Of a stretch of DNA of 64,000 bases, positions 1 through 64,000 are shown piece after piece; positions within the stretch are counted from its first letter, which is position 1, and every line of letters starts with the position of its first letter. The notes under the pieces are model-generated. The model made no database searches and was not told the DNA's origin. It saw nothing but the letters and a program-made list of their open reading frames with translations. Origin of the DNA: a virus. The stretch lies in the IMG/VR virus record IMGVR_UViG_3300036772_000425, positions 74,924 to 138,923 of that record; one strand, written 5' to 3'. The position numbers and the translations under genes are program-made.

Positions 1-19
1 ACTTCCGTTCGGCACCACG

Positions 20-2590
20 TTGCAGGTCATCTCAGGTTCAGGTGGATCCGGATCGGATGTTTCTGCATCGTACGTCCTGGTCGGAGCGACCGGTTCCATT
101 CCAAACGGTAGGCAGATCGCGGCAGGTTCTGGCATCACCATCACCGACAACGGCCCCGGTTCGACGTTGATCATCGCAACCAGCGGGTCAGGTGGCGGAG
201 GAGGCGGAGGTACGGTCGATCCGTCGGCCCCGATCGTCGTCACCTTCCCAACATCATCCGTGCCCTCGGGTAGGACGTTGACGGGCAGCAACGGCATCCA
301 GGTGATCGACAACGGTGCTGGAAGCACGGTAGTCGTCAGCCTCCTGAACTTCACCACCGGGTACGCATGGACCGACGGCAACAACCGGATCAACACCACC
401 GGCAGCGTAGCCATCGATTCCCAAGGAAGGTTCGCGAACCAGCTCGGTACCGACGTCTACCTGTTCATCAGCGGCACGAACGGCACCGCTCAGGGCACTG
501 CTGGCCGAAAGGCCGCGGTGCTGCCCGACACCTTTGTTTCCGGAGCGCTGCAAGGAACCAACAGATTCAGCCTTGATTCGTTGGGCAGGTCGGCCGCCGC
601 GATCGGTTCTGACATCTTCATGTGGGTCTCGGGCACCCAGGGGCTGCAGGGTTCACAGGCCCGTAGGGCGGTCATGGGCGGCGATGTGGTGGTATCAGGG
701 TCAATCATGGCCTTGGGTCAGGGCGGGTTCACCGGCAGCCTGACCCAAACGTCGACCGGCAACCCGTACATCGTTGGGATCGGCGGCGTCTCCATCACCA
801 CCAACTCGCTGGGCCAGGTCCTGGTCAGCGGATCCGCAGGGTCCGGGGGCAGCAACAACTTCGTCACCATCATCCTGTCGGGCGTGGCAGCCCAGGGACA
901 GGCTGCGTACTCTGGGTTCACGTCAGCCTCCGTGCACTGGTTGGGTTCGTCCAGCTTCCAACCGTTCGAGGTGGCCCTGAACGCAGGCACCTTCACAGAC
1001 ACGATCAGTGCGAACGTTCTCCGCAGTGGATCAACGTTCACGCTGCTCAATGGAGGTCTGTACTGGTTCCATGCAAACTTCAATGCATCGGGCAGCGCAT
1101 CCTACACCACGCTGCGCTGGCGCAGCCCATCCGGGCAAAGCTTGGTCCGCACGACATATCGGGCAGGTAGCAACGACCAATCACCAATCAGCCTAGACGG
1201 GGTTTTCTCTGCCTCCATCGGTGATGTCTGGACGTTGGAGTACATCTCGTCAGGGACGGTCGCTCCCTGGACTGCATCGAACCCGATACCAACCGACGGC
1301 AGCATGGTCAGTGGAGAGGTCAGCATCTTCATGCTGCCCACCAACCCAGCTCCGACATCGTTCGTCCAGACGGGCAGCTACGTCCAGGGAGATGCCTTCG
1401 ATGTCATGTGGTGGCCCATGCACGAGGTGCAGGGACCGATCGCCTTCAACGTGGGCACGGGCGGAGCGTCGGGCCACCTGACAGCGAGCGCAAACACGGT
1501 CCGGTTCAACCAACCCGGTGCCATCCGGACGTCGGTGGGGCCCAACGTCGCTGGGACCACCACGAACAACTGGCTGGTGACAGCGAACCTGATCACCCCG
1601 CCCGTTTTCAACAGCAGCTCCTTCACTGTTTCAGCGTGGTGCAACCCCACGTCGTTCCCAGCAAGCACCTTCGCCAAGGTGGTTCACAAGGCGTACACCT
1701 CGTCGCAGGTCACCTGGAACTCCCCCTTCGATTCCCTGGGAATCCAGCTGCCCAGCACCTCGCCCGGCCAGGGGGCGTTGCAGTACTTCGTCAACATCAG
1801 TCCAACGTTGGGTTACTCCTTCCAGGCCAACGTCTCACACAGCCTCGGTCTGGGCACCTGGAACCATGTTGGATTGGCGTTCGATGCACCGAACGGGTTG
1901 ATGAGCTGCTACCTGAACGGGAACCTGATCGGCAAGACGGTCATCACAGGAACGGCTGACCACGCTGACACCTCCCAGAACGGTTGGTGGGCCGTGGGCG
2001 GCAATCCGGCCGACGCCACGAACGAGTACTGGCCAGGTTACATCGAGGATGTAAGGGTCGCAAGCACCGTCAGGTCTGCGGCATGGTTCACGCAGGTGTG
2101 GGCATCGGGACGCCCAGATGCATCACCGCAGTTCACCTTGACCGGATCGGGAGGTATGCCCAAGGCCCCGTTGTACCCGCTGCAGATGCTGGCCGGCACT
2201 GTCACAACCAACACAGCCATCAACACGAGCAAACAGTCTCTCGGGATGGGCTACTTCGATCCCAACATAATCCAGGGATTCGGCGGTTCCTCGCGCCGGT
2301 ACTGGTACCGCACTGTCATCGACGTGCAAAGCTTCGAGACCAACATGTCGGCCGCGGTGGACATCTACGATGTCAACGGCATCGTTTCCTTCCCACCGGG
2401 TATGATCAGTGCCAGCATCATGTCGACCTCCAACCCAACGGCCAACCAGTTACAGGTCGACCTGACCAGCATCCTGCAGACCATCACGGGCAGCGGCCTC
2501 TTCGAGGCGCGCCTGTGGAGGACAGTATCGGGCAGCACCAACTCGGTGGCCAACTGCCGTAATGCACGTATCGATGTGGAGTTCAGCTGA
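20..2590 (+). CDS. tail fibre / minor tail protein, Gly-Ser-rich N-terminus, C-terminal LamG/ConA-like lectin signature (5' end may lie upstream of the window; TTG start in ORF track)
   Basis: 856-aa ORF; repeated GSGGSG tracts; motif WNHVGLAFDAPNGLMSCYLNGNLIGK resembles LamG jelly-roll domains. Confidence 0.6.
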   Translation: MQVISGSGGSGSDVSASYVLVGATGSIPNGRQIAAGSGITITDNGPGSTLIIATSGSGGGGGGGTVDPSAPIVVTFPTSSVPSGRTLTGSNGIQVIDNGAGSTVVVSLLNFTTGYAWTDGNNRINTTGSVAIDSQGRFANQLGTDVYLFISGTNGTAQGTAGRKAAVLPDTFVSGALQGTNRFSLDSLGRSAAAIGSDIFMWVSGTQGLQGSQARRAVMGGDVVVSGSIMALGQGGFTGSLTQTSTGNPYIVGIGGVSITTNSLGQVLVSGSAGSGGSNNFVTIILSGVAAQGQAAYSGFTSASVHWLGSSSFQPFEVALNAGTFTDTISANVLRSGSTFTLLNGGLYWFHANFNASGSASYTTLRWRSPSGQSLVRTTYRAGSNDQSPISLDGVFSASIGDVWTLEYISSGTVAPWTASNPIPTDGSMVSGEVSIFMLPTNPAPTSFVQTGSYVQGDAFDVMWWPMHEVQGPIAFNVGTGGASGHLTASANTVRFNQPGAIRTSVGPNVAGTTTNNWLVTANLITPPVFNSSSFTVSAWCNPTSFPASTFAKVVHKAYTSSQVTWNSPFDSLGIQLPSTSPGQGALQYFVNISPTLGYSFQANVSHSLGLGTWNHVGLAFDAPNGLMSCYLNGNLIGKTVITGTADHADTSQNGWWAVGGNPADATNEYWPGYIEDVRVASTVRSAAWFTQVWASGRPDASPQFTLTGSGGMPKAPLYPLQMLAGTVTTNTAINTSKQSLGMGYFDPNIIQGFGGSSRRYWYRTVIDVQSFETNMSAAVDIYDVNGIVSFPPGMISASIMSTSNPTANQLQVDLTSILQTITGSGLFEARLWRTVSGSTNSVANCRNARIDVEFS

Positions 2591-3909
2591 TGCCGGGTGA
2601 TACGGGAATCGGAGCGATCGTGGGGACAGGCAGCCAGGGAGCGACCGACCTGTTCATCACGATGTACAAGTTCCTGGTCAGCAGCGGCTCCACGGTCGCC
2701 GGCATCAAGCTCATCGCCAACAATTTCGGTTCGGTGCCGGGTTCTGGGTTCAACTACTGGAACCAAACGAACCCAGTGGGCAACAATGCCTGGAGCGTCT
2801 TCTGCTTTACGTCAGCTTCGATCCCATTCTACATGCTGCTGCAGTTCGGTACCAGTTCCATCGGTTCTTCGGAAGGCGGAGTCATCGGGCAACCACCGGG
2901 CAATCCCGGCAGCGCGACGAACAATGCATCGAACTACACCCAGAACGGGGGAGTCGGGATCCAGTTCGCCATGCGCTCTGACGGGGGCAACCCGTGGACG
3001 GGCACGACGGGTGCTCTGGGGGCTGACACGAAGAGCAACCCAGTGTGGACAACGGGCAGCAACTACTTCGATCCTGCGGCGGCATTCGTCTGGCCGCGCT
3101 GCAATTCGGTCAGCGGATCAGGGGCGGTGACATTGACCAGCGGCAGCCGTGCAGTCTGCCTCACCATCGCACCGCAGGCGTACATGAACGGAATTAACGC
3201 AAGCGGGATGCGCTTGCACCTCGCGTGCAACTTCGATAACATCGCAATCGCACGTGACATGTTCAGCACGGTCGGAAACTACAACTACATGTGGTTCGGC
3301 AAGTACACCACCTTCACGGGAAGCTGGCCGCAGAACAGCTCGTCAGTTGCACCAGCGGTGCCCTATGCCATGCTGTGGCGGGAACTTGAGAACGCAAGTC
3401 CCACCATCGCGGTGGGCACCGCGAACGTGTACGGTTCCACCAGCGGTGATTCTGAGAGGGAGGGCGGCATCGCGCATCCTTTCCTCAGTGGGCAGGTGGT
3501 GGGATGTTCTGTGGATGCTCCTGCGAACCTGATGGCATTCAATGCAGGCTACCAACCCAACACCATGTACAGCACGCCCCTAACGTACGATGAGTTCCCA
3601 ATGGTGCTCTACATCAATGAGGTGCTGGCACCTGATCGCGGAGGGTCGACGCCTCCGTTGCCTCCCGGAGCGTTGATGGGCCAGACCGACTACCTGAGGT
3701 TCAACTACGGGTTGTTCGTGGGTGACATCGGTTCAGGCTCCAACGGGGTGACGGCAGATGCGTCCGTAGGTTCACTTCGGATCGTGTTGGGAAGCAGCCC
3801 GACCACGGCCAACGTGTCCAAGTACAGCTTCCCATGGAGCCAGAACATCAAGGACAGCTTCCTGTCGGGCGGGAGCGGCTCAGGTTCTCGCACGGGTTCC
3901 TACTTTTGA
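2590..3909 (+). CDS. tail fibre/receptor-binding-like protein, paralog 1 of 3
   Basis: 439 aa; shares motifs FYMLLQ and DTKSNPVWTTGS...WPRCNS with the next two ORFs; start overlaps upstream stop. Confidence 0.55.
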   Translation: MPGDTGIGAIVGTGSQGATDLFITMYKFLVSSGSTVAGIKLIANNFGSVPGSGFNYWNQTNPVGNNAWSVFCFTSASIPFYMLLQFGTSSIGSSEGGVIGQPPGNPGSATNNASNYTQNGGVGIQFAMRSDGGNPWTGTTGALGADTKSNPVWTTGSNYFDPAAAFVWPRCNSVSGSGAVTLTSGSRAVCLTIAPQAYMNGINASGMRLHLACNFDNIAIARDMFSTVGNYNYMWFGKYTTFTGSWPQNSSSVAPAVPYAMLWRELENASPTIAVGTANVYGSTSGDSEREGGIAHPFLSGQVVGCSVDAPANLMAFNAGYQPNTMYSTPLTYDEFPMVLYINEVLAPDRGGSTPPLPPGALMGQTDYLRFNYGLFVGDIGSGSNGVTADASVGSLRIVLGSSPTTANVSKYSFPWSQNIKDSFLSGGSGSGSRTGSYF

Positions 3910-3921
3910 GAGGGTGCTAGC

Positions 3922-5076
3922 ATGGCCGTCCATGGAAGAATTGAGATCAGGATAGATTCAGGGTCGACAGCGAGCACCGATTTCTTCGTCACGCTCCACA
4001 ACTTCCTGCTCGGGCTGCCAGGCGTCACCAGGATCGCCAGCAGCAACGGGTCGGGCGGCACCGGGATCGACTACCGCGACGCACCGACGACGATCGGCAC
4101 CAACGCCTTCGCCGTTTTCAGGTTCGGAAACGCACAGATCCCATTCTATGTCCTGATCCAGTGCGTCAACACCACTGGTTCCGGGACCGCGATCGCAACG
4201 CCAGGAAACTTCTCAACGTACCCTGGTGGTGGTACCACCAGCTTCGGTGTGATGATCGCAATCGCTCAGCGCCTTGACGGCACGAGTCCCTGGGCGGGCA
4301 CCACCACCAACAACGGAACTGACACCAAGAGCTCTCCGGTCTGGACCCCGGGGACCAGCGCGTTGAGCGTCTTCCCAAGGGCGAACGCGGTCGGTGGCGC
4401 TTTCGCCACCAACAGGGAGGCGATGATGATGCTGAACACCGTCAACCTGGGTTCCACCGAGGCGGACCAGGACATCTTTGCGTTCGGGATGCGTGCTCAG
4501 TTCCTGGCCGACGACGATAGTCTGATGATCATGCAGGATCGATCGTCCGACGGTAGCTTCGCCTGGTTCTTCTTCGGACGCTACACCCCCCGGCCGGGCC
4601 TGTCGATCCAGGCGCCCTACGTTTGCCTGCAGCAGCAGAACGGTACCAACGATCCGATCGTACCGTCGTACACGTGGGGATCGACGACCCAGTCGACATC
4701 ATTGACCTGGGTTTCATCAGGTGACGGTGGGATCGCTCACCCAGTCGTTGCCTCCGGCGTCAAGATCGTTGCTACCGATGGCACCAACACCATGTTCAAT
4801 TCCGTGCAGTACAGTCCGAACCGGGCGAGCGGCACAGCCGGTAGGTTCGACCTGGTCCCAGTCTACGTTGTGATCAATGAAACCCCGAACATCGGGTTCC
4901 TGGGAACCATTCCTTTCTTTCGCACAGCCTACAACCTTCCACCGATGTACCTGTCACCGGACAGGAAGCTTGCTGCGTTCGGGAACGGTAGCATCTCATC
5001 CGGGAAGATTGTGGTTCCATGGGATGGGATCACAGCACCCAACAGCGGCATCAACCGGCAGGGCATCAGCTTCTAG
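3922..5076 (+). CDS. tail fibre/receptor-binding-like protein, paralog 2 of 3
   Basis: 384 aa; motifs FYVLIQ, DTKSSPVWTPG shared with its neighbours. Confidence 0.55.
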   Translation: MAVHGRIEIRIDSGSTASTDFFVTLHNFLLGLPGVTRIASSNGSGGTGIDYRDAPTTIGTNAFAVFRFGNAQIPFYVLIQCVNTTGSGTAIATPGNFSTYPGGGTTSFGVMIAIAQRLDGTSPWAGTTTNNGTDTKSSPVWTPGTSALSVFPRANAVGGAFATNREAMMMLNTVNLGSTEADQDIFAFGMRAQFLADDDSLMIMQDRSSDGSFAWFFFGRYTPRPGLSIQAPYVCLQQQNGTNDPIVPSYTWGSTTQSTSLTWVSSGDGGIAHPVVASGVKIVATDGTNTMFNSVQYSPNRASGTAGRFDLVPVYVVINETPNIGFLGTIPFFRTAYNLPPMYLSPDRKLAAFGNGSISSGKIVVPWDGITAPNSGINRQGISF

Positions 5077-5085
5077 GACAACACC

Positions 5086-6393
5086 ATGACCACAAAATGG
5101 CTTTGGGACGCGAGGATGGGTTACTCCTCAAACAGTTCTAGCGATGCTCGTTCAGAACAGGAGGTTTTTGTCAGGTTCTCCAAGTTCCTTGACAACGCCA
5201 CCGCCCTGGGTGTCACAAGGATCGCATCGTGTTACGGGTTGAACCAGTCCGGAACACTGAACCTGGGCACCTCTCCCCCCATCGCGTTGAACGGTCAGGG
5301 CCTGGGATACTGGGACGAGGCTAACAACGCTGGGATCAATGCCTTCGTCGTCTACCAGTTCGCAAACGCCACCGTTCCGTTCTACGTGTTGCTGCAATGG
5401 TCGTTGTTCGACACATCGTCACCACCTCATAACTTCGGTACCGCCCCTGGGGCGCCGGGCTCTCACCCAGACACCTCCTGGGCCGGTGTCGGGATCCAAA
5501 TTGCACTGCGTCCGGACGGTACCAACCCGTGGGGCGGTACCACCAGGAACAATGGGTTCGATGTCAAGTCGAACCCGGTCTGGACGACTGGGAGCACCGG
5601 TACGCTCTTCGTGTGGCCCAGGTGCAATTCTCCGGGCGGTGCACTGTACAACGGTAGCCGGGCAGCATGCTCGGCCATCACCAATGCATCATTGGCCGAC
5701 GGGGGAACCCCCATCAGGCACAGGTTGACGTTGATCATTGATGAGAACAACATCTTCAGCAGCAGCGATTTCCGGGCCCAACAGAACCACGACATCTTCT
5801 TCTTCGGCAAGTACACGCCGTTGAGCGGTACGGTCGCACCTGTGCCGTACTTCAGCTTCTCAGACGGCAACGATCCGCCCTTTGCGACCAACACCGTCTT
5901 CGGTTCAATGACACCAGCCTCAGGATCAGGGATCAGGGACGGAGGGGTGGCATTACCATCCATGGGCCCAAGCGGGACAGTTTCTGGTTTTGCCTACGAC
6001 GTGGCAGACCCAGCCAACTTCTTCAACCGTTTCTTCATGGGGTACATGGACGCAGCCAACACCGGTTCCAACACCCCATCCCTGACGGGTACGTTCAACG
6101 GATCGTTGAACCCAGGGGCAGGTGTCATGCTGGAGCGCCCCATGTTGATCTACTCTGATGAAGCCGCAGCGTCGGGCCCGGTGCCGTTCAACGGTCTGAT
6201 CGGCTATAGCACCGATTTTCTGAGGTTTGCGCATCCAAGTTCGCAGACATTGACCACCCTGTCCGGAGCGACAAGGTTGATCGTGGGCAACATGCTGAAT
6301 GCCGGCGGTGTCGCCGGCAAGTTCACCGTACCGTTCACGTCCTCGCTCGGACCCATGGGAATAGCCTGGAACCGGAACGGGATCGAGATCTGA
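5086..6393 (+). CDS. tail fibre/receptor-binding-like protein, paralog 3 of 3
   Basis: 435 aa; motifs FYVLLQW, DVKSNPVWTTGS, WPRCNSPGG shared with paralogs 1 and 2. Confidence 0.55.
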   Translation: MTTKWLWDARMGYSSNSSSDARSEQEVFVRFSKFLDNATALGVTRIASCYGLNQSGTLNLGTSPPIALNGQGLGYWDEANNAGINAFVVYQFANATVPFYVLLQWSLFDTSSPPHNFGTAPGAPGSHPDTSWAGVGIQIALRPDGTNPWGGTTRNNGFDVKSNPVWTTGSTGTLFVWPRCNSPGGALYNGSRAACSAITNASLADGGTPIRHRLTLIIDENNIFSSSDFRAQQNHDIFFFGKYTPLSGTVAPVPYFSFSDGNDPPFATNTVFGSMTPASGSGIRDGGVALPSMGPSGTVSGFAYDVADPANFFNRFFMGYMDAANTGSNTPSLTGTFNGSLNPGAGVMLERPMLIYSDEAAASGPVPFNGLIGYSTDFLRFAHPSSQTLTTLSGATRLIVGNMLNAGGVAGKFTVPFTSSLGPMGIAWNRNGIEI

Positions 6394-6399
6394 GGAACC

Positions 6400-6891
6400 A
6401 TGGCGACGGTCATCCTCGTCAACAACACCAACTTCATCAGCGGTACTACCGTCGCGTGGAACAGCGATCCGGCCCTTGCGCCGCTGACTCAAGGTTCGGT
6501 TGCGAACTTGGGAACTGTTCGGGGCTACGGATCGCCCATGGTCGACATCTCAAGCTCGTTCGAAACAGGCTACATCGTTCCAAGCAGTAGCATCTACGTG
6601 CCCTGGATCTCGGGCAGCCTCGCCGACATCTCCAGCTCCTTCAGCCTGCTGGGTTTCAGCCTGGGTTCCGGTTTTTTCTTCCAGAACTCCGTCGGTGCTA
6701 GCTTCATCCTTGCTGGAGATTTTTCATCGATCTCGAACGCCAACGCGACCACCTACATCATCAGGGGCTTCTACCTCGGTTCTGGGCAGTACGAATACTG
6801 GGAAAGTCCCACCAGGACTAGCAGCCCGCCCAGCGGACATTCCTTGATAGAGGTGACGGTCGTCGGTGAGATCAAGGGTGGATCGGGCTGA
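6400..6891 (+). CDS. hypothetical structural protein, Ser/Gly-rich
   Basis: 163-aa ORF continuing the plus-strand block; GGAAC 6 nt upstream. Confidence 0.4.
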   Translation: MATVILVNNTNFISGTTVAWNSDPALAPLTQGSVANLGTVRGYGSPMVDISSSFETGYIVPSSSIYVPWISGSLADISSSFSLLGFSLGSGFFFQNSVGASFILAGDFSSISNANATTYIIRGFYLGSGQYEYWESPTRTSSPPSGHSLIEVTVVGEIKGGSG

Positions 6892-7116
6892 CTGGGACGA
6901 CCTGCAGCACAGGAGCCTGCTGCAGGAGATGCTCCAAGAAAAGCTCGTCTGCGGTCGCCGGGCCCCGTGCAGGGTCGTGTTCAGGTTCCGTTCGATCGTC
7001 CACGACGCCAGAGTCCCCGAACAGGTCAATGATGATTTGTCCCATGTGCCCCTCCTGTCATAGCTATCCTGTTCCTCTTGAACAGATCGAACGGCCGTCG
7101 CAGACCGCTCGTTAAT

Positions 7117-8382
7117 TCAGGTCTCCTTTGAGGTGGAAGTCACCAACATGCAATCGATGATTACATCGAGTGACTTGTCGGACAGCTTCCCAGCATCGCA
7201 GGTCTGCCGAATCCAGGTCCGGACGTTGGGGCTTCGACCCTCCCAGATGTTGAAGTAGGGGGCACACCAGGTGCCGCTGGCGAGAACCAGCTCCGCGAAC
7301 CGCTTCCGGGAACCCTGAGCCTCCTTCCGAGCAGATTCGAACACCTCGTCAGCGTGGCGACAGTACTCCCGGTACTCGTCCTGCATCTTCAGGATGCGAT
7401 CTCCCACGTCCTTCGGGATCAGGGGCACGATGTCGTCAGCCTTCTCCAGGATCACAGCCATCAGAGCGTTGCGAGGCGAGGCCGTGACGCTGTCCTTCGA
7501 CCGATGCGCCAGAACGTACGCCTCGCTCTTCAGCTTGATCCTGCGGAAGTGAGAATCGCACACTACAGCACCTTCCAACTCGCTGGGACTGATCGAGTTG
7601 ACGAACGCCGCGAGCACAACAGCGCTGGAGATGGGCCATGATCGCGGACGACGAACGTGCTCCATTCGGATCGAATCGAGCGGTACCTCCTTGCCGCTCG
7701 GCAGGTGCCGCGCTGCGAGCAGGTAGGCACGAGGTTCAGGGTATGAAACCACGATCTGATTGTGGGGTGAGACAAGCTCGAAGACATAGGTCATCTCCTT
7801 GCTGAGATGCACCACCTTGTCCGGACCGTCGACAGACCAGTCCACCGGCTTCCCCGACAGTTCCTCACGGGTCATGATGAGAGCCTTGAGGAAGAGCTGC
7901 GAGAAGGTGGAATCTCCGATCACCAGGTCGTTCGGGTGGATGGGCAGGTCAGCCTCCGACACCGACCTGGTAGCACTGCACCAGGTGCCCTTCGTAGGAT
8001 CCCAGTAGACGATGATGCAGGTGCCGTCCACCTTCTCGTACACCCGGAGTTCAGGATCAGCCCAATCGACCTTCGCGGCTGAAAAATCGCCGTGGTTGTA
8101 GAACCTGCACATGGGCCAAGCCAGGACCTCGGTCCGACCGACAGGCACCAACTTCCAACCATCACGATCGGTGTGCCACACCGCAGAATCAGGTTCGGGA
8201 CGAATGACCAACCCACGACACTGCTCTGACAGCGGATCCCCGCTGCGTGACATGATCTGATCGTAGTTGCAGGAAAACTTGCTGAAATCAGAACTGGGTC
8301 GGGCGCACACTCCGTGCGCATCCTCGAGCTCCTTGAATGAGTGGGTTCGCAGGAATTCCTGGACAAGGAGGTTGGGTGCCAT
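7117..8382 (-). CDS. RNA ligase, Rnl1-like nucleotidyltransferase
   Basis: 421 aa; motif I EKVDGT near residue 118, as in T4 Rnl1-type ligases; sits in the tRNA/RNA-repair gene context. Confidence 0.55.
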   Translation of the reverse strand: MAPNLLVQEFLRTHSFKELEDAHGVCARPSSDFSKFSCNYDQIMSRSGDPLSEQCRGLVIRPEPDSAVWHTDRDGWKLVPVGRTEVLAWPMCRFYNHGDFSAAKVDWADPELRVYEKVDGTCIIVYWDPTKGTWCSATRSVSEADLPIHPNDLVIGDSTFSQLFLKALIMTREELSGKPVDWSVDGPDKVVHLSKEMTYVFELVSPHNQIVVSYPEPRAYLLAARHLPSGKEVPLDSIRMEHVRRPRSWPISSAVVLAAFVNSISPSELEGAVVCDSHFRRIKLKSEAYVLAHRSKDSVTASPRNALMAVILEKADDIVPLIPKDVGDRILKMQDEYREYCRHADEVFESARKEAQGSRKRFAELVLASGTWCAPYFNIWEGRSPNVRTWIRQTCDAGKLSDKSLDVIIDCMLVTSTSKET

Positions 8383-8419
8383 GCATGGCTTATACCTCCC
8401 TCCTTCCTAGACTACATCC

Positions 8420-8845
8420 TCAATCCTCAGCTTCGTTGTCCTTGAAGAGGCTCGGAAGGTCCAACCTTGCCTCTGCGTCGTCGATCGGCACCACTTCGAT
8501 GTCATTGTCAACGTACCTGCGCATCGGCAGCAACCCGCCTGAGACCCAACCGGTGTGCACCGTCACCGACAGCCCAGCCGAGTTCTTGGATTTCTGTGCA
8601 AGCCCCAACCTGATCAGATCGAGTCGTTTATGACGCTGGTTGTCCTCGTACGAGTACTCGAAACCGCGGAGCTCTGCTTCGATGAAATCACCCGGTTCGA
8701 GCAGGATCTCGTTCAGTTCAGGGATGACCGACTGCTCACCCTGTTCCATGGAGCACAGCCAGACGTACAGCGCTTCTGACGTGGGGAACAGGTACAGCTT
8801 CTTCCCATGGGAAGTGGGTCGTAGGGTGATCTTGACTTTTCGCAT
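8420..8845 (-). CDS. hypothetical protein
   Basis: 141-aa ORF in the minus-strand operon. Confidence 0.4.
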   Translation of the reverse strand: MRKVKITLRPTSHGKKLYLFPTSEALYVWLCSMEQGEQSVIPELNEILLEPGDFIEAELRGFEYSYEDNQRHKRLDLIRLGLAQKSKNSAGLSVTVHTGWVSGGLLPMRRYVDNDIEVVPIDDAEARLDLPSLFKDNEAED

Positions 8846-9195
8846 CAGTGGTACTCCGCACCGTCGTGCTTCTTGAGTTCGGTGACATGGTCATCCAGGC
8901 GCCGGATGTGTTCAGCGTTCGGAAGATCGAGCCAATCATCTTCCCGTGAGAGTTCTTGCGCTGTCAGACCCTTCGAGGCCTTGACGATGATCTCCGCGGC
9001 GTGTCGATCGCAGTACTGCACCGGCAATTTCGGATGAGAGATCGTCGCAGGCGATGAACACTCCATGCCGCACCTGGGAACAACTCCCATGATGATACGT
9101 GCATGATCGGAAGCTGCGTTGAGCAGAAGGTTGATCAACGTGGCATTTCGAAGGATGGCCTTCGCCATCAACCTGTTCTCATTGTCGTTGGTCAT
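8845..9195 (-). CDS. hypothetical protein
   Basis: 116-aa ORF; stop overlaps the next gene's start. Confidence 0.35.
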   Translation of the reverse strand: MTNDNENRLMAKAILRNATLINLLLNAASDHARIIMGVVPRCGMECSSPATISHPKLPVQYCDRHAAEIIVKASKGLTAQELSREDDWLDLPNAEHIRRLDDHVTELKKHDGAEYH

Positions 9196-9304
9196 CGAAT
9201 TTGTAGGTCCGTCCGGAGTTGCACCGGACTACGGAACTCTATAACAGCTCCTGGGTCGACTGGTCCCACGGACCCGGATCGACCCTGTATGTTCACGTCT
9301 ACCA

Positions 9305-10006
9305 TCACATCAACGATCGCAGGAGGTCCTTGTTGTCACCGCAATACGTATGTAGCTTGTCGAGCCAGACTCGAGACTTCTGCTTGAACATGATGGGCAT
9401 CTTTGTTCGTTTGTCGTTGGTTCCCTTGCACACCACGCCCTCGAATGTCATCCCAGGTAGTTGAGAACCCCTGACGCTCTCAATGAACTCTGGAGTACAT
9501 GGACCGTTGTACAGGACACGTGCATGGTCCATGTCACCGACGAGCCTGAGGTACCGGTCGGGTTCTAGGAGACCCTGGTTGAACGGTGCCACATCGAACA
9601 GCGTAACATCGAGCGTCTCGTTGAGGTCGTGCATGCCGGCGAACGATGAGGGCCCACAAAGTTCAAAGAAACACATGGCTCGCTGGTGACCCGCATCCTT
9701 CAGTGCTTTCGCAAGCGATTCTCCGTATTTGGTGGTCACCAGGTCGGGCGCGCGACCAAAGATGGGATCGGTTGCATCGACCAGTCGATGCCGAGTGCCG
9801 AACTTGTGCCAACCCTTCTTGCTGGTCCATTCTGCCCTGATGTTGCTGCCGTCCAGCTTGTCAAATGCCACGATCGGAACACGTGACTCTGTTGCGTACG
9901 AGATGCTGGGGTAAGTCTTCACAATGTTCTCCGGTTCATGGCGCTCATCTAGCTCGAAAGCGAGCTTCGGATCGCGTCGCCTGTGGTGTTCACGGATCAC
10001 GTCCAC
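9305..10006 (-). CDS. minimal ATP-dependent ligase (nucleotidyltransferase, KxDG...EGxVxK)
   Basis: 233 aa; motif I FDKLDGSN and motif V EGVVCK of covalent nucleotidyltransferase ligases. Confidence 0.55.
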   Translation of the reverse strand: MDVIREHHRRRDPKLAFELDERHEPENIVKTYPSISYATESRVPIVAFDKLDGSNIRAEWTSKKGWHKFGTRHRLVDATDPIFGRAPDLVTTKYGESLAKALKDAGHQRAMCFFELCGPSSFAGMHDLNETLDVTLFDVAPFNQGLLEPDRYLRLVGDMDHARVLYNGPCTPEFIESVRGSQLPGMTFEGVVCKGTNDKRTKMPIMFKQKSRVWLDKLHTYCGDNKDLLRSLM

Positions 10007-10563
10007 GTCTCCGAACTACCGATGTTCTCCCAGCTGCACAACCCGACAAGTTCATCGCGCCATTCGTCCACCTTCATGTCAGCGAGCGACCCCAACCTGG
10101 CTCGCCAGTTGGCCCGATCCCAACCGAAGGTGTCCCACACGTACGTCTCGAACCCAGTGAGCGGGTTCCCGTTCAGATCGTGCAACCACTCTCCGTGAAC
10201 TCTGTCGTTGAGATGCGCTGGAAGGTACTGAATTTTGCATGTTCCATCGTACAGCGGCCGGGTGCTCAGTTCATCGAGCAGTTCGACGAACGTGAGTTCC
10301 GGATGCACCATCAGATCATCAGCCAGCATGAATTCAGAGAACCCAGACAGGTCATGATCCTGGAAGCTGCCGTAGTACCCCACAACGTAATCGGGCGCCC
10401 GGCACCAAGCGTTCTGTGCCAACCAACCGTTCGTCTGGTCCTCTTGCCAGTCGGCCATCCCAGATTCAGTGAGTTGGTAGAAAGGTTGCAGTAGTTCGGA
10501 GACGCGTGGATACACGTCACGACATCGAACCGGCAACCAACAGACGCCGCCGTCAGCTCCCAT
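9997..10563 (-). CDS. hypothetical protein
   Basis: 188-aa ORF; 10-nt overlap with the downstream ligase gene suggests one operon. Confidence 0.4.
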   Translation of the reverse strand: MGADGGVCWLPVRCRDVYPRVSELLQPFYQLTESGMADWQEDQTNGWLAQNAWCRAPDYVVGYYGSFQDHDLSGFSEFMLADDLMVHPELTFVELLDELSTRPLYDGTCKIQYLPAHLNDRVHGEWLHDLNGNPLTGFETYVWDTFGWDRANWRARLGSLADMKVDEWRDELVGLCSWENIGSSETWT

Positions 10564-11001
10564 ATCGTACCAGCGGAGGGAGTCGAACCCTCAATCCCTT
10601 TCGGGCCCCCGATTTTGAGTCGGAGCTGTATTCCAGTTCCAAGCACGCTGGCATGCGTATTCTGCGCTCCTCAGTTCGAACCCTTGGCTCTCCGATCGTA
10701 CGTGTGTGACAATTCAACCCACAGTCGTGTTGGAGCTCGCACCCGATCATCTTCATCCGTGTCGATCGAGACGACAAGCACCAGCCCAAAGATCCTGAGA
10801 ACCCTGTTGATGGTGTTCAGCTGCATTTGAGTCCAACTCCCGCCCACGGTACGATAGTGCTTTCATCGATGACGATGGCACGTTTGCGGAAGTCCAGGAC
10901 CAGCTTTTCACCAGGTGATTCGAGTGTTCCTTCTCCGTTGAGGAACATTCGCTTCCGGTTGATCGCATCAACCTTCTCCTGGGTCAGCTTGCGTCGTTTC
11001 T

Positions 11002-11328
11002 TCATCCCAACCTCTTCGAGTCCTTTGTGGCCAGATCGTAGGATGATCCGATCAGGATGTACAGGTCGTTCGGAGAGAAACCCGGTACAGGTGTTCCGGT
11101 TGAGTGAAACACTTCCGCCATTTCATGGTGAACCGGGCACAGGCTGATGCCGTTGGAAGCTGCGTAGCCCCCATTCGGCATCAGGTTACGATCGGTGATG
11201 TGGTGAGCGTCCAGATCATCACGTTTGATGAAGCACACCCGACATGCGTTAGAATCACGCTTGAAAACAGCGTCCCTGAAGGCCTGCCGGATCCGCTTCT
11301 TCTCAGATGACATGGAGATGACTTCCAC
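11002..11328 (-). CDS. HNH endonuclease
   Basis: 108 aa; CRVC...DAHHI...N...LCPVHH, an HNH/His-Me finger pattern. Confidence 0.6.
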   Translation of the reverse strand: MEVISMSSEKKRIRQAFRDAVFKRDSNACRVCFIKRDDLDAHHITDRNLMPNGGYAASNGISLCPVHHEMAEVFHSTGTPVPGFSPNDLYILIGSSYDLATKDSKRLG

Positions 11329-11382
11329 CTGAGGCGGTGACGCCGCGCTTCAGCACGGCACCCCACCATTGGACGTTGAGGA

Positions 11383-11697
11383 TCATCGAACCCAGTGACC
11401 CCGCGCGAAGGCCCACCGACGGTGCACGTAGGTGTAGCGCGGGTGGATCCAACGGTACCCAGCGACGATGCGGACGTGGTACCCGGGTGACCAGACCCAA
11501 CGGTTCACAGACCAGCCCCAGTAACCACGTGACCAGATGTACCCGGGACGGACCACGAAGGTCTCCACGATGGGCGCAGGGGCCGCAACGTACTCGCACT
11601 CGGCGCTGTACACCTGCTCATCATCGGCCGAAGCATCCTTTGCAGGGAAGCAGGCAGAACACGCGATTGCAGCGGCAATGATCAGATTCTTCAGCAT
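11383..11697 (-). CDS. secreted protein with YxWGW/PGY repeats (signal peptide)
   Basis: Trimmed to internal ATG at 11697 (MLKNLIIAAAIACSA...); GGAGAGAG RBS; repeats RPGYIWSRGYWGW / WVWSPGYHV. Confidence 0.5.
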   Translation of the reverse strand: MLKNLIIAAAIACSACFPAKDASADDEQVYSAECEYVAAPAPIVETFVVRPGYIWSRGYWGWSVNRWVWSPGYHVRIVAGYRWIHPRYTYVHRRWAFARGHWVR

Positions 11698-11904
11698 TTT
11701 CTCTCTCCATACCTTGGGCGGGTGCCCAGGTGACATTGACATGAGGATGGTACTGCGTCCACGGTTGGGTGTTTCAGACCTTTTCTTCGTTGAAGTGTTA
11801 CGGTCTGTTACGGCAGTGTTACGGTCGGGTTGTAACACCCGGTGTAACACTTTACAGCACCATCACCCATGACATAGGTATCTACGATGTGGGAATTATG
11901 ACGG

Positions 11905-11976
11905 AGCAGTCCACGGGACTCGAACCCGTAACCCTCCGGTTGGGAACCGGGAGCGCTACCGTTGCGCCAGGACTGC
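11905..11976 (-). tRNA. tRNA-Gly(CCC)
   Basis: hand-folded cloverleaf: acceptor gcagtcc/ggactgc, T-arm acggg-actcgaa-cccgt, anticodon loop uucccaa. Confidence 0.7.
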
Positions 11977-12062
11977 AAATTCAAAAAGCGCTTTCACCTA
12001 CGGTCTCGGAGGTTCATGGGATCCCCACGATCTTACCGGACAGACAACGGTTACTGGCGCGG

Positions 12063-12134
12063 AGCGAGCGACGGGGTTCGAACCCGTGACAACCAGAATG
12101 GAAACCTGGTGTTCTACCACTGAACTACGCTCGC
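12063..12134 (-). tRNA. tRNA-Gly(UCC)
   Basis: cloverleaf: acceptor gcgagcg/cgctcgc, T-arm acggg-gttcgaa-cccgt, loop uuuccau. Confidence 0.65.
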
Positions 12135-12219
12135 AAAGCATGTTCACCTCCGGCTTGTCCGCTCCGCGACCCTGCGGTCGCATCACCGCCGACAAGCGCT
12201 TGGGTAGTTACTGATGCAG

Positions 12220-12291
12220 AGCAGGCGGCGGGATTCGAACCCGCGATTTCCTCCATGGCAAGGAGGTGCGATACCACTTCGCTACGCCTGC
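12220..12291 (-). tRNA. tRNA-Gly(GCC)
   Basis: cloverleaf: acceptor gcaggcg/cgcctgc, T-arm gcggg-attcgaa-cccgc, loop uugccau. Confidence 0.7.
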
Positions 12292-12314
12292 ATCATTTTT
12301 TGGTGTTGAGTCTG

Positions 12315-12399
12315 CGGTAGGGAGAGGATTCGAACCTCCGGGTCCTTGCGGACCACCGACTTTCCAGATCGGGCACTTAAACCGCTCGTGCACCCTTCC
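12315..12399 (-). tRNA. tRNA-Ser(GGA)-like, class II
   Basis: 85 nt with long variable arm; anticodon loop cuggaaa; acceptor has one mismatch. Confidence 0.5.
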
Positions 12400-12610
12400 G
12401 TTCATTTCATAGTTGGCGCGCCAGTTCGTACTGCTCCTGCTTCAGGATCTGAACTGCCGCCTCACCGATGTGACATGTGCTGCCTTCATTTTCCTCTGCC
12501 TCGCGCAGCATCGCCTTGATCCTCACCGCCCGTTCCCGAAGTTCCCGACCTGGGTTCGGTCGTTGGCTCAGGATCACATCATCCTTCATGCACAGGTAGC
12601 ACATTTCTTC

Positions 12611-12697
12611 GCGGAAGCGGCAGGATTCGAACCTGCGGGACCCTTTCGGGTCCGCCTGTTTTCGAGACAGGTGTCTTCAACCGCTCGACCACGCTTC
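12611..12697 (-). tRNA. tRNA-Ser(CGA), class II
   Basis: acceptor ggaagcg/cgcttcc; T-arm gcagg-attcgaa-cctgc; variable arm gggaccctttcgggtcc; loop cucgaaa. Confidence 0.7.
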
Positions 12698-12987
12698 CGT
12701 TCTCTCACCAGATCCTGTTCGGATCCCGTCCGATCAGACTGGACCACGACTGACCTACCGACATCATACCAACCGAACTTCCCGCAAACCCAGGGATCCT
12801 CGATCCCATGTAGGTCCCACAGACCGTGAAGGTGCACTTCGCACCGCATCCTGAGCAAACGTGCTCATAGACACCCGGGCTGTAGAACATGTGACTGGGA
12901 GGACTGTGATCCGGGCTCATGCACGGTCGATGACGACGCTCCCAATCGGGATCGGAGATCTTACGGGTCGGCATATTCAATCCTTTG

Positions 12988-13074
12988 CAGAGGAGGAGGG
13001 ATTCGAACCCCCGGATCCCTTTCAGGATCGCCTGTTTTCAAGACAGGAGCCATCAACCGCTCGGCCACCCCTCT
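12988..13074 (-). tRNA. tRNA-Ser(UGA), class II
   Basis: 87 nt; long variable arm; anticodon stem cctgt/acagg with loop cuugaaa. Confidence 0.7.
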
Positions 13075-13150
13075 ATGCTTTCTCAATTATGGGGTGCGAT
13101 GCGATGCTGTTCACCCCATACCTTCCCACCCGTAATTTTCTGGTGGGTCG

Positions 13151-13237
13151 CGGAAGCGGCAGGATTCGAACCTGCGGGACCCTTTCGGGTCCTTCCGGTT
13201 AGCAACCGGACGCCATAGGCCTCTCGGCCACGCTTCC
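13151..13237 (-). tRNA. tRNA-Ser(GCU), class II
   Basis: 87 nt; acceptor ggaagcg/cgcttcc; loop uugcuaa; long variable arm. Confidence 0.7.
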
Positions 13238-13584
13238 AAGATCTTCTACCTCATCAGGAGCCGGATCGACGACCTGATCCTCTGACTCATCGTCAGGTGG
13301 GTCTCCCGTGTCCCTGTAGTACGGGTCGCATACGTTTGGGACCCAAACTGAGCTTTCCGTTCCGTCAACCTCGACGGTCTGCACCGTTCCACCCTCACAA
13401 CCTGTCGGTCCTTCTTCGGGCGACCACAACAGGTCACCGTGTTCATGATGAACCAACGACGGTCCTTCATGCCCTGGAACCCGCGTGGCACCAGCAGAGC
13501 AACCCACCAACATGACCATCGTAGGGAACATGTACCGAAGCATGCTGGAACATACACCACGCGCTCCATGTTTCTACAAGGTCT

Positions 13585-13656
13585 GTCAGCGCAGTGGGAT
13601 TCGAACCCACGACATCCACTTCGTAAGGGTGGCGTCCTGCCTCTGGACGATGCGCT
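13585..13656 (-). tRNA. tRNA-Val(UAC)
   Basis: acceptor cagcgca/tgcgctg; T-arm gtggg-attcgaa-cccac; loop cuuacga. Confidence 0.7.
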
Positions 13657-13669
13657 GGCTGTTGTTGTT

Positions 13670-14065
13670 TCAGAGCAGGCGGAGCGTGCTGGTGATCGGA
13701 TCGATCTCCTCGGCGAGGCACGGTCCGAACGCGGCGCACGTTAGGGTTGGGACTCCGTGGAATTCAGTCCTCCCTGCGTCGACGATCGGGTAGACCTCCA
13801 CGTCTGCAAGTTTGGCACGGAGGATCAGCTGCTGCAGTTCCTCCTCGCTGTCGCACCCAGCAACGATCTTCGTGAAGGATCCGGAGAAGAGCCAGGTTGC
13901 CTCCTCGCGTGACAACTTCACCATGAGCTCATCGTCCCGATCCGCCTCATTGTTGTCGACCAGGAATTTCATGGCAGCGTGGGCGACCTGCGAGGCCAGC
14001 TTTCCCTTCCTCATGTTCAGGTCGCGACGGACGACGATAACCTGCTTGACATCGCTCATGATCAT
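13670..14065 (-). CDS. peptidyl-tRNA hydrolase, PTH2 family
   Basis: Trimmed to ATG at 14065 (MIMSDVKQVIVVRRDLNMRKGKLASQVAHAA...TLRLL); GGAGGT RBS 5 nt upstream; the longer ORF would overlap two tRNAs. Confidence 0.75.
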   Translation of the reverse strand: MIMSDVKQVIVVRRDLNMRKGKLASQVAHAAMKFLVDNNEADRDDELMVKLSREEATWLFSGSFTKIVAGCDSEEELQQLILRAKLADVEVYPIVDAGRTEFHGVPTLTCAAFGPCLAEEIDPITSTLRLL

Positions 14066-14085
14066 TACCTCCAAGGGCGATGCTG

Positions 14086-14157
14086 TGTCCCGCGTTGGGT
14101 TCGAACCAACGAGCTCCACCGTGTGAGGGTGGCGATCTACCGCTGATCTAGCGGGAC
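14086..14157 (-). tRNA. tRNA-Val(CAC)
   Basis: acceptor gtcccgc/gcgggac; T-arm gttgg-gttcgaa-ccaac; loop cucacac. Confidence 0.7.
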
Positions 14158-14192
14158 ATCGGGAGACATCCATCTGCCTCCCGTAGGTAGGA

Positions 14193-14462
14193 TCAGCGTG
14201 CCCGATTCTTGGGTTTGACGATCACTGCCGGCCTCATCTCCTCGATGAGGCCCTTGAGGTGAGCGCGCTGGCGCGCAGCACCAACACCCACCCCCAATCG
14301 AGCGTCCAGAGCAGCGAGCTGCTGTTCCGGGTTCAACCCTCGCCAGGCCACGAGACGTTCGGCGGCCTCCGTTTGCTTGATGGAGGTCTTGTCAGGGCGC
14401 GGACCGCCCTCGCTGTAGCGACGGCCCGAGCTCGACTTACGACCCATCTTCGGCATTTCCAT
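14193..14462 (-). CDS. hypothetical basic protein
   Basis: 89-aa ORF. Confidence 0.35.
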   Translation of the reverse strand: MEMPKMGRKSSSGRRYSEGGPRPDKTSIKQTEAAERLVAWRGLNPEQQLAALDARLGVGVGAARQRAHLKGLIEEMRPAVIVKPKNRAR

Positions 14463-14506
14463 GGTGTTTATGGCCTCTGCTCCCGTGGGAGCTTCACAGG
14501 TTCAAA

Positions 14507-15115
14507 TCACCAGTGATGATCGGGACACGATCCGGAACCGCACCCGCCATCACCGGTACCGCAGTTGCTTGTAAGACAATCGCATGTCTCCTTGCACACC
14601 TCGACGCATTGCAGGTACACGTGGCAGGTGCTTACGTGATCCTTCCCATCGGTGTGTTGGCATGCCGTGTAGCATCCGTCCACACATTCCTCGTGGTCAA
14701 CATACCCATCGCACGTCAACCCTCCGCAGACAGTGCCGCCTCCTGATCCGCTCGACCCTGCGGACGATGTCGAGGTCGTTGAACCGTCAGACGCCGAGCT
14801 TGAGACGTTCGATCCACCTGAACCGGTGACAGTTGGGTTCGACCCACCGGCAGCCCCTGCACCTGATACCGTCGTTGAGCTGGTGACATCGCACCCACCA
14901 TGGCCACCCGCACCAACGGAGGACGTGCTAGATGGGCTGGAAACGCTCGATCCTTGCCCGCCGGCGCCGCCGGAACCACCGGCGCCACCGGTGCCAGTCC
15001 AGGGCGGGCAATCACAACCACCCGTTCCCGATGATTCTGGGAATTCGACCAACTGCGATCCACCGCACGCAGCGAGGACCAGCGCGCTCAGGGCGCACAG
15101 TTTCGTGAACTTCAC
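14507..15115 (-). CDS. putative lipoprotein, Cys- and Gly/Ser/Thr-rich
   Basis: N-terminus MKFTKLCALSALVLAACGGS reads as a lipoprotein signal with lipobox; multiple Cys pairs. Confidence 0.5.
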   Translation of the reverse strand: MKFTKLCALSALVLAACGGSQLVEFPESSGTGGCDCPPWTGTGGAGGSGGAGGQGSSVSSPSSTSSVGAGGHGGCDVTSSTTVSGAGAAGGSNPTVTGSGGSNVSSSASDGSTTSTSSAGSSGSGGGTVCGGLTCDGYVDHEECVDGCYTACQHTDGKDHVSTCHVYLQCVEVCKETCDCLTSNCGTGDGGCGSGSCPDHHW

Positions 15116-16131
15116 TTCGAACCTTCTTTCCTGATGACGAACCTGACGTTGAACTCGACCCTGCGGTTCTCGACCCTACCCGCCTTCTTCCCGTTGTCAG
15201 CGATGGGGCGTGAGTAGCTGAACCCACGAGCTGTCATCCGGTCCGCGGGCAGGCCGGCCGCCTTCAGGCAGTCCAGCACCGCCTGAGCACGCTTCTCAGA
15301 GAGCCGCAGGTTGTGCGGTTCCGGAGGGCCATCGTTGGAGGCATGGCCTTCAACCACCAGCGACCAACCCTTGTGGGCCTTGAGAACATCGATCACGTGT
15401 GCGATGTGCGGCACGGCCGCGGGCAGGATCACCGCTGAATCAGGGCCGAATTGCACCTTCTCGTTCAGCTCGAAGGTCTCCGGTTCCACCACCCGCACGA
15501 CGGGTGCCGGCAGCTCCCTGGGCGGAAGGATGGGTTCGATCAGGGCGGGTTCACGCACTGCCTTCAGGGGTGAGGGTCCGATCTCCAGGCTGAGGCCGAA
15601 GATCAGAACGTGAGCGTCGCTGCCGTCGATCCCAGCTCGAGAGACCTGAGCGATGTCAAGGTACCTGACGTAGGGTCCGAACCACACGTTCCTCCGCTCG
15701 TTGAGCGGCACCGAGGCGCCGAGCGCTGTCGTCAGGGCAACCCGATCGAGCGGTCCGGTACGAGCGTACTGGACGCTGCCGTCGATCCAAGGAGAGACTG
15801 CGGTCAGGCCCGTCCCTGTGTTCGATTCATCATGAGGTCGCTTGAACCTGACAACGGGACCGACAGACCACATCGATCCTGCGTTGATGCCCTGGATCTG
15901 CGATGGCAGCGACAGGAACGATCCGAACGCTCCGACGTCGAAGAACGGCACGACCCCGATCAACGGCTTGAGCGCCAGGGTACCGCCGGTGTCGAACCTG
16001 TCGGTCTGCGGCGTCGCCAACGGAACAGCCACCCCACCTTCGACGGTCAGGGTCGGTGGGTCAGCCGCAAACGCAGCGACAGGCAGCAGGAACGCCGCCA
16101 TCAGGCTCAGGCTTGTCAGGGATGCTTTCAT
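15112..16131 (-). CDS. OmpA-family protein (signal peptide + OmpA C-terminal peptidoglycan-binding domain)
   Basis: Signal MKASLTSLSLMAAFLLPVAAFA; C-terminal NLRLSEKRAQAVLDCL...RVEFNV matches the OmpA_C pattern. Confidence 0.65.
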   Translation of the reverse strand: MKASLTSLSLMAAFLLPVAAFAADPPTLTVEGGVAVPLATPQTDRFDTGGTLALKPLIGVVPFFDVGAFGSFLSLPSQIQGINAGSMWSVGPVVRFKRPHDESNTGTGLTAVSPWIDGSVQYARTGPLDRVALTTALGASVPLNERRNVWFGPYVRYLDIAQVSRAGIDGSDAHVLIFGLSLEIGPSPLKAVREPALIEPILPPRELPAPVVRVVEPETFELNEKVQFGPDSAVILPAAVPHIAHVIDVLKAHKGWSLVVEGHASNDGPPEPHNLRLSEKRAQAVLDCLKAAGLPADRMTARGFSYSRPIADNGKKAGRVENRRVEFNVRFVIRKEGSK

Positions 16132-16208
16132 GTGTTGTGTTTCTCCCGGGATCCAACGGATCCGCGAGGTGAATCCTACAACACACGGTGCACCGTAAAC
16201 CTCACCAG

Positions 16209-16285
16209 CACCCCCGGCAGGGTTCGAACCTGCATGTGTCCGGTTACGGTTCCCACTGCTTAGAAGGCAGAGCCGATACGGAGGT
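16209..16285 (-). ncRNA. tRNA-like element (Arg-type acceptor and T-arm; anticodon arm not foldable)
   Basis: acceptor acccccg/cggaggt and T-arm gcagg-gttcgaa-cctgc nearly identical to tRNA-Arg(ACG) at 17688, but no canonical D or anticodon arm. Confidence 0.35.
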
Positions 16286-16424
16286 GTGACCTGGGTGTGA
16301 GCCTGCTTTCACCTTCCTGGTTCCGCCCAAGGCGGGTGCAACCCACCGCAGGGATTTTCACCCTTATGACAGTTACTCACCGTCAGGGACGCCCACCTCA
16401 CGATGGCTCCGTCCTGACGACCCG

Positions 16425-16498
16425 TCTTCCCGGCGCGATTCGAACGCGCGATCTTACGCTTCGGAGGCGTACGTTCTATCCAGCTGAACTACGGAAAG
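16425..16498 (-). tRNA. tRNA-Arg(CCG)
   Basis: acceptor 7 bp with one G-U; T-arm gcgcg-attcgaa-cgcgc; loop cuccgaa. Confidence 0.7.
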
Positions 16499-16512
16499 AT
16501 TTCAACACTGAG

Positions 16513-16586
16513 CGTCTCTGGGAGGATTCGAACCTCCGACCACCGCGTTAGGAATGCGGTGCTCTATCCAGCTGAGCTACAGAGAC
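16513..16586 (-). tRNA. tRNA-Arg(CCU)
   Basis: acceptor gtctctg/cagagac; T-arm ggagg-attcgaa-cctcc; loop uuccuaa. Confidence 0.7.
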
Positions 16587-16720
16587 AAGCGCACTTTCAC
16601 CTACGGTCCCGGTGGGATTTGCACCCACACCCTCGAAATCATACCTCGATGTGCTCCGTTACACCACGGAACAACTCTTGGCCGGCTGTCCGGCAGTTAC
16701 TCATGTGAGCTGAAGGTACA

Positions 16721-17194
16721 TCAGACGTCCTCGGCCTTACACCGTTCCCTGGTCTCCATGAGCAATTTTCCGAGCCAGTTCTGGCCTGCACCGCGGCACA
16801 CGCCCCAGAAGCGATCGTTCCAGCTGTTTCCCTCGATCAGTTCAGCTTCTTCGGTCGCCAGCAGCATCGCCCTGAGCAACGGGTTCTTGAACTTCTCACT
16901 GAGACACATTCGCATCACCTCCACCTTTCGAGCGTCCCAATCGGGAGCAAGCTGGCAGGATTGACCGAGACGCTTTGCGACACCTGGGCTTCGAGCCTCC
17001 CGGATCATCTTCTGCGTGACGGGATCTGAGGACTTTGCAGCCTGGTACGCATGCTCCACGCTCGGGTACCGAACACCGTCGAGCCAGATCGATGCCTCGT
17101 GGAAGTTGCTGAGGAACCCGAACGTTCCCGTGAAGGAATCGATCACGGGTTCAGCGCATGGCAGTTCAGGTTGCCTCGTGCTGTCCATGTTCAT
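16721..17194 (-). CDS. NADAR (YbiA-like, DUF1768) domain protein
   Basis: 157 aa; FGFLSNFHEASIWLDGVRYPSVEHAYQAAK...RFWGV matches the NADAR/YbiA signature. Confidence 0.7.
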   Translation of the reverse strand: MNMDSTRQPELPCAEPVIDSFTGTFGFLSNFHEASIWLDGVRYPSVEHAYQAAKSSDPVTQKMIREARSPGVAKRLGQSCQLAPDWDARKVEVMRMCLSEKFKNPLLRAMLLATEEAELIEGNSWNDRFWGVCRGAGQNWLGKLLMETRERCKAEDV

Positions 17195-17685
17195 GCACCT
17201 GTCGATGTTGAATGGTGTACCACGTATGGGATGCAGGCAACGATGACCCTGCGGACCATGTCAGCAGTTCCCTTGCTGGACTCCAGGTTGTCGTGGAAGA
17301 CCAGACATTCATCGAGCGGTTCATCTTGCCTGTTCTCGGTGTCAATCATCAGCTGGTTCCTGATCGGGCCAGCGGCCCGCCCGTGCTTGCTCCAATCGGC
17401 TGGGTACCCCCGGACGATGAATCCTAGCGTCTCAGCGACGACGGCACAGGTGTTGTCGGCTCCCTTGCATGCACCGTGCACCAGGATGGTGCCTGGTCGG
17501 TACACCTTGAGCGCCTCGACGATCGACTGCACGTCAGACCAGTTTCGATCACCCGTGATCAGGATCTTCCTGACCGACCGGTCCTCGGGCAGCCTCCTAC
17601 GCTCCTCGGGGTCGCGCCGATCGTTGTGCCGGCGATCGGGCTTGACGCGCCTGATCGTGCCTCCACGTCGAGCTTCATTGTCCAT
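17191..17685 (-). CDS. SLOG/DprA-like Rossmann-fold nucleotide-binding protein (DUF2493-like)
   Basis: Trimmed to ATG at 17685 to avoid the tRNA; motif ILITGDRNWSD...VHGACKGADN...AAGPIRNQLM; ATGA overlap with the NADAR gene. Confidence 0.45.
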   Translation of the reverse strand: MDNEARRGGTIRRVKPDRRHNDRRDPEERRRLPEDRSVRKILITGDRNWSDVQSIVEALKVYRPGTILVHGACKGADNTCAVVAETLGFIVRGYPADWSKHGRAAGPIRNQLMIDTENRQDEPLDECLVFHDNLESSKGTADMVRRVIVACIPYVVHHSTSTGA

Positions 17686-17687
17686 GG

Positions 17688-17761
17688 TGCCCCCGGCAGG
17701 GTTCGAACCTGCGACCTTCTGTTTCGTAGACAGACGTGGTATCCTGCTCCACCACGGAGGC
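17688..17761 (-). tRNA. tRNA-Arg(ACG)
   Basis: acceptor gcccccg/cggaggc; T-arm gcagg-gttcgaa-cctgc; loop cuacgaa. Confidence 0.7.
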
Positions 17762-17770
17762 GACGTTCCT

Positions 17771-18169
17771 TCACCAACCGAAACGGTCCTGGCGCTCGCG
17801 ATCATTCTGCATGATCAGGGACAGGTTGCCGGCTTCTTCTGCTTCTCGCTGGCGTGAGTTCTCCTCACGCGTGCGACGTTCGTGTTCGTCAGACCGCGCG
17901 AGCTCCTTTGCGTAATTCTCTTGCTGGCGAGCCCGAGCGAGCCCAGCGGCGTAACCACGATTGTACGCAACCTCTTCGATCTCTGCCCTGGTCTCTGCCT
18001 CCGTCTTTGTCCGGACAGGTTCGACGGTTTCATCGATGATTTTTTGCCATCGGTCCACGGAGGGTTCGTCCACGTGGCGTTCGTTCCTCATCTGGATGTT
18101 TTCAAGAGCTGTTTTGATCTTTTGTTTCTTTGGAGCGGTCATCAGCATCACCAGTTCCCATCGTACCAT
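17771..18169 (-). CDS. hypothetical coiled-coil/charged protein (start uncertain)
   Basis: 132-aa ORF, R/E-rich. Confidence 0.3.
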   Translation of the reverse strand: MVRWELVMLMTAPKKQKIKTALENIQMRNERHVDEPSVDRWQKIIDETVEPVRTKTEAETRAEIEEVAYNRGYAAGLARARQQENYAKELARSDEHERRTREENSRQREAEEAGNLSLIMQNDRERQDRFGW

Positions 18170-18817
18170 CGGGACAGGCGAAACTTCATGCCCGTCCGAT
18201 GGTCAGTTACCAGGTCGTCCTGTGTCCTGTACGTTCGAACCTTGTCACCGCGTTGACCTGAACCCACCTGGGTCTTCCGTTCTGATTCACGAAGCCTGTT
18301 CATCCTTTCGGATTCAACGTCATGGATCCTGGCTGCAAGGACCTTCAGGGCGGTGGCCCTGTTCTGGTGCTGCGACCTTTCGTTGTCTATCCTGACCTGG
18401 ATTCCTGTGGGGCGATGAACAGCGATCACGCACGACTCTGTCTTGTTCCTGTTCTGCCCGCCCGACCCGGTGCCGCGTGCTGTCGTCACGACAACATCCT
18501 TCTGATCCAGGTGAAAACCAGCAGACATCTCAGGATCCATCACCGCGACGGTGACCGTCGATGTTTGGACCCTACCACGCTTCTCGTTGGGAGGGACCCG
18601 CTGCCATCGGTGACCGCCTGCCTCGTTAGCGTACAGTGACCTGCATCCGGGCCCCTCTACCGTGAAAACGACCTGACCGGGCCTTTGATCGATCAGCTGG
18701 ACGTCAAAGACCCCTCTGGGCCGCAACGTTGCAGTACACGCGAAGCTGATCCTTGACAAGGAGCTTCGCATCGTCGCCGCCCTCGGCGGCCCGGATCTCG
18801 ATGATGATCGTTTCCAT
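18148..18817 (-). CDS. class-I release factor RF2-like (domains 2-4, GGQ motif) with +1 programmed frameshift at CUU UGA C
   Basis: Frame 0 from ATG 18817 (METIIIEIRAAEGGDDAKLL...AAQRGL) stops at UGA 18706-18704 within cagAGGGGuCUUUGAC; the +1 frame continues DVQLIDQRPGQV...SGGQNRNKTESCVIAVHRPTGIQV; the joined product aligns contiguously with RF2 domain 2. Confidence 0.65.
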
Positions 18818-18819
18818 TT

Positions 18820-19281
18820 TCACTCCATGAAATCGTAGTAGTGCTCTTCGAGCAGGGTCCGGTACACCCTCATGTTTGGATGGTACCGACTGAAGAAGTA
18901 CCTATCGTCACCCGTTAGAATTTTCGAGAGGGCTGCGGCAACCCCTGGTGACCTGCTCAGGCCAGCATCGCAGTGCACGATGAGCTCTTCCGCATGCGGA
19001 TGTTGCTTGATCGCGTCGAGCACCTGCCGTGCCTGCACCGGGCTGAAGCACCTGGGTTCGTAGTCCCTGACGGCGTCCGGGTGCCGGGACGAGATCTCGA
19101 TCAGGGCCCGATCGTCGAAATCGTGGAACTGCAGCTGCACCAGGGCACACGTTGCCGTGTTGGTCCTCAGCTGAGCCTCTGGTTCACCCGGTGTGCTGAT
19201 GGAGACGATGAGATGCGGATGCGACGGCATCTCGGCACGTTCAGCCTCTGTTCGGCAGAGGACAGTGAACCTGGTGATCAT
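18820..19281 (-). CDS. Cys-based (CX5R) phosphatase, dual-specificity/PTP-like
   Basis: 153 aa; active-site signature VHCDAGLSRSPG. Confidence 0.55.
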   Translation of the reverse strand: MITRFTVLCRTEAERAEMPSHPHLIVSISTPGEPEAQLRTNTATCALVQLQFHDFDDRALIEISSRHPDAVRDYEPRCFSPVQARQVLDAIKQHPHAEELIVHCDAGLSRSPGVAAALSKILTGDDRYFFSRYHPNMRVYRTLLEEHYYDFME

Positions 19282-19586
19282 GGCTCAACGTTCGTCAGGA
19301 TGCCGAAAACGTTCTTCCGGGTGCACCAACCGTTGATGTGACCGTGGTTGTTGCTGATCTGGTAGCGTTCATCGCTACCGATCGCAGTGACCTTGTGCAG
19401 CATCTGCCGACCGTTCACCTTGCACAGGACCGCATCGCCCACCCTGATCTCCCGATCTCCGATCGGCTCCACGGTCACCAGCTGCCCGCTCTGCACGATC
19501 GGGACCATGCTGCCTCCGTGCGGCCTGAACCTCACGGTCCGGCCTGAGAGCAGTTCCTGCACGTGATTTCGATTTCCGTCAGACAT
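19278..19586 (-). CDS. S24 (LexA/UmuD-like) serine peptidase domain protein
   Basis: Trimmed to ATG 19586 (MSDGNRNH...); RFRPHGGSMVP...GDAVLCKVNGRQMLHKV matches the S24 Ser-Lys dyad pattern. Confidence 0.6.
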   Translation of the reverse strand: MSDGNRNHVQELLSGRTVRFRPHGGSMVPIVQSGQLVTVEPIGDREIRVGDAVLCKVNGRQMLHKVTAIGSDERYQISNNHGHINGWCTRKNVFGILTNVEP

Positions 19587-19591
19587 ATGGG

Positions 19592-19664
19592 TACCGGGAG
19601 AGGGACTTGAACCCTCGCTAACCCTGCTTATGAGACAGGTGCTCTGCCGCTGAGCTATCCCGGC
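19592..19664 (-). tRNA. tRNA-Met(CAU) (elongator, initiator or Ile2 not distinguished)
   Basis: T-arm gaggg-acttgaa-ccctc; anticodon stem ccugu/gcagg; loop cucauaa. Confidence 0.7.
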
Positions 19665-19668
19665 ATGA

Positions 19669-19923
19669 TCATGAGAACCAACTACGAACCCTGGTCGCAA
19701 TGCGCCACACGAGCTCCCTGAAGGGGCCCGGATGCATGTCGAATGAGGGACACTCGACGAACTTCCCCCAAGGACGCAGGTCCAGCCCGCGCTCGTAACC
19801 GAGGGCACATCCGCATGCTGCGAAGTAGCTGCCTGGGCAGTTTACGCAACGATGCCACTGGAAATCTTCCGTCTCCATGGGACGGATGAACCAGCCCAGG
19901 ATCATGTACCACACTCTTTTCAT
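19669..19923 (-). CDS. small Cys-rich hypothetical protein
   Basis: 84-aa ORF between two tRNAs; CVNCPGS...CGC. Confidence 0.3.
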   Translation of the reverse strand: MKRVWYMILGWFIRPMETEDFQWHRCVNCPGSYFAACGCALGYERGLDLRPWGKFVECPSFDMHPGPFRELVWRIATRVRSWFS

Positions 19924-20002
19924 GTGCCAAAGGTGGGACTCGAACCCACACGCTCACGCGCTCCATTCTAAACGGAGTGTGTCTGCCATTTCACCACTCT
20001 GG
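19924..20002 (-). tRNA. tRNA-Leu(UAG), class II
   Basis: 80 nt; acceptor with one G-U; T-arm gtggg-actcgaa-cccac; loop uuuagaa; long D-loop and variable region. Confidence 0.65.
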
Positions 20003-20016
20003 CGCTGTCTGATCCT

Positions 20017-20511
20017 CTACGGACGTGTTCGGGCCACTAGCTCCGATGATGATTGCACCTTGTCATTCCCGCCGACCCCGAAAACCACGCTGCAACCGAT
20101 CCTCGTGCATGCCTCAAATTCGGGCACGACGGCTGAGCTCGATCGATCACCGCCCTTCGCAAAGACGTTCGGCAGCAGTGCCTCGATCGCGCCCGTCACG
20201 AACTGGCCACCATCGTCCCATGTGACCACGTAATCCACGCCCCTGATCGCTGAGACCAGCTCGAGCCTTTCCTCGACCTTCATGAAGGAGTAACCCTTCT
20301 TGCGCGCCAGGAAACCATCACCGTTGACGATCACGATCAGGATGCCGCGTTCTCCCTTCAAACGGGCGGCCTCCTGGATGCAGCGAAGGTGTCCCACGTG
20401 GATGGGATCGAAACCACCCGAGGTTGTGACCACCGTCAGGTCGGGATCTGATTCCCGCTTCGATCGGACGATCCCTGCAGCACGTTCGATGCTCACGATC
20501 TCTGCGTTCAT
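20017..20511 (-). CDS. cytidylyltransferase-fold nucleotidyltransferase (HxGH motif)
   Basis: Trimmed to ATG 20511; VVTTSGGFDPIHVGHLRCIQEAARL matches the (H/T)xGH class-I nucleotidyltransferase motif (TagD/RfaE-II/NMNAT-like). Confidence 0.6.
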   Translation of the reverse strand: MNAEIVSIERAAGIVRSKRESDPDLTVVTTSGGFDPIHVGHLRCIQEAARLKGERGILIVIVNGDGFLARKKGYSFMKVEERLELVSAIRGVDYVVTWDDGGQFVTGAIEALLPNVFAKGGDRSSSAVVPEFEACTRIGCSVVFGVGGNDKVQSSSELVARTRP

Positions 20512-20512
20512 G

Positions 20513-20586
20513 TGCCCCCGGTAGGATTCGAACCTACAACCTCGCGCTTCGAAGGCGCTTGCTCTGATCCGTTGAGCTACGGGGGC
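20513..20586 (-). tRNA. tRNA-Arg(UCG) (tentative)
   Basis: acceptor gcccccg/cgggggc perfect; T-arm gtagg-attcgaa-cctac; anticodon stem gcgc/gcgc with loop cuucgaa. Confidence 0.6.
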
Positions 20587-20939
20587 GTGGAAATGAGGCG
20601 GAGATCTAAGCGGAGTTCTGTCGAGGACGATCATTCATCTTGGGTGCACGTCACCGTGCACCTCTAGCAACAACCCGCATGCTCGGGCGAACAACCCTCG
20701 AGCGCATGCTGTTTGTCTTGCTCCGGGAGGGGCCCCATACCGTCCGCATTGCTGCGTCCGTGGTGGGCTCTTACCCCACCGTTTCAACCTTGCCTGATCC
20801 CTTGCGGGCCATCGGCGGTCTGTTTTCTGTTGAGCCTTCCGACACCTTACGGTGCCCAGTGATTACCTGGTACCCTGTTCTAGGGAGCTCCGACTTTCCT
20901 CTACGCTCTGCAGCGCAGCGATCGTCTTTCCCTGCCTCG

Positions 20940-21023
20940 TGCCATCGGGGGGAGTCGAACCCCCACGCCCTTGCGAGCATCGGCTTCTGAGGCCGACGTG
21001 ACTGCCAGTTCCACCACAATGGC
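20940..21023 (-). tRNA. tRNA-Leu(CAG), class II
   Basis: 84 nt; T-arm ggggg-agtcgaa-ccccc; anticodon stem tcggc/gccga; loop cucagaa. Confidence 0.7.
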
Positions 21024-21030
21024 ATTGTGA

Positions 21031-21531
21031 TCAATCGTGATCACGTCGTGATTGAGAAATCTTAGCTCTCGATTCTTCTGTGTGATGTCGACCTTTGAAT
21101 CCATGAGTGGGTGTCAGAGCATGACAGTTTGGACACAAGTACCGAAGGTTGGTAGGATCAGGATTTGAACTGTTACCATCGATGTGATCGATTTCAAGCT
21201 CAAGAGGTTTTCCATTCCACTCACCGGTGTTTCCGCACTTCACACATCGATATTCACGATCAAGTTCTTGAAGAACTCGACGCAATATCGTCGTACGAAC
21301 TCCGCGTTTAATCGTATGGATGTTTTGGGCGGTGATCTTTTCGGGTCCCCCACGGTGACGCTCACCAGAATTTGCTGAACGCCCCAAGAAGTGAGTTACA
21401 TCGAGCTGAAGTGCTTCAATTTCACGCTTGACAGCATGCCAAGCAGAACCAGAAGTCATTCCCATACGTAGAACAACTTCACGATAACTCTTTGAGGAAG
21501 CCACAACAACGATCAATTTCTCTCGATCCAT
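21031..21531 (-). CDS. HNH homing endonuclease
   Basis: Trimmed to ATG 21531 (MDREKL...); CVKCG...ELEIDHIDGNSSNPDPTNLRYLCPNCH. Confidence 0.65.
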   Translation of the reverse strand: MDREKLIVVVASSKSYREVVLRMGMTSGSAWHAVKREIEALQLDVTHFLGRSANSGERHRGGPEKITAQNIHTIKRGVRTTILRRVLQELDREYRCVKCGNTGEWNGKPLELEIDHIDGNSSNPDPTNLRYLCPNCHALTPTHGFKGRHHTEESRAKISQSRRDHD

Positions 21532-21573
21532 GAGGCAATGGTACTGTTCTTTTAGTACTTGTATTTGCCTAAG

Positions 21574-21659
21574 TGCCATCGAGGGGATTCGAACCCCTAC
21601 ACCCATTACGGGTACAACGTTCTCAACGTTGCGCGCCTGCCTAATTTCGCCACGATGGC
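21574..21659 (-). tRNA. tRNA-Leu(GAG), class II
   Basis: 86 nt; acceptor gccatcg/cgatggc; T-arm agggg-attcgaa-cccct; loop uugagaa. Confidence 0.7.
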
Positions 21660-21664
21660 ATGGG

Positions 21665-21737
21665 TACCCCCAACGGGATTCGAACCCGTATACCCAGAGT
21701 GAAGGTCTGGTGTCCTGAACCGTTAGACGATGGGGGC
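21665..21737 (-). tRNA. tRNA-Glu(UUC) (tentative; C33 in my fold)
   Basis: acceptor with G1-U72; T-arm acggg-attcgaa-cccgt; loop ccuucac. Confidence 0.6.
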
Positions 21738-21894
21738 ATTCACCTGGAGGGTGCCTTACGGGCCTCCCGCTTGTCGAAGTTGACCTTGTAGACGATCATC
21801 CCAGTGACCAGGACCACAAAACCGGTGGCAAGCAGCAGGTTGTGCCTCATACCTGCATCATACCAACAGCCGTGGTCCCAGTACACTGATACGG

Positions 21895-21967
21895 AGCTGG
21901 TGAGGAGAGTCGAACTCCTAACCGCCTGCTTACAAGGCAGGTGCTCTGCCAATTGAGCTACACCAGC
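21895..21967 (-). tRNA. tRNA-Thr(UGU)
   Basis: acceptor gctggtg/caccagc; T-arm aggag-agtcgaa-ctcct; loop cuuguaa. Confidence 0.7.
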
Positions 21968-22065
21968 GTTTGACCTTTCACCTTCGCTCTGGGACTCGCA
22001 CCCAGACCTTCCCAGTTGGCTGCCGGGACTTCATCTCTCCGAATTCGCTTGACAGTTACTCGGTG

Positions 22066-22139
22066 TGTCCCCGGAGGGATTCGAACCCCCAGATCTTCCC
22101 GCTTTAAGGGGGACGCGTTTGCCCTTTCGCCACGAGGAC
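22066..22139 (-). tRNA. tRNA, class-I length, anticodon arm ambiguous (reads UAA with a 4-bp stem)
   Basis: acceptor 7 bp with one G-U; T-arm gaggg-attcgaa-ccccc; anticodon stem only 4 bp. Confidence 0.45.
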
Positions 22140-22143
22140 ATCG

Positions 22144-22215
22144 AGCGAGCAGCGGGGATCGAACCCGCGACGAACAGCTTGGAAGGCTGTCACTCTACCG
22201 CTGAGCTATGCTCGC
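22144..22215 (-). tRNA. tRNA-Gly(UCC), second copy
   Basis: acceptor gcgagca/tgctcgc; T-arm gcggg-gatcgaa-cccgc; loop cuuccaa. Confidence 0.65.
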
Positions 22216-22304
22216 ATTGGTGCGAAGTACGAGGACACCCCTTCGCGTGGATGCTATTGTTCCGGCACCAGAGCAAGGTTGGTTGGGTGCTTCACCGGCC
22301 CTCG

Positions 22305-22375
22305 AGCAGACGACCGGAATCGAACCGGTGTGTTCAGGATGGCGTCCTGATGCCTAACCATTCGGCCACGCCTGC
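22305..22375 (-). tRNA. tRNA (anticodon GCC read, Gly?; C33 in my fold)
   Basis: acceptor 7 bp with one G-U; T-arm accgg-aatcgaa-ccggt; loop acgccau. Confidence 0.5.
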
Positions 22376-22486
22376 GTATTGTCTTTCACCTGCACCGCGC
22401 GGGACTCCCACCCGCTGTTTAGATCAAACCACCTTGCGGTGTGTCCAGACCGGCTGGTCATTTCGACCCTCGAAGTTACTCGACGG

Positions 22487-22558
22487 AGCTGGCGGCGGGA
22501 ATCGAACCCGCGTGATCCTCCGTACCGAGGAGGTGCGTGACCACTACGCTACACCAGC
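22487..22558 (-). tRNA. tRNA-Thr(GGU) (tentative)
   Basis: acceptor with G-U; T-arm gcggg-aatcgaa-cccgc; anticodon stem ccucc/ggagg; loop ucgguac. Confidence 0.6.
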
Positions 22559-22570
22559 ATGTTCGCGCGT

Positions 22571-22670
22571 TCAACTACTGGGATTCGAACCCACATGCCC
22601 TTTCAGGCACCCGGGTTTGAGCCAGGTGCGTCTGCCTGTTCCGCCATCGGATCTCTCCTTGACGAGTTGA
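22571..22670 (-). ncRNA. elongated tRNA-like element (~100 nt) with Leu(CAA)-type anticodon arm
   Basis: acceptor tcaacta/gagttga 6 of 7; canonical T-arm; variable hairpin tgcc-ctttca-ggca; anticodon arm cccgg-gtttgag-ccagg; about 17 nt extra before the 5' acceptor with no canonical D-arm. Confidence 0.4.
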
Positions 22671-22685
22671 CGTTTACTTGCGCGG

Positions 22686-22757
22686 AGTAGAGGGTGGGAG
22701 TCGAACCCACTATCACCTGTTTTGCAGACAGGGTCCTTGCCGTCAGGAATCCACTAC
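22686..22757 (-). tRNA. tRNA-Cys(GCA)
   Basis: T-arm gtggg-agtcgaa-cccac; anticodon stem ccugu/acagg; loop cugcaaa; acceptor has one U-U mismatch. Confidence 0.7.
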
Positions 22758-22924
22758 ATCTTCGGGATTGTCACGGTCCTTCATGGGATCATCCAACCCC
22801 CGATCGTCGCCATCGTCCCGGCTGTTCGGCCCATCTGGCAACCGAAGTTGGTCAACCAGGGCCTCACGGATAATTCTGCGAAGCTCTTGAACAGAGATAC
22901 CGATGCTCACGTCTCTAATTATGG

Positions 22925-22997
22925 TCCCTCACGGTCGGATTTGAACCGACGACGCCCGGGTTTCAGCCGGGTGCTCTACCAACTGAGCTACGGAGGG
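22925..22997 (-). tRNA. tRNA-Phe(GAA) with a bulged nucleotide in the acceptor stem
   Basis: T-arm gtcgg-atttgaa-ccgac; anticodon stem cccgg/ccggg; loop cugaaac; D-arm gctc/gagc; 3' acceptor strand carries one extra nucleotide. Confidence 0.6.
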
Positions 22998-23000
22998 ATG

Positions 23001-23072
23001 GGTGGTCGACGGGATTCGAACCCGCGTAAGCACGGTCACAACGTGCCCCCTGAACCGCTCGGGTACGACCAC
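23001..23072 (-). tRNA. tRNA-His(GUG)
   Basis: acceptor gtggtcg/cgaccac; anticodon stem gcacg/cgtgc; loop uugugac. Confidence 0.7.
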
Positions 23073-23074
23073 AG

Positions 23075-23148
23075 TCGGGAAGGAGGGACTCGAACCCCCG
23101 ATCTCGTGTTTCCAGAACACGCGCGATACCAAACTTCGCTACTTCCCG
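23075..23148 (-). tRNA. tRNA-Pro(UGG) (tentative; loop register ambiguous)
   Basis: acceptor cgggaag/cttcccg; T-arm gaggg-actcgaa-ccccc; anticodon hairpin cgtgt-ttccaga-acacg. Confidence 0.55.
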
Positions 23149-23585
23149 TTTCGTTTCTTGTTTCCGTAGGTCGGCGTTTGAGTGTGACAGTTGGGACACA
23201 AGAATCTCAAATTCTTAATTTCATTGTTGAAATGATCTCCGTCGATGTGATCGAGTTGAAGCGTCAGAGGTTTTCCATTCCAACGTGCTCCAATTCCACA
23301 TAGTTGACAAGAGTAATCACAGCCAGATGCTAGTAAGGCTTTTCTTCTAGATCTACCCGAGGAATCCTTCTGAAAGATCTGTGTGAGTTTTTCAGGCGTC
23401 AAATGAGTTCTGCGATGGCCACCCAAAGCTGAACCTGATTTGAAATCCTTGTCGCATGCATCACATCGATGTTCGATTGATCGGGGTGGTCGTTTAGGAA
23501 GGTCTCCTTTACGAACATGCGAAGAACGATGACCTGCGTATTTTTCCTTCACATCAGTTTTGTAATCACACAGATCACAATTCAT
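23139..23585 (-). CDS. HNH homing endonuclease with two N-terminal C2H2-type zinc fingers
   Basis: 148 aa; CDLCDYKT..HRSSH and CDACDKDF..HRRTH; CQLCG...LQLDHIDGDHFNNEIKNLRFLCPNCH; its stop overlaps the adjacent tRNA-Pro by about 10 nt. Confidence 0.65.
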   Translation of the reverse strand: MNCDLCDYKTDVKEKYAGHRSSHVRKGDLPKRPPRSIEHRCDACDKDFKSGSALGGHRRTHLTPEKLTQIFQKDSSGRSRRKALLASGCDYSCQLCGIGARWNGKPLTLQLDHIDGDHFNNEIKNLRFLCPNCHTQTPTYGNKKRNGK

Positions 23586-23589
23586 AGAG

Positions 23590-23660
23590 AGCTGGCGAAG
23601 GGACTCGAACCCTCACAGGCCTGCTTACGATGCAGGTACCCACCGTTGGGTGACGCCAGC
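23590..23660 (-). tRNA. tRNA-Thr(CGU)
   Basis: acceptor gctggcg/cgccagc; anticodon stem ccugc/gcagg; loop aucguaa. Confidence 0.7.
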
Positions 23661-23735
23661 GTCCTGGTCGCAGTCTCTCCTGCGGTGTCACGCCGTTTTG
23701 CTGACGTTTGCTCCGGTCTTTTTCACCCGGTGTGG

Positions 23736-23809
23736 TCGGAAAGACAGGATTCGAACCTGCGACTTCCACGTCCCGAACGTGGCGCTCTACCAAGCTGAGC
23801 TACTTTCCG
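23736..23809 (-). tRNA. tRNA-Pro(CGG)
   Basis: acceptor cggaaag/ctttccg; anticodon stem ccacg/cgugg; loop uucggga (G37). Confidence 0.7.
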
Positions 23810-23896
23810 ATAGGAACGTCCACGACCCTGGGAGTGTATGCCCAGCGTTACCGTCACCGTCACCTCCTCTTGGTGACCGATCTTGAACGTTAAGTG

Positions 23897-23968
23897 TCAG
23901 GAAGGTGGGACTCGAACCCACGACCTCAGCGATCCCGTCGCCGCCGTCTGCCACTGACTTACTTCCTG
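23897..23968 (-). tRNA. tRNA-Pro(GGG) (tentative)
   Basis: acceptor caggaag/cttcctg; T-arm gtggg-actcgaa-cccac; loop acgggau. Confidence 0.6.
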
Positions 23969-23969
23969 G

Positions 23970-24044
23970 TCGAGTGAGCAGGATTCGAACCTGCGATCCC
24001 CTGGTTCCGGACCAGGTGCGATAACCAAACTTCGCCATCACTCG
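23970..24044 (-). tRNA. tRNA (anticodon CGG read; 5-bp/7-nt versus 6-bp/5-nt loop ambiguous)
   Basis: acceptor cgagtga/tcactcg; T-arm gcagg-attcgaa-cctgc; hairpin cctgg-ttccgga-ccagg. Confidence 0.5.
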
Positions 24045-24051
24045 ATGGTGC

Positions 24052-24167
24052 GTGCAGAAGAGGACTCGAACCCCTTCGTCCCTTGCGTGCTGGGATGCCA
24101 TCCCAGTGCCCGAATCGAACGGGCTGACAACTAGACGGGACTGCTCAACCGGTGAGCACATCTGCAC
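24052..24167 (-). ncRNA. elongated tRNA-like element (~116 nt) with about 45 extra nt between the T-arm and D-arm
   Basis: perfect 7-bp acceptor gtgcaga/tctgcac; T-arm near X; D-arm gctc-aaccggt-gagc near Y; interior holds a GGC-anticodon-like hairpin ctggg-atgccat-cccag plus a second T-arm-like hairpin gcccg-aatcgaa-cgggc. Confidence 0.4.
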
Positions 24168-24208
24168 ATGTCCAATGAACGGAGGTTACACCTCCTGGAG
24201 AGGGATGT

Positions 24209-24910
24209 TCATGCATCCATGATCGCTCTTGGAAAGCGTTGCTGGGCGTACGCAACCCATCGTTCCCTGACGTTCCTGATCACCTGCTTCATGGCCTGCA
24301 TGTCGGCCCCTGCCTTCTTTGCAAGCTTCACGTAGTTCCACAGCAGGCTGTCGACGTGTTCGATGAACGGGATCCTCAGGCGCTTCGCAGCATGGTAGAT
24401 CCCGGCCACGTAGGCTGCAACCTCGGCCGGTGAGGTGAAGTACGCCTCCACTGCCGTCGGATCTGACCAGATGTTCTCGGTAGGACCCAGTGCCCTGTTG
24501 ACCACCTTGGCTCCTGACAGCATCTCGGCAGATTGGGTGCTGTGCTCCAGCTCGTGCCTGACAGTGTCGTAGCATTTCTGTTGGATCAGCGACAGGTGCT
24601 CACCCAACAGGATCCCCTCACTTGAACCGACGGTGATGCTGATCTGCAGGACCCTTTCGTTCTCAGACCACGATCCTGACACGTTGACAGCATCGGTCCT
24701 GGACTTGACAAGCTTGACGTACAAGCGCAGCTCGATCGGTCCTTCCTTTCGGGGGATCGATTTCTTGACGCCCAGGGAACCTCGCTGGTTCAACCGCCCG
24801 GACGATAGCTTGCAAACAGCGATGATGTAACCGACGACCTGGCGTGCCAGGGTGTCGAGCCTGGATTCAGCCAGCAACTTCAGCATCACCCTCTCGTACG
24901 GAACCATCAT
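24209..24910 (-). CDS. putative HExxH zinc metallopeptidase
   Basis: 233 aa; motif TVRHELEHS. Confidence 0.45.
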   Translation of the reverse strand: MMVPYERVMLKLLAESRLDTLARQVVGYIIAVCKLSSGRLNQRGSLGVKKSIPRKEGPIELRLYVKLVKSRTDAVNVSGSWSENERVLQISITVGSSEGILLGEHLSLIQQKCYDTVRHELEHSTQSAEMLSGAKVVNRALGPTENIWSDPTAVEAYFTSPAEVAAYVAGIYHAAKRLRIPFIEHVDSLLWNYVKLAKKAGADMQAMKQVIRNVRERWVAYAQQRFPRAIMDA

Positions 24911-24942
24911 CCTAAGTATTCTCCACAGTCTCCACCTCGGTT

Positions 24943-24958
24943 GGCGTCAGCCAGGTTC
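24943..24958. repeat. perfect 16-bp palindrome AGGTTCGATCGAACCT
   Basis: self-complementary over 16 nt between the tRNA block and the HExxH gene; built from two T-loop-like half sites. Confidence 0.5.
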
Positions 24959-25053
24959 GATCGAACCTAGCCGCACAAGTCGCTTACATCCGGTATTCCG
25001 TAAGAGAGGCGACGACCCAAGGAGCGCAGAAATCTGTGTTACATCTTCATTCG

Positions 25054-25125
25054 TTGGCACCGAGGGACTCGAACCCTCGACATCCGCGGTGTGGGCGCGG
25101 CGCTCTGCCTCTGAGCTAGGTGCCA
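25054..25125 (-). tRNA. tRNA-Val(CAC)-like (C33 in my fold)
   Basis: acceptor tggcacc/ggtgcca; T-arm gaggg-actcgaa-ccctc; anticodon stem ccgcg/cgcgg; loop cccacac. Confidence 0.55.
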
Positions 25126-25142
25126 GTGACTCTTCTCTACGG

Positions 25143-25217
25143 TCGGGGCGACAGGATTCGAACCTGCGACCTCGTGCGCCCAAGGCACGCGCTCTAGCCA
25201 GGCTGAGCTACACCCCG
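25143..25217 (-). tRNA. tRNA-Pro(UGG)
   Basis: acceptor with one G-U; anticodon stem cgugc/gcacg; loop cuugggc (U33, G37); D-arm gctc-tagccaggct-gagc. Confidence 0.7.
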
Positions 25218-25401
25218 TTCTGCTTCTCTTTGCCGGCTGTTTCTTTCCGGCTTGCCACTTTCAACCCCCTGGGGGATGTGGCGTGCGAAACGGCAGCACG
25301 CTCAAGGTGGACGTAAGGCATCCGACGCCGAAGCGCCGTTCCTCTGTCCTGCCTGTCTGCATGCTCAACATCATTTGATGACTCGTTTCGACCTGACTGC
25401 G

Positions 25402-25473
25402 TGATCCCTACGGGACTTGAACCCGTGTCATCACGCTGAGAACGTGATGTCCTAGCCGCTAGACGAAGGGACC
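25402..25473 (-). tRNA. tRNA-Glu(CUC)
   Basis: T-arm acggg-acttgaa-cccgt; anticodon stem tcacg/cguga; loop uucucag. Confidence 0.7.
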
Positions 25474-25547
25474 GCTCTTGTCTACTCTATACAGCTGGCG
25501 TCCTTGTTCACAACTTTTTGTGAGAAATTGAACGCAGGAGCCCATGA

Positions 25548-25793
25548 TCATCCCAACCTGTTCAGACATGCGCACTGGATCCAACCACCGCCGTCAGGGC
25601 ACACGATGTAGACCTCTCCGCACGTCGTTCTATCCTGTGTGATGACCAGGGCAATCTGCCCCACCCTGAACCGAGCTATGATTCGGGCTTTCTCCGGGAG
25701 ATCGCGTCGCGTCGGGAAATTGTACAGGCCGATCCCGGCTGAGACCAGTTCAGGGGCCAGCACCACAAGCTGGCCCGGTCTGAACTGCTTCAT
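25548..25793 (-). CDS. hypothetical protein
   Basis: 81-aa ORF. Confidence 0.3.
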   Translation of the reverse strand: MKQFRPGQLVVLAPELVSAGIGLYNFPTRRDLPEKARIIARFRVGQIALVITQDRTTCGEVYIVCPDGGGWIQCACLNRLG

Positions 25794-25813
25794 GCTCCTA
25801 TGTATGGGGATCG

Positions 25814-26077
25814 TCAGGTTGCAGGCGCAAGAGGGGGCGGCGGATCGTCCTTGTCCTGATCGGGAGGTTCACGGAGGATCCGAAGCGCGTCCAACGCTTC
25901 TTCGATGATCCGCAGGATCGTCCAGCACGTCGCCGCGAGCAACATGACAACGACCGCTTGATCCGATCGGCCCATGCAGTTCCCGATCATGCCGAACAGC
26001 ACGATGATCCCGAAAAGGAGACGGTAGTACAGGGGCAACCTTGACCAGAATTGGTCCCAACGCTTGGGCTGTTCCAT
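25814..26077 (-). CDS. small membrane protein
   Basis: 87 aa; two hydrophobic segments, then a charged and Pro-rich tail. Confidence 0.35.
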   Translation of the reverse strand: MEQPKRWDQFWSRLPLYYRLLFGIIVLFGMIGNCMGRSDQAVVVMLLAATCWTILRIIEEALDALRILREPPDQDKDDPPPPLAPAT

Positions 26078-26377
26078 TCAATCCTTGGAGGTGACGGACG
26101 ACTTGAAGGCGCCGCCGACGGTGGAGACAAAGAGGGACAACCAGAATGCCTGCATGAAGCCGATCTGGTGGCTCAGGTCGAGGGTGGGCACAACACCCCA
26201 GTTCCAACCTGCGTAAAGGAACAGGGTGCCGAGCACCGCGGTGATCAGGATGAGGATGAACGAGACCACGAGGAGAAAGATGAAATTCAGCATGCTTGAT
26301 TCCTTCTTGGGAGTGTTGTTCACGAATCCACGGACAGCTTTTTCTTCCTTGTTCAGACGTGTACGGTACGGACCCAT
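26078..26377 (-). CDS. small membrane protein (two TM helices)
   Basis: Trimmed to ATG 26377 so that it starts after the upstream gene's stop; hydrophobic LNFIFLLVVSFILILITAVLG... Confidence 0.35.
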   Translation of the reverse strand: MGPYRTRLNKEEKAVRGFVNNTPKKESSMLNFIFLLVVSFILILITAVLGTLFLYAGWNWGVVPTLDLSHQIGFMQAFWLSLFVSTVGGAFKSSVTSKD

Positions 26378-26390
26378 GTGCACATCTCCT

Positions 26391-27788
26391 TCAGCGCCAG
26401 GCTTCCGCCATGGGCCGATCCTTCGACAGGAAGATCTGGGTCTCGGGCATCTCGAAGGCCAGCTTACAGCCTTGGCCCAGGACCCAACCCCGCTTGATGC
26501 GGCTGGGGACCGGTGAACCAGCCTGTCCATCGGTCATGATGAGCATGCCGTCCCACCGCCCACGGTTCTTCGGATCATTGACGAAGTTGGTGGGTGCGTT
26601 GAAGTCCGTACCGCCACCTCGCATCCTCTGGAGCTTGGGCCGCATGCCGCGCTTCCACTCGTAGACATCATTCTCACCGCAACCGCAGTCGAAGTGAATC
26701 AGTGTGATGTCGACGCGACGGGTCAGCGAATCGAGCTCGGCGAAGAACATCTCCAGCATGCTGTCGTCCACCGAACCCGATTCATCGATGGCGACAATCA
26801 GCTTGGCGTTGTAGCCGCGCTTGGTCCCTGGGTGGATGTACGGGTACCGCTTGTTGATCCGTTTGATGGTGGTGACCCGTTGTCCACGCACGAGGCTGCC
26901 GACGAACTGACGGAGCACAGTACGCCAGTCGACCACCGTTGACACCGAGCGCCTGATCTCATCCCGAAGTTCGGCGGGGATGTTGCCCCATCCGTCGGCG
27001 CGCTCGTCGGCGTGCCTGACTGCCTTCTCGACCAGTGCCCGGATCCTTCCTGCCACGTACTCTCGAGCCTCCTCCGGAAGACCATCATCCCAACCGCTAT
27101 GGTCATCGAGCGCGACCAGGATGGGATCCTGCCCCTCTCCGGGGTACTTGTCAGGGTTTTTCTTGCGATCCTCCTGAAGCTGCTGGAAGTACCACTCCGA
27201 CGCCTTCTCGGTCGGCATCTTTTCGATCAGGTCGGAGAAGTGCTCGATCGCCTTCTTGCGCTCGGGGGTCAATGCCTCGAACCGGGCGGGATCGACCCAG
27301 GGTCGGGTGCCGGGCACCAGGGCAATTTTGGGCAACGGACCGGTGGGCACGCCGTGGTCCAGGTCACGCGAGTTGCCGTGGTTCTTCACGATCATAGAGT
27401 TGATCGCGAGGTCGGTGGCGATGTTCCAGTCGTCCGCCGGATCATGGCGTCGAACGTTCAGGTGCCCGAAGACCAGGTGGTTGAACTCGTGGGTCAGGAC
27501 CCCTCGGGTCTCCCAGTTGGTCAGCCCGGTCTCCTTGATGATGACATCCTTACCGTTTCGGTCCTTGCGAACGTACTCGCCGCCGCCCATGAAGGCAGGG
27601 TTGACCCACATGATGAGCTCATCAGCCTTCGGATCGAAGGCGACCGCCGCGGTCGGAACGTCGTAGGTGAAGTGCTTGTGAATGTGGCGCGACATTTCTG
27701 CGTAGAAGGGCACGTCCTGCATGAACGGGATCAGGTGACGGCTCAGGTTGTAACTGTGTTCGATCGAGCTCCAGCGCATGCTCACCAT
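26391..27788 (-). CDS. VWA-domain protein with N-terminal HExxH metallopeptidase-like domain (DUF2201-like), a typical MoxR partner
   Basis: 465 aa; HEFNHLVFGH; C-terminal VAIDESGSVDD (MIDAS DxSxS). Confidence 0.65.
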   Translation of the reverse strand: MVSMRWSSIEHSYNLSRHLIPFMQDVPFYAEMSRHIHKHFTYDVPTAAVAFDPKADELIMWVNPAFMGGGEYVRKDRNGKDVIIKETGLTNWETRGVLTHEFNHLVFGHLNVRRHDPADDWNIATDLAINSMIVKNHGNSRDLDHGVPTGPLPKIALVPGTRPWVDPARFEALTPERKKAIEHFSDLIEKMPTEKASEWYFQQLQEDRKKNPDKYPGEGQDPILVALDDHSGWDDGLPEEAREYVAGRIRALVEKAVRHADERADGWGNIPAELRDEIRRSVSTVVDWRTVLRQFVGSLVRGQRVTTIKRINKRYPYIHPGTKRGYNAKLIVAIDESGSVDDSMLEMFFAELDSLTRRVDITLIHFDCGCGENDVYEWKRGMRPKLQRMRGGGTDFNAPTNFVNDPKNRGRWDGMLIMTDGQAGSPVPSRIKRGWVLGQGCKLAFEMPETQIFLSKDRPMAEAWR

Positions 27789-27822
27789 CCTACCGTGTAC
27801 GGGCCGTGCATTGCACAGCGGT

Positions 27823-28098
27823 TCAACTCCGGCTGACCACGACGAAAGATACCACGACGGCGACGACCTGCAGGCCCACGAAGGTCCAACCCAACGTGGT
27901 CCAGCTGGGATCCAGGTGAAGCAGGTTCATGATGATGAACCCGAGTCCCCAGGCGAAACCCGCGGCGCACATCCCAACAAAGGCGCCGACGGTGTGGGCG
28001 AACCCCTTCGGGAACAGCAACCACAGTCCAAGGCACGCAAGGGCGATGATGAGCAGGTGCATGGTACCATCGTAGGCAAATCGCCGAACGTGTTGCAC
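27823..28098 (-). CDS. membrane protein (holin-like?)
   Basis: 91 aa; three hydrophobic helices. Confidence 0.4.
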   Translation of the reverse strand: MQHVRRFAYDGTMHLLIIALACLGLWLLFPKGFAHTVGAFVGMCAAGFAWGLGFIIMNLLHLDPSWTTLGWTFVGLQVVAVVVSFVVVSRS

Positions 28099-28149
28099 TC
28101 GTGCAACACCAGAAAATTCGAAAATTGGTGACCAATGGTTACCTACGAC

Positions 28150-28644
28150 TCATTGGTCGGGTGACACAGCCGGATCACCATCACCCTGCACGGCCGCATC
28201 GAACTCCTGGAGCCTGGACTCGAGGTTGGCGCGCTCGGTGTCGCCGGTGGTCGTGTCGAGCTTCATGTAGGCACCGGCGGATTTGTCCCACGCTGAGTAC
28301 GCAGAGTTGAGGATGTCGGTCCTCTTCTTCGTATCATCATCGGGATCAGTGAAGTTCAGGCCCTCGAAATCGTCGACCTGGTCGGACGACAGCCCATCGA
28401 TCACCGGTTGGAGCACGTCCTTTGCACCTGGTTTCACCACGGTGACCTGCGACGGTTGGCCGGTGGCATCCAGTACGACATTGCCGCCAGAGTCCTTACC
28501 GTAATCACGCTTGCCCGAGCATGCATCGCCGTACGCCGATGCCGCTGAACTGGGATCTGTCGCCGACGAGATGCTGTCCAACAGGGAGCCCAGGTCGCTG
28601 AACGTATCATGGAATTTCGTGAACGGAGGAGGATCGCTCGACAT
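28150..28644 (-). CDS. hypothetical acidic protein
   Basis: 164-aa ORF, Asp/Ser-rich. Confidence 0.4.
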   Translation of the reverse strand: MSSDPPPFTKFHDTFSDLGSLLDSISSATDPSSAASAYGDACSGKRDYGKDSGGNVVLDATGQPSQVTVVKPGAKDVLQPVIDGLSSDQVDDFEGLNFTDPDDDTKKRTDILNSAYSAWDKSAGAYMKLDTTTGDTERANLESRLQEFDAAVQGDGDPAVSPDQ

Positions 28645-28926
28645 GCATCACCGATCAGGTTGGGAACTTCCAATTTTGATCATCTGGGTAGATCACCAGG
28701 GTTTCTACGTGGCAGTTCGACGGTCCTCCCATCAGCATGATGATCACGGTCCAACCGTTCCTACGGGCCTGGGATCGTGCATGTCGACGATTGATGCCTG
28801 GCAGCTGTGCCACGACCATGCACAGCTGCCAATCGAGCTCCTCCGTGGGCAATCTGTACGGATCTTTCCTGAGGAACTTCCTCCTGTGCATCAGGAGACG
28901 TCCCGGGAGGAGGAGGTTCCTTTCCT

Positions 28927-29793
28927 TCATGCAACCGGTGTCACGGCCATGACCCTTTTCTTGAAGAGCCGTGCAGCCAACGATCCGATGGCGCGTCGAG
29001 CGTCCTTGGAATCGATGAACTCACCGGCACCCTCACGCTGCACGTCCTCCAACATGGCCGCGATCACCTTGGGCGTGTCCTTGATGTCCACGTTACCGAG
29101 CTTGTCCAGGACGTGCTCCAACCGGGTCGGCGTGACCCACTCCGCGGCGATGGCCTCAGCGTCCTCAAGGACCTTGAGCTTCGCCGGGTCGCCCACCTCC
29201 CTCACCGTCCTGGTCTCGCGCTCCTCAGCACGCTTGTGCTTGAAGATGAAGCGTTCTCCGTTGGCATCGTAGATCTCTTGCAGGGCTCGGAGAACGACGC
29301 CCTCCCGGGGTTGATCGCCTTCAACTCCGTTGCGGCGTGCCTGCTCGGACGGCGCGTCCCGTTCAGCGTCCAGCGCGGCGATCTCCACCGGAACACGTCG
29401 GTAGTGCACGAACTCGAGACCCAACCTCTGGGCGACCTGGTCAGCATCGGGCACGCTGAGCCAGCGATCGCCCACCTTGACCTCGAAGGCGATGAACTTC
29501 AACTGCTTCCCGTACCGCCAGGACTGTCCCTGTTGCTTTCCACCGTAGGCCTCACCGAAGACGATGATCTCCGGGTGACCGATGGTCTCGAAGGCGACCT
29601 TCAAGGCATCGAGGTCAAAGATCTTGATGAAGCTCGCAAGCGACTCGCCGCCGGCGAAGAGATGCACCTCCCCGTCCTTCCAGGACACGTGCGCGGAGGT
29701 GCCGTGAATCTTCTCCGATGCGTAGCACTCCCTGAGCAGAAAGAAACACTGCGCTTCAGGACGATAAAGGTTCGTCGTGTGCCTGTACCCCAT
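28927..29793 (-). CDS. RNA ligase, Rnl2-like
   Basis: 288 aa; motif I EKIHGTSA matches the Rnl2 K-I-H-G-T signature. Confidence 0.65.
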   Translation of the reverse strand: MGYRHTTNLYRPEAQCFFLLRECYASEKIHGTSAHVSWKDGEVHLFAGGESLASFIKIFDLDALKVAFETIGHPEIIVFGEAYGGKQQGQSWRYGKQLKFIAFEVKVGDRWLSVPDADQVAQRLGLEFVHYRRVPVEIAALDAERDAPSEQARRNGVEGDQPREGVVLRALQEIYDANGERFIFKHKRAEERETRTVREVGDPAKLKVLEDAEAIAAEWVTPTRLEHVLDKLGNVDIKDTPKVIAAMLEDVQREGAGEFIDSKDARRAIGSLAARLFKKRVMAVTPVA

Positions 29794-29996
29794 GTTATCC
29801 TTTCACGTTGATCTTCACCAGAGGGTGAGACCTCGTTGACGCTTCTCGCGTCGTTTCAAGAGCCAGTCCAGCAGCCTGATGAGCTGCCCGAGGCTCATCT
29901 CATCGATCCGCTTCAGGTGCAACCAACGTGCCAACCTACGTACGTTCTCCGGATGCGCCCTACGAAGTTGGTGCTTGGTCAGGCGCTCGGGTGACA

Positions 29997-30257
29997 TCAG
30001 TCGATCTTTCTACCTTCGAGCTTCAGCTGTAGGATGCGCGGAATCTCCGTCGATGGGATGTTCCGCCGTTCCTTGCAGACAGAACACTCGACATGGAAGG
30101 TCCAGTACTCCGGAGTTGATGTTGATTCCCTGGGATCGGAGTACCCAGGATGGTGAGTGCTCCTCAGATCGTTTACATCAGCTTCCAACTTTGAAAGGCA
30201 GGTGACGCACTGGAACTGCAGGTTCCATGCTGTCGTGCCACGCTCGATGACCTTCAT
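29997..30257 (-). CDS. hypothetical Cys-containing protein (Zn-ribbon?)
   Basis: 86 aa; CVTC...CSVC. Confidence 0.3.
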   Translation of the reverse strand: MKVIERGTTAWNLQFQCVTCLSKLEADVNDLRSTHHPGYSDPRESTSTPEYWTFHVECSVCKERRNIPSTEIPRILQLKLEGRKID

Positions 30258-30773
30258 CGAGGGACCTGGAAGTACTTCACGAGAGCCTCCTTCAGCATCA
30301 ACGAATCGGAGGTGTTCAGTGCGAACCGGACTGTACGTCCGGCGTTGGCACGGGCCTGGAGCTCGAAGCAGAACTCCCCGTCGGGGGATGCGGTGCCAGG
30401 GTCGATCAGGTACATCGGGACCTCACGGAGGGTTTCGCTCATGCGGAACAACCTACCCCACGCGGATCCCGATGTACTTCCCCTCATTTCACCAGAGGTC
30501 CCAGGTGCTCAAGGAGGCGACGGTGAAGGGTTCATCCCACCAACGCTCAGGATCGTTCATGATCATGAATGTCAGGTGGTTGAGCTCCCGCCGGTGCAAC
30601 CGGTTCGCCTTACGCTTCTCGTACGTGAATGCTCGTGGAACGCAGCAGGTTCGACGGACCCTGCTGATGTGTGCTTCGACTGCGGGTTTGGTTGCGATCA
30701 TCTCTGGGGACTCCTTGGCCCTAGAGATCTCCCACCCTCACCTGCCGCCTGCGCACCATGACCCTACCTATCC

Positions 30774-31091
30774 CTAGCCGATGATCAGGTGCCAGATGTA
30801 GCCCATCAACAGGCACATCGGGTAGATGACGAGGGTCAGGCTCAGGCTGGTGACGAGCGCGACGTACTTGTTCTCCGGGTACTTCCTTTCGAGCTCCTCA
30901 CGTGCTGAGTTAGCGTAGAGCGGCATGAAAATGAAATTCATGACGAGCAGCAGCCCGATCCCGCGCGCATGGTCGACGGTGGGTACGCTCGGGAACGTTG
31001 GCACCACGAACCACGACCACAGCTTCGACAGGATGAACCCTCCGAACACGATGCCGCCGACGTTGACTGCGAAACTGGCGAGGTGCTTCAC
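30774..31091 (-). CDS. membrane protein
   Basis: 105 aa; three or four hydrophobic helices. Confidence 0.4.
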   Translation of the reverse strand: MKHLASFAVNVGGIVFGGFILSKLWSWFVVPTFPSVPTVDHARGIGLLLVMNFIFMPLYANSAREELERKYPENKYVALVTSLSLTLVIYPMCLLMGYIWHLIIG

Positions 31092-31330
31092 TCGTTGATT
31101 CCCTTTCCGTTGATGATGTTCACGATCTGCCTGGGCTTCACCAGGTTACATTTCTCGATGATCTCAGGGATCCTCCGGCTCGGGATGTCGTAGTGAGGAT
31201 GCCTTGCGTGGTTGTGGAACCAACGTTGGTGGATGTGCAGTTCTCGTGCCATCAGGTGCAGGTTCTCCACCGAGTAGGGAACGCAGACCAGGTGACGTTG
31301 GTCGTCGCAGTAGTAGGTGAGCTCAGGCAC
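31088..31330 (-). CDS. hypothetical protein
   Basis: 80 aa; ATGA overlap with the downstream gene. Confidence 0.3.
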   Translation of the reverse strand: MPELTYYCDDQRHLVCVPYSVENLHLMARELHIHQRWFHNHARHPHYDIPSRRIPEIIEKCNLVKPRQIVNIINGKGINE

Positions 31331-32000
31331 CCGGACCTCGTTTCATGGTGGCGAACGCGATAGCGTCCTTCCAGCCCGTCTCATCGCCCGGGAACCGGGC
31401 ACATGGGCTGGGTGCCACCTTCTTGATGGCGCCTTGCAACGGTCCGCGGAAGTGCGGGTCGATGGTGCGCCAGAAGAAGGCATCCTTCAGCGAAATACCG
31501 CTGTAGACCATCACCTTGGTGCCCTCGTAGGCGCACTTGGCACAGTTCGGGTACCTGACACGCAGGACCAGGAAGGTACCCACCTCGTGCACCGTAAGGA
31601 CCTCGTAGTTCTGGGAGTCAGGGCTCGTTTGCACCATGGACTCAAGCTGCCTGATCTTCGACTGGAGGTCGTTGACGGTCTTGCGGCGCTTCTTCTCTTC
31701 TGACTCATTCTCGAGCTCGTACTGCCGGGCCTGCAGGTTCGAAGGGTGATGGCTGCAGTTGAGATCGTTCGGACCGTGCCTACATGTCATGGTGCTCCTG
31801 GAATTCGGGATCCATCTCGTCGTAACCACCGTTCGGATCTTCGATCCAATCGTTGGGTTCCATGCGGTCAGATCGTTCAGGGTGCGACACCTGCCTGGGT
31901 TTCCTGTTCGGGACCCCGCCACGAGGTGGCCGAGCACGTTGGACGACCCTCCACAGGCCGCCGGTGCAGACGCATGTTCCCGGTGGATGCAATCCATCAC
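31323..32000 (-). CDS. hypothetical protein (start uncertain)
   Basis: 225-aa ORF. Confidence 0.3.
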   Translation of the reverse strand: MMDCIHREHASAPAACGGSSNVLGHLVAGSRTGNPGRCRTLNDLTAWNPTIGSKIRTVVTTRWIPNSRSTMTCRHGPNDLNCSHHPSNLQARQYELENESEEKKRRKTVNDLQSKIRQLESMVQTSPDSQNYEVLTVHEVGTFLVLRVRYPNCAKCAYEGTKVMVYSGISLKDAFFWRTIDPHFRGPLQGAIKKVAPSPCARFPGDETGWKDAIAFATMKRGPGA

Positions 32001-32348
32001 GGTCCCAACGCTTCGATCGCCAGCAGCAAACGCACTCGAGCAGGTACAGCATCAATCGTTGTCCCAGCTCATGCCACAGGCACTGCAGGTGTACTGGCTC
32101 CTGCCCGGATGAGCGCAGAAGGTGCGGATCGTTCTGATCAGTTCCTGTGTCATCCGAACATCAGCGTTCAGGCCTGCCAGGTGCTTCTGCAGCATCGTGA
32201 ACGTGGGTTTGATCTGTTCCTGCTCCAGCGGGAACGTAACGTTCGGAACGCTCATGACGGGATCCCATCCCTCCAGGCGACGTATGCCTTTGAGAAAACT
32301 ATGTTTTTCATACTTCGTTTACAATGGGTTCCCCTACAGTACAAATTC

Positions 32349-32939
32349 ATGATGAAACCCAAAGAAGATCTAGAAATGTTGCTGGCTGAAGCTGAAGACA
32401 TGTACGTCAACCAGATGATGCCAATCAAGGCTGTTGTCAAGAAGTTTCGGGATGAAGGACGTTCCATCACGCTCTGGCGCCTATGTGACAGACTTCATAA
32501 CAAAAACCTCACTCGAACCCCAACACAGACCCTCATTTACCAACGATTGATCGGTAAAGTTTCCAACACCTGTGTCATCAACGGTTGTTCGAACCAGTGC
32601 ATGGGAAGACGAAAGTATTGCCGAACATGCATTCCTGATGGTACCGCTCACATCACCTACTTGCGCCACGGACTTACACATCCTCAAATCGATGCGATGC
32701 TAGCATCGCAAGGTGGTGTATGCGCTGGGTGTTTACAGCTCATGTGTCGTGGTGGAAGGGCTAAAGCTAAAAGTCAGTGTGTTGATCACGATCACATCAC
32801 TGGTGATATCAGGGGGATCTTATGTCGTGGCTGTAACACGACCCTAGGTTCGGCAAAAGATTCCGCAGCAACGCTTCGTAGACTTGCTGCATACCTTGAT
32901 GTTCACTCAGTGATACAAACGACATCGATGCAATCCTAA
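32349..32939 (+). CDS. endonuclease VII-like (T4 gp49 family) junction-resolving nuclease
   Basis: Trimmed to ATG 32349 (MMKPKED...); C-terminal CAGC...VDHDHITGDIRGILCRGCN is the Endonuclease_7 signature; the only plus-strand gene in this region. Confidence 0.6.
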   Translation: MMKPKEDLEMLLAEAEDMYVNQMMPIKAVVKKFRDEGRSITLWRLCDRLHNKNLTRTPTQTLIYQRLIGKVSNTCVINGCSNQCMGRRKYCRTCIPDGTAHITYLRHGLTHPQIDAMLASQGGVCAGCLQLMCRGGRAKAKSQCVDHDHITGDIRGILCRGCNTTLGSAKDSAATLRRLAAYLDVHSVIQTTSMQS

Positions 32940-32944
32940 TGCAT

Positions 32945-34294
32945 CTACTTGTTGAGGGCTACCCATCGTTCGTACGCTACGAGTACTGACTGATCTACAT
33001 CAGCTTCATCACGAAGTCGACAATAGACAGGGAAACGCATTTTGCCCTCGTTCGTCAACCCGTCCTTGGTCAGGGGATCGGGTTGGGCCTCGCACTCCAC
33101 GATCTTCCCGACCCAGGCATCGGGAGTGTCGAGCTGCACCTGCGTGCGCAGGGCGTCGTTGAACCCTCCACCGACACGGGTGATGACACCGTTGGGCAGC
33201 AGGACCTCGAACCCACCGAAAAGCCCTTCACGTTTGGTCCCGCGGCGACCCTCGTACCATCCGACGATGGTGCCTTCGTAGGTCACACACGGTTTCAACT
33301 TCAGGATGTTCTTGGAACGGTCCCACTCGTAGGTGGTGGCAAGCGTCTTCAGCATCACCCCTTCGTAACCCTCGTCCATGCACCTGGCGAAGAAATCCTT
33401 GAGCTCCTCCTCGTTCGTGGCCATGATGTGTGGGACCTGTCGAACATGCTTGTCGTTCGCTGCACCGAGCACCCGCTCCACGAGGTCGCAGCGTTCCCGG
33501 TAGGTGAGCAGGGTGGCCTGCGCGACCCAATCGGCGACAGGCATCGCATCGAAGACGTTGTAGAAGATGTTGGAATCGTCCTTCTTCGTCTTCGACGACA
33601 TCAGGACGCTGGCCGACTCGTTCCAGTCCTCCCCCATCGCCTCCCCGTCGAGAGCGATGTCGTCGATGGCCATGGTCTCGAGCACCGCCCTGATCTTCGG
33701 CAAGGTTTCCAGAACTGTCCCGTTGCGGGTGTAGAAGGTGACCTCTCCTGACTTCTTGACTGCGATGCATCGCAGGCCGTCCAGCTTGGGTTCGACCCTA
33801 ACGGGGTAGCTCACGCTCTCCATGATCCGGATGCCGGTTCCCCGTTCGAACTCGCTCTTCAGTGTGCAAGCAAGGGCGACGCTGAAGCCCTTGATGAGGT
33901 CGGGCCAGACCTTGTTGACTGTGGTGACCTGCACCCCACACCTGAGGTTCCTGAGCAGGATGCGCTGGCACCACTTCTGCTCCAACGCAGTCATCATCCC
34001 GAAGCATGATTCCACCGCGCGCTTGGCCTCGTTGCCCGTCAGCTCGCGAGTTGCCAGGCGATCGTGGATCAGATCCAGGAAACATCGCACCCGGTCATCC
34101 CCGGTCACCACGCCCTGTACGGCGGGAGGCATCTTGAACTTGTTGACGTAGTACACGGTGTACGGATCGAACGCAGAGATGAAGACCCTCTGCAGTAGCT
34201 CGTTGGACCGAGCGACCTGCAGGATGTCCTTCTTGGCGTTGCTGCCCTGGGTGGATTCGAGCTCCTCCAGGAGGGTGATCACATGACGTTCCAT
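32945..34294 (-). CDS. ATP-dependent DNA ligase
   Basis: 449 aa; motif I VEPKLDGLRCIA (KxDGxR); later EGVMLK. Confidence 0.7.
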   Translation of the reverse strand: MERHVITLLEELESTQGSNAKKDILQVARSNELLQRVFISAFDPYTVYYVNKFKMPPAVQGVVTGDDRVRCFLDLIHDRLATRELTGNEAKRAVESCFGMMTALEQKWCQRILLRNLRCGVQVTTVNKVWPDLIKGFSVALACTLKSEFERGTGIRIMESVSYPVRVEPKLDGLRCIAVKKSGEVTFYTRNGTVLETLPKIRAVLETMAIDDIALDGEAMGEDWNESASVLMSSKTKKDDSNIFYNVFDAMPVADWVAQATLLTYRERCDLVERVLGAANDKHVRQVPHIMATNEEELKDFFARCMDEGYEGVMLKTLATTYEWDRSKNILKLKPCVTYEGTIVGWYEGRRGTKREGLFGGFEVLLPNGVITRVGGGFNDALRTQVQLDTPDAWVGKIVECEAQPDPLTKDGLTNEGKMRFPVYCRLRDEADVDQSVLVAYERWVALNK

Positions 34295-34305
34295 TGGGTC
34301 CTATC

Positions 34306-34539
34306 CTAACCCGAGCGCGCCGGGTTTTTCACTTCGCACAGCGCTGAGCGCAGGGAGTCAGCCTGGGCGCGGGTGAGCGAGGTCCTGATGGCCTCGCCTT
34401 CATCGTTCATCTGCGTGAATTCTACCTCGCCCGTCAACGAGTTCATGTGCACCTGCAGCGTGGATCCGGCACCGTGCAGGCTCAGCAGCTCGGTCCACGG
34501 GTACCTGTGATGGTCCAGGACGATGATCTCAGCGCTCAT
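34306..34539 (-). CDS. hypothetical protein
   Basis: 77 aa. Confidence 0.3.
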   Translation of the reverse strand: MSAEIIVLDHHRYPWTELLSLHGAGSTLQVHMNSLTGEVEFTQMNDEGEAIRTSLTRAQADSLRSALCEVKNPARSG

Positions 34540-34555
34540 GGGGAACTCCGGGTGT

Positions 34556-35014
34556 TCAGACCGGCCTGACCAGGTCGATATTGTTCACGATGAACCTTCC
34601 GATGCTTGAGACGAAGGTGTGCTTCCACACCTGCACATCGAGGTACATCGAGGTTGTCATATCCCACTTCCGTTCCACGCTGCGCACCTTACCGGTGAAG
34701 ATCAGCACGGTTCCCACCCCGACCACGGGGTCGCTCATCGTCAATTCGAGCACGGCGAACGGATGTTTCCCCCTAAGCGACCAACCCAAATTAACGAGGG
34801 TCACCACGAGAGCTCCGATCGGCAGCCAGTGCTGCCATTCAACCTCCGAAGGGAGGGTGTAGCGTGCAGGTTCGTCGAGCAGACGTGCCCGAGCAGCTTC
34901 AGGGTCGAGCCAGACAACCGGACCGTCGGCCCTCCTCGGGGTCGTCGCCGGTCGTTTGACCCAATCGATCTGGGTTCCTTTCGCGCGACGGATCGGTTTC
35001 TTCGCACCCCACAT
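34556..35014 (-). CDS. hypothetical membrane-associated protein
   Basis: 152 aa; hydrophobic segments. Confidence 0.35.
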   Translation of the reverse strand: MWGAKKPIRRAKGTQIDWVKRPATTPRRADGPVVWLDPEAARARLLDEPARYTLPSEVEWQHWLPIGALVVTLVNLGWSLRGKHPFAVLELTMSDPVVGVGTVLIFTGKVRSVERKWDMTTSMYLDVQVWKHTFVSSIGRFIVNNIDLVRPV

Positions 35015-35234
35015 GGTTCGTTTCTACCACATCGCCCGGTACGTTGCACTGTGATGCAAGAGGGTGGACCGGCATCCTCGGATTCCCGTTCGATCCGGTC
35101 CTTGTTACTGGCGGGACCAGCGGTGCCCGCTTTCACATTCGACGTGTTGTTCGCGGCAGGTGCATGCTGCCGCCGCCCGAACCCGATAGCAAGGATCTCG
35201 GTGTCTGCACGAGATCCAGGTCATGGAACTTCCC

Positions 35235-35624
35235 TCAGCCACCGACCTTGTCGGTGGCGTTGGGGTTCCGGAAATTCTTGTACATCGGTTCGATCACATC
35301 CCGCCAGAAGGCATCGAAGACGAGCTGCTTCCGTGCGTTCCGTTCCTCACGGCTGGGGTTGATCTTGCCGATACCCACCTTGGCGCGTCTCTGGACGATG
35401 AGTTGTTCCTTGTTCTGGAGCTTCAGGGCGTCCTTCTTCAGGGCCCTTCGCCACAGCTTCCGGAATTTCCGGCGCAGGATCCGAGCCTCCTCGACCGGAA
35501 GCTGGGACAGGGCACGGCGCATGTCAAGGGTGGTCTTCTCCAACGGGAGGATCCCAGCCTGGAACATGACGGCCATGATCATGGCCCGGCTTACTTCGTC
35601 GAACGCGCGCTTGGGTGGGTTCAT
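35235..35624 (-). CDS. hypothetical basic protein
   Basis: 129 aa. Confidence 0.35.
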   Translation of the reverse strand: MNPPKRAFDEVSRAMIMAVMFQAGILPLEKTTLDMRRALSQLPVEEARILRRKFRKLWRRALKKDALKLQNKEQLIVQRRAKVGIGKINPSREERNARKQLVFDAFWRDVIEPMYKNFRNPNATDKVGG

Positions 35625-35689
35625 ACGGGCGATCCTGCACTTCCTGTGGCACCCGCCAGGATCGGTGACCGATCCTGGCGGGTGCAGTT

Positions 35690-37030
35690 CTACTTCTTTT
35701 CCTTCGGTTTGAAGATCCCCGGGATATTGGGCATGATGCCGATCCCTGCTTCACCCATCGGGACCCCGAAGCAATCCATCACGTGCTTGGCGCAGTACTG
35801 GTGTGCGCTCTTGGCCAGGTCGATCTTGTCGATCCCTTCGGCGGTGAGCTTGCCCCACAGGGACAGCTTCAGCTCATCGGGCAGGTCGATGAAGAGCTGG
35901 CCCATGTTCTCGCCCTGCTGGGTGTTCAGCTTGGTGAGTTCCTTGACGGCGTACGCGGCCACCTTGTCGACCACGTCGTTCTGGCGTCCCTGGCCCAGGC
36001 GGAGGACCTTCTTCCGGATCATGGGCTGATGGTACTCGTTCACGATCTCCTCGCCCGTGATGCGGTGATCAGCGCTCTTGCAGTAGTCCCTGAAGGCGAT
36101 GGCCGCCTCCGTCCCGAGGAATCCCATGCAGATGTGGTAGAAGACCTCGCTCTTCGGGTTCTCCAGCAGCCCAGCGTGCTTCAACGCATGGTGCACCATC
36201 TCCCACGAGCGGGGGCTCGGTGAAACCGCGCCGGGCTCTGCCGACTTCGGCCCGTAGAGCCAGTTGTTTCCGTCCGCACGCTTCGTCGTCTGGATGAAGT
36301 CCGGGATGAAGTCGTGCAACGAACCTCCGTGCACCGGGTCGTCGCTCCGTGCCCAGGCCAGGAACTCCTCCACGTCCGGGTTGAGATCGACGGTGAAGAA
36401 CCGATCGAGCAGCGCGGGGTCCATCTCATTGACGGTGTACGCACCGCCGGTGTTGACTGCTGCGTAAACGCGCGTCAGCGGGTGCAGTTGGAAACCGTTC
36501 AGCTCGCGGTCGAGGACGATCTGGAAGGCGGCCTGCATCACCTCGGGCGTGGCCCTGTTCAGCTCATCGAGGAACAGAGCGCACGGGGCGTTGCAGGCCT
36601 GCTTGTACCAGTCGGGAGGGTTGAACCGGGTGGTCTGGCCGTCGGTGCTGGGCAGGCCGACCATGTCGCCCTCTGACATCTGGCTGAGCCGTCGGTCGAT
36701 GACAGGGAAGAAATCGGGCGCGTTCTTGAACCTCGCCATGCTGATGATGCCGTTCCGGACAGGCACGGAATTCCCCTCGTTGGCCTGCTTGATCAGGTCT
36801 TCCCGGATGGTGGAGACCACCTGCCGGATCACCTTGCTCTTGCCCACACCGTGGTTGGCGCGGAGCAGGATCGAGGTCCAAGGGGGCAGCGCAACGGCGA
36901 CACCCTTGAATGAACCGATGGACATGGACGTCAGCGTCGACATTCTTTCAACTCCTTGAGATTTCGTTGCACTTCTAGCTTCTACCATTGATGCGAACGG
37001 ATTTGCACCCGTTCGAACGTAGAGCTGCAA
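35690..37030 (-). CDS. MoxR-family AAA+ ATPase
   Basis: 446 aa; Walker A ANHGVGKS; Walker B ALFLDELNRA; ALLDRF motif. Confidence 0.65.
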   Translation of the reverse strand: MQLYVRTGANPFASMVEARSATKSQGVERMSTLTSMSIGSFKGVAVALPPWTSILLRANHGVGKSKVIRQVVSTIREDLIKQANEGNSVPVRNGIISMARFKNAPDFFPVIDRRLSQMSEGDMVGLPSTDGQTTRFNPPDWYKQACNAPCALFLDELNRATPEVMQAAFQIVLDRELNGFQLHPLTRVYAAVNTGGAYTVNEMDPALLDRFFTVDLNPDVEEFLAWARSDDPVHGGSLHDFIPDFIQTTKRADGNNWLYGPKSAEPGAVSPSPRSWEMVHHALKHAGLLENPKSEVFYHICMGFLGTEAAIAFRDYCKSADHRITGEEIVNEYHQPMIRKKVLRLGQGRQNDVVDKVAAYAVKELTKLNTQQGENMGQLFIDLPDELKLSLWGKLTAEGIDKIDLAKSAHQYCAKHVMDCFGVPMGEAGIGIMPNIPGIFKPKEKK

Positions 37031-37062
37031 TTCGTCGTTCGGTCGTTGTCTGCGACCGGTGC

Positions 37063-37458
37063 TTACGGAGCGAGCAGGCGCTGGCGAGCCTGCGTCGTGA
37101 TGGTCGTGAAACCGTCAGCAAGCTCCTCGTAGATGTCCCAGCTCGATCCCATCAGCCTGTAGCAGGTGTAGTAGGCCTTCCTGGCCACGGTCTCTGCCAG
37201 CTCCCGCTCGATGAGCGATTCAGGCATGCAGACATCGGCAAACAGCACCCAATCACCGACCCTCTGGAAGCCCACAAAAGATCCGGTGTTACGGGCCTGT
37301 TGGTACTCCAGGACAAGTGAGCAATTTGCCAGCGTGGCCTGAGAGACCCTGGATTGGTCCTTCAGGACCCCCGCGATGTACGCGATGGTCTCTGGTCGGC
37401 ACTTGACACCCGCCAACCTTTGGTGGAACCATGGACCCAGACTGGTGATCACCTGCAT
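37063..37458 (-). CDS. hypothetical protein
   Basis: 131 aa. Confidence 0.35.
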   Translation of the reverse strand: MQVITSLGPWFHQRLAGVKCRPETIAYIAGVLKDQSRVSQATLANCSLVLEYQQARNTGSFVGFQRVGDWVLFADVCMPESLIERELAETVARKAYYTCYRLMGSSWDIYEELADGFTTITTQARQRLLAP

Positions 37459-37478
37459 GGTCGAACATTATCTCAGGT

Positions 37479-37862
37479 TCAGACAGGCGATTCTTTCTTC
37501 TGCCGTCGTCGTTTGACAGTCTCTTCTGGTCCGTTCATGATCGACCCTGGCGCCGATCGTTCATCGACGTCGTCGACGAGTTCGTCAACAGGACCAGGAG
37601 GCGCCTCAAGAACTAGGACACCTTCCTGCGGACTGTTGACGAACCGTCCCGCAGGAATGACCTGCTCGAATTCATGTTGGGTCGGTGCGACGACACCCAT
37701 CCTACCGCACCACAGTTCAAGCGCACCGTACGTTGAGATGCCCAACTCTGAGATCAGGACATGCAACGTGCTGCGCCGGCGTCGAAGAACATCGGCCAAA
37801 CGCAACCTGGGTTGGTTCTTGAGAACGATGCGTCCTGGATTTCCTCTTCCGTCCCTGCTCAT
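37479..37862 (-). CDS. hypothetical protein
   Basis: 127 aa. Confidence 0.3.
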   Translation of the reverse strand: MSRDGRGNPGRIVLKNQPRLRLADVLRRRRSTLHVLISELGISTYGALELWCGRMGVVAPTQHEFEQVIPAGRFVNSPQEGVLVLEAPPGPVDELVDDVDERSAPGSIMNGPEETVKRRRQKKESPV

Positions 37863-37870
37863 GCAGGTAA

Positions 37871-38170
37871 CTATTGCGTCGAGCGCCTGCGGGCCTCAAT
37901 GGTCTGGAGGAGTTCTGCGATCCCATGCTGGAAACCGGGATCCTTTGCGATCTCATCGATCTGCTGGTCGGTGAAGCTCCTGTCCATGTCCTCAGTGAGG
38001 GCCTCGACGAACTTTCGCATGACCCTGATGACGTAGTTCCGAGCCGATGAATGGTTCATCCTGAATCCCAGGACTGTCATCACCTCAGCGATCTCACGGT
38101 AGTTATCACCGTCGTCTTCCGCAACGGTTGCGTAACCGCGGTCGATCCGATCACCCTTTCGAAGAGCCAT
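37871..38170 (-). CDS. small HTH protein resembling sigma-70 region 4
   Basis: 99 aa; NYREIAEVMTVLGFRMNHSSARNYVIRVMRKFVEAL. Confidence 0.4.
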   Translation of the reverse strand: MALRKGDRIDRGYATVAEDDGDNYREIAEVMTVLGFRMNHSSARNYVIRVMRKFVEALTEDMDRSFTDQQIDEIAKDPGFQHGIAELLQTIEARRRSTQ

Positions 38171-38461
38171 CTATTCCTCCGGAATTTTTCGTCGGGTGCC
38201 CCTGCTCCCAACCCTGTTTTCCGGATCGTTCTGATCCGGATGGTGTCTCATGATGGGAGCAGCAAACCGGGTTTGCTGGAACTCCTGGAGTTGGTTCATC
38301 AACCGGTTCGGTCCGAACGTGGGACCCGATTGCTGTGGGTTTCCCTGCGCTTCTGGTGTGGGTGTGCGCCTGATCAACCTGATCGACCCAGCAAGGGCCA
38401 GGATGACCAAGCTACACCCAGAACAGTACAGGATGAAATCGAGCGCTGATGGCACCGTCAA
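38171..38461 (-). CDS. hypothetical protein
   Basis: 96 aa. Confidence 0.3.
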   Translation of the reverse strand: MTVPSALDFILYCSGCSLVILALAGSIRLIRRTPTPEAQGNPQQSGPTFGPNRLMNQLQEFQQTRFAAPIMRHHPDQNDPENRVGSRGTRRKIPEE

Positions 38462-38574
38462 TCACCTGACCGTAGCTGAACGGTATGCAGCCATCGTGGT
38501 CTTCCAACCCACGTAGCAACCGACAGCGAAGATGCAGCACGATGATGCCGTGAAGATCGGAACGATCCACCTGA

Positions 38575-39467
<893 letters not shown>

Positions 39468-39477
<10 letters not shown>

Positions 39478-39854
39478 CTCGGACGTCCGCCCGATGCGGC
39501 GTACACGAAGGCCGAGTTGTCGAAGTCACCCGCAGGAAGACCTTCCTCCGAACGTGCGAACGTGTCTGACTCCGACCTCAGGTACGAATCGTGGTGTTCA
39601 CGTCGAACGCGGCGCATCGCGAGCTCACGCCTGACGTAGGCAAGCTCGACCTCCCAAGGTTGGGGATCCATCAGCGAATTCACCGCCTGCAGCCGTTCGT
39701 CATCGAGACCACGGAACCGTGAGATCAGCTCATCGTCGAGCATCACGGCAAGCTGATCCATGCATGCCACGTCCGGGAAGTTCGGGATCGTGGCACGGTG
39801 GGGACGTCGATCGATATCACTGCGCTTGTTCTTCTGCACTGAATTCCCTTTCAA
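39468..39854 (-). CDS. hypothetical protein
   Basis: 128 aa; overlaps the sigma gene start by 10 nt. Confidence 0.35.
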
Positions 39855-40108
39855 GGAACCTGGCCCATACCGGACCCAAGCATCCTAACCACCCAAACAG
39901 AGGACGTACAACCTACTGGACCAGTTCTTGGGCCCAGGGCGTACCCTGCCGTCGGATCTCGCTGATCGCACGTGCGAAGTCGAGCGCCTTGGCGACGGAT
40001 CCAGCCCGCCCAGAGATCACCAGGGTGGTGAGCTCATCGGCGAGCTTCAGGATGTCCTTGATGCGTTGAGAATCATCGTCAATCGACTTGTTCATGCGGA
40101 AAACTCCT

Positions 40109-40477
40109 TCAGTTCATCGCACCCGGACCGCTCTTGGGCCAGGTACGCTTGTCGGCGGTTGAGATCGCCTGCAAGCACGATTCGACCTCTTCTTCGATCA
40201 CATTGAGCACACGGTCCACATCGTTGATCGTGTCACGGGTGTTCTGTTGCAACCGGTCGATCCGGTCCGTCTGCAGCAGGTGCAGAACCAACCCATCCAG
40301 GATGGTACGTGCACGTTCGTGGTGCTCCATGGCCTTCTGCAGGTCAGGCTTCACACCCAGACAATCCAGGGCGCTCTTCGTGCGCTGCGTCATGCAGAGC
40401 ATCACGATCAGCAGATCATCATCAGGTTCCATGCTGCGCTCCGTCGACAGGCATGCGCCACCAGCAACCATTCTCAT
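40109..40477 (-). CDS. hypothetical protein
   Basis: 122 aa. Confidence 0.35.
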   Translation of the reverse strand: MRMVAGGACLSTERSMEPDDDLLIVMLCMTQRTKSALDCLGVKPDLQKAMEHHERARTILDGLVLHLLQTDRIDRLQQNTRDTINDVDRVLNVIEEEVESCLQAISTADKRTWPKSGPGAMN

Positions 40478-40602
40478 CCTTGCAAAGGGCGAACCTGACC
40501 CCGTTGACGTGCTTGCTGTGCACGTATTTCATGGTGGGATTGAGTTGGGAAACGATGTAGACCGGGATGTCAATCCACTCTTGATCCCCGTCATCCCAAA
40601 CC

Positions 40603-40992
40603 TCAAACTTGTTCATGTTCTTCATCTACCTCAGGTGAAGGCAACAGTTCACTCATGGTTCGACGTTCAGGGATCCCACCCATCTTGATGGGACACAGGC
40701 TCTGGAAGCTGCCCGTTCGATCCTTGGCAATGTTCCAGATGCCGGTAAACGGCTCGAAGTGCCAGATGACGTCAGCCGTGTGGCTGAGCATCGTGGGCAG
40801 ACGAGACAGCTCCACCGTCTCCTTACCGATGTAAACGAGATGGATCATGTCATCCGTGAGGACCATGAAGTACTTCGGCAACGTCAAGGCGTTGAACGTT
40901 TCGAGTAGATCGGATCGTCCTTCCGGCGATGCCTGTTTGATCCGAAAGATCAGGTTGCCCAGGAACTTGTTCTTGGCGCTGGAACCCATCAT
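40603..40992 (-). CDS. hypothetical protein
   Basis: 129 aa. Confidence 0.35.
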   Translation of the reverse strand: MMGSSAKNKFLGNLIFRIKQASPEGRSDLLETFNALTLPKYFMVLTDDMIHLVYIGKETVELSRLPTMLSHTADVIWHFEPFTGIWNIAKDRTGSFQSLCPIKMGGIPERRTMSELLPSPEVDEEHEQV

Positions 40993-41035
40993 GTGCTGGA
41001 TCCTACCATCAGGCAGATGTCGGTTGCACCGCAGG

Positions 41036-41108
41036 CTGGCGAGGCCGGATTCGAACCGGCGTCTCCGGGGTCAAAGCCCGGGGTCCTGAACCGCTGGACG
41101 ACCCGCCC
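41036..41108 (-). tRNA. tRNA-Gln(UUG) with G1-A72 mismatch
   Basis: T-arm gccgg-attcgaa-ccggc; anticodon stem ccggg/cccgg; loop cuuugac; D-arm gtcc/ggac. Confidence 0.65.
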
Positions 41109-41250
41109 AGGTTTTCAACAACGTTGGAATGCCACGATGATCAAGAAGGCAAGCATCGGCGAAACACTGAGCAGCATCCTGCCCAATGAACCGAACCTGG
41201 TGCGAGCGCTTGGGTTGATCATGGTCCCTTTTCTACGTTCCAACACGTTG

Positions 41251-41322
41251 CTGGCCTGGAAGGATTCGAACCTTCGTAACCCGGGTCAGAGCCGGGTGCC
41301 CTAGCCGTTAGACGACAGGCCA
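41251..41322 (-). tRNA. tRNA-Gln(CUG)
   Basis: acceptor tggcctg/caggcca; T-arm gaagg-attcgaa-ccttc; loop cucugac. Confidence 0.7.
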
Positions 41323-41328
41323 ATGCGA

Positions 41329-41415
41329 TCACCGTAAACGGAATTGAACCGTTGCGCGCAGTAGCAGCCGCGAGCCAGACTTCCGTGAGTCCACGTGCTT
41401 TCCTCGAATGCGGTG
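41329..41415 (-). ncRNA. class-II-length tRNA-like element with a 6-nt anticodon loop
   Basis: 87 nt; acceptor 6 of 7; T-arm aacgg-aattgaa-ccgtt; variable arm cgcg/cgcg; hairpin ggact-cacgga-agtct; no canonical D-arm. Confidence 0.4.
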
Positions 41416-41420
41416 ATCGG

Positions 41421-41491
41421 CACCAGGAGCAGGAATCGAACCCGCATTAGCCGTTTTGGAGGCGGCAGTCCTACCGTTGAACGATCCTGGT
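41421..41491 (-). tRNA. tRNA-Trp(CCA)
   Basis: acceptor accagga/tcctggt; anticodon loop cuccaaa, as in the E. coli Trp loop. Confidence 0.7.
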
Positions 41492-41505
41492 GTGTCAGCG
41501 AATGG

Positions 41506-41578
41506 CACCTCCAACGGGATTCGAACCCGTATCTTCCGCTAGACAGGCGGATGTCCTAAGCCGTTGGACGATGAAGGT
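41506..41578 (-). tRNA. tRNA-Asp(GUC) (tentative; U37)
   Basis: T-arm acggg-attcgaa-cccgt; anticodon stem tccgc/gcgga; loop cugucua; D-arm gtcc/ggac. Confidence 0.6.
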
Positions 41579-42143
41579 ATGAACTTGCAGCTCTCTTCGA
41601 GCTCTGTTTCTGTTTCCGGGTCTGGGTGTGATTTTCGATCCCTGAAGTACTGAAGCGATTCTTTGGTTCCGAGGATCCTTTGGCACAGATCGCAGCTGCA
41701 CACCCGTAGCTGTTTCTTGAATTTCGGCTCACGCCTGTCAGACCTTGACCTGCTCATGGTGCCGATCCCTGGTTCTGATCCAGGCCAGGCCTCCTGATGC
41801 CGTCTGCAGGGATTCTCTCCCTGGTACGATCAGCTTCGGTGTGGTCCCCGCCGATGTGACGGGTGGGTTTCCCAGCTCCCTCGATCGGTGTGAAGTTCTG
41901 CCCAACGAGCCGGGTCGACACCCGTTGGGAGCGCTTGATCAGCGCTGGCGCCATCACCTGCAAGGACCTTTCCGTCCCCCGACCCGATGGGTTACTGGCG
42001 CGCCGTAATCAGTACGTACCTACAAGTGAAAAATGCCCGGACACAAGTGGGAATTCTCACAGTTAGAATTCATTCAGAATGCTGCAGCGATTCTGATCGC
42101 ATTGTGCCCATCGTCGTAGGCTTACCACGTACTGATCTCGTCG

Positions 42144-42217
42144 TGGAGCACCAGGGATTCGAACCCTGCGCCTCCTGCGTGCAAGGCAGGCGCTCTACCC
42201 AAATGAGCTAGTGCCCC
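42144..42217 (-). tRNA. tRNA-Ala(UGC) with G3:U70
   Basis: acceptor ggggcac pairs gtgctcc (G3-U70); loop cuugcac. Confidence 0.75.
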
Positions 42218-42270
42218 TCTATGATGAGGTCAGCGCTGTTGCGTACCTCATCATCGGCGTTTCTCGCCGG

Positions 42271-42347
42271 TGGAGCTGGAGGGAGTCGAACCCTCGGTCG
42301 TGTGAGGTCCATTGTCGGCTTTCTCAAACGCCCTGCCTTTCAGCCCC
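42271..42347 (-). ncRNA. tRNA-like element with Ala-type G3:U70 acceptor but no foldable anticodon arm
   Basis: acceptor ggggctg/cagctcc; T-arm gaggg-agtcgaa-ccctc; exhaustive 5-7-5 hairpin scan of the interior found none. Confidence 0.35.
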
Positions 42348-42429
42348 GTTGGTTGGGAACAGGATCATGGTCTCCCGCTCCCCGATCGTTGAAGCACCTA
42401 CGACCATGACACGTACCCACGATCGTGGA

Positions 42430-42502
42430 GCACACCGGACTTGAACCGGTCACCTCTTCGTTGCGAACGAAGCGCTCTCCCAGATGAGCTAGTGCCCCAA
42501 GC
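42430..42502 (-). tRNA. tRNA-Ala(CGC) with G3:U70
   Basis: T-arm accgg-acttgaa-ccggt; anticodon stem cttcg/cgaag; loop uucgcaa. Confidence 0.75.
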
Positions 42503-42525
42503 ACAGCAATTTTCAGCAACGTGGA

Positions 42526-42598
42526 GCCAGTCGGACTTGAACCGACCACCTCCTGCATGCCATGCAGGCGCTCTCCCGGATGAGCTATGGCCCCGAAA
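42526..42598 (-). tRNA. tRNA-Ala(GGC) with G3:U70
   Basis: T-arm gtcgg-acttgaa-ccgac; anticodon stem cctgc/gcagg; loop auggcau. Confidence 0.75.
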
Positions 42599-43331
42599 CC
42601 TGCGTGATCGTATCGATCTTTCCTCCACCGCCCCTGATCTTCGACATCCCGAGGTCGATCAGAACAAGCGTTCCATCGTCCCTGACCATCATGTTACCGG
42701 CGTGGTAATCGTGGAAGTCGATGCCCAATTCGGTCAAGGTGTTGAAGATGTCACGGAGACCGTACTTCTTGACCAGATCATTCCAGCTGGAATTGATGCT
42801 TCTGGCGTACTCCTGTGCCTTCGGCGAGTTCAGGTTGTCTCCAAACTTCTTCTTCACCTGGCCGAGGATGTACTCCTTGGTGAGCTTCTTGGCCTCATCC
42901 CAAGAACCCCCTGCCCTCTTGATCCAGATCGGGAGCCCCGTCGCGACGAGCGCATCATTGAACTCCTTCGCTGCTTCTGCGGGTAACGGTTTCAGCTTTT
43001 CCTGGACGATGCCGTAGTTGTCGGTGTCGCCGAACTTGACGACAGCGAAGTACCGACAGACGTTCTGCACGTCCTTGCCCACCAGTGTCGCGGCAGCGCG
43101 AGCTTCCTGTGCATCGTTGGTCACCTTGAGCACCTTGTCACCGAACTCGAAGGCGGTGCCTCGGGTGCCGGTGCCCAGAACCTGGAGTGAATCAACCTTG
43201 CTGGGGGACAGCCCCAACCGAGCGAGTCCCTTGGGGAACTTCTTGAGGAGCTCCTTGGCGTCTGAGTCCGACACCGGTCCTCCATCCTCTAGGATCAAGG
43301 ATCGCAAGCGTCCCATGGTTGTTCGGATCAT
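42585..43331 (-). CDS. protein-kinase-like fold protein (Ser/Thr kinase or aminoglycoside phosphotransferase-like)
   Basis: 248 aa; Gly-rich loop LGTGTRGTAFEF; VLKV; catalytic HDYHAGNMMV; LIDLG; 3' end overlaps tRNA-Ala(GGC) by about 14 nt. Confidence 0.55.
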   Translation of the reverse strand: MIRTTMGRLRSLILEDGGPVSDSDAKELLKKFPKGLARLGLSPSKVDSLQVLGTGTRGTAFEFGDKVLKVTNDAQEARAAATLVGKDVQNVCRYFAVVKFGDTDNYGIVQEKLKPLPAEAAKEFNDALVATGLPIWIKRAGGSWDEAKKLTKEYILGQVKKKFGDNLNSPKAQEYARSINSSWNDLVKKYGLRDIFNTLTELGIDFHDYHAGNMMVRDDGTLVLIDLGMSKIRGGGGKIDTITQVSGP

Positions 43332-43344
43332 ACGACTATCTATG

Positions 43345-43417
43345 TGCGCCCGAAGGGACTCGAACCCTTGACATCCATCGCGTCAGGATGGTGTTCTAGC
43401 CGCTGAACTACGGGCGC
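43345..43417 (-). tRNA. tRNA-Val(GAC)
   Basis: acceptor gcgcccg/cgggcgc; T-arm aaggg-actcgaa-ccctt; loop cugacgc. Confidence 0.7.
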
Positions 43418-43621
43418 ATTGTCCGGTCTCTCCCGGATGTCCTGAAAACCTCACCTGAGCTGATCACCTCTTCTTGTGATGGTAGTGCTTGCGCCAGCAG
43501 GGTCGACACATGTAGAATCGACCGAGCAGGTCAGAAGCAATCCTGCAGAACCTGCACATCTTACGCCTCCTTTCACGATGAAAGGGCGTTACGTATCTTG
43601 GATCATTCTCCCACCTTCGGT

Positions 43622-43690
43622 TGCGGATCCCGGAGTCGCGCCGGATTCTCAAGCTTATGAGGCTTGCGAGTTGCTCTTTCTCTTATCCGC
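43622..43690 (-). ncRNA. tRNA-Met(CAU)-like element with non-canonical T-loop (possible pseudo-tRNA)
   Basis: acceptor gcggatc/tatccgc 6 of 7; anticodon hairpin caagc-ttatgag-gcttg identical in loop to the adjacent tRNA-Met; T-loop agtcgcg lacks the TTCGA pattern. Confidence 0.35.
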
Positions 43691-43692
43691 GG

Positions 43693-43766
43693 AAGCGGGT
43701 GCGGGATTTGAACGCCGCGACCTTCAGCTTATGAGGCTGACGAGCTACCACTGCTCTAACCCGCTA
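43693..43766 (-). tRNA. tRNA-Met(CAU), second copy
   Basis: acceptor agcgggt/acccgct perfect; anticodon stem tcagc/gctga; loop cucauaa; T-stem has a G-G mismatch. Confidence 0.6.
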
Positions 43767-43777
43767 TGAATCTTCGT

Positions 43778-43850
43778 GAACCTGGAGGGACTCGAACCCC
43801 CGGCCAGCACTGCTTAAAAGGCAGCCGTTCTGCCACTGAACTACAGGTTC
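43778..43850 (-). tRNA. tRNA-Lys(UUU)
   Basis: acceptor gaacctg/caggttc; anticodon loop cuuuuaa, as in the E. coli Lys loop; D-arm gttc/gaac. Confidence 0.7.
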
Positions 43851-43857
43851 ATGGTGG

Positions 43858-43979
43858 AGCGTGGTGAAGGATTCGAACCTTCATTTCCGGCTGCGATTGC
43901 CGGCGTTATTTCCCATTCAGGCTTCCGGAGCGAGGTGCGCACCTCGATTTCCCTGGTCGTGAACGTCTACTAACCACGC
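43858..43979 (-). ncRNA. elongated tRNA-like element (~122 nt)
   Basis: perfect acceptor gcgtggt/accacgc 115 nt apart; canonical T-arm gaagg-attcgaa-ccttc; interior hairpins ccggc-tgcgatt-gccgg and cgaggtg-cg-cacctcg. Confidence 0.4.
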
Positions 43980-43983
43980 ACGG

Positions 43984-44062
43984 TGTGCGTAACAGGAATT
44001 GAACCTGTGACCTCCGGCACCCGGTTAACCAGGGCGGTGCTCTTTCTCTGAGCTATACGCAC
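43984..44062 (-). ncRNA. tRNA-like element with tetraloop in place of an anticodon loop
   Basis: acceptor gtgcgta/tacgcac 7/7; T-arm acagg-aattgaa-cctgt; D-arm gctc-tttctct-gagc; anticodon position is cccgg-ttaa-ccagg. Confidence 0.4.
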
Positions 44063-44064
44063 GG

Positions 44065-44136
44065 TGGGGGAGGGTGGACTTGAACCACCGACCTTCGTCC
44101 TCAACGGACGACGCTCTTTCTCTGAGCTACTCCCCC
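44065..44136 (-). ncRNA. tRNA-like element, copy A of a duplicated pair (anticodon loop cguugag with G33, or a 5-nt loop)
   Basis: acceptor gggggag/ctccccc; T-arm ggtgg-acttgaa-ccacc; D-arm gctc-tttctct-gagc; body identical to the element at 45379. Confidence 0.45.
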
Positions 44137-44240
44137 ATGTTTTCGCTGTTCACCTGCCGCTTCCGGACTTTCACCGGACCTTACGAATTCGAAGTTCGCC
44201 GTGCGTGTACCACACTGCCGCGCTTGGGTTACTGGGACGG

Positions 44241-44315
44241 TGGGAGAGGAAGCGATCGCATCTTCGACCTCCAAGATTTCAAATCCTGGCGCTCTGCTAC
44301 CTGAGCTACTCTCCC
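44241..44315 (-). ncRNA. tRNA-like element with non-canonical T-loop and 6-bp/7-nt anticodon arm reading UGA
   Basis: acceptor gggagag/ctctccc 7/7; D-arm gctc/gagc; anticodon hairpin ccagga-tttgaaa-tcttgg; T-loop gatcgca. Confidence 0.35.
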
Positions 44316-44439
44316 GTTCCATGACGGTACCAGGTTGTGCGCCCGAGTACAATCAGAATCGAAGCATTTTTCACCTTCACGGTTCTGTACCGTCTGGCTC
44401 ACCCTTTGCCCTCACGGGCATGTAGGCAGAAATTGAATT

Positions 44440-44500
44440 CCTGCTGGAGCCCATGCTGGGATTCGAACCCAGTCCTGAATGAATGGTTACTGTTCTGCCA
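44440..44500 (-). ncRNA. tRNA fragment-like (T-arm ctggg-attcgaa-cccag without a matching 5' acceptor)
   Basis: canonical T-arm, but no complementary acceptor strand found within 100 nt. Confidence 0.2.
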
Positions 44501-44505
44501 CGAAG

Positions 44506-44581
44506 CGGGGGAGGATGGGCTTGAACCACCGTCTTCGGACCTATTGCGGTCCGACGCTGAAGTCTACTGAGCTACTCCCCC
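44506..44581 (-). ncRNA. tRNA-like element with 8-nt (or 6-nt) anticodon loop
   Basis: acceptor gggggag/ctccccc; T-arm gatgg-gcttgaa-ccacc; anticodon hairpin cggac-ctattgcg-gtccg. Confidence 0.4.
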
Positions 44582-44643
44582 AAAACAGCTGCGGTTCCCT
44601 GAAGGAACACGAACGGAACGATTTCCCGCTCTCACAACCACTG

Positions 44644-44716
44644 CGGATCCGGTGGGACTCGAACCCACGGCAATCAGGGTAAGGGCCTGACGTTCTAGCC
44701 GCTGAACTACGGATCC
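44644..44716 (-). tRNA. tRNA-Lys(CUU) (tentative; C33 in my fold)
   Basis: acceptor ggatccg/cggatcc 7/7; T-arm gtggg-actcgaa-cccac; anticodon stem tcagg/cctga; loop cccuuac. Confidence 0.6.
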
Positions 44717-44758
44717 ATGCGAACGAGAGCTACATTGAAAGCGTAGGACCACGTTCGG

Positions 44759-44829
44759 CTGTAACGGAAGGAATCGAACCTTCTTCCAAGGGTCTAACAG
44801 GCCCGTGCTCGCCATTGAGCTTCGTTACA
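44759..44829 (-). ncRNA. tRNA-like element, anticodon arm not foldable
   Basis: acceptor tgtaacg/cgttaca 7/7; T-arm gaagg-aatcgaa-ccttc; D-arm gctc/gagc; interior lacks any 5-7-5 hairpin. Confidence 0.4.
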
Positions 44830-45418
44830 ATGCTCTCCAGTCATTTCTGACTGAAATGTCCAGACCCAAGTCTTGGAGATCAGTGCCAGACAGGACGATC
44901 AGTTTCTTTGTGAATTGTGACCACTTTGCTTCATCCTTGAGCGTCTTCCAACCCTTCACTTCGACATAACAGTCTAGTTCAGGCAGGTAGAAATCTGGGA
45001 CGTAGCGTCTTGGTTTGTCAAACTCATACGTGAAACTCTGTTTGTTCCTGACCCAGGGAACCTGATGCTGATCGAACCAGATGGCTAGCTTCAGTTCCCA
45101 CGTACCATCGAATGATTCGTTTCGATACGAATATCGCCTACTACGTGCAAACGAATTGTGCCATGTGCCCGCTTCAACACGTTGGCTGATCGTCCTTGAC
45201 AATTTTGCTCTGGTTTCAGGAGACAAGAACTTTCCAGTCATGCGAAACGAAACTTTTTTGTTGATTTCGTCACGTTTTGGGTTATTCTTGCAGCGAACTG
45301 CGTGTCCTCCCAGACTTTGCCCTTTCTGGAATTCACGATCACAGAATTGACATGTAAACACATGTGATTCTACATCGGCGCGGGAGGGTGGACTTGAACC
45401 ACCGACCTTCGTCCTCAA
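44825..45418 (-). CDS. putative homing endonuclease: C2H2 zinc finger + PD-(D/E)XK nuclease motif (start uncertain; annotated ATG lies inside a tRNA-like element)
   Basis: 197 aa; FTCQFCDREFQKGQSLGGHAVRC; C-terminal RYVPDFYLPELDCYVEVKGWK; AT-richer than the flanks. Confidence 0.5.
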   Translation of the reverse strand: MRTKVGGSSPPSRADVESHVFTCQFCDREFQKGQSLGGHAVRCKNNPKRDEINKKVSFRMTGKFLSPETRAKLSRTISQRVEAGTWHNSFARSRRYSYRNESFDGTWELKLAIWFDQHQVPWVRNKQSFTYEFDKPRRYVPDFYLPELDCYVEVKGWKTLKDEAKWSQFTKKLIVLSGTDLQDLGLDISVRNDWRAL

Positions 45419-45450
45419 CGGACGACGCTCTTTCTCTGAGCTACTCCCGC
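45379..45450 (-). ncRNA. tRNA-like element, copy B of the duplicated pair
   Basis: acceptor gcgggag/ctcccgc 7/7; body identical to 44065..44136, including the D-arm and aberrant anticodon arm. Confidence 0.45.
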
Positions 45451-45456
45451 ATCTGC

Positions 45457-45525
45457 TCCGGCGCAGGGATTCGAACCCCGATGAGCTGGTAAACAGCCAG
45501 CCGTCCTCCCGTTGAACGACACCAG
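45457..45525 (-). ncRNA. tRNA-Asn(GUU)-like element lacking a pairing acceptor stem
   Basis: T-arm caggg-attcgaa-ccccg; anticodon hairpin gctgg-taaacag-ccagc gives loop cuguuua; no complementary 5' strand found. Confidence 0.3.
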
Positions 45526-45531
45526 AATGTG

Positions 45532-45602
45532 CTCCCAGAGCTGGCCTTGCACCAGCACCTCCGTGCGTTCTAGCACGGCGCTCTGCCTTGAGCTACCCGG
45601 GA
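45532..45602 (-). ncRNA. tRNA-like element with non-canonical T-loop and 6/8-nt anticodon loop
   Basis: acceptor 7 bp including two G-U; T-arm-like gctgg-ccttgca-ccagc; hairpin ccgtgc-gttcta-gcacgg; D-arm gctc-tgcctt-gagc. Confidence 0.35.
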
Positions 45603-45648
45603 ATGTTGGAACGTAGGTTGTCAAAGAAGTGAGGATTGAACCTCACGG

Positions 45649-45732
45649 TGGGGTACCACGGTATCGAACCGTGCGGGCCTTTTGGACGACAGATTTACAG
45701 TCTGTCCCGTCTCCTTAGCGGTCTAGTACCCC
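45649..45732 (-). tRNA. tRNA-Tyr(GUA), class II
   Basis: 84 nt; acceptor ggggtac/gtacccc 7/7; T-arm cacgg-tatcgaa-ccgtg; anticodon stem acaga/tctgt; loop cuguaaa; long variable arm. Confidence 0.7.
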
Positions 45733-45947
45733 GTGATTTGTGTCGAAACGTATCGTCGCCGGTTCCTTTCGGTTCCGGCGACACCCTGACGTTCAGCTTC
45801 TGCTTTCGCGTTCAGGTGCTCCGGAAGCGGACAGAGCACCTATGTGCTCGTCACCGCCCAGTATTATCCTGGGCAACGGCATACTGCCATTGCTTGGTCT
45901 GTTTGGTGATAGCTGCGTTGAAGTTCATGTTGATTCTCAGTGAATCG

Positions 45948-46022
45948 TGGGACTGGGCGGAATCGAACCGCCGACTTCCCGCTCATCAGACGGGCGCTCT
46001 AAAACCCCTGAGCTACAGTCCC
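45948..46022 (-). tRNA. tRNA-Ile(GAU)
   Basis: acceptor gggactg/cagtccc 7/7; T-arm ggcgg-aatcgaa-ccgcc; loop cugauga; D-arm gctc-taaaacccct-gagc. Confidence 0.7.
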
Positions 46023-46115
46023 AGTCAGGGCAGCCTCAGTGGCTGTGTTGAATACCTTATCACTGTCAGCGCCATCGGTACACAATTTTTTCCGTAGAGC
46101 GACACTTTGTTGTCG

Positions 46116-46472
46116 TCACGCCGTCCGTGCAAAATCGTCGTCGAGCCTGACCACATCGTCCAGTTCGGGCGTGGAAACCTCGCCCAAGGTGCAGCCCTGG
46201 GGACCTGCACAGATCCGGTGAACGGTCCCTGCCTCGCAGTGGAAGGATGAGCCCAACGGCATCTCCAGTGTATGGAAGGAACCGTGCTTGGGATCTCCGA
46301 CCTCCAGGACCATCGAACCGTTCAGGACGATGAATGTTTCAGTCTTCTTCTCGTGGTACTGCCTCGACAACCTGCATGCGGGTTTGACGACGAGCAGCTT
46401 TCCCACGTACGTAGAGGTCCTTGCCCACAGGACCTCATGACCCCAGGGCTTCTGGACGATGATCTGTTCCAT
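46116..46472 (-). CDS. cupin-fold protein
   Basis: 118 aa; PWGHE...H...ETFIVLNG...G pattern of the cupin barrel. Confidence 0.5.
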   Translation of the reverse strand: MEQIIVQKPWGHEVLWARTSTYVGKLLVVKPACRLSRQYHEKKTETFIVLNGSMVLEVGDPKHGSFHTLEMPLGSSFHCEAGTVHRICAGPQGCTLGEVSTPELDDVVRLDDDFARTA

Positions 46473-46532
46473 GCTGGCAATTATTGGCCGCGCGCGGCCA
46501 ATGGAAACCCTGTTTTGGTACTATCGAATTTT

Positions 46533-47279
46533 CTAGGGACAGCTCCCGGAGCAGGGTGCAGCCATTCGGTCCGTCGCAGGGACGTCAAAAAGCTTCGTCA
46601 GCATCGTGCTGACGAGCACCGGAAGCGATGGGAACGGCCACGATTCATCGTTGTTCACGACATGTTCCACGTCAGCGTCCGCCGCGAGCCTGTTCTCGCT
46701 CGGGTGTTGGCGCCAGGCCTCGTCCGGCCGCGCGCGGCGTGCCCGACGGGTCCGAACGTCGACCCTGCGCGCACCCAACCAGCGGTGCAGGTTGTCACGG
46801 TCGTTGTCGTTGCGTGCGTCGTTGATGACGATGCGAGCTCCCGCTGCAAGCATGCCCTCCAGTTCGGGCCTCGCCCGCATCGTCAGGGCATCAACATGGA
46901 TCATCTGGCGCATCCACTCCTCGCCCAGGAGCTGCAGGATCCGACGGGGAGAGTTGTCGTTGATCGATCCAACACCTTCACAGTCCTCGCACGGACTGTA
47001 ACGGTAGACAATCTCGGATCCTTGAAGCTCAGAGCCCCAGCACACGCTGCCCGTCTGCTTGCAGAACATACACGGGCGCGCCCAACGAGGATCGGGAGCG
47101 TTCCGAGCGGAGCTCGGTCCGTATAGCTGTTCCTTGGTGAACCCAAACATGTCGCCGACGAAGCGCTTCATGGGGGCCGCGAGCGAGTACGGAACCCAAC
47201 CGTGCTGCTCGACAAGCAGTTTCGCGACGGCATCCTTGCCCGCTCCGGCAACCCCAGACAGTACGATGAGCTGTGACAT
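46533..47279 (-). CDS. deoxynucleoside monophosphate kinase (T4 gp1-like)
   Basis: 248 aa; N-terminus MSQLIVLSGVAGAGKDAVAKLL...YSLAAPMKRFVGDMFG parallels T4 gp1 MKLIFLSGVKRSGKDTTADFI...YQLAGPIKDALAYAWG. Confidence 0.75.
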   Translation of the reverse strand: MSQLIVLSGVAGAGKDAVAKLLVEQHGWVPYSLAAPMKRFVGDMFGFTKEQLYGPSSARNAPDPRWARPCMFCKQTGSVCWGSELQGSEIVYRYSPCEDCEGVGSINDNSPRRILQLLGEEWMRQMIHVDALTMRARPELEGMLAAGARIVINDARNDNDRDNLHRWLGARRVDVRTRRARRARPDEAWRQHPSENRLAADADVEHVVNNDESWPFPSLPVLVSTMLTKLFDVPATDRMAAPCSGSCP

Positions 47280-47311
47280 GTGTTCATCGTACCATCAAAG
47301 GCTTCGAACTT

Positions 47312-47803
47312 TCACCCGTTGAAGGTTGAGAGGTGCCCAGGCGCTGCATCACGCCAGCGTTCTGCCCGTTTCTGGAGCAGCGCTGCCACCACCTCGTCTG
47401 AGCGCGGGCAACGCCCGACCTTCCGATCGTGCCTGATGCCCTTAGCATTGTTGCACGCTGAACACGCCAGCGCGAGGTTACGCGGATCGTCAGAGCTGCC
47501 GCCGGCGCACAGTGGCCGGATGTGTTCCAGGGTCGCGGTCGTTGAACCATCGAGCATGACGCAAACAGGTGAACTGCAATGGATGCACTTGCCGCGCCAG
47601 TAGGCCTGTTCGACAGCGACGATCCGGAAACTACTGTCTGTCACCACGATCAGTTCGACCAGCTTTGTCCTTGCCTTGCCCCGGGGCCTCGTCGCCTTCA
47701 TCAGGCTCAGCTCCCGATTTCTCCTGCTTTTCTTCATGGTCGTCCGTGTCTGAACCTTCCTCCTCATGATCATCACCACCCGAGCTGGGTTTGGCATCCG
47801 CAC
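47312..47803 (-). CDS. HNH endonuclease (true start probably an internal Met)
   Basis: CIHCSSPV...ATLEHIRPLCAGGSSDDPRNLALACSACNNAKG. Confidence 0.55.
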   Translation of the reverse strand: MRMPNPARVVMIMRRKVQTRTTMKKSRRNRELSLMKATRPRGKARTKLVELIVVTDSSFRIVAVEQAYWRGKCIHCSSPVCVMLDGSTTATLEHIRPLCAGGSSDDPRNLALACSACNNAKGIRHDRKVGRCPRSDEVVAALLQKRAERWRDAAPGHLSTFNG

Positions 47804-48407
47804 CCAGCACCTTGGACGTATCAGACCCTGCGCTCAGCTGCCAGATCGCAGGAGCCCTCCTTGCAGCGATCCCTCCCGTGCCCGCCGCGGCGGGTGGGGT
47901 GGTGGTCGGATCTGTGTCCTTGGGGTGCATCCCGATCTGGGCGTTCGGATCCTCCCCCCTGTACGGATCACCGCTGGTGCCTGCCTCCCGTCCGGGCGAA
48001 CGGTACCAGGTCGCGGAAATGTCGTCGGTGCCGGTATGGTCACGGACCATGTCGAACGGCGCGTACGCTCCCTTGGCGTCCCTCGGGTCTGAACCGCTGG
48101 CACCTGCCGGGCCTTCCTGCAGGAAGAAGTCCAGGAACTCCAGCTCGAGCCCCAACGATTCAGCGACAGGGTCGCCCAGGCCGCGCCCTTCCTCATCGTC
48201 GACAAGGTGCTCTGCCACATCGTCGTCAGGGTTCCCACCCGGCCCGCGATCGTCACCCTCGATCCGGGCGTCTGACTCGGAAACTCCCGGATCGAGACGC
48301 TCTGATTCAGGACCGCTCACCGGTTCACCGTCAGACGGGAGCCAGCGACCTGGCATCCATGCCTGTTCTCGGATGTATTCCCTAAGGATCCGGAGCCTGA
48401 CCTTCAT
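47631..48407 (-). CDS. hypothetical highly acidic Asp/Glu/Gly-rich protein
   Basis: 258-aa ORF; its 3' end overlaps the HNH ORF in another frame. Confidence 0.3.
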   Translation of the reverse strand: MKVRLRILREYIREQAWMPGRWLPSDGEPVSGPESERLDPGVSESDARIEGDDRGPGGNPDDDVAEHLVDDEEGRGLGDPVAESLGLELEFLDFFLQEGPAGASGSDPRDAKGAYAPFDMVRDHTGTDDISATWYRSPGREAGTSGDPYRGEDPNAQIGMHPKDTDPTTTPPAAAGTGGIAARRAPAIWQLSAGSDTSKVLGADAKPSSGGDDHEEEGSDTDDHEEKQEKSGAEPDEGDEAPGQGKDKAGRTDRGDRQ

Positions 48408-48416
48408 GGTGAGTAA

Positions 48417-48884
48417 CTATCCGGGATGTTCCGCCCATCGCATCCCTGGCAACCATTCAGCGAGCTCCATGAACCCAGACAAACGCTCTCCAGAAAGCAT
48501 GCACGGACCGAACAGGAGCGTTTCCTTCGCCTCCTTTGGCACCGAGCGGCCCGGTACGGGTGCATTGAGCCATTCAAAGAACGATCGATCGCCCATCGAC
48601 CGGCGGCGGCCAAGCAGCATCCGGTTCGCATCAACCAGGCTCAGGGTCCCACGGTGCTGGTTGCAGTGGTAGTGCGACGGACCGACGTTGTCGACAGCTC
48701 GGCGGCTGCCTCCCATCGATTGGGGGACGAGATGCTCCCTGGTGACGCAGGCCAGGTTCTTGAATGAATGACCGCAGACGATGCACTGGTTGCCCCATCG
48801 CTCGACCAACCTGCGGAATGCTCGCAAGGTTGTGGCAGACATCGTGTTCGGCGGTGGCCGAGTCTTTCCCATGCTCAGTGCCAT
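48417..48884 (-). CDS. HNH endonuclease
   Basis: 155 aa; CIVCGHSF...TREHLVPQSMGGSRRAVDNVGPSHYHCNQHRG. Confidence 0.6.
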   Translation of the reverse strand: MALSMGKTRPPPNTMSATTLRAFRRLVERWGNQCIVCGHSFKNLACVTREHLVPQSMGGSRRAVDNVGPSHYHCNQHRGTLSLVDANRMLLGRRRSMGDRSFFEWLNAPVPGRSVPKEAKETLLFGPCMLSGERLSGFMELAEWLPGMRWAEHPG

Positions 48885-48921
48885 GGTACCACGGCACCTA
48901 CCGGTGATTCACCGAACACGA

Positions 48922-50214
48922 TCAACCTGCAAAGATCTGGATGTGCTTCTCCGCGACGCGTTCCCATGAATTCTCGTTGATGAATTTCAGCTGACGTTCG
49001 ACCTGCTCCTTGCGTGCCAACCTGTTCGAGAACATCCGATCCAGCGCGTGGGCGATCTCCTCCGGAGTGTCAGCCTTGATGGTTGGGATGTCGGAGAAGT
49101 GGTTGACGCTGGTGGTCACCACGGGCGCGCCCTTCGACATGGCCAACCGTGCGGCACCCGAGGCTCCGAAGACCTCGTGCTGTGGGTGTGAGACGTACGG
49201 GAAGACGATGGCCTGGTTCGTCCTCATGTACGAATCAAGGGCTGCATCGGACTGGTACCCTCGGATGATTGCTACGTTGTCCTGGATGCCCAGGGACTCG
49301 ACCTCCCGCATCAGGCTCTCGTAGTACAGCTGGTGATCTGCTGTGTTGAAGGATGATTCGCTGTACAGGCCGGTGAAGAAGACGTCCGGGTACCTTTCAC
49401 GCAGGATCGCAGCTGCTCGGATCGACTTCTCCCAGCCCTTGTACCTGAACCCGAACCCGAACTGCATGAACGTCCGATCGCTGTGGTAGAAGTTCCACAA
49501 CCTCTCCGGTTCAGCTATGGGTTCGCAACCGTGTGGGACCACGTGCACGGGTGAGGCAATCCCCTTCTCTGATTGCAGGACATCACGGGCGCCCTGCAGG
49601 TGGACGATGATCTCGGGCATTGCAGCCTCCACGATCGTCTTGTCCAGGTGGTGGAAGACGGAGTGCATGGTGACGATGGTCCGGTAGCTGTCCAACCGGT
49701 TCATCAACGACAACCAGTGGCCTGCGTTGGGCCAGATGCCGAACTCGTGTTGGATCCAGACGATGTCTGGGTCGTATTCCCTGACCGCGCGCGCCAGGTC
49801 ACCGAGCGGCGCGCCCCGGTTCCAGCACGGGATCACGCGATCGTGGCCCACCACCACATCACCGATCATGTTGACGGGTCCCGTCGGTGTGTCATTGCGC
49901 TCGATGAAGAGCTTGAAATCACCGAACCTCCGCGCGACGTGCGGCAGCAGGTTCTCAGAGTAGGTGGAGATGCCGCATTGCATCTTCCAGTTGCCGATGA
50001 ACGCAAGCTTCAACCGGTCCACCGGACCCGACGTTCGTCTGGGACGAAGCCTGCCGGCCCTGACCTGCAATTGGGTCACCAGTTCACTGGGTGCCAGGTG
50101 CACGTACTCGCTGGGCACCTCTAGCACCTTCACCGCTGGGTCGTCGTCGGTGATGGGTGATGATGATACTACGAAGATGCTACCGTCACGGATCGCGACA
50201 AACCTACTCAACAT
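48922..50214 (-). CDS. glycosyltransferase, GT-B fold (family 1/4-like)
   Basis: 430 aa; C-terminal HEVFGASGAARLAMSKGAPVVTT resembles the GT1 E-x-FG...PVV motif. Confidence 0.6.
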   Translation of the reverse strand: MLSRFVAIRDGSIFVVSSSPITDDDPAVKVLEVPSEYVHLAPSELVTQLQVRAGRLRPRRTSGPVDRLKLAFIGNWKMQCGISTYSENLLPHVARRFGDFKLFIERNDTPTGPVNMIGDVVVGHDRVIPCWNRGAPLGDLARAVREYDPDIVWIQHEFGIWPNAGHWLSLMNRLDSYRTIVTMHSVFHHLDKTIVEAAMPEIIVHLQGARDVLQSEKGIASPVHVVPHGCEPIAEPERLWNFYHSDRTFMQFGFGFRYKGWEKSIRAAAILRERYPDVFFTGLYSESSFNTADHQLYYESLMREVESLGIQDNVAIIRGYQSDAALDSYMRTNQAIVFPYVSHPQHEVFGASGAARLAMSKGAPVVTTSVNHFSDIPTIKADTPEEIAHALDRMFSNRLARKEQVERQLKFINENSWERVAEKHIQIFAG

Positions 50215-51194
50215 TTTTCACCCTCGATGGCAGAAACAACCTGGTCAACGAAACCATCGTAGGCCGCGCGTACAGCCCGTTGGTCAATTCCCGGCAAAAA
50301 AGTGCGTGACCTGATCACCGCCTCATGGATCAATGCCTTGGTCGCCCCATGGTACTTCACGGAAGAATGGTTGACGGGGTGCAGGTCTCGGAGCTTATCA
50401 TGGTGGTCGATCACCACGCAAGGAACTCCCGCCATCGCGGCGACAACTGCACCGTGGAAGCGCTGGGTGATCACCAGCCTGCACCTGGACATCTCTGACA
50501 CCAGCCCGTCGATGTCGGGCATGCCCTGCAGGACACGCATGTGGGTGGACCGACGGTCCATTCGAGCCAGTATCTCATGAGCGGGCCAGGTATCGTCCAT
50601 CGCTGGGTTCCTGCACAGCGTCATGAAACAGACGTCAACTTGGGCCAGCACGAGCGAGTCCAGGTACTGTGCGAGCTCATCCTTCCAGCGATCCCATGCA
50701 ACATGGCTCCAGTGTGGGGCGCGCCAGGTCGGTACGACCTCCACGTTCGGGATCACCATGACCGGCCCATCGTCTGCGTAACCCGTGGACGCGACCGTGA
50801 GCAGGTTGACCAGGTCGGGTACCACGATCGCATGGGGGGCCCAAGCAGGCGCGCGGGGTGACCTGGTGAAGATCGCGCGGGCTTCTGCGGCGAGGGCAGC
50901 ATGGACCGGATCCACCGCAGTCTCTGTGCCCACCCCCACGTAGAAGATCGGCCGGCGATGGGCGCTCGTCAGCATGGCAAGCGCACCGTCGGTGATGTCA
51001 GGTCTCCCGTGGAGCATGCTGCCCCCGCCGACGATGACGGCTGCGCAGCCCTGCAGTGCCTGCTCGTCGACACGGTCCACGAACCTGAGCTGAACCTTCG
51101 TGCGGGCAAAGATCGCCCGTAGGGCCTGGGCCATCAGTTCATCACCGACATTGCCCCTGCCGTACCACCCGTAGACCAGGACGGACGGTTCCAC
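50208..51194 (-). CDS. polysaccharide pyruvyl transferase family protein
   Basis: 328 aa; N-terminal LVYGWYGRGNVGDELM matches the pyruvyl-transferase (CsaB/WcaK-like) signature. Confidence 0.55.
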   Translation of the reverse strand: MEPSVLVYGWYGRGNVGDELMAQALRAIFARTKVQLRFVDRVDEQALQGCAAVIVGGGSMLHGRPDITDGALAMLTSAHRRPIFYVGVGTETAVDPVHAALAAEARAIFTRSPRAPAWAPHAIVVPDLVNLLTVASTGYADDGPVMVIPNVEVVPTWRAPHWSHVAWDRWKDELAQYLDSLVLAQVDVCFMTLCRNPAMDDTWPAHEILARMDRRSTHMRVLQGMPDIDGLVSEMSRCRLVITQRFHGAVVAAMAGVPCVVIDHHDKLRDLHPVNHSSVKYHGATKALIHEAVIRSRTFLPGIDQRAVRAAYDGFVDQVVSAIEGEKC

Positions 51195-51209
51195 GATCGA
51201 CGATTCCTC

Positions 51210-51527
51210 TCAGGTTGGGATCTTGATCTGCCAGATCACGGTCCGCGGCGTCGATACCTTCCAGCGGATCCTGAGCCGCAGCTCCTCCTCCGGATGGTTC
51301 GCCCTTGGTTCTCGAACATGGTGCATGTAGAGCTCCCAGTCCACCTCATCGACCATCCGGTGATGGCCGCACGGTGGCGGGTGATGATCGTGCGGATCGA
51401 AGCACACGCTGACGTAGTCAGCCGGGTGCACCAGGAGCGCACGGCTCTTGGGCACCATTTCTTCGATGTTGACCTGGCCTTCACCCGTGACCAGAAGACG
51501 ACCGTCCGTGAAGATCCGAGAGCTCAT
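51210..51527 (-). CDS. hypothetical protein
   Basis: 105 aa. Confidence 0.3.
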   Translation of the reverse strand: MSSRIFTDGRLLVTGEGQVNIEEMVPKSRALLVHPADYVSVCFDPHDHHPPPCGHHRMVDEVDWELYMHHVREPRANHPEEELRLRIRWKVSTPRTVIWQIKIPT

Positions 51528-51530
51528 GCA

Positions 51531-51935
51531 TTAGGTATTCACCTTGACGCAGATCCGGATGCTGTCAACTGGGACGGTGGGCACCACCATCGCGCTAACG
51601 TTCACGGTGATATTTTGAGCTCCGGTCGAAGCAGAACGTAGGAACGCCCCGTGGCCATCTCCGTCGACCTGGACCAACAGGCCCAACTCGCCCGTGCTCG
51701 ACCGGTGCATGTCTCCCGGCCATGCGGACGGTGCCAGGTCAGAGACCGGCACCAGGAGGTGCTCACGTGTGACAGAGGCCCGGATGTCACCGTGAGCGGT
51801 GATGATACCCTGGCTCAGGAACGAGTCCAGGACCGTCCTGATGCATCCCTTCGCGGCGCTCGCCTTCATCGGGTTGGTCGCCACGATCCTGTTCCGGATG
51901 GCGGAGGCGATCAGCTCCGCCGCGTTACGACCCAT
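51531..51935 (-). CDS. hypothetical protein
   Basis: 134 aa. Confidence 0.3.
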   Translation of the reverse strand: MGRNAAELIASAIRNRIVATNPMKASAAKGCIRTVLDSFLSQGIITAHGDIRASVTREHLLVPVSDLAPSAWPGDMHRSSTGELGLLVQVDGDGHGAFLRSASTGAQNITVNVSAMVVPTVPVDSIRICVKVNT

Positions 51936-52250
51936 CAGGATCGGATCCTGGTGTCCGCACCGTACGTGATGACACCGCTAGCCCAACCGATCGTCTGCAG
52001 GACGGAGTCCTCGTCCGCATGGACATGCCCATCATCGATTGTGAACCACCAGCGTTCATCGTACGACATGGACCCGGTCGAGTGGCTGACGTGGTTCATG
52101 CAATGCAGCCCAAAGTCCACAAAGCATCGTCCGTGCAGCGGGTGCTGCCTGTCGACAGACACGAGCGCGATCCATCCCCATCCATCAGGTGACGGACATG
52201 CATCGCAAACCGCTAGGCCGCATTGGAAGGTGGTTCTCACGATCTTCCCC

Positions 52251-52826
52251 TCAGCGGGGGAGGAACTTCGCAGCCCGGCGTAGCGCAGCCGCGACCACCT
52301 TTGAACGTTGCTTGTACTGGGCGGTGGTGCACGCGCGTTTGTGGTCGCAAACACCGTCGTTGATCCCAGGGATCCTGTCGAGGGCATCCCGGAAGCTCTC
52401 CTCTGAGCTACCGTCGTACCATCCCTCCACATCTTCATCCACGGCGAGGAAGAACCTGCTCCGGAGCTCCGGCGGAACATGCATCTTCTTGATCCGTGCC
52501 TTCATGTCAGCCACGGCGCGGGCCCTGAGGTTGTTCAGGGGCGACAGCTGCACGGCCAGGTCGACCACCTCTTCTTCGTTGATGCGGGTCCGTTCTGGTT
52601 GCTTCCCGGTCATGGCGAAGTACAGCTCACCCAGGCCGCAGTGCATGGAGCGCTTCCCGTCAGTCGGATCTGGACCGTTCTTCAGGGTCCCGCTGCACAG
52701 GCGGAGAAAACGTTTGTTCTTCCCGTCATAGATGGTACGGGCCAGCTCGACCAAGAACCGACGGTCGACGGTGACAGTGGGTTTCCTGGCGCTGCGGTTG
52801 CCCTTCGGTGACTTCCTGATCTTCAT
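52251..52826 (-). CDS. hypothetical basic protein
   Basis: 191 aa; overlaps ORF 51935..52480 in another frame, so one of the two is mis-started. Confidence 0.3.
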   Translation of the reverse strand: MKIRKSPKGNRSARKPTVTVDRRFLVELARTIYDGKNKRFLRLCSGTLKNGPDPTDGKRSMHCGLGELYFAMTGKQPERTRINEEEVVDLAVQLSPLNNLRARAVADMKARIKKMHVPPELRSRFFLAVDEDVEGWYDGSSEESFRDALDRIPGINDGVCDHKRACTTAQYKQRSKVVAAALRRAAKFLPR

Positions 52827-52879
52827 CGTTCTACCACTCCTTCAGTGCAGCCGATCCTACGCATCCGGTGCTACGAAGT

Positions 52880-53101
52880 TCAAGTGATGTTGATGCTCGA
52901 GCCGCCCCTGAAGAGCTGCGCCTCCACCTCACCCCTCTCCACCGACTCCCGGATGACGTACACGTGGGTGGAGCTGACAGCACCCGTGCAGTCCAGGAAC
53001 TGGCACCTGGAACCGACGACCGACAGCACCAGGTACCCATACCAGACATTGTTCCTGATGGGCCCGATCCAGCGCATCACCAGCATGTCACCCGGCAGCA
53101 C
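52880..53101 (-). CDS. small hypothetical protein, PGDML paralog 1
   Basis: 73 aa; MLPGDMLVMRW. Confidence 0.3.
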   Translation of the reverse strand: MLPGDMLVMRWIGPIRNNVWYGYLVLSVVGSRCQFLDCTGAVSSTHVYVIRESVERGEVEAQLFRGGSSINIT

Positions 53102-53312
53102 GGTGGCTGACCAACACCGCTGAACCGTAGTACAACCTGTCCGCCACCGGCATCAGGTTGCGCCGGTGCACCCTGCCGTCGCCCAGGATCCAGAGGGTGT
53201 CGCCCTGCACCTGCAGGACCAGCTCGGTCGTACCGACAGTCGAATCGAGCAGCATGTCGCCCGGGTGCAGCACCATGATCGGGATGAGCCTTCCGGCCAT
53301 GTCAACCCGCAT
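53088..53312 (-). CDS. small hypothetical protein, PGDML paralog 2
   Basis: 74 aa; VLHPGDMLLDS; tandem with paralog 1. Confidence 0.3.
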   Translation of the reverse strand: MRVDMAGRLIPIMVLHPGDMLLDSTVGTTELVLQVQGDTLWILGDGRVHRRNLMPVADRLYYGSAVLVSHRAAG

Positions 53313-54258
53313 GCTTGCCCAATCCCAGCACCAGCAGTCCCTCTGCTGCGTATGACTCTGCGTTCAGGTCCGACGACAGCTGCCCACCCGCCATCGCAGC
53401 CTCCAGCTGTTCCTTGAGCTCGCCTAACCAGGGTCCGGGCGCTGCGCCCGAACGGGCCAGGATGATGCCCATGGTGCCCTTCGGCAACCGCGGTAGGTTG
53501 TCAGCGGCGTACAGTTCCCGGACACGAGCCTCCAGCTCATCGCCCCGGCGCATCGCCGCGGCACGCTTCCGTGGGTTCTTGGTGGTCAGGTCGGCACGTG
53601 ACAGAGCCAGCAACCGCTCGAAACCCCGCATCCCGTCCAGGTCGGTGAGCAACCGGCGGACAGCGCTGTCGGTCCATCCGCTGCTGTAGCCCGCCGGGCG
53701 CAGGTGGTTGAGGACGAGCGACCGGACGGTGCGCAGCAAGGCCACATCCTTTCCGAACAGGCCCAACCTGCGCTCGATGGAACCCACCGCCCGCGCACCG
53801 ACCACATCGTGGTTGTGGAAGCTGACACGGCCCTGCCGGTCGACGGCCCGGGTCTGCGCCTTCCCCACGTCGTGCATCAAGGCGGACCAGCGCATCTCCA
53901 CCGTGGCGGGCACCCCGAGGACCACCTTCTTGGTGTGATCCCAGACGTCCTTGTGGAGCGCAGCCTCCGGGTCGTCGCCCAGGTCACGCAGGGCCTGCAG
54001 CTCCGGGATCAGCGCGGCCAACGCGCCCGACCTGAGGAGCAGCTCCAGGCCTGCGTCCGGGAAGGGTCCGGTCAGCAGGGCGTCAAGGATCGCGCGCACC
54101 TGCACGGGGTGACGCCGCCAGGCATTCTGGTAGTCGCCCTGCCCGAAGATGCGGGGAACCTGCACGTCATCTGGGACGCCCTGCTGGGCACCCAGGGCGC
54201 ACAGATCCAGGACCTCGAGGGCGTCCATCAGTCCCTCCTGTCGCCCCGGGGGTCGCAC
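53302..54258 (-). CDS. HD-domain phosphohydrolase (resembles the C-terminal HD domain of bacterial CCA-adding enzymes)
   Basis: 318 aa; LHKDVWDHT...ALMHDVGK...HNHDV. Confidence 0.55.
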   Translation of the reverse strand: MRPPGRQEGLMDALEVLDLCALGAQQGVPDDVQVPRIFGQGDYQNAWRRHPVQVRAILDALLTGPFPDAGLELLLRSGALAALIPELQALRDLGDDPEAALHKDVWDHTKKVVLGVPATVEMRWSALMHDVGKAQTRAVDRQGRVSFHNHDVVGARAVGSIERRLGLFGKDVALLRTVRSLVLNHLRPAGYSSGWTDSAVRRLLTDLDGMRGFERLLALSRADLTTKNPRKRAAAMRRGDELEARVRELYAADNLPRLPKGTMGIILARSGAAPGPWLGELKEQLEAAMAGGQLSSDLNAESYAAEGLLVLGLGKHAG

Positions 54259-54464
54259 TGGCCCTCGGTGCCGAAGTAGTCCTCGTCCAGCAACCGGTCC
54301 AGCATCCGGTCGAACTCTGCGCAGGCCTGCCGGGCACCCTCGTCCTTCTGCACCCTGTCGGACGTACCGTGGTCGAGCACGTGGGCCACGAACAGCGTGG
54401 CGCGCTCGGCCAGGTTCTTGGGCGTGGTGCTCGCGATCTTCTTCTTCATGCTGTTCTCTCCCGT

Positions 54465-54935
54465 TCAGAGCATCGCGATGACGGTGGGCAGGGAATCCGC
54501 CGCGCCGGAGTAGCTCCGGAGTTCCACGGAGGCGCCCGCCCTGATCAGGGCCTCGGCTGCCTGGCGCGCGAACTCGGCAGAGCCGGCCACCATGATGGGG
54601 GTGCCCAGGGGCGACTCCACCGCCTCCTTCGCCTCCTTCAGGCCCAGGCCCGTCAGCTCCCGGATCACCTTGATGACGTTGATCTTGGCCGTGCCGACGG
54701 CCTGCAGCGACACCGCCTGGCGCCCAGCCGGGACCATCAGCAGGGTCGAGGCCCGGCAGAAGCGGTCGAACAGGTCGGACAGGTGTGCCACGGGCACCAC
54801 CTCCGACATCCGGATGCCCCGGGGTTCCTCGTCCGGCGGGAGCTCTGACCCATCCTCGGCGACCTCCCTGACCACGAAGTCGACCCGGATCCTCGAGAGG
54901 GGTTGGCGGCTGCGCATGCTCTCCATGTTAACCAC
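54465..54935 (-). CDS. protein with ribosomal bL12 (L7/L12) C-terminal domain
   Basis: 156 aa; [56 protein letters not shown] parallels the bL12 CTD ([27 protein letters not shown]...). Confidence 0.55.
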   Translation of the reverse strand: [156 protein letters not shown]

Positions 54936-54959
54936 CCTACCACCGGTGCATCCCAGGTT

Positions 54960-55517
54960 TCACAGCTCCACGATCCATTTGCCGCCGCTCCCCGTGGGCA
55001 CAGCCCCCGCTGCACGGAACAGGGCCCGACCACGTTCGCTCCATGGGAAGCACAGGAAGCGCCGGGCGCCGAGCGCCCGGGACACCTCGATCGCCCGGTC
55101 GACCAGGTGCCGGCCCAGGCCGGCGCCGCGGTGGGGGGCAGAGACGTACACAGCGACCTCCATGTCCCTCGGATCCGATCCCGGAACGACCAGGGCCCAG
55201 GCGATGGGTTCCGCCGGCCTGATGACCCACCCGCACGGTGCTGGGCAACCGTCCAGGGCACGTTCCAGGTGCATCCGCATGTCTGACTCCAGCTCACAGG
55301 TCCCGACCGAGCCCGACGGGAGCTCCCCATCGTCGGGCGCGCGGTTGGTCAGGGGCAGCAGGGCATGCAGCTCATCGGGCACCAACGTACCCAACCCGAC
55401 GACGCGGAGGGCGGGACGGGGCGCCCCGATGGCCTCACGTGAACCCAGGCTGACTGTGATGGGGGGAACAACGGCCGCGCGCGGGCGATTGACGGTGGGC
55501 CTCACGGTGGAGATCAT
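54960..55517 (-). CDS. GNAT family N-acetyltransferase
   Basis: Trimmed to ATG 55517 (MISTVRP...); VAVYVSAPHRGAGLGRHLVDRAIEVSRALGARRF matches GNAT motif A. Confidence 0.5.
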   Translation of the reverse strand: MISTVRPTVNRPRAAVVPPITVSLGSREAIGAPRPALRVVGLGTLVPDELHALLPLTNRAPDDGELPSGSVGTCELESDMRMHLERALDGCPAPCGWVIRPAEPIAWALVVPGSDPRDMEVAVYVSAPHRGAGLGRHLVDRAIEVSRALGARRFLCFPWSERGRALFRAAGAVPTGSGGKWIVEL

Positions 55518-56495
55518 GCTTTCCTTTTCATCCCTTTCAGAGCAGGTGACCGGCGGTGCCGACGGTCGGTGGAATACAGCCGGACGGGCCCAGCTGGTCG
55601 TGCACGGCACGCAGGGCGGTGACCAGGAGCTCGCATGCCGCGGCGAGCTCGGGTTCACCTGAGCCCCGGAGCATGTCGGGCAGCCCAGCGAGCGGCAGAT
55701 CCTGCAGGCGGACCCGCAGGCGAAGCCCGGCCAGGTCGGCAAGCGATCGTTGCAGGGCCCGGAGCTCGCGGGGGTCGAGCTCCATCAGCCGCTCCACCGG
55801 GTCCACATGACCGCGGTGCCCTCGGGACCGTGGGAGACGACCAGGCCCAACCGGTGGTGCGGGGGCTGGTGCTTCGCCGAACGGTGCTGGACCAGGGCGC
55901 CCGGTTGCAGGCACGGGAAGCAGGTGACCAGGCAGGAGGCGAAGAACCCTCCTGCCTGGGCATCGTACCGCTTGAGCTCGGTGCCGGCGGTCAACGGTCG
56001 ACCACCACGCGTTCCAGCAGGGCCTGCAGCTCAACGTGGGCCCCGGGGGCCGCCCGGGTCGGGTACACGCTGACGATCCGCTCGCCGGGCAGCAGCGCGG
56101 CGGCGACCGCCATCACGTCGGGCTCACCGTTCGGGTGGGCCGGGACGGCGACCGTCCGGTACGGGCACGGCCGGAAGGTGGCGGACGACCGGCGCAGGCG
56201 ATCCGGGATGCCGGGGACAGGGGGAACGCTCATGTTCAGAGGATCCTCGGGTCAGCACGGTGGACATTGAGCTCACGCAGGCGTGGGCCGATACGCGCGA
56301 GCAAGGCGATCGCCCGGTGTTGACTGTCGGCGCGCCCGTGGTACCCGGCCACGAGAGCCAGGCGGACGACGCGGCACGCGGCCAGGAGGTCAGGGTCGGG
56401 CAGGTCGGCGAGGGAGAGCCTGCTCGCCAGGTCCCAGAACCCGGCGGCGGGCAGCAGGAACAGGGCATCGCCCAGCTGGGCTGCCGCGCTCCGGT

Positions 56496-56831
56496 TCATC
56501 GACCACCGTCGGCTGCATCAGGGAGCGCCCAGCGAACGCACGGGCAGCGCTGTTCGTATTCCTGGCGCCAGCGAGAGCACCACTGCTGCGGGTAGGCCCC
56601 GGCGTTGCCGTAGTTCCCAGCGGTGAGATTGTTGGTGCGGGTCTCGGTGCACGTCAACCCCGATGGGCGTTCGGTGCAGGGACCCCGCTCTGCGCAGGTC
56701 GGAGCAGGCGCCGCGGGAACCGAGGGGGTGGCTGCGGTCGACGGCCCGGTGTCGGCCGGCATGTCGCCGCAGCCGACCATGCACGCCAGGACGATGATGG
56801 TGAGGTGAGCGAGGGTGGTACGACTGTCCAT
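56496..56831 (-). CDS. putative Cys-rich lipoprotein
   Basis: Trimmed to ATG 56831 (MDSRTTLAHLTIIVLACMVGCGD...); very GC-rich region, frame uncertain. Confidence 0.35.
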   Translation of the reverse strand: MDSRTTLAHLTIIVLACMVGCGDMPADTGPSTAATPSVPAAPAPTCAERGPCTERPSGLTCTETRTNNLTAGNYGNAGAYPQQWCSRWRQEYEQRCPCVRWALPDAADGGR

Positions 56832-57156
56832 ACTCAGCAGGGTACCACGGATGGGCCCAGGGTTGCACTGCCCAGGATCCGGAAGGTGCACCGGCGTGCC
56901 TGGTGGCCCAACCTCAGCTGTGTCTTCATGCGGGTACGTATGGTCGCCCGGCGGAAAACAGTGCACCGGCAGCAGGGATCCCGCGCGGGTCCGGAATTTC
57001 ACGCGTGATTTGTGTGCATACCCCAAGCGGGAGGCCGCCCGAGACCTTCGACAAAGGTTGCCAGCGGGCCGGGGCGGCCCCCCACCCCCTAGAAGGGGCC
57101 GTTTAGGGGGCCGTCGATGGGGCCCTGTGAGGGGCCCCGGGGCCGGGGCGGCCCGT

Positions 57157-57453
57157 TCAGTACAGCGGGTACTCCACGATCGCCCAGTACGGGCGGGTGG
57201 ACAGTTCCGTCCCCGACCACTCGCAGGGTTCGCCCCCGTCCTCCTCCATGTGCTCGCCCTCCGGCTCGCCGTCGAAGTGGGCGAGCAGCTCGGCGTCCTT
57301 CCGGACCTTCATCGCCTCCACCGTCGCCCGGTCGAGCGACACCATCGCCACCTCCAGGGTGACCCCGCTGCCCATCGACACGTCGCCCTCCAGCTGGAGG
57401 ACGTAGGCGTACTGGGACCCGTTCTTCTTGGTCGACTTCTTGGTGGTTTCCAT
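57157..57453 (-). CDS. small protein of the motif-preceded gene array (starts METTKK)
   Basis: ATG 57453 abuts conserved upstream motif copy 1. Confidence 0.5.
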   Translation of the reverse strand: METTKKSTKKNGSQYAYVLQLEGDVSMGSGVTLEVAMVSLDRATVEAMKVRKDAELLAHFDGEPEGEHMEEDGGEPCEWSGTELSTRPYWAIVEYPLY

Positions 57454-57495
57454 GGTCCTAGTATATCCTCCGCGCATCCGAGGTTTCACAGTCGA
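57454..57495 (-). promoter_or_regulatory. conserved promoter-like motif, copy 1
   Basis: coding strand CTGTGAAACC-N18-GGATATACTAGGACC then ATG. Confidence 0.5.
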
Positions 57496-57499
57496 ACTC

Positions 57500-57796
57500 T
57501 CAGGCGATGGCGGTCGCGGTGACCCGCAGGCGGGTCGTGCGGCCGACGATCCGCTCGTCGACGGAGATGAAGCAGTGGCAGTCGGGCAGGGCGAAGCTGA
57601 GGTCACCGTTGACGTAGCCCTTCGACGCCAGGAACCGGCCCAGCGCGCTCTCCGGGTCGAAGTACGCGACCAGCTTGGTGTACGGGTCGTCCTTCGGGCC
57701 CGTGGTGGTGGAGGACACGGTGGGGGAGGCCTCCAGCAGGGCCGCGATGCGGCAGCCGAGCATGGGGGAGATTGCGGTGTGCTTGTTGGTTTCCAT
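57500..57796 (-). CDS. small protein of the array (starts METNKH)
   Basis: internal Met 93 of ORF 57500..58072 coincides with the motif; ATG GAA ACC. Confidence 0.5.
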   Translation of the reverse strand: METNKHTAISPMLGCRIAALLEASPTVSSTTTGPKDDPYTKLVAYFDPESALGRFLASKGYVNGDLSFALPDCHCFISVDERIVGRTTRLRVTATAIA

Positions 57797-57838
57797 GGTT
57801 CCAGTATAACCCCGACGGGATCCCGGATTCACCGGGAT
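57797..57838 (-). promoter_or_regulatory. conserved promoter-like motif, copy 2
   Basis: GGGATCCCGGTGAATCCGGGATCCC...GGTTATACTGGAACC then ATG; -35-like element sits inside an inverted repeat. Confidence 0.5.
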
Positions 57839-57855
57839 CCCTGTCGAGGCCGGCG

Positions 57856-58167
57856 TCAGACCGCGTAGCGGGAGTTGAAGTCGTCCAGCAGGCTGCGCTC
57901 GGTGCGGACCATGCCGACCTCCCTGAGGTGCGACAGCGTCCGCGTGATCGACAGCGTCAGGGTCAGCGGAGCGGCGGGCGCGTTGCCGCTCATGAGGGTG
58001 ATGAACTCCATGACCACCTCGTTGCGGGGCGTGATCCCCACGACCCTGAGGGTCAGGCGCTCGAAGGTCCACTCGTCCCCCACGTTGAGGTGTTCCTTGT
58101 CCAGGCGGCGTTGGACGCGCTCGGTGAGGACGGGGGCCGTGCGGTTGCAGCTGCAGTTGGTTTCCAT
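57856..58167 (-). CDS. small protein of the array (starts METNCSCN)
   Basis: ATG 58167 abuts motif copy 3. Confidence 0.5.
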   Translation of the reverse strand: METNCSCNRTAPVLTERVQRRLDKEHLNVGDEWTFERLTLRVVGITPRNEVVMEFITLMSGNAPAAPLTLTLSITRTLSHLREVGMVRTERSLLDDFNSRYAV

Positions 58168-58209
58168 GGTCCTAATCTACCAGGATCGGGACCGTGGATT
58201 CACCGACGA
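58168..58209 (-). promoter_or_regulatory. conserved promoter-like motif, copy 3
   Basis: GGTGAATCCACGGTCCC...GGTAGATTAGGACC then ATG. Confidence 0.5.
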
Positions 58210-58356
58210 TTCAGACAGCGTCCAGGAAGCGGACCGCCGCCCGGTGCACCCGGTAGTCGTGGGGGCGCAGGGCCTCGCCCCTCTCGGAGGCGGAGATGAC
58301 CTGGTCCAGCGCATGGAGGGCGACGTTCCGCAGGAAGGAGATGATGAGGTGTTCCA
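58177..58356 (-). CDS. small protein of the array (59 aa, MEHLIISFLRNV...)
   Basis: ATG 58356 abuts motif copy 4; TAG stop lies inside the next motif; below the ORF-track cutoff. Confidence 0.4.
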   Translation of the reverse strand, partial: WNTSSSPSCGTSPSMRWTRSSPPPRGARPCAPTTTGCTGRRSASWTLSESSVNPRSRSW

Positions 58357-58398
58357 TGGTGTCCAGTCTACCTTCCGCGCATCCGAGGTTTCACAGCG
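58357..58398 (-). promoter_or_regulatory. conserved promoter-like motif, copy 4
   Basis: TGTGAAACC...GGTAGACTGGACACC then ATG. Confidence 0.45.
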
Positions 58399-58592
58399 TT
58401 CCGAGGGCCAGGCTGACGACCCAGAGCCACAGCACCGTCGCCAGCACGGTGGCGAGGGCGGTCAGTTCATCGTGCTCGACCGAGCGGTCGATCCGGACCA
58501 GCGTACCCTTCAGCATGTCCCATCCTACCTTCTGCGTGCCCCCGGATTCACCCTTGAGAATCCGGGAGGGCTGGGAGGTTTAACCCCTCAGA

Positions 58593-58898
58593 TCAGAGCT
58601 CGCCGCACTCGGTGACCGCACCGGAGCCCTGGACCAGCTCGCGGGGAGCGTGGCATCCCCACACCTTCCGCGACGGGCGGGCGGCGGGGGCGACCGGGCG
58701 TTGGCCGACGATGACCATGTTCCCCATGACCTGGACGGGAGCGACCGGCGCCTGGACCGCCGCCGCGACCGGGCGGTGGGTGACGGGCGCCTCGGCTGCC
58801 GCGACCGGGGTGGGTGCGGCGAAGGCGAGGAAGGCGAAGGACGCCGTGGCGATCAGGGAGAGGACGGTGCCGAGAACCTGCTTGGTGGTGGTCTTCAT
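58593..58898 (-). CDS. small secreted protein of the array (signal peptide MKTTTKQVLGTVLSLIATASFAFLAFA)
   Basis: internal Met 118 of ORF 58593..59249 coincides with motif copy 5. Confidence 0.5.
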   Translation of the reverse strand: MKTTTKQVLGTVLSLIATASFAFLAFAAPTPVAAAEAPVTHRPVAAAVQAPVAPVQVMGNMVIVGQRPVAPAARPSRKVWGCHAPRELVQGSGAVTECGEL

Positions 58899-58940
58899 GG
58901 TATCAGTATACCTCCGTTGGGATGGGGTTTTCACTGGGAA
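58899..58940 (-). promoter_or_regulatory. conserved promoter-like motif, copy 5
   Basis: AGTGAAAACC...GGTATACTGATACC then ATG. Confidence 0.45.
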
Positions 58941-58968
58941 ACTTGGGGGCGCTCGGTGCGGACCATGC

Positions 58969-59391
58969 TCACTGCCAGTACTCCCACCCGGTGAGGTCCT
59001 TCGTGGACACCATCCACCCGCCGGGGGTGCTGGGGATGAAGAGGAGCGGGTACACCGTGTCGCCGGGCACGTACTGGGTGGGCCCGTGGGGTGAGACGCA
59101 GCAATCCTCGTTCTCTGCCCACCAACCGATGAGGACGGCGTCCTCAGATCGGGTGTTGAAGATGAGGAACTTGGGTTCGCTGTCATCGAACCAGGTGTCC
59201 TGAGCCTCGTGGACGATCCCACGGAGCAGGAGGTACGGGCACCAGTCACCCTCCTCGTTGACGGTGAATGCGCCGTAGGTGTCCGGGATGACCGGATGGG
59301 CGAAGAGGTGGGTCACCGTGACGGGTCCCGGGTTGAGGGAATCCGGGGTGATGGAAGAGTTGATGAGGGCCTGAGCTGCGGTGGTGTCCAT
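58969..59391 (-). CDS. small protein of the array (starts MDTT)
   Basis: ATG 59391 abuts motif copy 6. Confidence 0.5.
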   Translation of the reverse strand: MDTTAAQALINSSITPDSLNPGPVTVTHLFAHPVIPDTYGAFTVNEEGDWCPYLLLRGIVHEAQDTWFDDSEPKFLIFNTRSEDAVLIGWWAENEDCCVSPHGPTQYVPGDTVYPLLFIPSTPGGWMVSTKDLTGWEYWQ

Positions 59392-59433
59392 GGTCCTAAT
59401 CTACCACGAATGGGATCCCGGATTCACCGGGAT
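59392..59433 (-). promoter_or_regulatory. conserved promoter-like motif, copy 6
   Basis: GGGATCCCGGTGAATCCGGGATCCC...GGTAGATTAGGACC then ATG. Confidence 0.5.
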
Positions 59434-59447
59434 CCCATTGGGAGGTC

Positions 59448-59810
59448 CTAGGCCCGGGCGCACCTACGACCGGCGGGCGTCAGGGAGTACGTCAGGCGAC
59501 CCGTGGAGGTGCGCCCGGTGATCCTCACCAGCCCGTTGACGATGACGGAGTAGCGCGCCTCGTCGTGGAACCCTCGGGGCCCACCGTCGTGCATCCTCCG
59601 GAAGTAGCACCGGTTGGAGTCGCCCGACAGCTCCGGGTTCACCCTCCCCATGATCTCCAACCGGGTGCTCCCGGGGTGGGAGAGGAGGTCCTCACAGATC
59701 GACTTCATCTTGGGGGACCGGTGCTGGAGACCCCTCGGGAGACTCCTCCGGTGCTCGAGCGCGGGGTGGGAGAGGTAATTCGAAGGGGTGATGGGGGTGT
59801 TGGTGTCCAT
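59448..59810 (-). CDS. small protein of the array (starts MDTN)
   Basis: ATG 59810 abuts motif copy 7. Confidence 0.5.
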   Translation of the reverse strand: MDTNTPITPSNYLSHPALEHRRSLPRGLQHRSPKMKSICEDLLSHPGSTRLEIMGRVNPELSGDSNRCYFRRMHDGGPRGFHDEARYSVIVNGLVRITGRTSTGRLTYSLTPAGRRCARA

Positions 59811-59852
59811 GGGTCCAATCTACCTCAGATGGGATCCGGGATTCACTCCTGA
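59811..59852 (-). promoter_or_regulatory. conserved promoter-like motif, copy 7
   Basis: AGTGAATCCCGGATCCC...GGTAGATTGGACCC then ATG. Confidence 0.5.
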
Positions 59853-60070
59853 TCCAGGTCGATCAGCTGCCCAACCACCGTCACCGTGTACTCGACGCGC
59901 AGGTTGGGCGCCGTCGGGTGGTGGTTGAACATGGTGAAGCTGGCGACCTCACCGGTGGGGGTCTGCACCGTCGTCGGTTCATGGTCGCTCGAGTCGGTGT
60001 CGACCGGGATCCGGTGCTGGGAGAACGCGTTGATGATCTGCTGGGCGATCAGGGTGGGCTTGATTTCCAT
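59843..60070 (-). CDS. small protein of the array (starts MEIK)
   Basis: ATG 60070 abuts motif copy 8. Confidence 0.5.
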   Translation of the reverse strand: MEIKPTLIAQQIINAFSQHRIPVDTDSSDHEPTTVQTPTGEVASFTMFNHHPTAPNLRVEYTVTVVGQLIDLDQE

Positions 60071-60112
60071 GGTCCTAGTCTACCACAACCGGGACCATGG
60101 ATTCACCCCGAT
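60071..60112 (-). promoter_or_regulatory. conserved promoter-like motif, copy 8
   Basis: GGTGAATCCATGGTCCCGG...GGTAGACTAGGACC then ATG. Confidence 0.5.
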
Positions 60113-60113
60113 G

Positions 60114-60317
60114 TCAGCGGGGGAGGCTGCGCACCCGCTTCAGGATGGCGGCGATCTCCCCGTACGCCTTGTTCCAGTCCTCGGCGTTGAGGCCCTGATC
60201 GTCCAGCGCGGAGATCACCTGCGTTGCGGCACCCTCCGCGTACTGCAGCTTCTCCTCCACGTCGGCGGCGGCCTCACGGCGTTGCGTCAGCAGGTCGGTC
60301 TTCTTGGTTCCAGGCAT
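60114..60317 (-). CDS. small protein of the array (MPGTKKTDLL...)
   Basis: internal Met 20 coincides with the variant motif GGTACAACCGATCATG. Confidence 0.45.
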   Translation of the reverse strand: MPGTKKTDLLTQRREAAADVEEKLQYAEGAATQVISALDDQGLNAEDWNKAYGEIAAILKRVRSLPR

Positions 60318-60359
60318 GATCGGTTGTACCTCAGATGGGGGTTTGGGTTCACCCGGTGA
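60318..60359 (-). promoter_or_regulatory. conserved promoter-like motif, copy 9 (variant)
   Basis: GGTGAACCC...GGTACAACCGATC then ATG. Confidence 0.4.
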
Positions 60360-60627
60360 CGGGTTGAGCTTCACCGAGCCAGCGCATCTGCAGCGAGAAC
60401 ATCTCCTCGTCGGTCATCTGCTGGTCACCTCCCAAGCACTCCGGGCACGTCCAGAGGCGGAGGTCCAGGCCGTGTTCGCAGCAGGAGCACACCTGGTCGA
60501 ACGGGTCCACGTGGATGTCGGAACCGGAGCCCAGCTCCTTCTCCGACATGGCGAAGAGGCCGAAGAGCTCACGCTCCTCGTCGTTGGACAGGACGGTGAG
60601 CTTGCAGTTGGGGCACTTGGTGTCCAT
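60349..60627 (-). CDS. small Zn-ribbon-like protein of the array (CPNC...CPEC)
   Basis: ATG 60627 abuts motif copy 10. Confidence 0.5.
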   Translation of the reverse strand: MDTKCPNCKLTVLSNDEERELFGLFAMSEKELGSGSDIHVDPFDQVCSCCEHGLDLRLWTCPECLGGDQQMTDEEMFSLQMRWLGEAQPVTG

Positions 60628-60669
60628 GGTCCTAGTCTACCTCGGTTGCAGAACGGGTTTCACCCTCGA
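60628..60669 (-). promoter_or_regulatory. conserved promoter-like motif, copy 10
   Basis: GGTGAAACCC...GGTAGACTAGGACC then ATG. Confidence 0.5.
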
Positions 60670-60692
60670 GCGGGCGCTCGGCACGCGTGTCC

Positions 60693-60887
60693 CTAGGGCT
60701 GTGCCATCATCTGGAGGCACTCCGTCCAGGCGTGTCTGTACGCCCGAACCTCGGACGTGCTGGGTGCATGGCCCAGGGCACGGGTTGCGGCCTCCCAATC
60801 GGGCGTCTCCGAATCGTTCCCGGCTCCGATGGACGCATCGTGCGCCGTCCGTTCCAGGAGACGCTTCACTGCGGGGGTGATTTCCAT
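60693..60887 (-). CDS. small protein of the array (starts MEIT)
   Basis: ATG 60887 abuts motif copy 11. Confidence 0.5.
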   Translation of the reverse strand: MEITPAVKRLLERTAHDASIGAGNDSETPDWEAATRALGHAPSTSEVRAYRHAWTECLQMMAQP

Positions 60888-60929
60888 GGGACCAGTCTAC
60901 CCCTTTCGAACCCGATCATTCACCGGTGC
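60888..60929 (-). promoter_or_regulatory. conserved promoter-like motif, copy 11
   Basis: GGTGAATGATCGGG...GGTAGACTGGTCCC then ATG. Confidence 0.45.
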
Positions 60930-61067
60930 CAGCCTGACGATCTCGCCCCGCTGCGTCCGGACCATCGCCACCGTCAGCTCGTAGGTCAGGTGGGACCTGA
61001 CCACGATGCGCTCCTGGGTGCCCGGGGAGCGGGTGAAGATGACCTCGAAGGGTTGGAAGGTGTTCAT
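60897..61067 (-). CDS. small protein of the array (MNTFQPFEV...)
   Basis: internal Met 32 coincides with a variant motif. Confidence 0.45.
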   Translation of the reverse strand: MNTFQPFEVIFTRSPGTQERIVVRSHLTYELTVAMVRTQRGEIVRLAPVNDRVRKG

Positions 61068-61109
61068 GATCCTGTTGTACCCTGGATGATGGGTTGGGTT
61101 CACCCCTGC
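61068..61109 (-). promoter_or_regulatory. conserved promoter-like motif, copy 12 (variant)
   Basis: GGTGAACCCAACCC...GGTACAACAGGATC then ATG. Confidence 0.4.
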
Positions 61110-61513
61110 GGATGGACGCCGTCGTTGAAGCTGTGGAACATCACGCCGCCGATCACCCACCGCGGGTTCGCAGGAGCGTACGCTCGCCAGTCGCTGCGGG
61201 TCCGGCGGGTGAACTCGGTCCGTGCATGGAAGGTGACGATGTCGTCACGGTCCGCAGCGATGGTGGCGATCAGGTCCTCCGTGGTGACCGAGCCCATGTC
61301 CAGCAGCACCTTCAGGTGCCCCGCCGGGCACCAGTACCCGTCCGCGGTCAGGACCTGGACGGTGCCCACCTCGTCCACCAGTGCATCCACCACCGTGGAG
61401 GAGCGCCCGGCGGTCGGACCGGTGACCTGCCTGACGCGCTTGCCGATGAGCTGTTCTGACTCCTCGGAGATCATGACCTCGATGCCGCCGACGACCTTGG
61501 TGTTCGTGTTCAT
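61100..61513 (-). CDS. small protein of the array (starts MNTNTK)
   Basis: ATG 61513 abuts motif copy 13. Confidence 0.5.
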   Translation of the reverse strand: MNTNTKVVGGIEVMISEESEQLIGKRVRQVTGPTAGRSSTVVDALVDEVGTVQVLTADGYWCPAGHLKVLLDMGSVTTEDLIATIAADRDDIVTFHARTEFTRRTRSDWRAYAPANPRWVIGGVMFHSFNDGVHPQG

Positions 61514-61555
61514 GGTCCTACTCTACCCAGGATGGGATCAGGGTTTCACGGTGTG
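61514..61555 (-). promoter_or_regulatory. conserved promoter-like motif, copy 13
   Basis: GTGAAACCCTGATCCC...GGTAGAGTAGGACC then ATG. Confidence 0.45.
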
Positions 61556-61813
61556 ATTGCCACCGCACACGTAGCACATGGAACCGGGTCCGGCAGGGAG
61601 GCGGCACGAGCACTCGCGTTCCTGGAAACCGGGAGCCACGTACCTGAAGGGCATGCTGAAGTGGGCGGACCGCAGCTCCACGCCCACCCGGTCTGGGGCA
61701 CCCTCCATGGGCTCCACCGTGATCTCGATGCTGTGGATGTCCGATCCGGGGTACCGGACCTTGTGCTCTTCGATGATCGCCCGGGCCCGTTCCAGCATGG
61801 TGTCGGTGTGCAT
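61538..61813 (-). CDS. small Cys-containing protein of the array
   Basis: ATG 61813 abuts motif copy 14. Confidence 0.5.
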   Translation of the reverse strand: MHTDTMLERARAIIEEHKVRYPGSDIHSIEITVEPMEGAPDRVGVELRSAHFSMPFRYVAPGFQERECSCRLPAGPGSMCYVCGGNHTVKP

Positions 61814-61855
61814 GGTACCAGTCTACCCCGGTTGCGGTTCAGATTTCACCGCGTC
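61814..61855 (-). promoter_or_regulatory. conserved promoter-like motif, copy 14
   Basis: GGTGAAATCTGAACC...GGTAGACTGGTACC then ATG. Confidence 0.45.
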
Positions 61856-62301
61856 CTGAGGAGCGCCTGCGCGGCCGTCACCCGGCGGCACAGGTCCTGC
61901 TCCCGACCCGTGAAGTGGTGCCGGGTGGAGATCCGCAGCTCCTTCCCGCAGTGCGGGCAGGAACGCGTGTACGGCGAGGCGCTGGAGAGCTCGATCACCT
62001 CCAGCGCCAGGAGGTCTCCCAGGTTCGGGTTGAAGGTCCGGTAGGCTCCGGGCGTCCCGGCTGCGTTGTCACGTTCGTTGACGATCAGGGTGAAGACCAC
62101 CTCACCCCGGGAGGTGAACCACAGCGACGACAGCGCGCCGGTGAAGTGGTGCCGGCTGATCCCCTCCGCCTCCGCGCGCTTCGCCTGCTGCTGGGCCAAC
62201 GGGGTCGCCGGGCGTCCGGCCAGGTAGGAGACGAAGAGCTCTGAGCCCGGGGGGACGTGCCGCAGCTTCAGGAAGGCATCGACGGGGCTGATGGTGTCCA
62301 T
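61846..62301 (-). CDS. small protein of the array with internal RHHFTG duplication
   Basis: ATG 62301 abuts motif copy 15. Confidence 0.5.
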   Translation of the reverse strand: MDTISPVDAFLKLRHVPPGSELFVSYLAGRPATPLAQQQAKRAEAEGISRHHFTGALSSLWFTSRGEVVFTLIVNERDNAAGTPGAYRTFNPNLGDLLALEVIELSSASPYTRSCPHCGKELRISTRHHFTGREQDLCRRVTAAQALLRTR

Positions 62302-62343
62302 GGGTCCAATCTACCTCCTTTGGGCCCTGCGCTTCACCCTAGA
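62302..62343 (-). promoter_or_regulatory. conserved promoter-like motif, copy 15
   Basis: GGTGAAGCGCAGGGCCC...GGTAGATTGGACCC then ATG. Confidence 0.45.
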
Positions 62344-62623
62344 ACCGGAGCCTGCCGCTGGCGGGCGGCCACGACGCGAACTGTCCCTCTTCCAACCAGC
62401 GATCCACCGCCTCCGGCGTCAGGCGACGGGCCGTGTCGCGCCAGTGCGCCAGCAGGACGAAGTCCACGACCTGGTCGGCCGTCTTCGGTGCGGGGCTCCA
62501 GGGACGGACGGTGGCACGGATGGCGTACGATCCGTCGACGGCAGGGTCAGACTCCAGCAGCAGCTCCTGCACCTGCAACCCAGTGTACAGTTCCACGCCC
62601 AGCTTGATGGTGTCCTTGATCAT
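62339..62623 (-). CDS. small protein of the array (starts MIKDT)
   Basis: ATG 62623 abuts the variant motif GGTACAACAGATCATG. Confidence 0.5.
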   Translation of the reverse strand: MIKDTIKLGVELYTGLQVQELLLESDPAVDGSYAIRATVRPWSPAPKTADQVVDFVLLAHWRDTARRLTPEAVDRWLEEGQFASWPPASGRLRF

Positions 62624-62665
62624 GATCTGTTGTACCTCAGATGGGGGTAGGGTTTCACTCAGGCC
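62624..62665 (-). promoter_or_regulatory. conserved promoter-like motif, copy 16 (variant)
   Basis: AGTGAAACCCTACCCCC...GGTACAACAGATC then ATG. Confidence 0.4.
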
Positions 62666-62825
62666 TGATGTCAGCGAGCGCGATGCCGATCACCTCATCG
62701 CAGACACCGCTGCACCGGAGCAGTTCCTTGATCTCAGCTGCCGAACTGTCGGCGTCTGCGTGCTTGGCGATCAGGTCGTATGCCCTGGAGAGCTCCGCGG
62801 CGAGCTCGACACGCGTGCTAGACAT
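62655..62825 (-). CDS. possible translationally coupled small ORF (56 aa)
   Basis: ATG overlaps the TAG stop of the upstream gene (ATGTCTAG); no motif of its own. Confidence 0.25.
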   Translation of the reverse strand: MSSTRVELAAELSRAYDLIAKHADADSSAAEIKELLRCSGVCDEVIGIALADIRPE

Positions 62826-63144
62826 CGAGGTACACCACCAGGTTCTGCTTGCACAGCTTCCGGGACGAGAAGATGATGTACCCGTCCTGGGCCTCCACCC
62901 CCTTCGACGCCTGGAGCTCCCGCAGCACCTTGGTCACCTCCACGTCCGAGACGTCACGGTCCTCGTAGGCGTAGCCACGTTCCTTGTCGGCCGCCGCGCG
63001 CTTGTCAGCGCGGACGAAGTACCGGCCCTTGCACCCGCACATGCAGGCGTGCTTCCCACGGTACGCCTTCAGGATCTGCTCCGGCCTGATGGCCTGGAGA
63101 ACGCTGTGGGGGACGGGACCTGCCGGGATGGTGTTGGTTTCCAT
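62818..63144 (-). CDS. small Cys-rich protein of the array (starts METNTIPAG)
   Basis: ATG 63144 abuts motif copy 17. Confidence 0.5.
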   Translation of the reverse strand: METNTIPAGPVPHSVLQAIRPEQILKAYRGKHACMCGCKGRYFVRADKRAAADKERGYAYEDRDVSDVEVTKVLRELQASKGVEAQDGYIIFSSRKLCKQNLVVYLDV

Positions 63145-63186
63145 GGTTCTAGTCTACACCTTGGGTTCCTTGGGTTTCACCGCGAT
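63145..63186 (-). promoter_or_regulatory. conserved promoter-like motif, copy 17
   Basis: GGTGAAACCCAAGG...GGTGTAGACTAGAACC then ATG. Confidence 0.45.
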
Positions 63187-63405
63187 CGGGACCATGTGGA
63201 GGCCACGCTTGATCGCCTCCGCTTCTACGTGCGGGAGCCAACGGGTGACGTTGCGGAAGAAGATGTCGCGCTGGGGCACGCCGTCGATGTCCGGACACTC
63301 AGTCCAGATCTCATCGAACTGCCCCTCCCACGCCATCTTCAGGCCGGTGTGGCCCAGCGTCACGGACTCCCTCAGGGTCTCATCATCCAGGTCGGAGGTT
63401 GCCAT
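63154..63405 (-). CDS. small protein of the array (starts MATSDLDDE)
   Basis: ATG 63405 abuts motif copy 18. Confidence 0.5.
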   Translation of the reverse strand: MATSDLDDETLRESVTLGHTGLKMAWEGQFDEIWTECPDIDGVPQRDIFFRNVTRWLPHVEAEAIKRGLHMVPIAVKPKEPKV

Positions 63406-63447
63406 GAGTTCCAGGGTACCTCCAATGCCCTCACAGCTTCACCCACG
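63406..63447 (-). promoter_or_regulatory. conserved promoter-like motif, copy 18
   Basis: GGTGAAGCTGTGAGG...GGAGGTACCCTGGAACTC then ATG. Confidence 0.4.
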
Positions 63448-63476
63448 TTTATTCGATGGGCCGGTGTCCGTGGCTC

Positions 63477-63995
63477 CTACCCCTCGACGACCTCGATTTC
63501 AAAGTCCATCAGCATCAGCCGGCGCCCCGATGCATCCTGCACGTAGTAGCAGACGACGGGGCAGTCAGCGCCCGGGTTCGTTGGGACGTAGGCGATGGGG
63601 GTGCCGCCCAGCGCGTTCACCTTCACGTCGCACCCGTCCTCGACCAGGTTGCCCACCACGATGCCCAGGAACCCCACGTCCTCCGGGCCCGGGTGCAGCT
63701 CGCGGCCGCAGAACCCGTTGGGGTCGACGTTGGTGCACCGGACGACGGTCCCGTACCGGTGAACCCGGGTGATCTCCAGGCCGCAGCCCCGCGCATGCTT
63801 GCTGTCCAGGTACGCCTCGCCGTACTCCTTGACGGGGTTGACGAAGCGCCTGCTGGTGGCGTCGAACTGGGGCTCGGTGATGCACACCCCGTCGAACATG
63901 AAACCCTCCCCGTCCTCGGAGGCCTCGCAGTCGCAGTCACTGACCCGGCGGGCATCGCAGAAGAAGCACCGCTTCTGGTTGGTGTTGGTTTCCAT
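63477..63995 (-). CDS. Cys-rich protein of the array (starts METNTNQKRCFFCD)
   Basis: ATG 63995 followed by CCATGG at the window edge, so the motif is truncated. Confidence 0.5.
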   Translation of the reverse strand: METNTNQKRCFFCDARRVSDCDCEASEDGEGFMFDGVCITEPQFDATSRRFVNPVKEYGEAYLDSKHARGCGLEITRVHRYGTVVRCTNVDPNGFCGRELHPGPEDVGFLGIVVGNLVEDGCDVKVNALGGTPIAYVPTNPGADCPVVCYYVQDASGRRLMLMDFEIEVVEG

Positions 63996-64000
63996 GGTCA

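Follow-up and report, generated by a model that had tools for sequence, protein, structure and literature searches.

The closest counterpart of this locus is a jumbo-phage model that brings together tRNAs, several RNA ligases and the peptidyl-tRNA hydrolase PTH2 (Iyer, Anantharaman, Krishnan, Burroughs & Aravind 2021, Viruses 13:63, PMC7824862). Sets of three ligases are documented there, with three Rnl2 paralogues in XacN1 and RtcB, Rnl1 and Rnl2 in BcepSaruman, and the members of such sets were taken to be non-redundant, being directed at different RNase effectors. As a rule, end-healing enzymes (Pnk-HAD, 2H, cRec) accompany the ligases in jumbo phages (PMC7824862). At the level of substrates, Rnl1 and Rnl4 seal breaks in loops and Rnl2 seals nicks in duplexes (PMC4408790).

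The stretch of DNA analysed here (the window, 64 kb) derives from a huge phage with a genome of at least 340 kb. It holds 56 tRNA genes by ARAGORN, with all 20 amino acids represented, and one more found by Rfam alone. The tRNAs share the minus strand with three RNA ligases, PTH2 and an RNase P RNA (Table 1). Like the published jumbo-phage repertoire (PMC7824862), the window combines a tRNA array and several Rnl1/Rnl2-family ligases with PTH2, a CCA/HD-type enzyme, NADAR and YAcAr SLOG domains and an HNH domain of the kind linked to Rnl2-family ligases. It differs from that repertoire in containing no end-healing enzyme, in the compact block that this clade forms from an Rnl1-like ligase, a nucleotidyltransferase (NTase)-only ligase and two conserved proteins, and in the RNase P RNA, which the published repertoire does not include.

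Table 1 Features of the window discussed in the text (positions numbered from its first letter)
Feature	Position	Strand	Evidence or remark
Rnl1-like ATP-dependent RNA ligase, 421 aa	7117..8382	-	Profile, motif and PDB matches
Conserved 141-aa protein, beta-rich, acidic C-terminal tail	8420..8845	-	Between Rnl1-like and NTase-only ligases
Conserved 116-aa protein	8845..9195	-	End overlaps start of the 8420 ORF by 1 base
RNA-ligase-family enzyme, NTase domain alone, 233 aa	9305..10006	-	Motifs, profile, AF2 fold
188-aa ORF overlapping NTase-only ligase start	9997..10563	-	Coding-like GC3 of 0.68
First tRNA block	10567..25473	-	35 ARAGORN tRNAs and 1 Rfam-only (16604-16673)
Stand-alone HNH domain, 108 aa	11002..11328	-	phrog_24030 'RNA ligase', positions 5-63, E 1e-11
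PTH2-type peptidyl-tRNA hydrolase	13670..14173	-	PF01981 97 bits; NF003314 86 bits
NADAR-domain protein	16721..17194	-	PF08719 94.8 bits; conserved in related loci
YAcAr-type SLOG-domain protein	17191..17805	-	PF10686 44 bits
Short RF1-like release factor, 207 aa	18148..18771	-	RF-1 97.6 bits and end of PCRF
HCX5R(S) cysteine-phosphatase-fold protein, 153 aa	18820..19281	-	Motif HCDAGLSRS
Bacterial type-A RNase P RNA, full length	20591..20938	-	Rfam RF00010
Rnl2-like ATP-dependent RNA ligase, 288 aa, NTase and C-terminal domain	28927..29793	-	Profiles, PDB
ATP-dependent DNA ligase with KLDG, 449 aa	32945..34294	-	Profiles
dNMP kinase	46533..47279	-	PF21448 36 bits; phrog_139 89 bits
HD-domain protein	53302..54258	-	HD 31.7 bits

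The Rnl1-like ligase carries motifs I (KVDGT), III (FELVSP), IV (EGAVV) and V (KLKS), exceeds the cut-off of Pfam RNA_lig_T4_1 (PF09511; 33.7 against 28.3 bits) and matches phrog_562 over residues 44-383 (131.8 bits). By phmmer it matches T4 Rnl1 PDB structures at E 1e-6, and the motifs line up. As in the T4 Pnkp and Rnl1 system, which acts on PrrC-cleaved tRNA-Lys, this is a phage-encoded Rnl1-family ligase with all catalytic motifs. In contrast to that system, the window holds no Pnkp homologue, and the TIGR02308 score of 61.5 bits lies under the equivalog cut-off set for T4 RnlA (242 bits); identity to T4-like Rnl1 is about 25%. Orthologues of 50-63% identity occupy the same position in twelve related loci (L003-L012, L024, L025). 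The 116-aa neighbour gave no match in Pfam and PHROG scans and has homologues of 31-40% identity at the equivalent position in related loci.

The second ligase is reduced to a conserved core of about 205 aa without a flanking N- or C-terminal module. Its motifs (KLDGSN, FFE, EGVVCK and MFKQKS) correspond to I, III, IV and V, which are invariant across 26 homologues; it scores 26.3 bits against PF09414, slightly below the cut-off of 27, and 37 bits against phrog_548. The AF2 model (pLDDT 84.8) adopts the ligase NTase fold, and Foldseek aligns it with the NTase domains of T4 Rnl2, NgrRnl, archaeal Rnl3 and T4 Rnl1 at TM scores of ~0.5-0.55 and 14-18% identity, with no additional domain. Homologues occur in 20 of 50,697 phage records, all from huge or jumbo phages (XacN1, Lak and the LR74/LR75 genomes); the one in XacN1, ORF354, is 41% identical, and Iyer et al. 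probably counted the family among the Rnl2 paralogues. In distant huge phages the gene comes after His_Phos_1 and a weak match to a 2H-family phosphoesterase, which fits an RNA-end-repair context for the family. As relayed in PMC4408790, a stand-alone NTase domain was postulated as an ancestor of RNA ligases (Ho et al. 2004); the core found here likewise lacks any flanking module but, unlike that ancestor, belongs to a living and widespread huge-phage family of predicted ligases with 1087 metagenomic proteins. The 188-aa ORF that overlaps this gene's start matched no family in Pfam or PHROG and has no homologue in any related locus. Upstream, the stand-alone HNH domain matches several HNH phrogs and, weakly, Pfam HNH_2, and is of the kind fused N-terminally to some Rnl2-family ligases. 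It is 59-67% identical and syntenic in eight loci (L003, L007-L010, L012, L013, L025), and its GC3 of 0.65 is normal, in contrast to the mobile HNH genes.

The third RNA ligase has the motifs EKIHGTS, EGVVLR and FKHKR and matches PF09414 (54.4 bits) and phrog_548 (88.9 bits, residues 3-279). It resembles T4 Rnl2 in its NTase motifs and in a C-terminal region that aligns with the T4 C-domain, the alignment to the T4 PDB structure running from motif IV through that domain. It differs in being shorter (the T4 PDB chain has 335 residues) and in a weak match to T4_Rnl2_C (17 bits, cut-off 27), and it scores 38 bits against TIGR02307, under the equivalog cut-off. To our knowledge, the biological role of Rnl2 is not established, even in T4. 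An orthologue of 65% identity is present in LR745208, and synteny is kept in L045-L048. The DNA ligase matches DNA_ligase_A_M (73.6 bits), A_N and OB_2, phrog_114 (344.8 bits) and PRK09125 (91.9 bits), and is an ordinary replication and repair enzyme outside RNA pathways. Compared pairwise, none of the four ligases is significantly similar to another, so they are different tools rather than duplicates. Judged by their sequences, the three RNA ligases belong to three different lineages, are not mutual paralogues and have intact catalytic motifs. Profile, motif and fold evidence therefore bears out an earlier note that had placed three RNA-ligase-family proteins and an ATP-dependent DNA ligase here: the KxDG/KxHG proteins fall into RNA-ligase families and not into DNA-ligase or capping families, and the outcome that the note had named as refuting it did not occur. 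Its description of the set as much expanded and redundant was overstated, given three separate families and the three-ligase sets already on record (PMC7824862).

Related metagenomic contigs form a clade with conserved gene order. About 12 independent contigs keep HNH, NTase-only ligase, 116-aa protein (ORF8845), 141-aa protein (ORF8420) and Rnl1-like ligase in this sequence, at 50-77% protein identity, and four (L045-L048) keep that of DNA ligase, small ORFs and Rnl2-like ligase. The genes are tightly packed, with no terminator-like site between 6800 and 11900. The ligases thus cluster beyond chance in one sense, that of an order conserved in related contigs. The clustering of all three is restricted to this clade and absent from more distant huge phages; in LR745208 the Rnl2-like and NTase-only homologues lie 107 kb apart.

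Several further genes bear on translation. PTH2, likewise proposed before, is confirmed by its profile matches; its ORF overlaps tRNA-Val at the 5′ end, so that the real start is probably near 14059, giving 129 aa, the length of the homologue called in L043. The YAcAr SLOG ORF similarly overlaps tRNA-Arg at its 5′ end, and the L043 gene call is 164 aa; this protein and the NADAR protein both carry domains related to NAD/ADP-ribose. The RF1-like factor lacks domain 1 and keeps GGQ; its codon-reading tripeptide is PPN, with PPT or PAT in homologues, and its prfA score of 176 bits is below the cut-off. The RNase P RNA, which the earlier note had overlooked, scores 255.3 bits against the full model 1-367 of RF00010 (gathering score 100) and directly adjoins tRNA-Leu(cag) at its 5′ end and tRNA-Arg(tcg) at its 3′ end. 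Homologues stand in L005 (224 bits) and about 13 other tRNA-array loci on huge-phage contigs, and compensatory changes affect 48 of 75 predicted pairs.

Scans of the 64 kb with Pfam, PHROG and NCBIfam profiles, together with tblastn searches with XacN1 proteins, detected no polynucleotide kinase, HAD, 2H or calcineurin-type metallophosphoesterase, RtcB, Tpt1 or Hen1. As seen here, the ligases could therefore not use 2′,3′-cyclic-phosphate/5′-OH ends, the products of anticodon nucleases, and the suggestion that end-healing enzymes are concentrated in the island is unsupported. The bacterial Pnkp-Hen1 system is encoded by XacN1 (ORF197/198; PMC5852040), a tRNA-rich jumbo phage that also has an NTase-only ligase homologue. 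Unlike in XacN1, neither that Pnkp and Hen1 nor the XacN1 kinase had a tblastn match in the window, and Pnkp and Hen1 were without a match in every related locus fetched. A CX5R phosphatase is indeed present, but an RNA-repair role for it does not follow: DSPc is matched weakly (18.5 bits), alongside phrog_5614, and the sole name among 134 homologues, some of them in Myxococcota genomes, is the automatic JGI label 'predicted protein tyrosine phosphatase'. The HD protein does match a CCA-adding enzyme over that enzyme's C-terminal half (TIGR02692 positions 209-414 of 466, 145.7 bits), but it lacks the NTase head, the upstream frames encoding L7/L12-like and GNAT proteins rather than a Pol-beta head, and it lies 19-45 kb from the three RNA ligases. 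Neither it nor the dNMP kinase, a gene of nucleotide metabolism rather than RNA repair, falls within 7117-34294; both are 12-20 kb past the end of that interval. A place for the HCX5R or the HD protein in a repair pathway is thus unsupported.

The ligases might instead serve housekeeping, making and maintaining the phage's own tRNAs and translation together with RNase P RNA, PTH2 and the RF1-like factor, and mending routine processing or degradation damage or circularising and joining phage RNAs whether or not a host nuclease acts. A conserved, covarying RNase P RNA between tRNA genes suggests that the phage invests in tRNA biogenesis, the ligases have no recognised defence-related or anti-defence gene beside them, and huge phages encode many steps of translation (PMC7162821). 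We nonetheless regard this account as unlikely: no phage tRNA maturation step is known to require an ATP-dependent ligase, ARAGORN reported no intron-containing or split tRNA in the window, and T4 Rnl1, the one phage ligase of its kind whose physiology is understood, serves counter-defence (PMC7824862). The genes could also be mere neighbours in a region where huge phages gather auxiliary and mobile genes. The interval indeed includes genes for an OmpA-domain protein, a DUF2201/VWA protein, an S24-like peptidase and a cytidylyltransferase, low-GC3 HNH genes and one EndoVII-domain gene; the DNA ligase and the dNMP kinase plainly serve other pathways, and the ligases are scattered in LR745208 and XacN1. 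Co-location without a shared pathway seems rather doubtful, however, for a compact, co-oriented block kept as a unit from HNH to Rnl1-like ligase, in which two RNA ligases stand two small genes apart, hardly by chance at the rarity of the NTase-only family among phage records.

A role chiefly in virion assembly, like that of T4 gp63 in tail-fibre attachment, would be compatible with ligase activity of the Rnl1-like protein. The annotation of phrog_562 ('RNA ligase and tail fiber protein attachment catalyst') suggests it, and in every related contig the gene convergently abuts a giant Laminin_G_3 protein gene and three ~400-aa paralogues that may be fibre or receptor-binding proteins. Yet these plus-strand proteins match no tail PHROG, the ligase retains all its catalytic residues and, as far as we know, the assembly role of gp63 is limited to T4-like fibres, which leaves this role improbable. 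In bacteria, PrfH-RtcB2 rescues ribosomes whose 16S rRNA has been cleaved, with religation as the next step. The RF1-like factor without domain 1, close to PrfH in size, has homologues no more than about 2 kb away from the NTase-only ligase in three places (L019, L017/L018, L021) and might form an analogous pair with an RNA ligase. We strongly disfavour this idea: PxT and GGQ are kept in 19 of 20 surveyed family members, indicating a stop-codon reader rather than a damage sensor; RF1 structures match at E 5e-40 (residues 33-206) against E 3e-12 for PrfH; and most loci with such a factor (L026-L032, L035-L037, L039) have none of these ligase families within 10 kb.

What is observed is that the ligases fall into known families and keep their catalytic motifs, that sequences and gene order are conserved, and that these genes point the same way as the tRNA genes. 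In our view this is best explained, with moderate confidence, by the interval being the core of a translation-maintenance island that lets the phage replace tRNAs and reseal RNAs cut by host defences. The earlier proposal of 'replace plus repair' is plausible with respect to tRNAs, ligases and PTH2 on one strand, though not in its healing half, and this two-layer idea is not new, having been published as a jumbo-phage proposal (Iyer et al. 2021, PMC7824862). Host ribonuclease defences or toxins would cut tRNAs or other structured RNAs, and phage translation would nonetheless continue by two routes, the supply of the phage's own tRNAs and the resealing of breaks presumed to present ligatable 3′-OH/5′-phosphate ends. 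Broken stem-loops, anticodon loops among them, would be the substrates of the Rnl1-like enzyme, and nicked duplex regions those of the Rnl2-like one. The NTase-only enzyme probably works with another protein provided in trans, and PTH2 would release peptidyl-tRNA from ribosomes that have jammed.

The most unusual feature of the interval between the Rnl1-like and DNA ligase genes is a catalytic RNA, rather than its ligases. A full-length bacterial type-A RNase P RNA lies inside the tRNA array (see the table), and its core sequences GAGGAAAGUC, ACAGAAAACAGACC, GGUAAGAGC, AGAUGAAUG and ACAGAAC...GCUUA are all present. The RNA begins directly after tRNA-Leu(cag) and ends 4 nt before tRNA-Arg(tcg); because tRNAs flank it within 0–5 nt, it would be released by ordinary tRNA processing. 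A copy with 79% identity occupies the same context in the related locus L005, another lies in L100, and a P4-motif search of IMG/VR, followed by nhmmer and ARAGORN, showed that 13 or more other contigs, 74–497 kb long, carry the RNA within dense tRNA arrays. In an alignment of 10 phage copies, 48 of 75 predicted pairs show compensatory changes, which indicates selection on the structure in phage lineages. Judged by sequence, this huge-phage lineage and at least a dozen others appear to carry their own RNase P ribozyme inside a tRNA array. No rnpA was seen in the window. Two of these contigs, the related L080 and L102 (~94–102 kb), also have a tmRNA at the edge of the array, with the tags ANDNATAFGLAA and ANDNATAYGLAA.

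The literature searched, which included the huge-phage paper, the jumbo-phage comparative paper and a 2026 review, yielded no mention of an RNase P RNA from a phage; one study applied Rfam to two megaphages and found only tRNAs and tmRNA. Against curated phage records, blastn of the RNA returned a handful of weak matches, of which one inspected looks bacterial. Microcystis phage MaAM05 was considered as a cultured phage carrying the RNA and set aside, as its matching region looks bacterial (fabI, engB, mtgA).

The surrounding array contains 56 tRNA genes by ARAGORN, all on the minus strand and serving all 20 amino acids, to which Rfam adds one. From position 7117 onward, nearly all genes with coding-type GC3 are also on this strand. 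Near-identical DNA is absent from 50,697 phage records; relatives at the protein level are the metagenomic huge phages LR745206, LR745208, LR756502, LR756508 and LR756511, as well as Xanthomonas jumbo phage XacN1 and the Lak megaphages. Proteins identical to window ORFs are recorded in Logan assemblies of SRR11832861 and on a 340,433-bp JGI contig, so that the window is a piece of a huge-phage genome no shorter than 340 kb. Its GC content is ~58–60%, climbing from ~0.62 to ~0.70 near 54 kb. ARAGORN reads four-base anticodons (caat, agaa) in two tRNA-like genes of the second block (Rfam tRNA scores 46 and 40 bits), which may have odd anticodon loops or be frameshift-suppressor-like tRNAs. For the PTH2, YAcAr/SLOG and cytidylyltransferase genes, starts taken from the longest ORF overrun tRNA genes or the RNase P RNA, which means that the true starts are more downstream; some of the automatic gene calls on the Logan contig are wrong in the same way. 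The HNH genes at 21031–21606 and 23139–23585 have a GC3 of 0.36–0.37 and an EndoVII-domain gene 0.48, against ~0.7 in their neighbours, and homologues of the two HNH genes occupy varying positions in related loci. These low-GC3 genes look like mobile homing endonucleases colonising tRNA arrays.

Coordinates of the features discussed; positions refer to the window unless a compared locus (L number) is named
Feature	Position	Strand	Remark
Rnl1-like ligase (KVDGT)	7117–8382	-	
NTase-only ligase (KLDGSN)	9305–10006	-	
tRNA block	10567–25473	-	ARAGORN
PTH2	13670–14173	-	
YAcAr/SLOG	17191–17805	-	
RF1-like short release factor	18148–18771	-	homologues L011, L012, L019, L021, L024–L039
HCX5R protein	18820–19281	-	
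Cytidylyltransferase	20017–20634	-	
tRNA-Arg(tcg)	20512–20586		
RNase P RNA, type A, full-length	20591–20938	-	Rfam RF00010, 255.3 bits (gathering score 100), model 1–367
tRNA-Leu(cag)	20939–21023		
HNH, C2H2-HNH and EndoVII-domain genes	21031–21606, 23139–23585 (-), 31746–32939 (+); also 44825–45418, 47312–47803, 48417–48884		
DUF2201 (metallopeptidase-like + VWA)	26391–27788	-	
Rnl2-like ligase (KIHGTS)	28927–29793	-	
DNA ligase	32945–34294		449 aa
AAA_5 (MoxR-like) ATPase	35690–37030	-	
Sigma-70-family factor	38575–39477	-	regions 2 and 3
tRNA block	41034–46022	-	ARAGORN
ABC1-like ORF	42585–43331		
tRNA-like genes	44505–44581, 45531–45602	-	
Cupin/GT4/pyruvyl transferase cluster	46116–51194	-	
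dNMP kinase	46533–47279		
HD protein	53302–54258		
L7/L12 C-terminal-domain protein	54465–54935	-	156 aa, 63.7 bits
GNAT acetyltransferase	54960–55742	-	
RNase P RNA copies	L005 1741–2094; L100 8369–8710		
Other RNase P RNA loci	L080, L102, L083, L087, L086/L057, L075, L104, L070, L062, L094, L065		
tmRNA	L080 4076–4409; L102 7997–8330		
2H/His_Phos_1/HNH/Cys-rich/ligase run and relatives	L040 6993–10618; L041/L042 7796–10615; L044 4252–4605		
XacN1 ORF260	L110 45606–46256		

The three proteins in which the earlier note had seen RNA-ligase motifs are present and all fall in RNA-ligase families, and we hold their identity as ligases with high confidence. The Rnl1-like protein scores 33.7 bits on PF09511 (RNA_lig_T4_1; cut-off 28.3) and 131.8 bits on the T4 gp63/Rnl1 PHROG (phrog_562), and its motifs I, III, IV and V align with those of T4 Rnl1 structures (KVDGT/KEDGS, FELVSP/FEFVAP, EGAVV/EGYVA, KLKS/KIKS). 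It is not an RnlA equivalog, scoring 61.5 on TIGR02308 against a threshold of 242. Profile coverage ends at position 350 of 377 in phrog_562 and at T4 residue 300, leaving the final ~40 residues unmatched; in the Rnl1 family, a C-terminal helical domain confers tRNA specificity. The Rnl2-like protein scores 54.4 bits on PF09414 (cut-off 27) and carries the EKIHGTS, EGVVLR and FKHKR motifs. Its C-domain match to T4_Rnl2_C is weak, at 17.2 bits under a cut-off of 27, and phmmer aligns residues 163–261 with T4 Rnl2 204–304 (E 0.003), from motif IV into the C-domain. The DNA ligase is a standard ATP-dependent enzyme. Since pairwise BLAST among these four ligases gives no significant similarity (best E 0.009), they are not recent duplicates.

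The NTase-only ligase, a nucleotidyltransferase (NTase) whose window copy falls 0.7 bit short of the PF09414 cut-off (26.3 versus 27 bits), is a member of a family with 1087 metagenomic proteins, many with a precomputed PF09414 match. Across 26 sequences K49, D51, G52, E114, E188, G189, K207 and K209 are invariant, as are the motifs K-L-D-G-S-N (I), F-F-E (III), E-G (IV) and F-K-x-K (V). An AlphaFold model built from the family alignment is confident (pLDDT 84.8) and comprises the NTase domain and two short terminal helices, with no extra domain; the N-terminal 30 residues are disordered and missing from 205-aa homologues. The sole Foldseek matches of this model are ligase NTase domains (probability 1.00), headed by T4 Rnl2, Naegleria NgrRnl, archaeal Rnl3 and T4 Rnl1 at TM ~0.5–0.55 and 14–18% identity. 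Within T4 Rnl2, the NTase domain in isolation is defective at the RNA-adenylylation step. The flanking domain of Rnl1–Rnl5, whether a C-domain or an N-terminal OB fold, is absent from the model under the published family definitions, and a stand-alone NTase domain is considered the origin of all RNA-ligase families (PMC4408790). As modelled, the ~205-aa enzyme may stand for an extant family of RNA ligases made of the NTase alone, in the state postulated as ancestral to Rnl1–Rnl5. Candidate partners acting in trans are the HNH protein ORF11002 and the conserved proteins ORF8845 and ORF8420 here, and in other huge phages a translationally coupled Cys-rich protein and the His_Phos_1 and 2H enzymes. 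ORF9997, upstream of the ligase, was discarded as a conserved partner, having no homologue in any relative. In XacN1, ORF260 is annotated as a 2'-5' RNA ligase and has a KMDGEN motif; as this motif is typical of ATP-dependent ligases, ORF260 is probably another NTase-type RNA ligase. In locus L014 a homologue with 39% identity is situated 4 kb away from the NTase-only ligase.

In IMG/VR contigs whose NTase-only ligase is 64–77% identical, the order PTH2, tRNAs, HNH (ORF11002), NTase-only ligase, ORF8845, ORF8420 and Rnl1-like ligase is conserved, and beyond the Rnl1-like gene a convergent block opens with a giant Laminin_G protein. In this left-hand block, which ends with the Rnl1-like gene, neighbouring genes overlap by 1 or 10 nt or are spaced by just 37 or 109 nt, and there is no terminator-like site, an arrangement that fits a single transcript. 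ORF11002 is a stand-alone HNH domain that matches the N-terminal part of an 'RNA ligase' PHROG, consistent with the HNH-Rnl2 fusions of jumbo phages (PMC7824862); with normal GC3 and a fixed position, it is distinct from the mobile HNH genes. The plus-strand neighbours were considered as tail fibres and dropped for want of PHROG support. A second conserved order runs AAA_5, DNA ligase, small ORFs, Rnl2-like ligase and DUF2201/VWA. Its outer genes, AAA_5 and DUF2201, flank the Rnl2-like/DNA ligase segment, are conserved in the clade and likely form a MoxR-VWA pair. As the arrangement dissolves in LR745208, where 107 kb separates the Rnl2-like and NTase-only homologues, and in XacN1, where the NTase-only ligase sits amid NAD-synthetase, GatB-like and structural genes, the concentration of ligases is a conserved trait of one phage clade and no universal operon.

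Anticodon nucleases leave 2',3'-cyclic-phosphate and 5'-OH ends, and ATP-dependent ligases therefore need a kinase and a phosphoesterase (PMC7824862). The end-healing enzymes that the earlier note had placed among the tRNAs did not materialise. Pfam was run on practically all plausible ORFs of the 64 kb, and PHROGs and NCBIfam on many of them; the scanned window ORFs contain no 5'-kinase, 2',3'-cyclic phosphodiesterase or 3'-phosphatase domain, and no Pnk, HAD, 2H, calcineurin-type, RtcB, Tpt1 or Hen1 domain was found in the 64-kb window. The sole Walker-A match (GxxxxGK[ST]) in a six-frame scan is in a plus-strand frame within a glycosyltransferase gene, and the Pnkp, Hen1 and kinase of XacN1 (PMC5852040) match nothing by tblastn in the window or in any related locus compared. 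Unlike the T4-type heal-and-seal pathway, in which a kinase and a phosphoesterase accompany the ligase, the 64-kb window, out of a genome of 340 kb or more, yielded neither. The dNMP kinase lies outside the interval in which it had been placed; as a polynucleotide kinase it was rejected, since residues 1–213 match dNMP kinase phrog_139, as was the ABC1-like ORF as an RNA kinase, which has a weak protein-kinase-like motif only.

Two phosphatase-like proteins were examined further. The HCX5R protein carries the HCX5R(S/T) P-loop signature of cysteine (PTP/DSP) phosphatases (HCDAGLSRS), but nothing links it to RNA ends: its DSPc match is weak (18.5 bits, cut-off 33.5), its PHROG has no assigned function, and the genes conserved beside it encode an S24-like peptidase and the RF1-like factor, not a ligase. 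Among its 134 homologues, some in Myxococcota genomes, the sole name is the JGI label 'predicted protein tyrosine phosphatase'. The HD protein is of the CCA-enzyme type, as proposed, but lies outside the interval; it matches positions 209–414 of an actinobacterial CCA enzyme model, without the nucleotidyltransferase head. A Pol-beta head supplied by frameshift or an upstream ORF was dismissed, the upstream frames encoding L7/L12-like and GNAT proteins. In 2004, Yakunin et al. reportedly found cyclic-phosphodiesterase and phosphatase activity in the HD domain of the E. coli CCA enzyme. On this account, and because HD-like phosphatases are mentioned in a few jumbo phages by Iyer et al. (PMC7824862), the distant HD protein is a possible healing enzyme.

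In distant huge phages (447–480 kb) the NTase-only ligase closes a run comprising a weak 2H-family match, a His_Phos_1 phosphatase, an HNH gene and, sharing 4 nt with the ligase start, the gene of a Cys-rich 200-aa protein. From its gene content this run is a candidate cassette for heal-and-seal repair, apparently not described before, and these neighbours support an RNA-end-repair context for the NTase-only family. A Cys-rich homologue is also found ~5 kb from the Rnl2-like gene on a contig related to LR745208. The window has no homologues of the His_Phos_1, 2H or Cys-rich genes of these phages. With healing enzymes missing locally, the question becomes the source of ligatable ends.

The RF1-like gene beside the HCX5R gene encodes a short release factor of a conserved family (~180–220 aa) that lacks domain 1 and part of domain 2. 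In PrfH-RtcB2 systems a release-factor homologue without stop-codon recognition is paired with an RNA ligase for ribosome rescue and repair. The window factor scores 82 on the prfH model (cut-off 167); 19 of 20 family members keep the PxT stop-codon tripeptide and GGQ, the window copy alone reading PPN, and the gene adjoins a ligase sporadically, in a few lineages only. A PrfH-RtcB2-like repair pair was rejected on the PxT conservation and the sporadic ligase association. Elsewhere in the window, the L7/L12-like protein adjoins the GNAT acetyltransferase, recalling RimL, which acetylates L12; a phage sigma-70-family factor is also encoded. A cluster next to the second tRNA block contains a cupin/mannose-6-phosphate-isomerase-like gene, a GT4 glycosyltransferase and a polysaccharide pyruvyl transferase, and in L040, from a distant huge phage, the same pyruvyl-transferase/GT pair adjoins the NTase-only ligase.

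In the Shuman laboratory classification, Rnl1/Rnl4-type enzymes seal RNA loop breaks and Rnl2-type enzymes duplex nicks (PMC4408790). On these class specificities, the Rnl1-like enzyme would act on loop breaks, for example in anticodon loops, the Rnl2-like enzyme would act on nicks in paired regions, and the NTase-only enzyme would require a nucleic-acid-binding partner in trans. Together with the full tRNA set and PTH2, which is present as the earlier note claimed, the ligases match the published jumbo-phage model of 'provision plus repair plus ribosome clearing'; three-ligase sets occur in XacN1 and BcepSaruman, and such ligases are argued to be specialised, not redundant (PMC7824862). We lean towards this model for the island by a modest degree, and infer the counter-defence purpose and the ligase substrates. 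The earlier observation is partly confirmed, holding for the ligases, PTH2 and the HCX5R motif and failing for the positions of the HD protein and dNMP kinase, and its interpretation is supported in part, the healing half finding no support in the window.

Other readings were weighed against provision, repair and clearing. A housekeeping role for the ligases inside a self-sufficient tRNA system is unlikely, and co-location without any shared pathway is a shade more doubtful still. The Rnl1-like protein could instead serve assembly in the manner of gp63, a role compatible with ligase activity; the genes adjoining it have no tail PHROG support, and we consider this very improbable. A broader reading, which we put forward tentatively and at somewhat less than even chances, is a self-contained unit for tRNA production and maintenance, with its own RNase P ribozyme and with the NTase-only enzyme as a living stand-alone ligase family served by trans partners. 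So read, the island may be not merely 'spare tRNAs plus ligases'.

In its original form, the finding is a further case, in a huge phage rich in tRNAs, of a pattern that comparative genomics had already described and interpreted, and its value is mainly confirmatory. The NTase-only ligase block and the RNase P RNA merit follow-up. The NTase-only ligase emerges as a large family near-specific to huge phages, and within the compact, conserved two-ligase block the two partner proteins of no assigned family are promising as novel accessory factors of RNA repair. If phage-encoded and active, the RNase P RNA would add a catalytic RNA to the translation functions captured by phages.

Follow-up and report, generated by a model that had tools for sequence, protein, structure and literature searches.

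The 64-kb window analyzed here (i.e., the whole stretch of DNA) raises the question of what a very large set of tRNA genes contributes to a viral genome, and how transcripts of such a set would be processed. We consider it likely, based on sequence comparisons, that the region from 10.5 to 46 kb represents a phage module for tRNA supply that includes a ribozyme of its own for 5'-end processing, which probably uses the RnpA protein of the host.

tRNA gene arrays and codon coverage

An initial annotation proposed about 50 canonical tRNA genes in four minus-strand clusters starting at 11905. A large repertoire is indeed present; ARAGORN called 56 tRNA genes in the window and an Rfam covariance search (RF00005, gathering score) found 54, with all genes located on the minus strand, as had been claimed. 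The Rfam set comprises 53 of the ARAGORN calls and one additional tRNA-like gene (16604-16673), while two ARAGORN calls (44239-44315 and tRNA-Tyr at 45647-45732) had no Rfam match. The four clusters were also found, but they span 10567 to 46022 and start with a tRNA-Leu(CAA) gene. About ten genes are atypical, leaving roughly 46-47 canonical tRNA genes. ARAGORN reproduced every anticodon previously assigned, and the proposed G3:U70 pair was found in all three tRNA-Ala acceptor stems, as was the class II shape of the Ser, Tyr and Leu(CAA, UAG, CAG, GAG) genes (80-88 nt); the isoacceptor list was incomplete, however, as it lacked Leu(CAA), both Asn(GUU) genes, the short Leu(UAA) gene and a number of duplicated genes.

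tRNA genes (ARAGORN and Rfam RF00005 unless stated):
10567..10652 (-) Leu(CAA), class II, 86 nt, atypical D arm; Rfam 32.9 bits
11903..11976 (-) Gly(CCC)
12061..12134 (-) Gly(UCC)
12219..12291 (-) Gly(GCC)
12314..12399 (-) Ser(GGA), class II; ARAGORN; Rfam (39.8 bits) only in a more permissive run
12611..12698 (-) Ser(CGA), class II
12987..13074 (-) Ser(UGA), class II
13150..13237 (-) Ser(GCU), class II
13585..13657 (-) Val(UAC)
14085..14157 (-) Val(CAC)
16424..16498 (-) Arg(CCG)
16512..16586 (-) Arg(CCU)
17685..17761 (-) Arg(ACG), CCA encoded
19588..19665 (-) CAU tRNA (elongator Met or Ile2), 3' end ACCCA or CCCA
19924..20003 (-) Leu(UAG), class II
20512..20586 (-) Arg(UCG)
20939..21023 (-) Leu(CAG), class II
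21573..21659 (-) Leu(GAG), class II
21661..21738 (-) Glu(UUC), 3' end CCCA
21893..21967 (-) Thr(UGU)
22143..22215 (-) Gly(UCC), second copy
22304..22375 (-) Gly(GCC), second copy
22485..22558 (-) Thr(GGU)
22684..22757 (-) Cys(GCA)
22922..22998 (-) Phe(GAA), CCA probably encoded
23000..23072 (-) His(GUG), no encoded G at -1
23074..23148 (-) Pro(UGG)
23589..23660 (-) Thr(CGU)
23733..23809 (-) Pro(CGG), CCA encoded
23896..23968 (-) Pro(GGG)
23967..24044 (-) Pro(CGG), second copy, CCA encoded, 2-nt overlap with adjoining gene
25053..25125 (-) Val(CAC), second copy
25141..25217 (-) Pro(UGG), second copy
25401..25473 (-) Glu(CUC)
41034..41108 (-) Gln(UUG)
41250..41322 (-) Gln(CUG)
41419..41491 (-) Trp(CCA)
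41503..41578 (-) Asp(GUC), CCA encoded
42143..42217 (-) Ala(UGC), G3:U70
42425..42498 (-) Ala(CGC), G3:U70
42521..42594 (-) Ala(GGC), G3:U70
43344..43417 (-) Val(GAC)
43691..43765 (-) CAU tRNA (Met or Ile2), A1-U72, discriminator U73
43776..43850 (-) Lys(UUU)
44063..44136 (-) Gln(UUG), copy 2
44643..44716 (-) Lys(CUU)
44757..44829 (-) Asn(GUU)
45377..45450 (-) Gln(UUG), copy 3, 96% identical to the 44063 gene
45455..45526 (-) Asn(GUU), second copy
45647..45732 (-) Tyr(GUA), class II, weak D stem; ARAGORN only
45947..46022 (-) Ile(GAU)

The Gln(UUG) genes at 44063 and 45377 are the only recent duplicate pair in the array, and the tRNA count is therefore not an assembly-repeat artefact. Scattered between the tRNA genes are small ORFs and HNH homing endonucleases, including two ORFs identified by Pfam matches:
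21031..21606 (-) HNH/NUMOD3 homing-endonuclease-like ORF amid tRNA genes
23139..23585 (-) C2H2 zinc-finger and HNH endonuclease ORF within the array, low GC3

Within the arrays, the interval from 10 to 26 kb contains no terminator-like site on the minus strand. While the density had been placed at the upper end for any phage, and 56 tRNA genes do fall in the upper phage range, such numbers are already known for huge phages and have been exceeded, with counts that reach 67 among complete huge-phage genomes (PMC7162821) and 74 in a megaphage of 536 kb (PMC8172020).

Further tRNA-like elements with atypical features are as follows (same basis unless stated):
16604..16673 (-) tRNA-like gene, Rfam only, 41.2 bits; T loop UGCAAAU (G at position 55); possible anticodon AUG
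22065..22139 (-) UAA-anticodon tRNA, short (class I) variable region, A73; possible short tRNA-Leu
42268..42347 (-) tmRNA-like 80-nt element; Rfam tmRNA 39.8 bits, gathering score 47
43982..44062 (-) Thr(GGU)-like, 81 nt, mismatched anticodon stem, long and unpaired variable region
44239..44315 (-) UGA-anticodon tRNA-like gene, class I shape, A73; T loop UGCGAUC (G55); ARAGORN only
44505..44581 (-) tRNA-like gene, 8-nt anticodon loop (CGCAAUAG, no U33), 77-78% identical to the Gln(UUG) genes
45531..45602 (-) tRNA-like gene, 8-nt anticodon loop (CUAGAACG), 4-bp T stem, T loop UGCAAGG

The resemblance of the 80-nt element to tmRNA is limited to the tRNA-like domain (GGGGCUG...CAGCUCC acceptor, G3:U70, T arm), and the element contains no tag reading frame. 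The UGA-anticodon gene is unlikely to be a Ser acceptor, and the approximately ten atypical genes may have no role in decoding.

Overall, 43 distinct anticodons represent all 20 amino acids and make 59 of the 61 sense codons readable, consistent with the near codon-complete set initially proposed; only AGA and AUA, both among the rarest codons in the window's ORFs, have no reader. One alternative explanation for this set, which we consider rather unlikely, is that it serves codon-usage tuning only, with the RNase P RNA described below being an incidental passenger. A precedent for tuning is XacN1, whose tRNAs match codons that are more frequent in the phage than in its host (PMC5852040), and the ORFs in the window show a strong GC3 bias. 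However, the set is near-complete rather than selective and includes cognate tRNAs for codons that are seldom used by the phage itself (share of the codon family: CUA, 3%; UUA, 1%; GUA, 4%; AAA, 12%), and copy number does not track usage, as there are three Gln(UUG) genes even though CAA accounts for 17% of Gln codons in the window's ORFs.

RNase P RNA gene and processing signals

An additional RNA gene bears on how the array transcripts may be processed:
20591..20938 (-) RNase P RNA, bacterial class A, 348 nt, full length; RF00010 255.3 bits, model positions 1-367

This gene lies within the region covered by the initial annotation, where it was overlooked. Its 5' end abuts the 3' end of tRNA-Leu(CAG), and its 3' end is separated by 4 nt from the 5' end of tRNA-Arg(UCG). 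The RNA has a P4 helix with a bulged U as well as the L15 GGU motif, and shows identity at 119 of 141 conserved positions, with differences in P4 being compensatory. When 16 phage RNase P RNAs were aligned, 50 of 60 predicted pairs showed compensatory changes; the catalytic P4 helix pairs in all 16 sequences through such changes, and the P4 pseudoknot (100% of cells paired, 14 double changes) was not matched by any of 500 shuffles. All 16 RNAs carry the L15 GGU motif, and J18/2 and the ACAGAA region of the catalytic core are likewise conserved. The order Leu, RNase P RNA, Arg(UCG) was also found in two diverged relatives, L045 and L228; the L045 RNA is 77% identical to that in the window, with neighboring proteins at 42-66%. 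The idea of an incidental passenger clashes with this conserved synteny and structural covariation. Further, 17 loci on IMG/VR viral contigs (up to 463 kb) carry an Rfam-confirmed RNase P RNA inside a tRNA array, with full-length or near full-length RF00010 matches of 108-300 bits. The P4 motif was found in none of the 41 IMG/VR contigs that share the window's ATPase gene, and the ribozyme is therefore accessory and not essential to such arrays. We found no description in the literature, for any phage, of a near-complete tRNA set with its own RNase P ribozyme gene embedded in it.

Signals in the tRNA genes agree with processing by a bacterial-type RNase P, in which the L15 GGU pairs with the 3' RCC and for which A(-2)U(-1) substrates are optimal (PMC10731613). 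In the window, U occupies position -1 in 33 of 56 leaders (background, 19.5%) and A occupies position -2 in 38 of 56 (background, 22.5%), and C74 is encoded in all 56 genes. Contrary to the claim that no gene encodes CCA, six do so (Arg-ACG 17685, CAU 19588, Glu-UUC 21661, Pro-CGG 23733 and 23967, and Asp 41503), and tRNA-Phe 22922 is a probable seventh.

These signals also bear on a decoy or takeover role, in which the RNA would titrate host RnpA or act as a competitor of the host's RNase P RNA and thereby shut down host tRNA maturation rather than process phage tRNAs. No RnpA was found among the window's 107 ORFs, so any holoenzyme must use a host protein and its composition is a guess; in addition, the specificity domain is partly missing (alignment gaps) in several phage versions (L020, L007, L002, L009, L005, and L041). 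Conservation and covariation of the catalytic core and L15 GGU nevertheless disfavor a pure protein sponge, which would not need them, and the phage tRNA genes bear optimal RNase P cleavage signals; we thus regard a decoy as highly improbable.

Phage assignment and translation-related genes

Whether the arrays belong to a phage was evaluated from the remaining gene content, which includes the following ORFs:
7117..8382 (-) T4 Rnl1-type RNA ligase, candidate tRNA repair enzyme; PF09511 33.7 bits (cut-off 28.3), phrog_562 5.7e-38, TIGR02308 below cut-off
9305..10006 (-) third, weak RNA-ligase-like ORF; PF09414 26.3 bits, just under cut-off of 27
18148..18771 (-) RF1-like release factor, truncated; Pfam RF-1 and PCRF, TIGR00019
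28927..29793 (-) Rnl2-type RNA ligase; PF09414 54.4 bits, phrog_548 7e-25
53302..54258 (-) CCA-adding enzyme, actinobacterial-type, C-terminal half; TIGR02692 1.6e-42, Pfam HD
54465..54935 (-) ribosomal protein L7/L12-like ORF; PF00542 63.7 bits, TIGR00855 below cut-off

The RF1-like ORF aligns to residues 164-332 of the RF1 model, which has 361 residues, and lacks the N-terminal domain; its homolog in L228 is 60% identical. The CCA-adding enzyme fragment, whose TIGR02692 match covers positions 209-414 of 466 and scores well under the cut-off, corresponds to the RNA-binding region and HD domain, and no nucleotidyltransferase head was found for it.

No virion structural genes (capsid, portal, terminase, tail) were recognized in the 64-kb window, and the phage assignment therefore rests on non-structural genes and the IMG/VR classification. 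This would also fit a megaplasmid or chromosomal tRNA island, as large putative plasmids carry translation gene sets like those of huge phages (PMC7162821). Similarly, horizontally acquired tRNA arrays in mycobacteria contain HNH endonucleases, and those of two strains also have additional RNase P RNA homologs, which in Mycobacterium austroafricanum flank an endonuclease gene (PMC9569102). By contrast, the window matches 58 PHROG families, and its PHROG and Pfam matches include T4-type Rnl1, Rnl2, DNA ligase (2e-102), dNMP kinase, endonuclease VII, and a sigma factor. Relatives of the window were found on 41 viral contigs in IMG/VR, the longest being 324 kb, several RNase P-bearing loci have strong full-length matches to phage-specific PHROG families, and the cellular rnpB genes recovered in our analysis were never inside tRNA arrays. 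A plasmid or island origin hence appears distinctly unlikely, and the window appears to belong to the genome of a large uncultivated phage.

The initial annotation concluded that the tRNA set implies host independence, which is overstated. No aminoacyl-tRNA synthetase was among the Pfam families listed (the first 25 of 35) for the 107 ORFs of the window, and bacterial initiator hallmarks are absent from both CAU tRNAs; given that RnpA was not found in the window either, independence does not follow.

Proposed tRNA-supply module

For a phage tRNA-supply module, we infer all steps of the mechanism, gene content excepted. The arrays would be transcribed into long polycistronic precursors, in which host RNase P first, and then the phage RNA bound to its probable partner, host RnpA, would cut every tRNA 5' end. 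The cut at the 5' end of tRNA-Arg(UCG) would also release the 3' end of the ribozyme, and 3'-end processing of tRNA-Leu(CAG) would release its 5' end, such that the ribozyme may be freed by reactions it catalyzes itself. The tRNA 3' ends would then be trimmed to the encoded C74 and CCA completed by a nucleotidyltransferase, presumably that of the host, while the Rnl1- and Rnl2-type ligases could reseal tRNAs cleaved by host anticodon nucleases. Charging, initiation, and the ribosome would be supplied by the host. If this model is true, the phage would possess a near-complete elongator tRNA pool with sufficient processing capacity, which would allow phage translation to be sustained while host tRNAs are depleted, cleaved, or ill-matched.

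An RNase P RNA gene within the tRNA arrays

RNase P counts as a universal housekeeping enzyme of cells, and the maturation of phage tRNAs, for which T4 provides the textbook case, is taught as host-dependent. The interval described as a tRNA array in the initial annotation (11905-46022) contains, in addition to tRNA genes, a predicted RNase P RNA gene, which that annotation had missed:

20591-20938, minus strand: RNase P RNA, bacterial class A (Rfam RF00010, 255.3 bits, model positions 1-367 of 367)

The match covers the full model and exceeds its gathering score of 100 bits. The first base of the predicted RNA directly follows the 3' end of tRNA-Leu(CAG) (ARAGORN end 20939; gap of 0 nt) and a gap of 4 nt separates its last base from tRNA-Arg(UCG), which starts at 20586. 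At the highly conserved positions of the RF00010 consensus, 119 of 141 are identical in the window RNA; four of the 22 differing positions represent both sides of two P4 base pairs, which have changed jointly. The long-range P4 helix with its bulged U is present, as GAGGAAAGUCGGAG pairs with CUCCGCUU, and the L15 motif, GCGGGUU at RNA positions 261-267, contains GGU; these features are shared with E. coli M1 RNA and the RF00010 class in general. Unlike cellular rnpB genes, the window copy is located on a phage-like element, is set tightly between tRNA genes, and has no rnpA found nearby. RnpA (PF00825), the protein subunit of bacterial RNase P, was seen neither among the first 25 of the 35 Pfam families for the 107 ORFs of the 64-kb window nor in individual scans, and a phmmer search of the same 64 kb with the E. 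coli and B. subtilis RnpA sequences gave a best E value of 0.39.

With regard to the tRNA genes themselves, the initial observation was confirmed with corrections. ARAGORN identified 56 tRNA genes spanning 10567 to 46022, all 56 on the minus strand, and the Rfam tRNA model RF00005 identified 54 at its gathering score of 29 bits, including 53 shared with ARAGORN and one additional gene (16604-16673). When membership was defined as a score at or above this value together with a cloverleaf call by an independent program, 53 genes were supported by both programs, two by ARAGORN only, and one by Rfam only; tRNA-Ser(GGA) at 12314 (39.8 bits) surfaced in a more permissive Rfam run, and 44239-44315 and tRNA-Tyr at 45647-45732 are ARAGORN calls without an Rfam match. 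These genes form four clusters (10567-14157, 16424-17761, 19588-25473, and 41034-46022) and represent, over 35 kb and without a repeat, 56 different tRNA genes with 43 anticodons. Only the Gln-UUG genes at 44063 and 45377 are near-identical (96%), with all remaining pairs showing at most 83% identity, so the tRNA count is not inflated by repeats. Neighbouring genes are separated by 15 nt or less in twelve cases, among which are spacings of 0 and 1 nt and one overlap of 2 nt.

Software reproduced all anticodons that had been assigned by hand, and inspection of acceptor strands found G3:U70 in all three Ala tRNAs. The reported class II structure was found for the Ser and Tyr genes and for four of the five Leu genes (80-88 nt), with the fifth Leu gene as the exception. 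The gene list had left out two Asn(GUU) genes, several duplicate genes, a short Leu(UAA), and Leu(CAA); since tRNA-Leu(CAA) is located at 10567, the array starts 1.3 kb earlier than 11905. The claim that none of the genes encodes CCA was wrong, as 6-7 of the 56 do.

Arrays of this size have precedents. Xanthomonas phage XacN1 carries 28 tRNAs in each terminal repeat, 56 in total (PMC5852040); complete huge-phage genomes carry up to 67 tRNAs (Al-Shayeb et al. 2020, PMC7162821); and a 536-kb megaphage carries 74, which together with one tmRNA were the only RNAs that Rfam detected (Lui et al. 2021, PMC8172020). A count at the upper end for any phage, as initially proposed, thus holds as a high count and not as a record. 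Like the window, the jumbo, huge, and mega phage arrays combine tens of clustered tRNAs with small ORFs, HNH endonucleases, and translation or tRNA-repair genes. We rejected kinship to XacN1, suggested by its 56 tRNAs, as there is no similarity and its total represents 2 x 28 genes; CCA is encoded in all 28 of these genes, as compared to only 6-7 of 56 in the window. Tens of tRNAs in huge phages are therefore already established, and the array alone is nothing outside the known kind; it is the embedded, conserved RNase P ribozyme that makes the locus more interesting. By text search, "RNase P RNA" does not occur in the XacN1 report or in the huge-phage and jumbo-phage surveys, nor in a 2026 jumbo-phage review, and we found no phage-encoded RNase P RNA described in full-text literature whose coverage leaves out most subscription journals.

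RNase P RNAs in other viral tRNA arrays

Scanning IMG/VR with the 5' motif of P4 identified 52 loci, approximately 20 of which carry the motif in a 290-410 nt gap between tRNA genes of large arrays. Rfam confirmed RNase P RNAs at 17 of these loci (108-300 bits); their contigs are 7.7 to 463 kb long, and several of the loci also show full-length matches to phage-only protein families. At most of the 17, the ribozyme is 0-6 nt from the flanking tRNA on at least one side. Counting the window, phage RNase P RNA recurs in at least 19 contigs of viral or metagenomic origin. Viral locus L045 shows the same order as the window, Leu(CAG), RNase P RNA, and Arg(UCG), with an RNase P RNA that is 77% identical and with neighbouring genes for a NADAR protein (66% identical) and a 153-aa ORF (42% identical). 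On the metagenome contig L228, the RNA is located between Leu(GAG) and, further away, Arg(UCG), and an RF1-like protein is 60% identical. Both loci are related to the window, though diverged from it, and match it in local gene order. While the window RNA matches other phage copies at 77% over 339 nt, its matches to the cellular copies found do not exceed about 79%, over stretches of about 140 nt; as judged from these alignments, it is nearer to other phage copies than to the cellular ones found.

When 16 phage RNase P RNAs were aligned, at least one compensatory change was seen in 50 of the 60 pairs predicted by RNAalifold. For the P4 pseudoknot (8 bp), which was specified by hand for the covariation count, all 128 cells (16 of 16 homologs) are paired; three pairs vary (GGA/UCC, GGG/CCC, CGG/CCG, CGG/UCG, CCG/CGG, CGA/UCG, and CCC/GGG), with 14 cells changed on both sides. 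None of 500 shuffles reached this level of covariation, and sliding one P4 strand by a single column reduced pairing to 48-60%. GGU in L15 is present in all 16 homologs. The covariation in P4 and other pairs, together with the retained L15 GGU, argues for a functional RNA under selection and against a decaying passenger. Several phage copies are shorter than the 348-nt window copy, including those at viral loci L002/L031 (288 nt), L009 (297 nt), L005/L041 (310-314 nt), and L007/L020 (321-325 nt); in the alignment, these forms lack a block of the specificity domain and keep P4, L15, and other core motifs.

We also considered that the P4 sequence of the window might be a phage-specific variant; this was rejected because cellular rnpB genes, chiefly those of Clostridia, commonly have the GGA/UCC form. 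The 120 cellular loci with the same 18-mer (again mostly Clostridia) have 0-3 tRNAs within 8 kb and none is located in a tRNA array; their likeness to the window RNA is limited to short stretches. Twelve high-GC metagenome contigs without tRNAs, in which the 5' half is related, have their closest match in the rnpB gene of an Actinomycetota MAG. This sequence match provides a weak hint at origin or host; a second line in the same direction is a CCA-adding enzyme fragment of actinobacterial type in the window.

Among the nearest known systems are tRNA arrays that mycobacteria acquired horizontally and additional RNase P RNA genes in two members of that genus. Mycobacterium austroafricanum and M. 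sp. YC-RL4 carry extra rnpB-like genes beside an endonuclease gene, for which horizontal acquisition is suspected, and some of the extra mycobacterial homologs have altered specificity domains (PMC9569102). As described, these genes are in bacterial chromosomes and, unlike the window copy, are not placed in a phage or between tRNAs. An RNase P RNA gene has also been retained by some plastid and mitochondrial genomes (PMC6330054, PMC5626475). There, as may apply here, a dependent small genome encodes the RNA subunit next to its tRNAs, with the protein supplied from elsewhere, and reduced RNAs are found. Organellar rnpB genes are vertically inherited endosymbiont remnants and not viral accessory genes, so the likeness is one of analogy only.

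Decoding capacity and gene content of the window

The 43 anticodons represent all 20 amino acids and read 59 of the 61 sense codons under standard wobble rules. AGA (21 codons) and AUA (11 codons), the only codons without a reader, are among the rarest in the window ORFs, as measured on 13,070 codons from 56 ORFs; AUA might be readable if a lysidine-modified tRNA-Ile2 is among the two CAU tRNAs. The hallmarks of bacterial initiators (1:72 mismatch; three G:C pairs at the anticodon-stem base) are seen in neither of these two. A near codon-complete repertoire, as initially noted, is thus supported, whereas the host independence that was deduced from it is not, since no initiator tRNA or RnpA was found in the window and no aminoacyl-tRNA synthetase was found among the first 25 of the 35 Pfam families for its ORFs. 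Cognate tRNAs are present for codons that the phage hardly uses (CUA, UUA, and GUA), and tRNA gene copy number does not track codon usage; pure codon tuning, under which the array would serve selected codons, therefore fits the data less well than a complete tRNA supply. Suppressor tRNAs and an altered genetic code were rejected, as ARAGORN called no CUA, UUA, or UCA anticodon.

Approximately 50 tRNAs had been described as canonical; about 46-47 genes show a 7-nt anticodon loop with U33, a T loop with U54-U55-C56, and identity elements matching the anticodon, and about ten genes are atypical. Anticodon loops of 8 nt are found in 44505-44581 and 45531-45602, one of which lacks U33; G replaces U at T-loop position 55 in 16604-16673, 44239-44315, and 45531-45602; and 22065-22139 and 44239-44315 have a class I shape despite UAA or UGA (Leu, Ser) anticodons. 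The gene at 44505 shares 77-78% identity with the Gln(UUG) genes, and the gene at 43982-44062 (minus strand), which is Thr(GGU)-like and 81 nt long, has mismatches in its anticodon stem. Bacterial tRNA-His typically carries G(-1); in tRNA-His(GUG) at 23000-23072 (minus strand), G(-1) is not encoded, with U at -1 and a C73 discriminator. In RNase-P-bearing arrays of other viral contigs (L005, L041, L002, L031, L039, L038, L015, and L050), many Leu-anticodon tRNAs are only 75-78 nt, i.e., of class I length, and Ser and Tyr tRNAs in those arrays (L005, L041, L002, L031, and others) retain long variable arms.

Features of the window other than tRNA and RNase P RNA genes
11002-11328, minus strand: endonuclease VII / HNH-family ORF
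16721-17194, minus strand: NADAR-domain ORF (8.4e-27), between tRNA clusters; weakly like T4 gp30.3
18148-18771, minus strand: RF1-like ORF, 207 aa (RF1 model residues 164-332 only)
21031-21606, minus strand: endonuclease VII / HNH-family ORF
23139-23585, minus strand: endonuclease VII / HNH-family ORF
31746-32939, plus strand: endonuclease VII / HNH-family ORF
42268-42347, minus strand: tmRNA-like element, 80 nt, between tRNA-Ala(UGC) and tRNA-Ala(CGC) (39.8 bits against RF00023)
47312-47803, minus strand: endonuclease VII / HNH-family ORF
53302-54258, minus strand: C-terminal half of a CCA-adding enzyme (HD and RNA-binding; actinobacterial type; TIGR02692)
54465-54935, minus strand: L7/L12-like ORF with N-terminal extension, adjoining the CCA-enzyme fragment
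ATP-dependent DNA ligase (phrog_114, 2e-102)

The tmRNA-like element scores below the RF00023 gathering score of 47, and only its tRNA-like domain, i.e., the two model ends, aligns. Its acceptor, GGGGCUG...CAGCUCC, contains G3:U70, and a T arm is present, as is A73 with CC after it; neither a tag reading frame nor pseudoknots were found within the element, and ARAGORN reports no tmRNA. The element may represent a remnant, or else a minimal tRNA-like RNA that accepts alanine. Full tmRNAs are present in the viral relatives L025 and L047.

Gene content, as judged from sequence matches, is phage-like. The window matches 58 PHROG families and encodes a T4-type Rnl1, an Rnl2-type RNA ligase, a dNMP kinase, endonuclease VII, a sigma factor, and a NADAR protein, as well as an AAA ATPase with a VWA partner and several HNH homing endonucleases inside the tRNA arrays. 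The Rnl1 match (33.7 bits) is above the Pfam cut-off of 28.3 and below the NCBIfam equivalog cut-off. Relatives of the ATPase (41-64% identity) number 41 on IMG/VR viral contigs, the longest of which is 324 kb, and in most cases tRNA arrays lie no more than 10 kb away. A 20-kb megablast query had no match among 50,697 phage records, the nearest protein matches in the phage comparison are approximately 30% identical, and two large plus-strand ORFs gave no tblastn match. The only other copy of the window found was a 13.9-kb Logan contig, and JGI metagenomes contained no exact match to the contig of the window. Because no virion structural genes were recognised in the 64-kb window, a megaplasmid keeps a small probability; an origin as a plasmid or island agrees less well with the data than a phage. 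Huge or jumbo phages are defined by >200 kb together with structural genes, against which the window covers 64 kb and relatives' contigs reach 324 kb.

The CCA-adding enzyme ORF represents a fragment, as it scores 145.7 bits (cut-off 438.8) over model positions 209-414 only and the PolyA_pol (PF01743) nucleotidyltransferase head is absent from it and from the ORFs upstream. The RF1-like ORF, which spans the end of the PCRF domain and the GGQ RF-1 domain, has an architecture like PrfH, yet scores better against RF1; its 60% identical homolog in L228 lies in the same neighbourhood. Two endonuclease ORFs (31746-32939 and 23139-23585) show GC3 of 0.37-0.48, clearly lower than in neighbouring ORFs, a pattern that mobile homing endonuclease genes would be expected to show. 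From 54000 to 64000, GC climbs from about 0.55-0.62 to 0.65-0.70 and ORF GC3 reaches 0.85-0.95, which suggests a compositionally distinct module.

A proposed route for phage tRNA maturation

Phage T4 also carries clustered tRNA genes, some without encoded CCA and some abutting so that an RNase P cut parts the neighbours; a homing endonuclease is located within its tRNA cluster, and it encodes the ligases Rnl1 and Rnl2, with tRNA repair by Rnl1 and Pnkp. T4 has eight tRNAs and depends on host RNase P, whereas the window carries 56 tRNAs and its own putative RNase P RNA; Pnkp was not seen among the first 25 of 35 Pfam and 25 of 58 PHROG families for the window. More speculatively, the HD-domain fragment of the CCA-adding enzyme might supply end-healing.

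Signals around the tRNA genes are consistent with RNase P substrates. Bacterial RNase P prefers U(-1), with A(-2)U(-1) as the optimal cleavage-site context, and the substrate 3' RCC pairs with GGU in L15 of the RNase P RNA (PMC10731613, a review). In the window, U is found at N(-1) of 33 of 56 tRNA genes (background 19.5%), A at N(-2) of 38 of 56 (background 22.5%), and, by hand count, AU directly 5' of 24 of 56. The first position after the discriminator (position 74) is C in all 56 genes, though full CCA is encoded in so few. Among 41 related viral loci (L177-L217), C74 is present in 321 of 323 tRNAs at any GC content (0.35-0.63), with C at position 75 in only 39% and a purine at position 76 in 91%; in the proteobacterial phages compared, full CCA is encoded. 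The pattern also extends to viral loci L045, L032, and L039. C74 as a mark of RNase-P-bearing arrays was rejected, since it is clade-wide in relatives whose contigs lack the P4 motif. Possible reasons for keeping C74 are pairing with the L15 GGU or a 3' exonuclease stop before CCA completion.

Long same-strand transcripts are likely because the arrays contain no minus-strand terminator-like site over 10 to 26 kb; promoter and terminator scans gave nothing above chance. These array transcripts would be cut by RNase P at every tRNA 5' end, and at gaps of 15 nt or less one cut at the downstream tRNA would also set the upstream 3' trailer. The phage RNA, which would be freed from the precursor by the same tRNA-end processing, would either add processing capacity or replace the host RNA. 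As no RnpA was found encoded in the window, the phage RNA probably pairs with host RnpA; an RNA that acts instead as a decoy for RnpA fits the data less well than a catalytic subunit. The tRNA 3' ends would then need trimming and CCA completion, and Rnl1 and Rnl2 may repair anticodon-loop nicks. We infer this route as a whole, from transcription to repair, with catalytic cleavage at +1 predicted from sequence. Theta (HDV-like) ribozymes also adjoin phage tRNA genes and are implicated in their processing (PMC10879173); they are small, self-cleaving, and act in cis, whereas the window RNA is predicted to act in trans as a multiple-turnover RNase P on tRNA 5' ends.

We consider the chances about even that phage RNase P ribozymes represent a widespread class of viral RNAs, of which we found no description, in the tRNA arrays of several unrelated large-phage lineages, including forms of 288-325 nt without part of the specificity domain; that their tight tRNA flanks would allow them to be excised by the reactions they catalyse; and that, together with C74 and A(-2)U(-1) leaders, they would provide these phages with their own tRNA 5' maturation, borrowing only the host protein subunit. 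If this is true, a catalytic RNA joins the list of translation-system parts carried by viruses, and the short phage forms would offer natural minimal class A variants for structure-function work on RNase P. Universal C74 with positions 75 and 76 free, across a phage clade, provides a lead on the 3' maturation of CCA-less phage tRNAs. The finding would also make it possible to test directly whether phage translation is limited by the capacity for pre-tRNA processing or by interference of the host with that processing.
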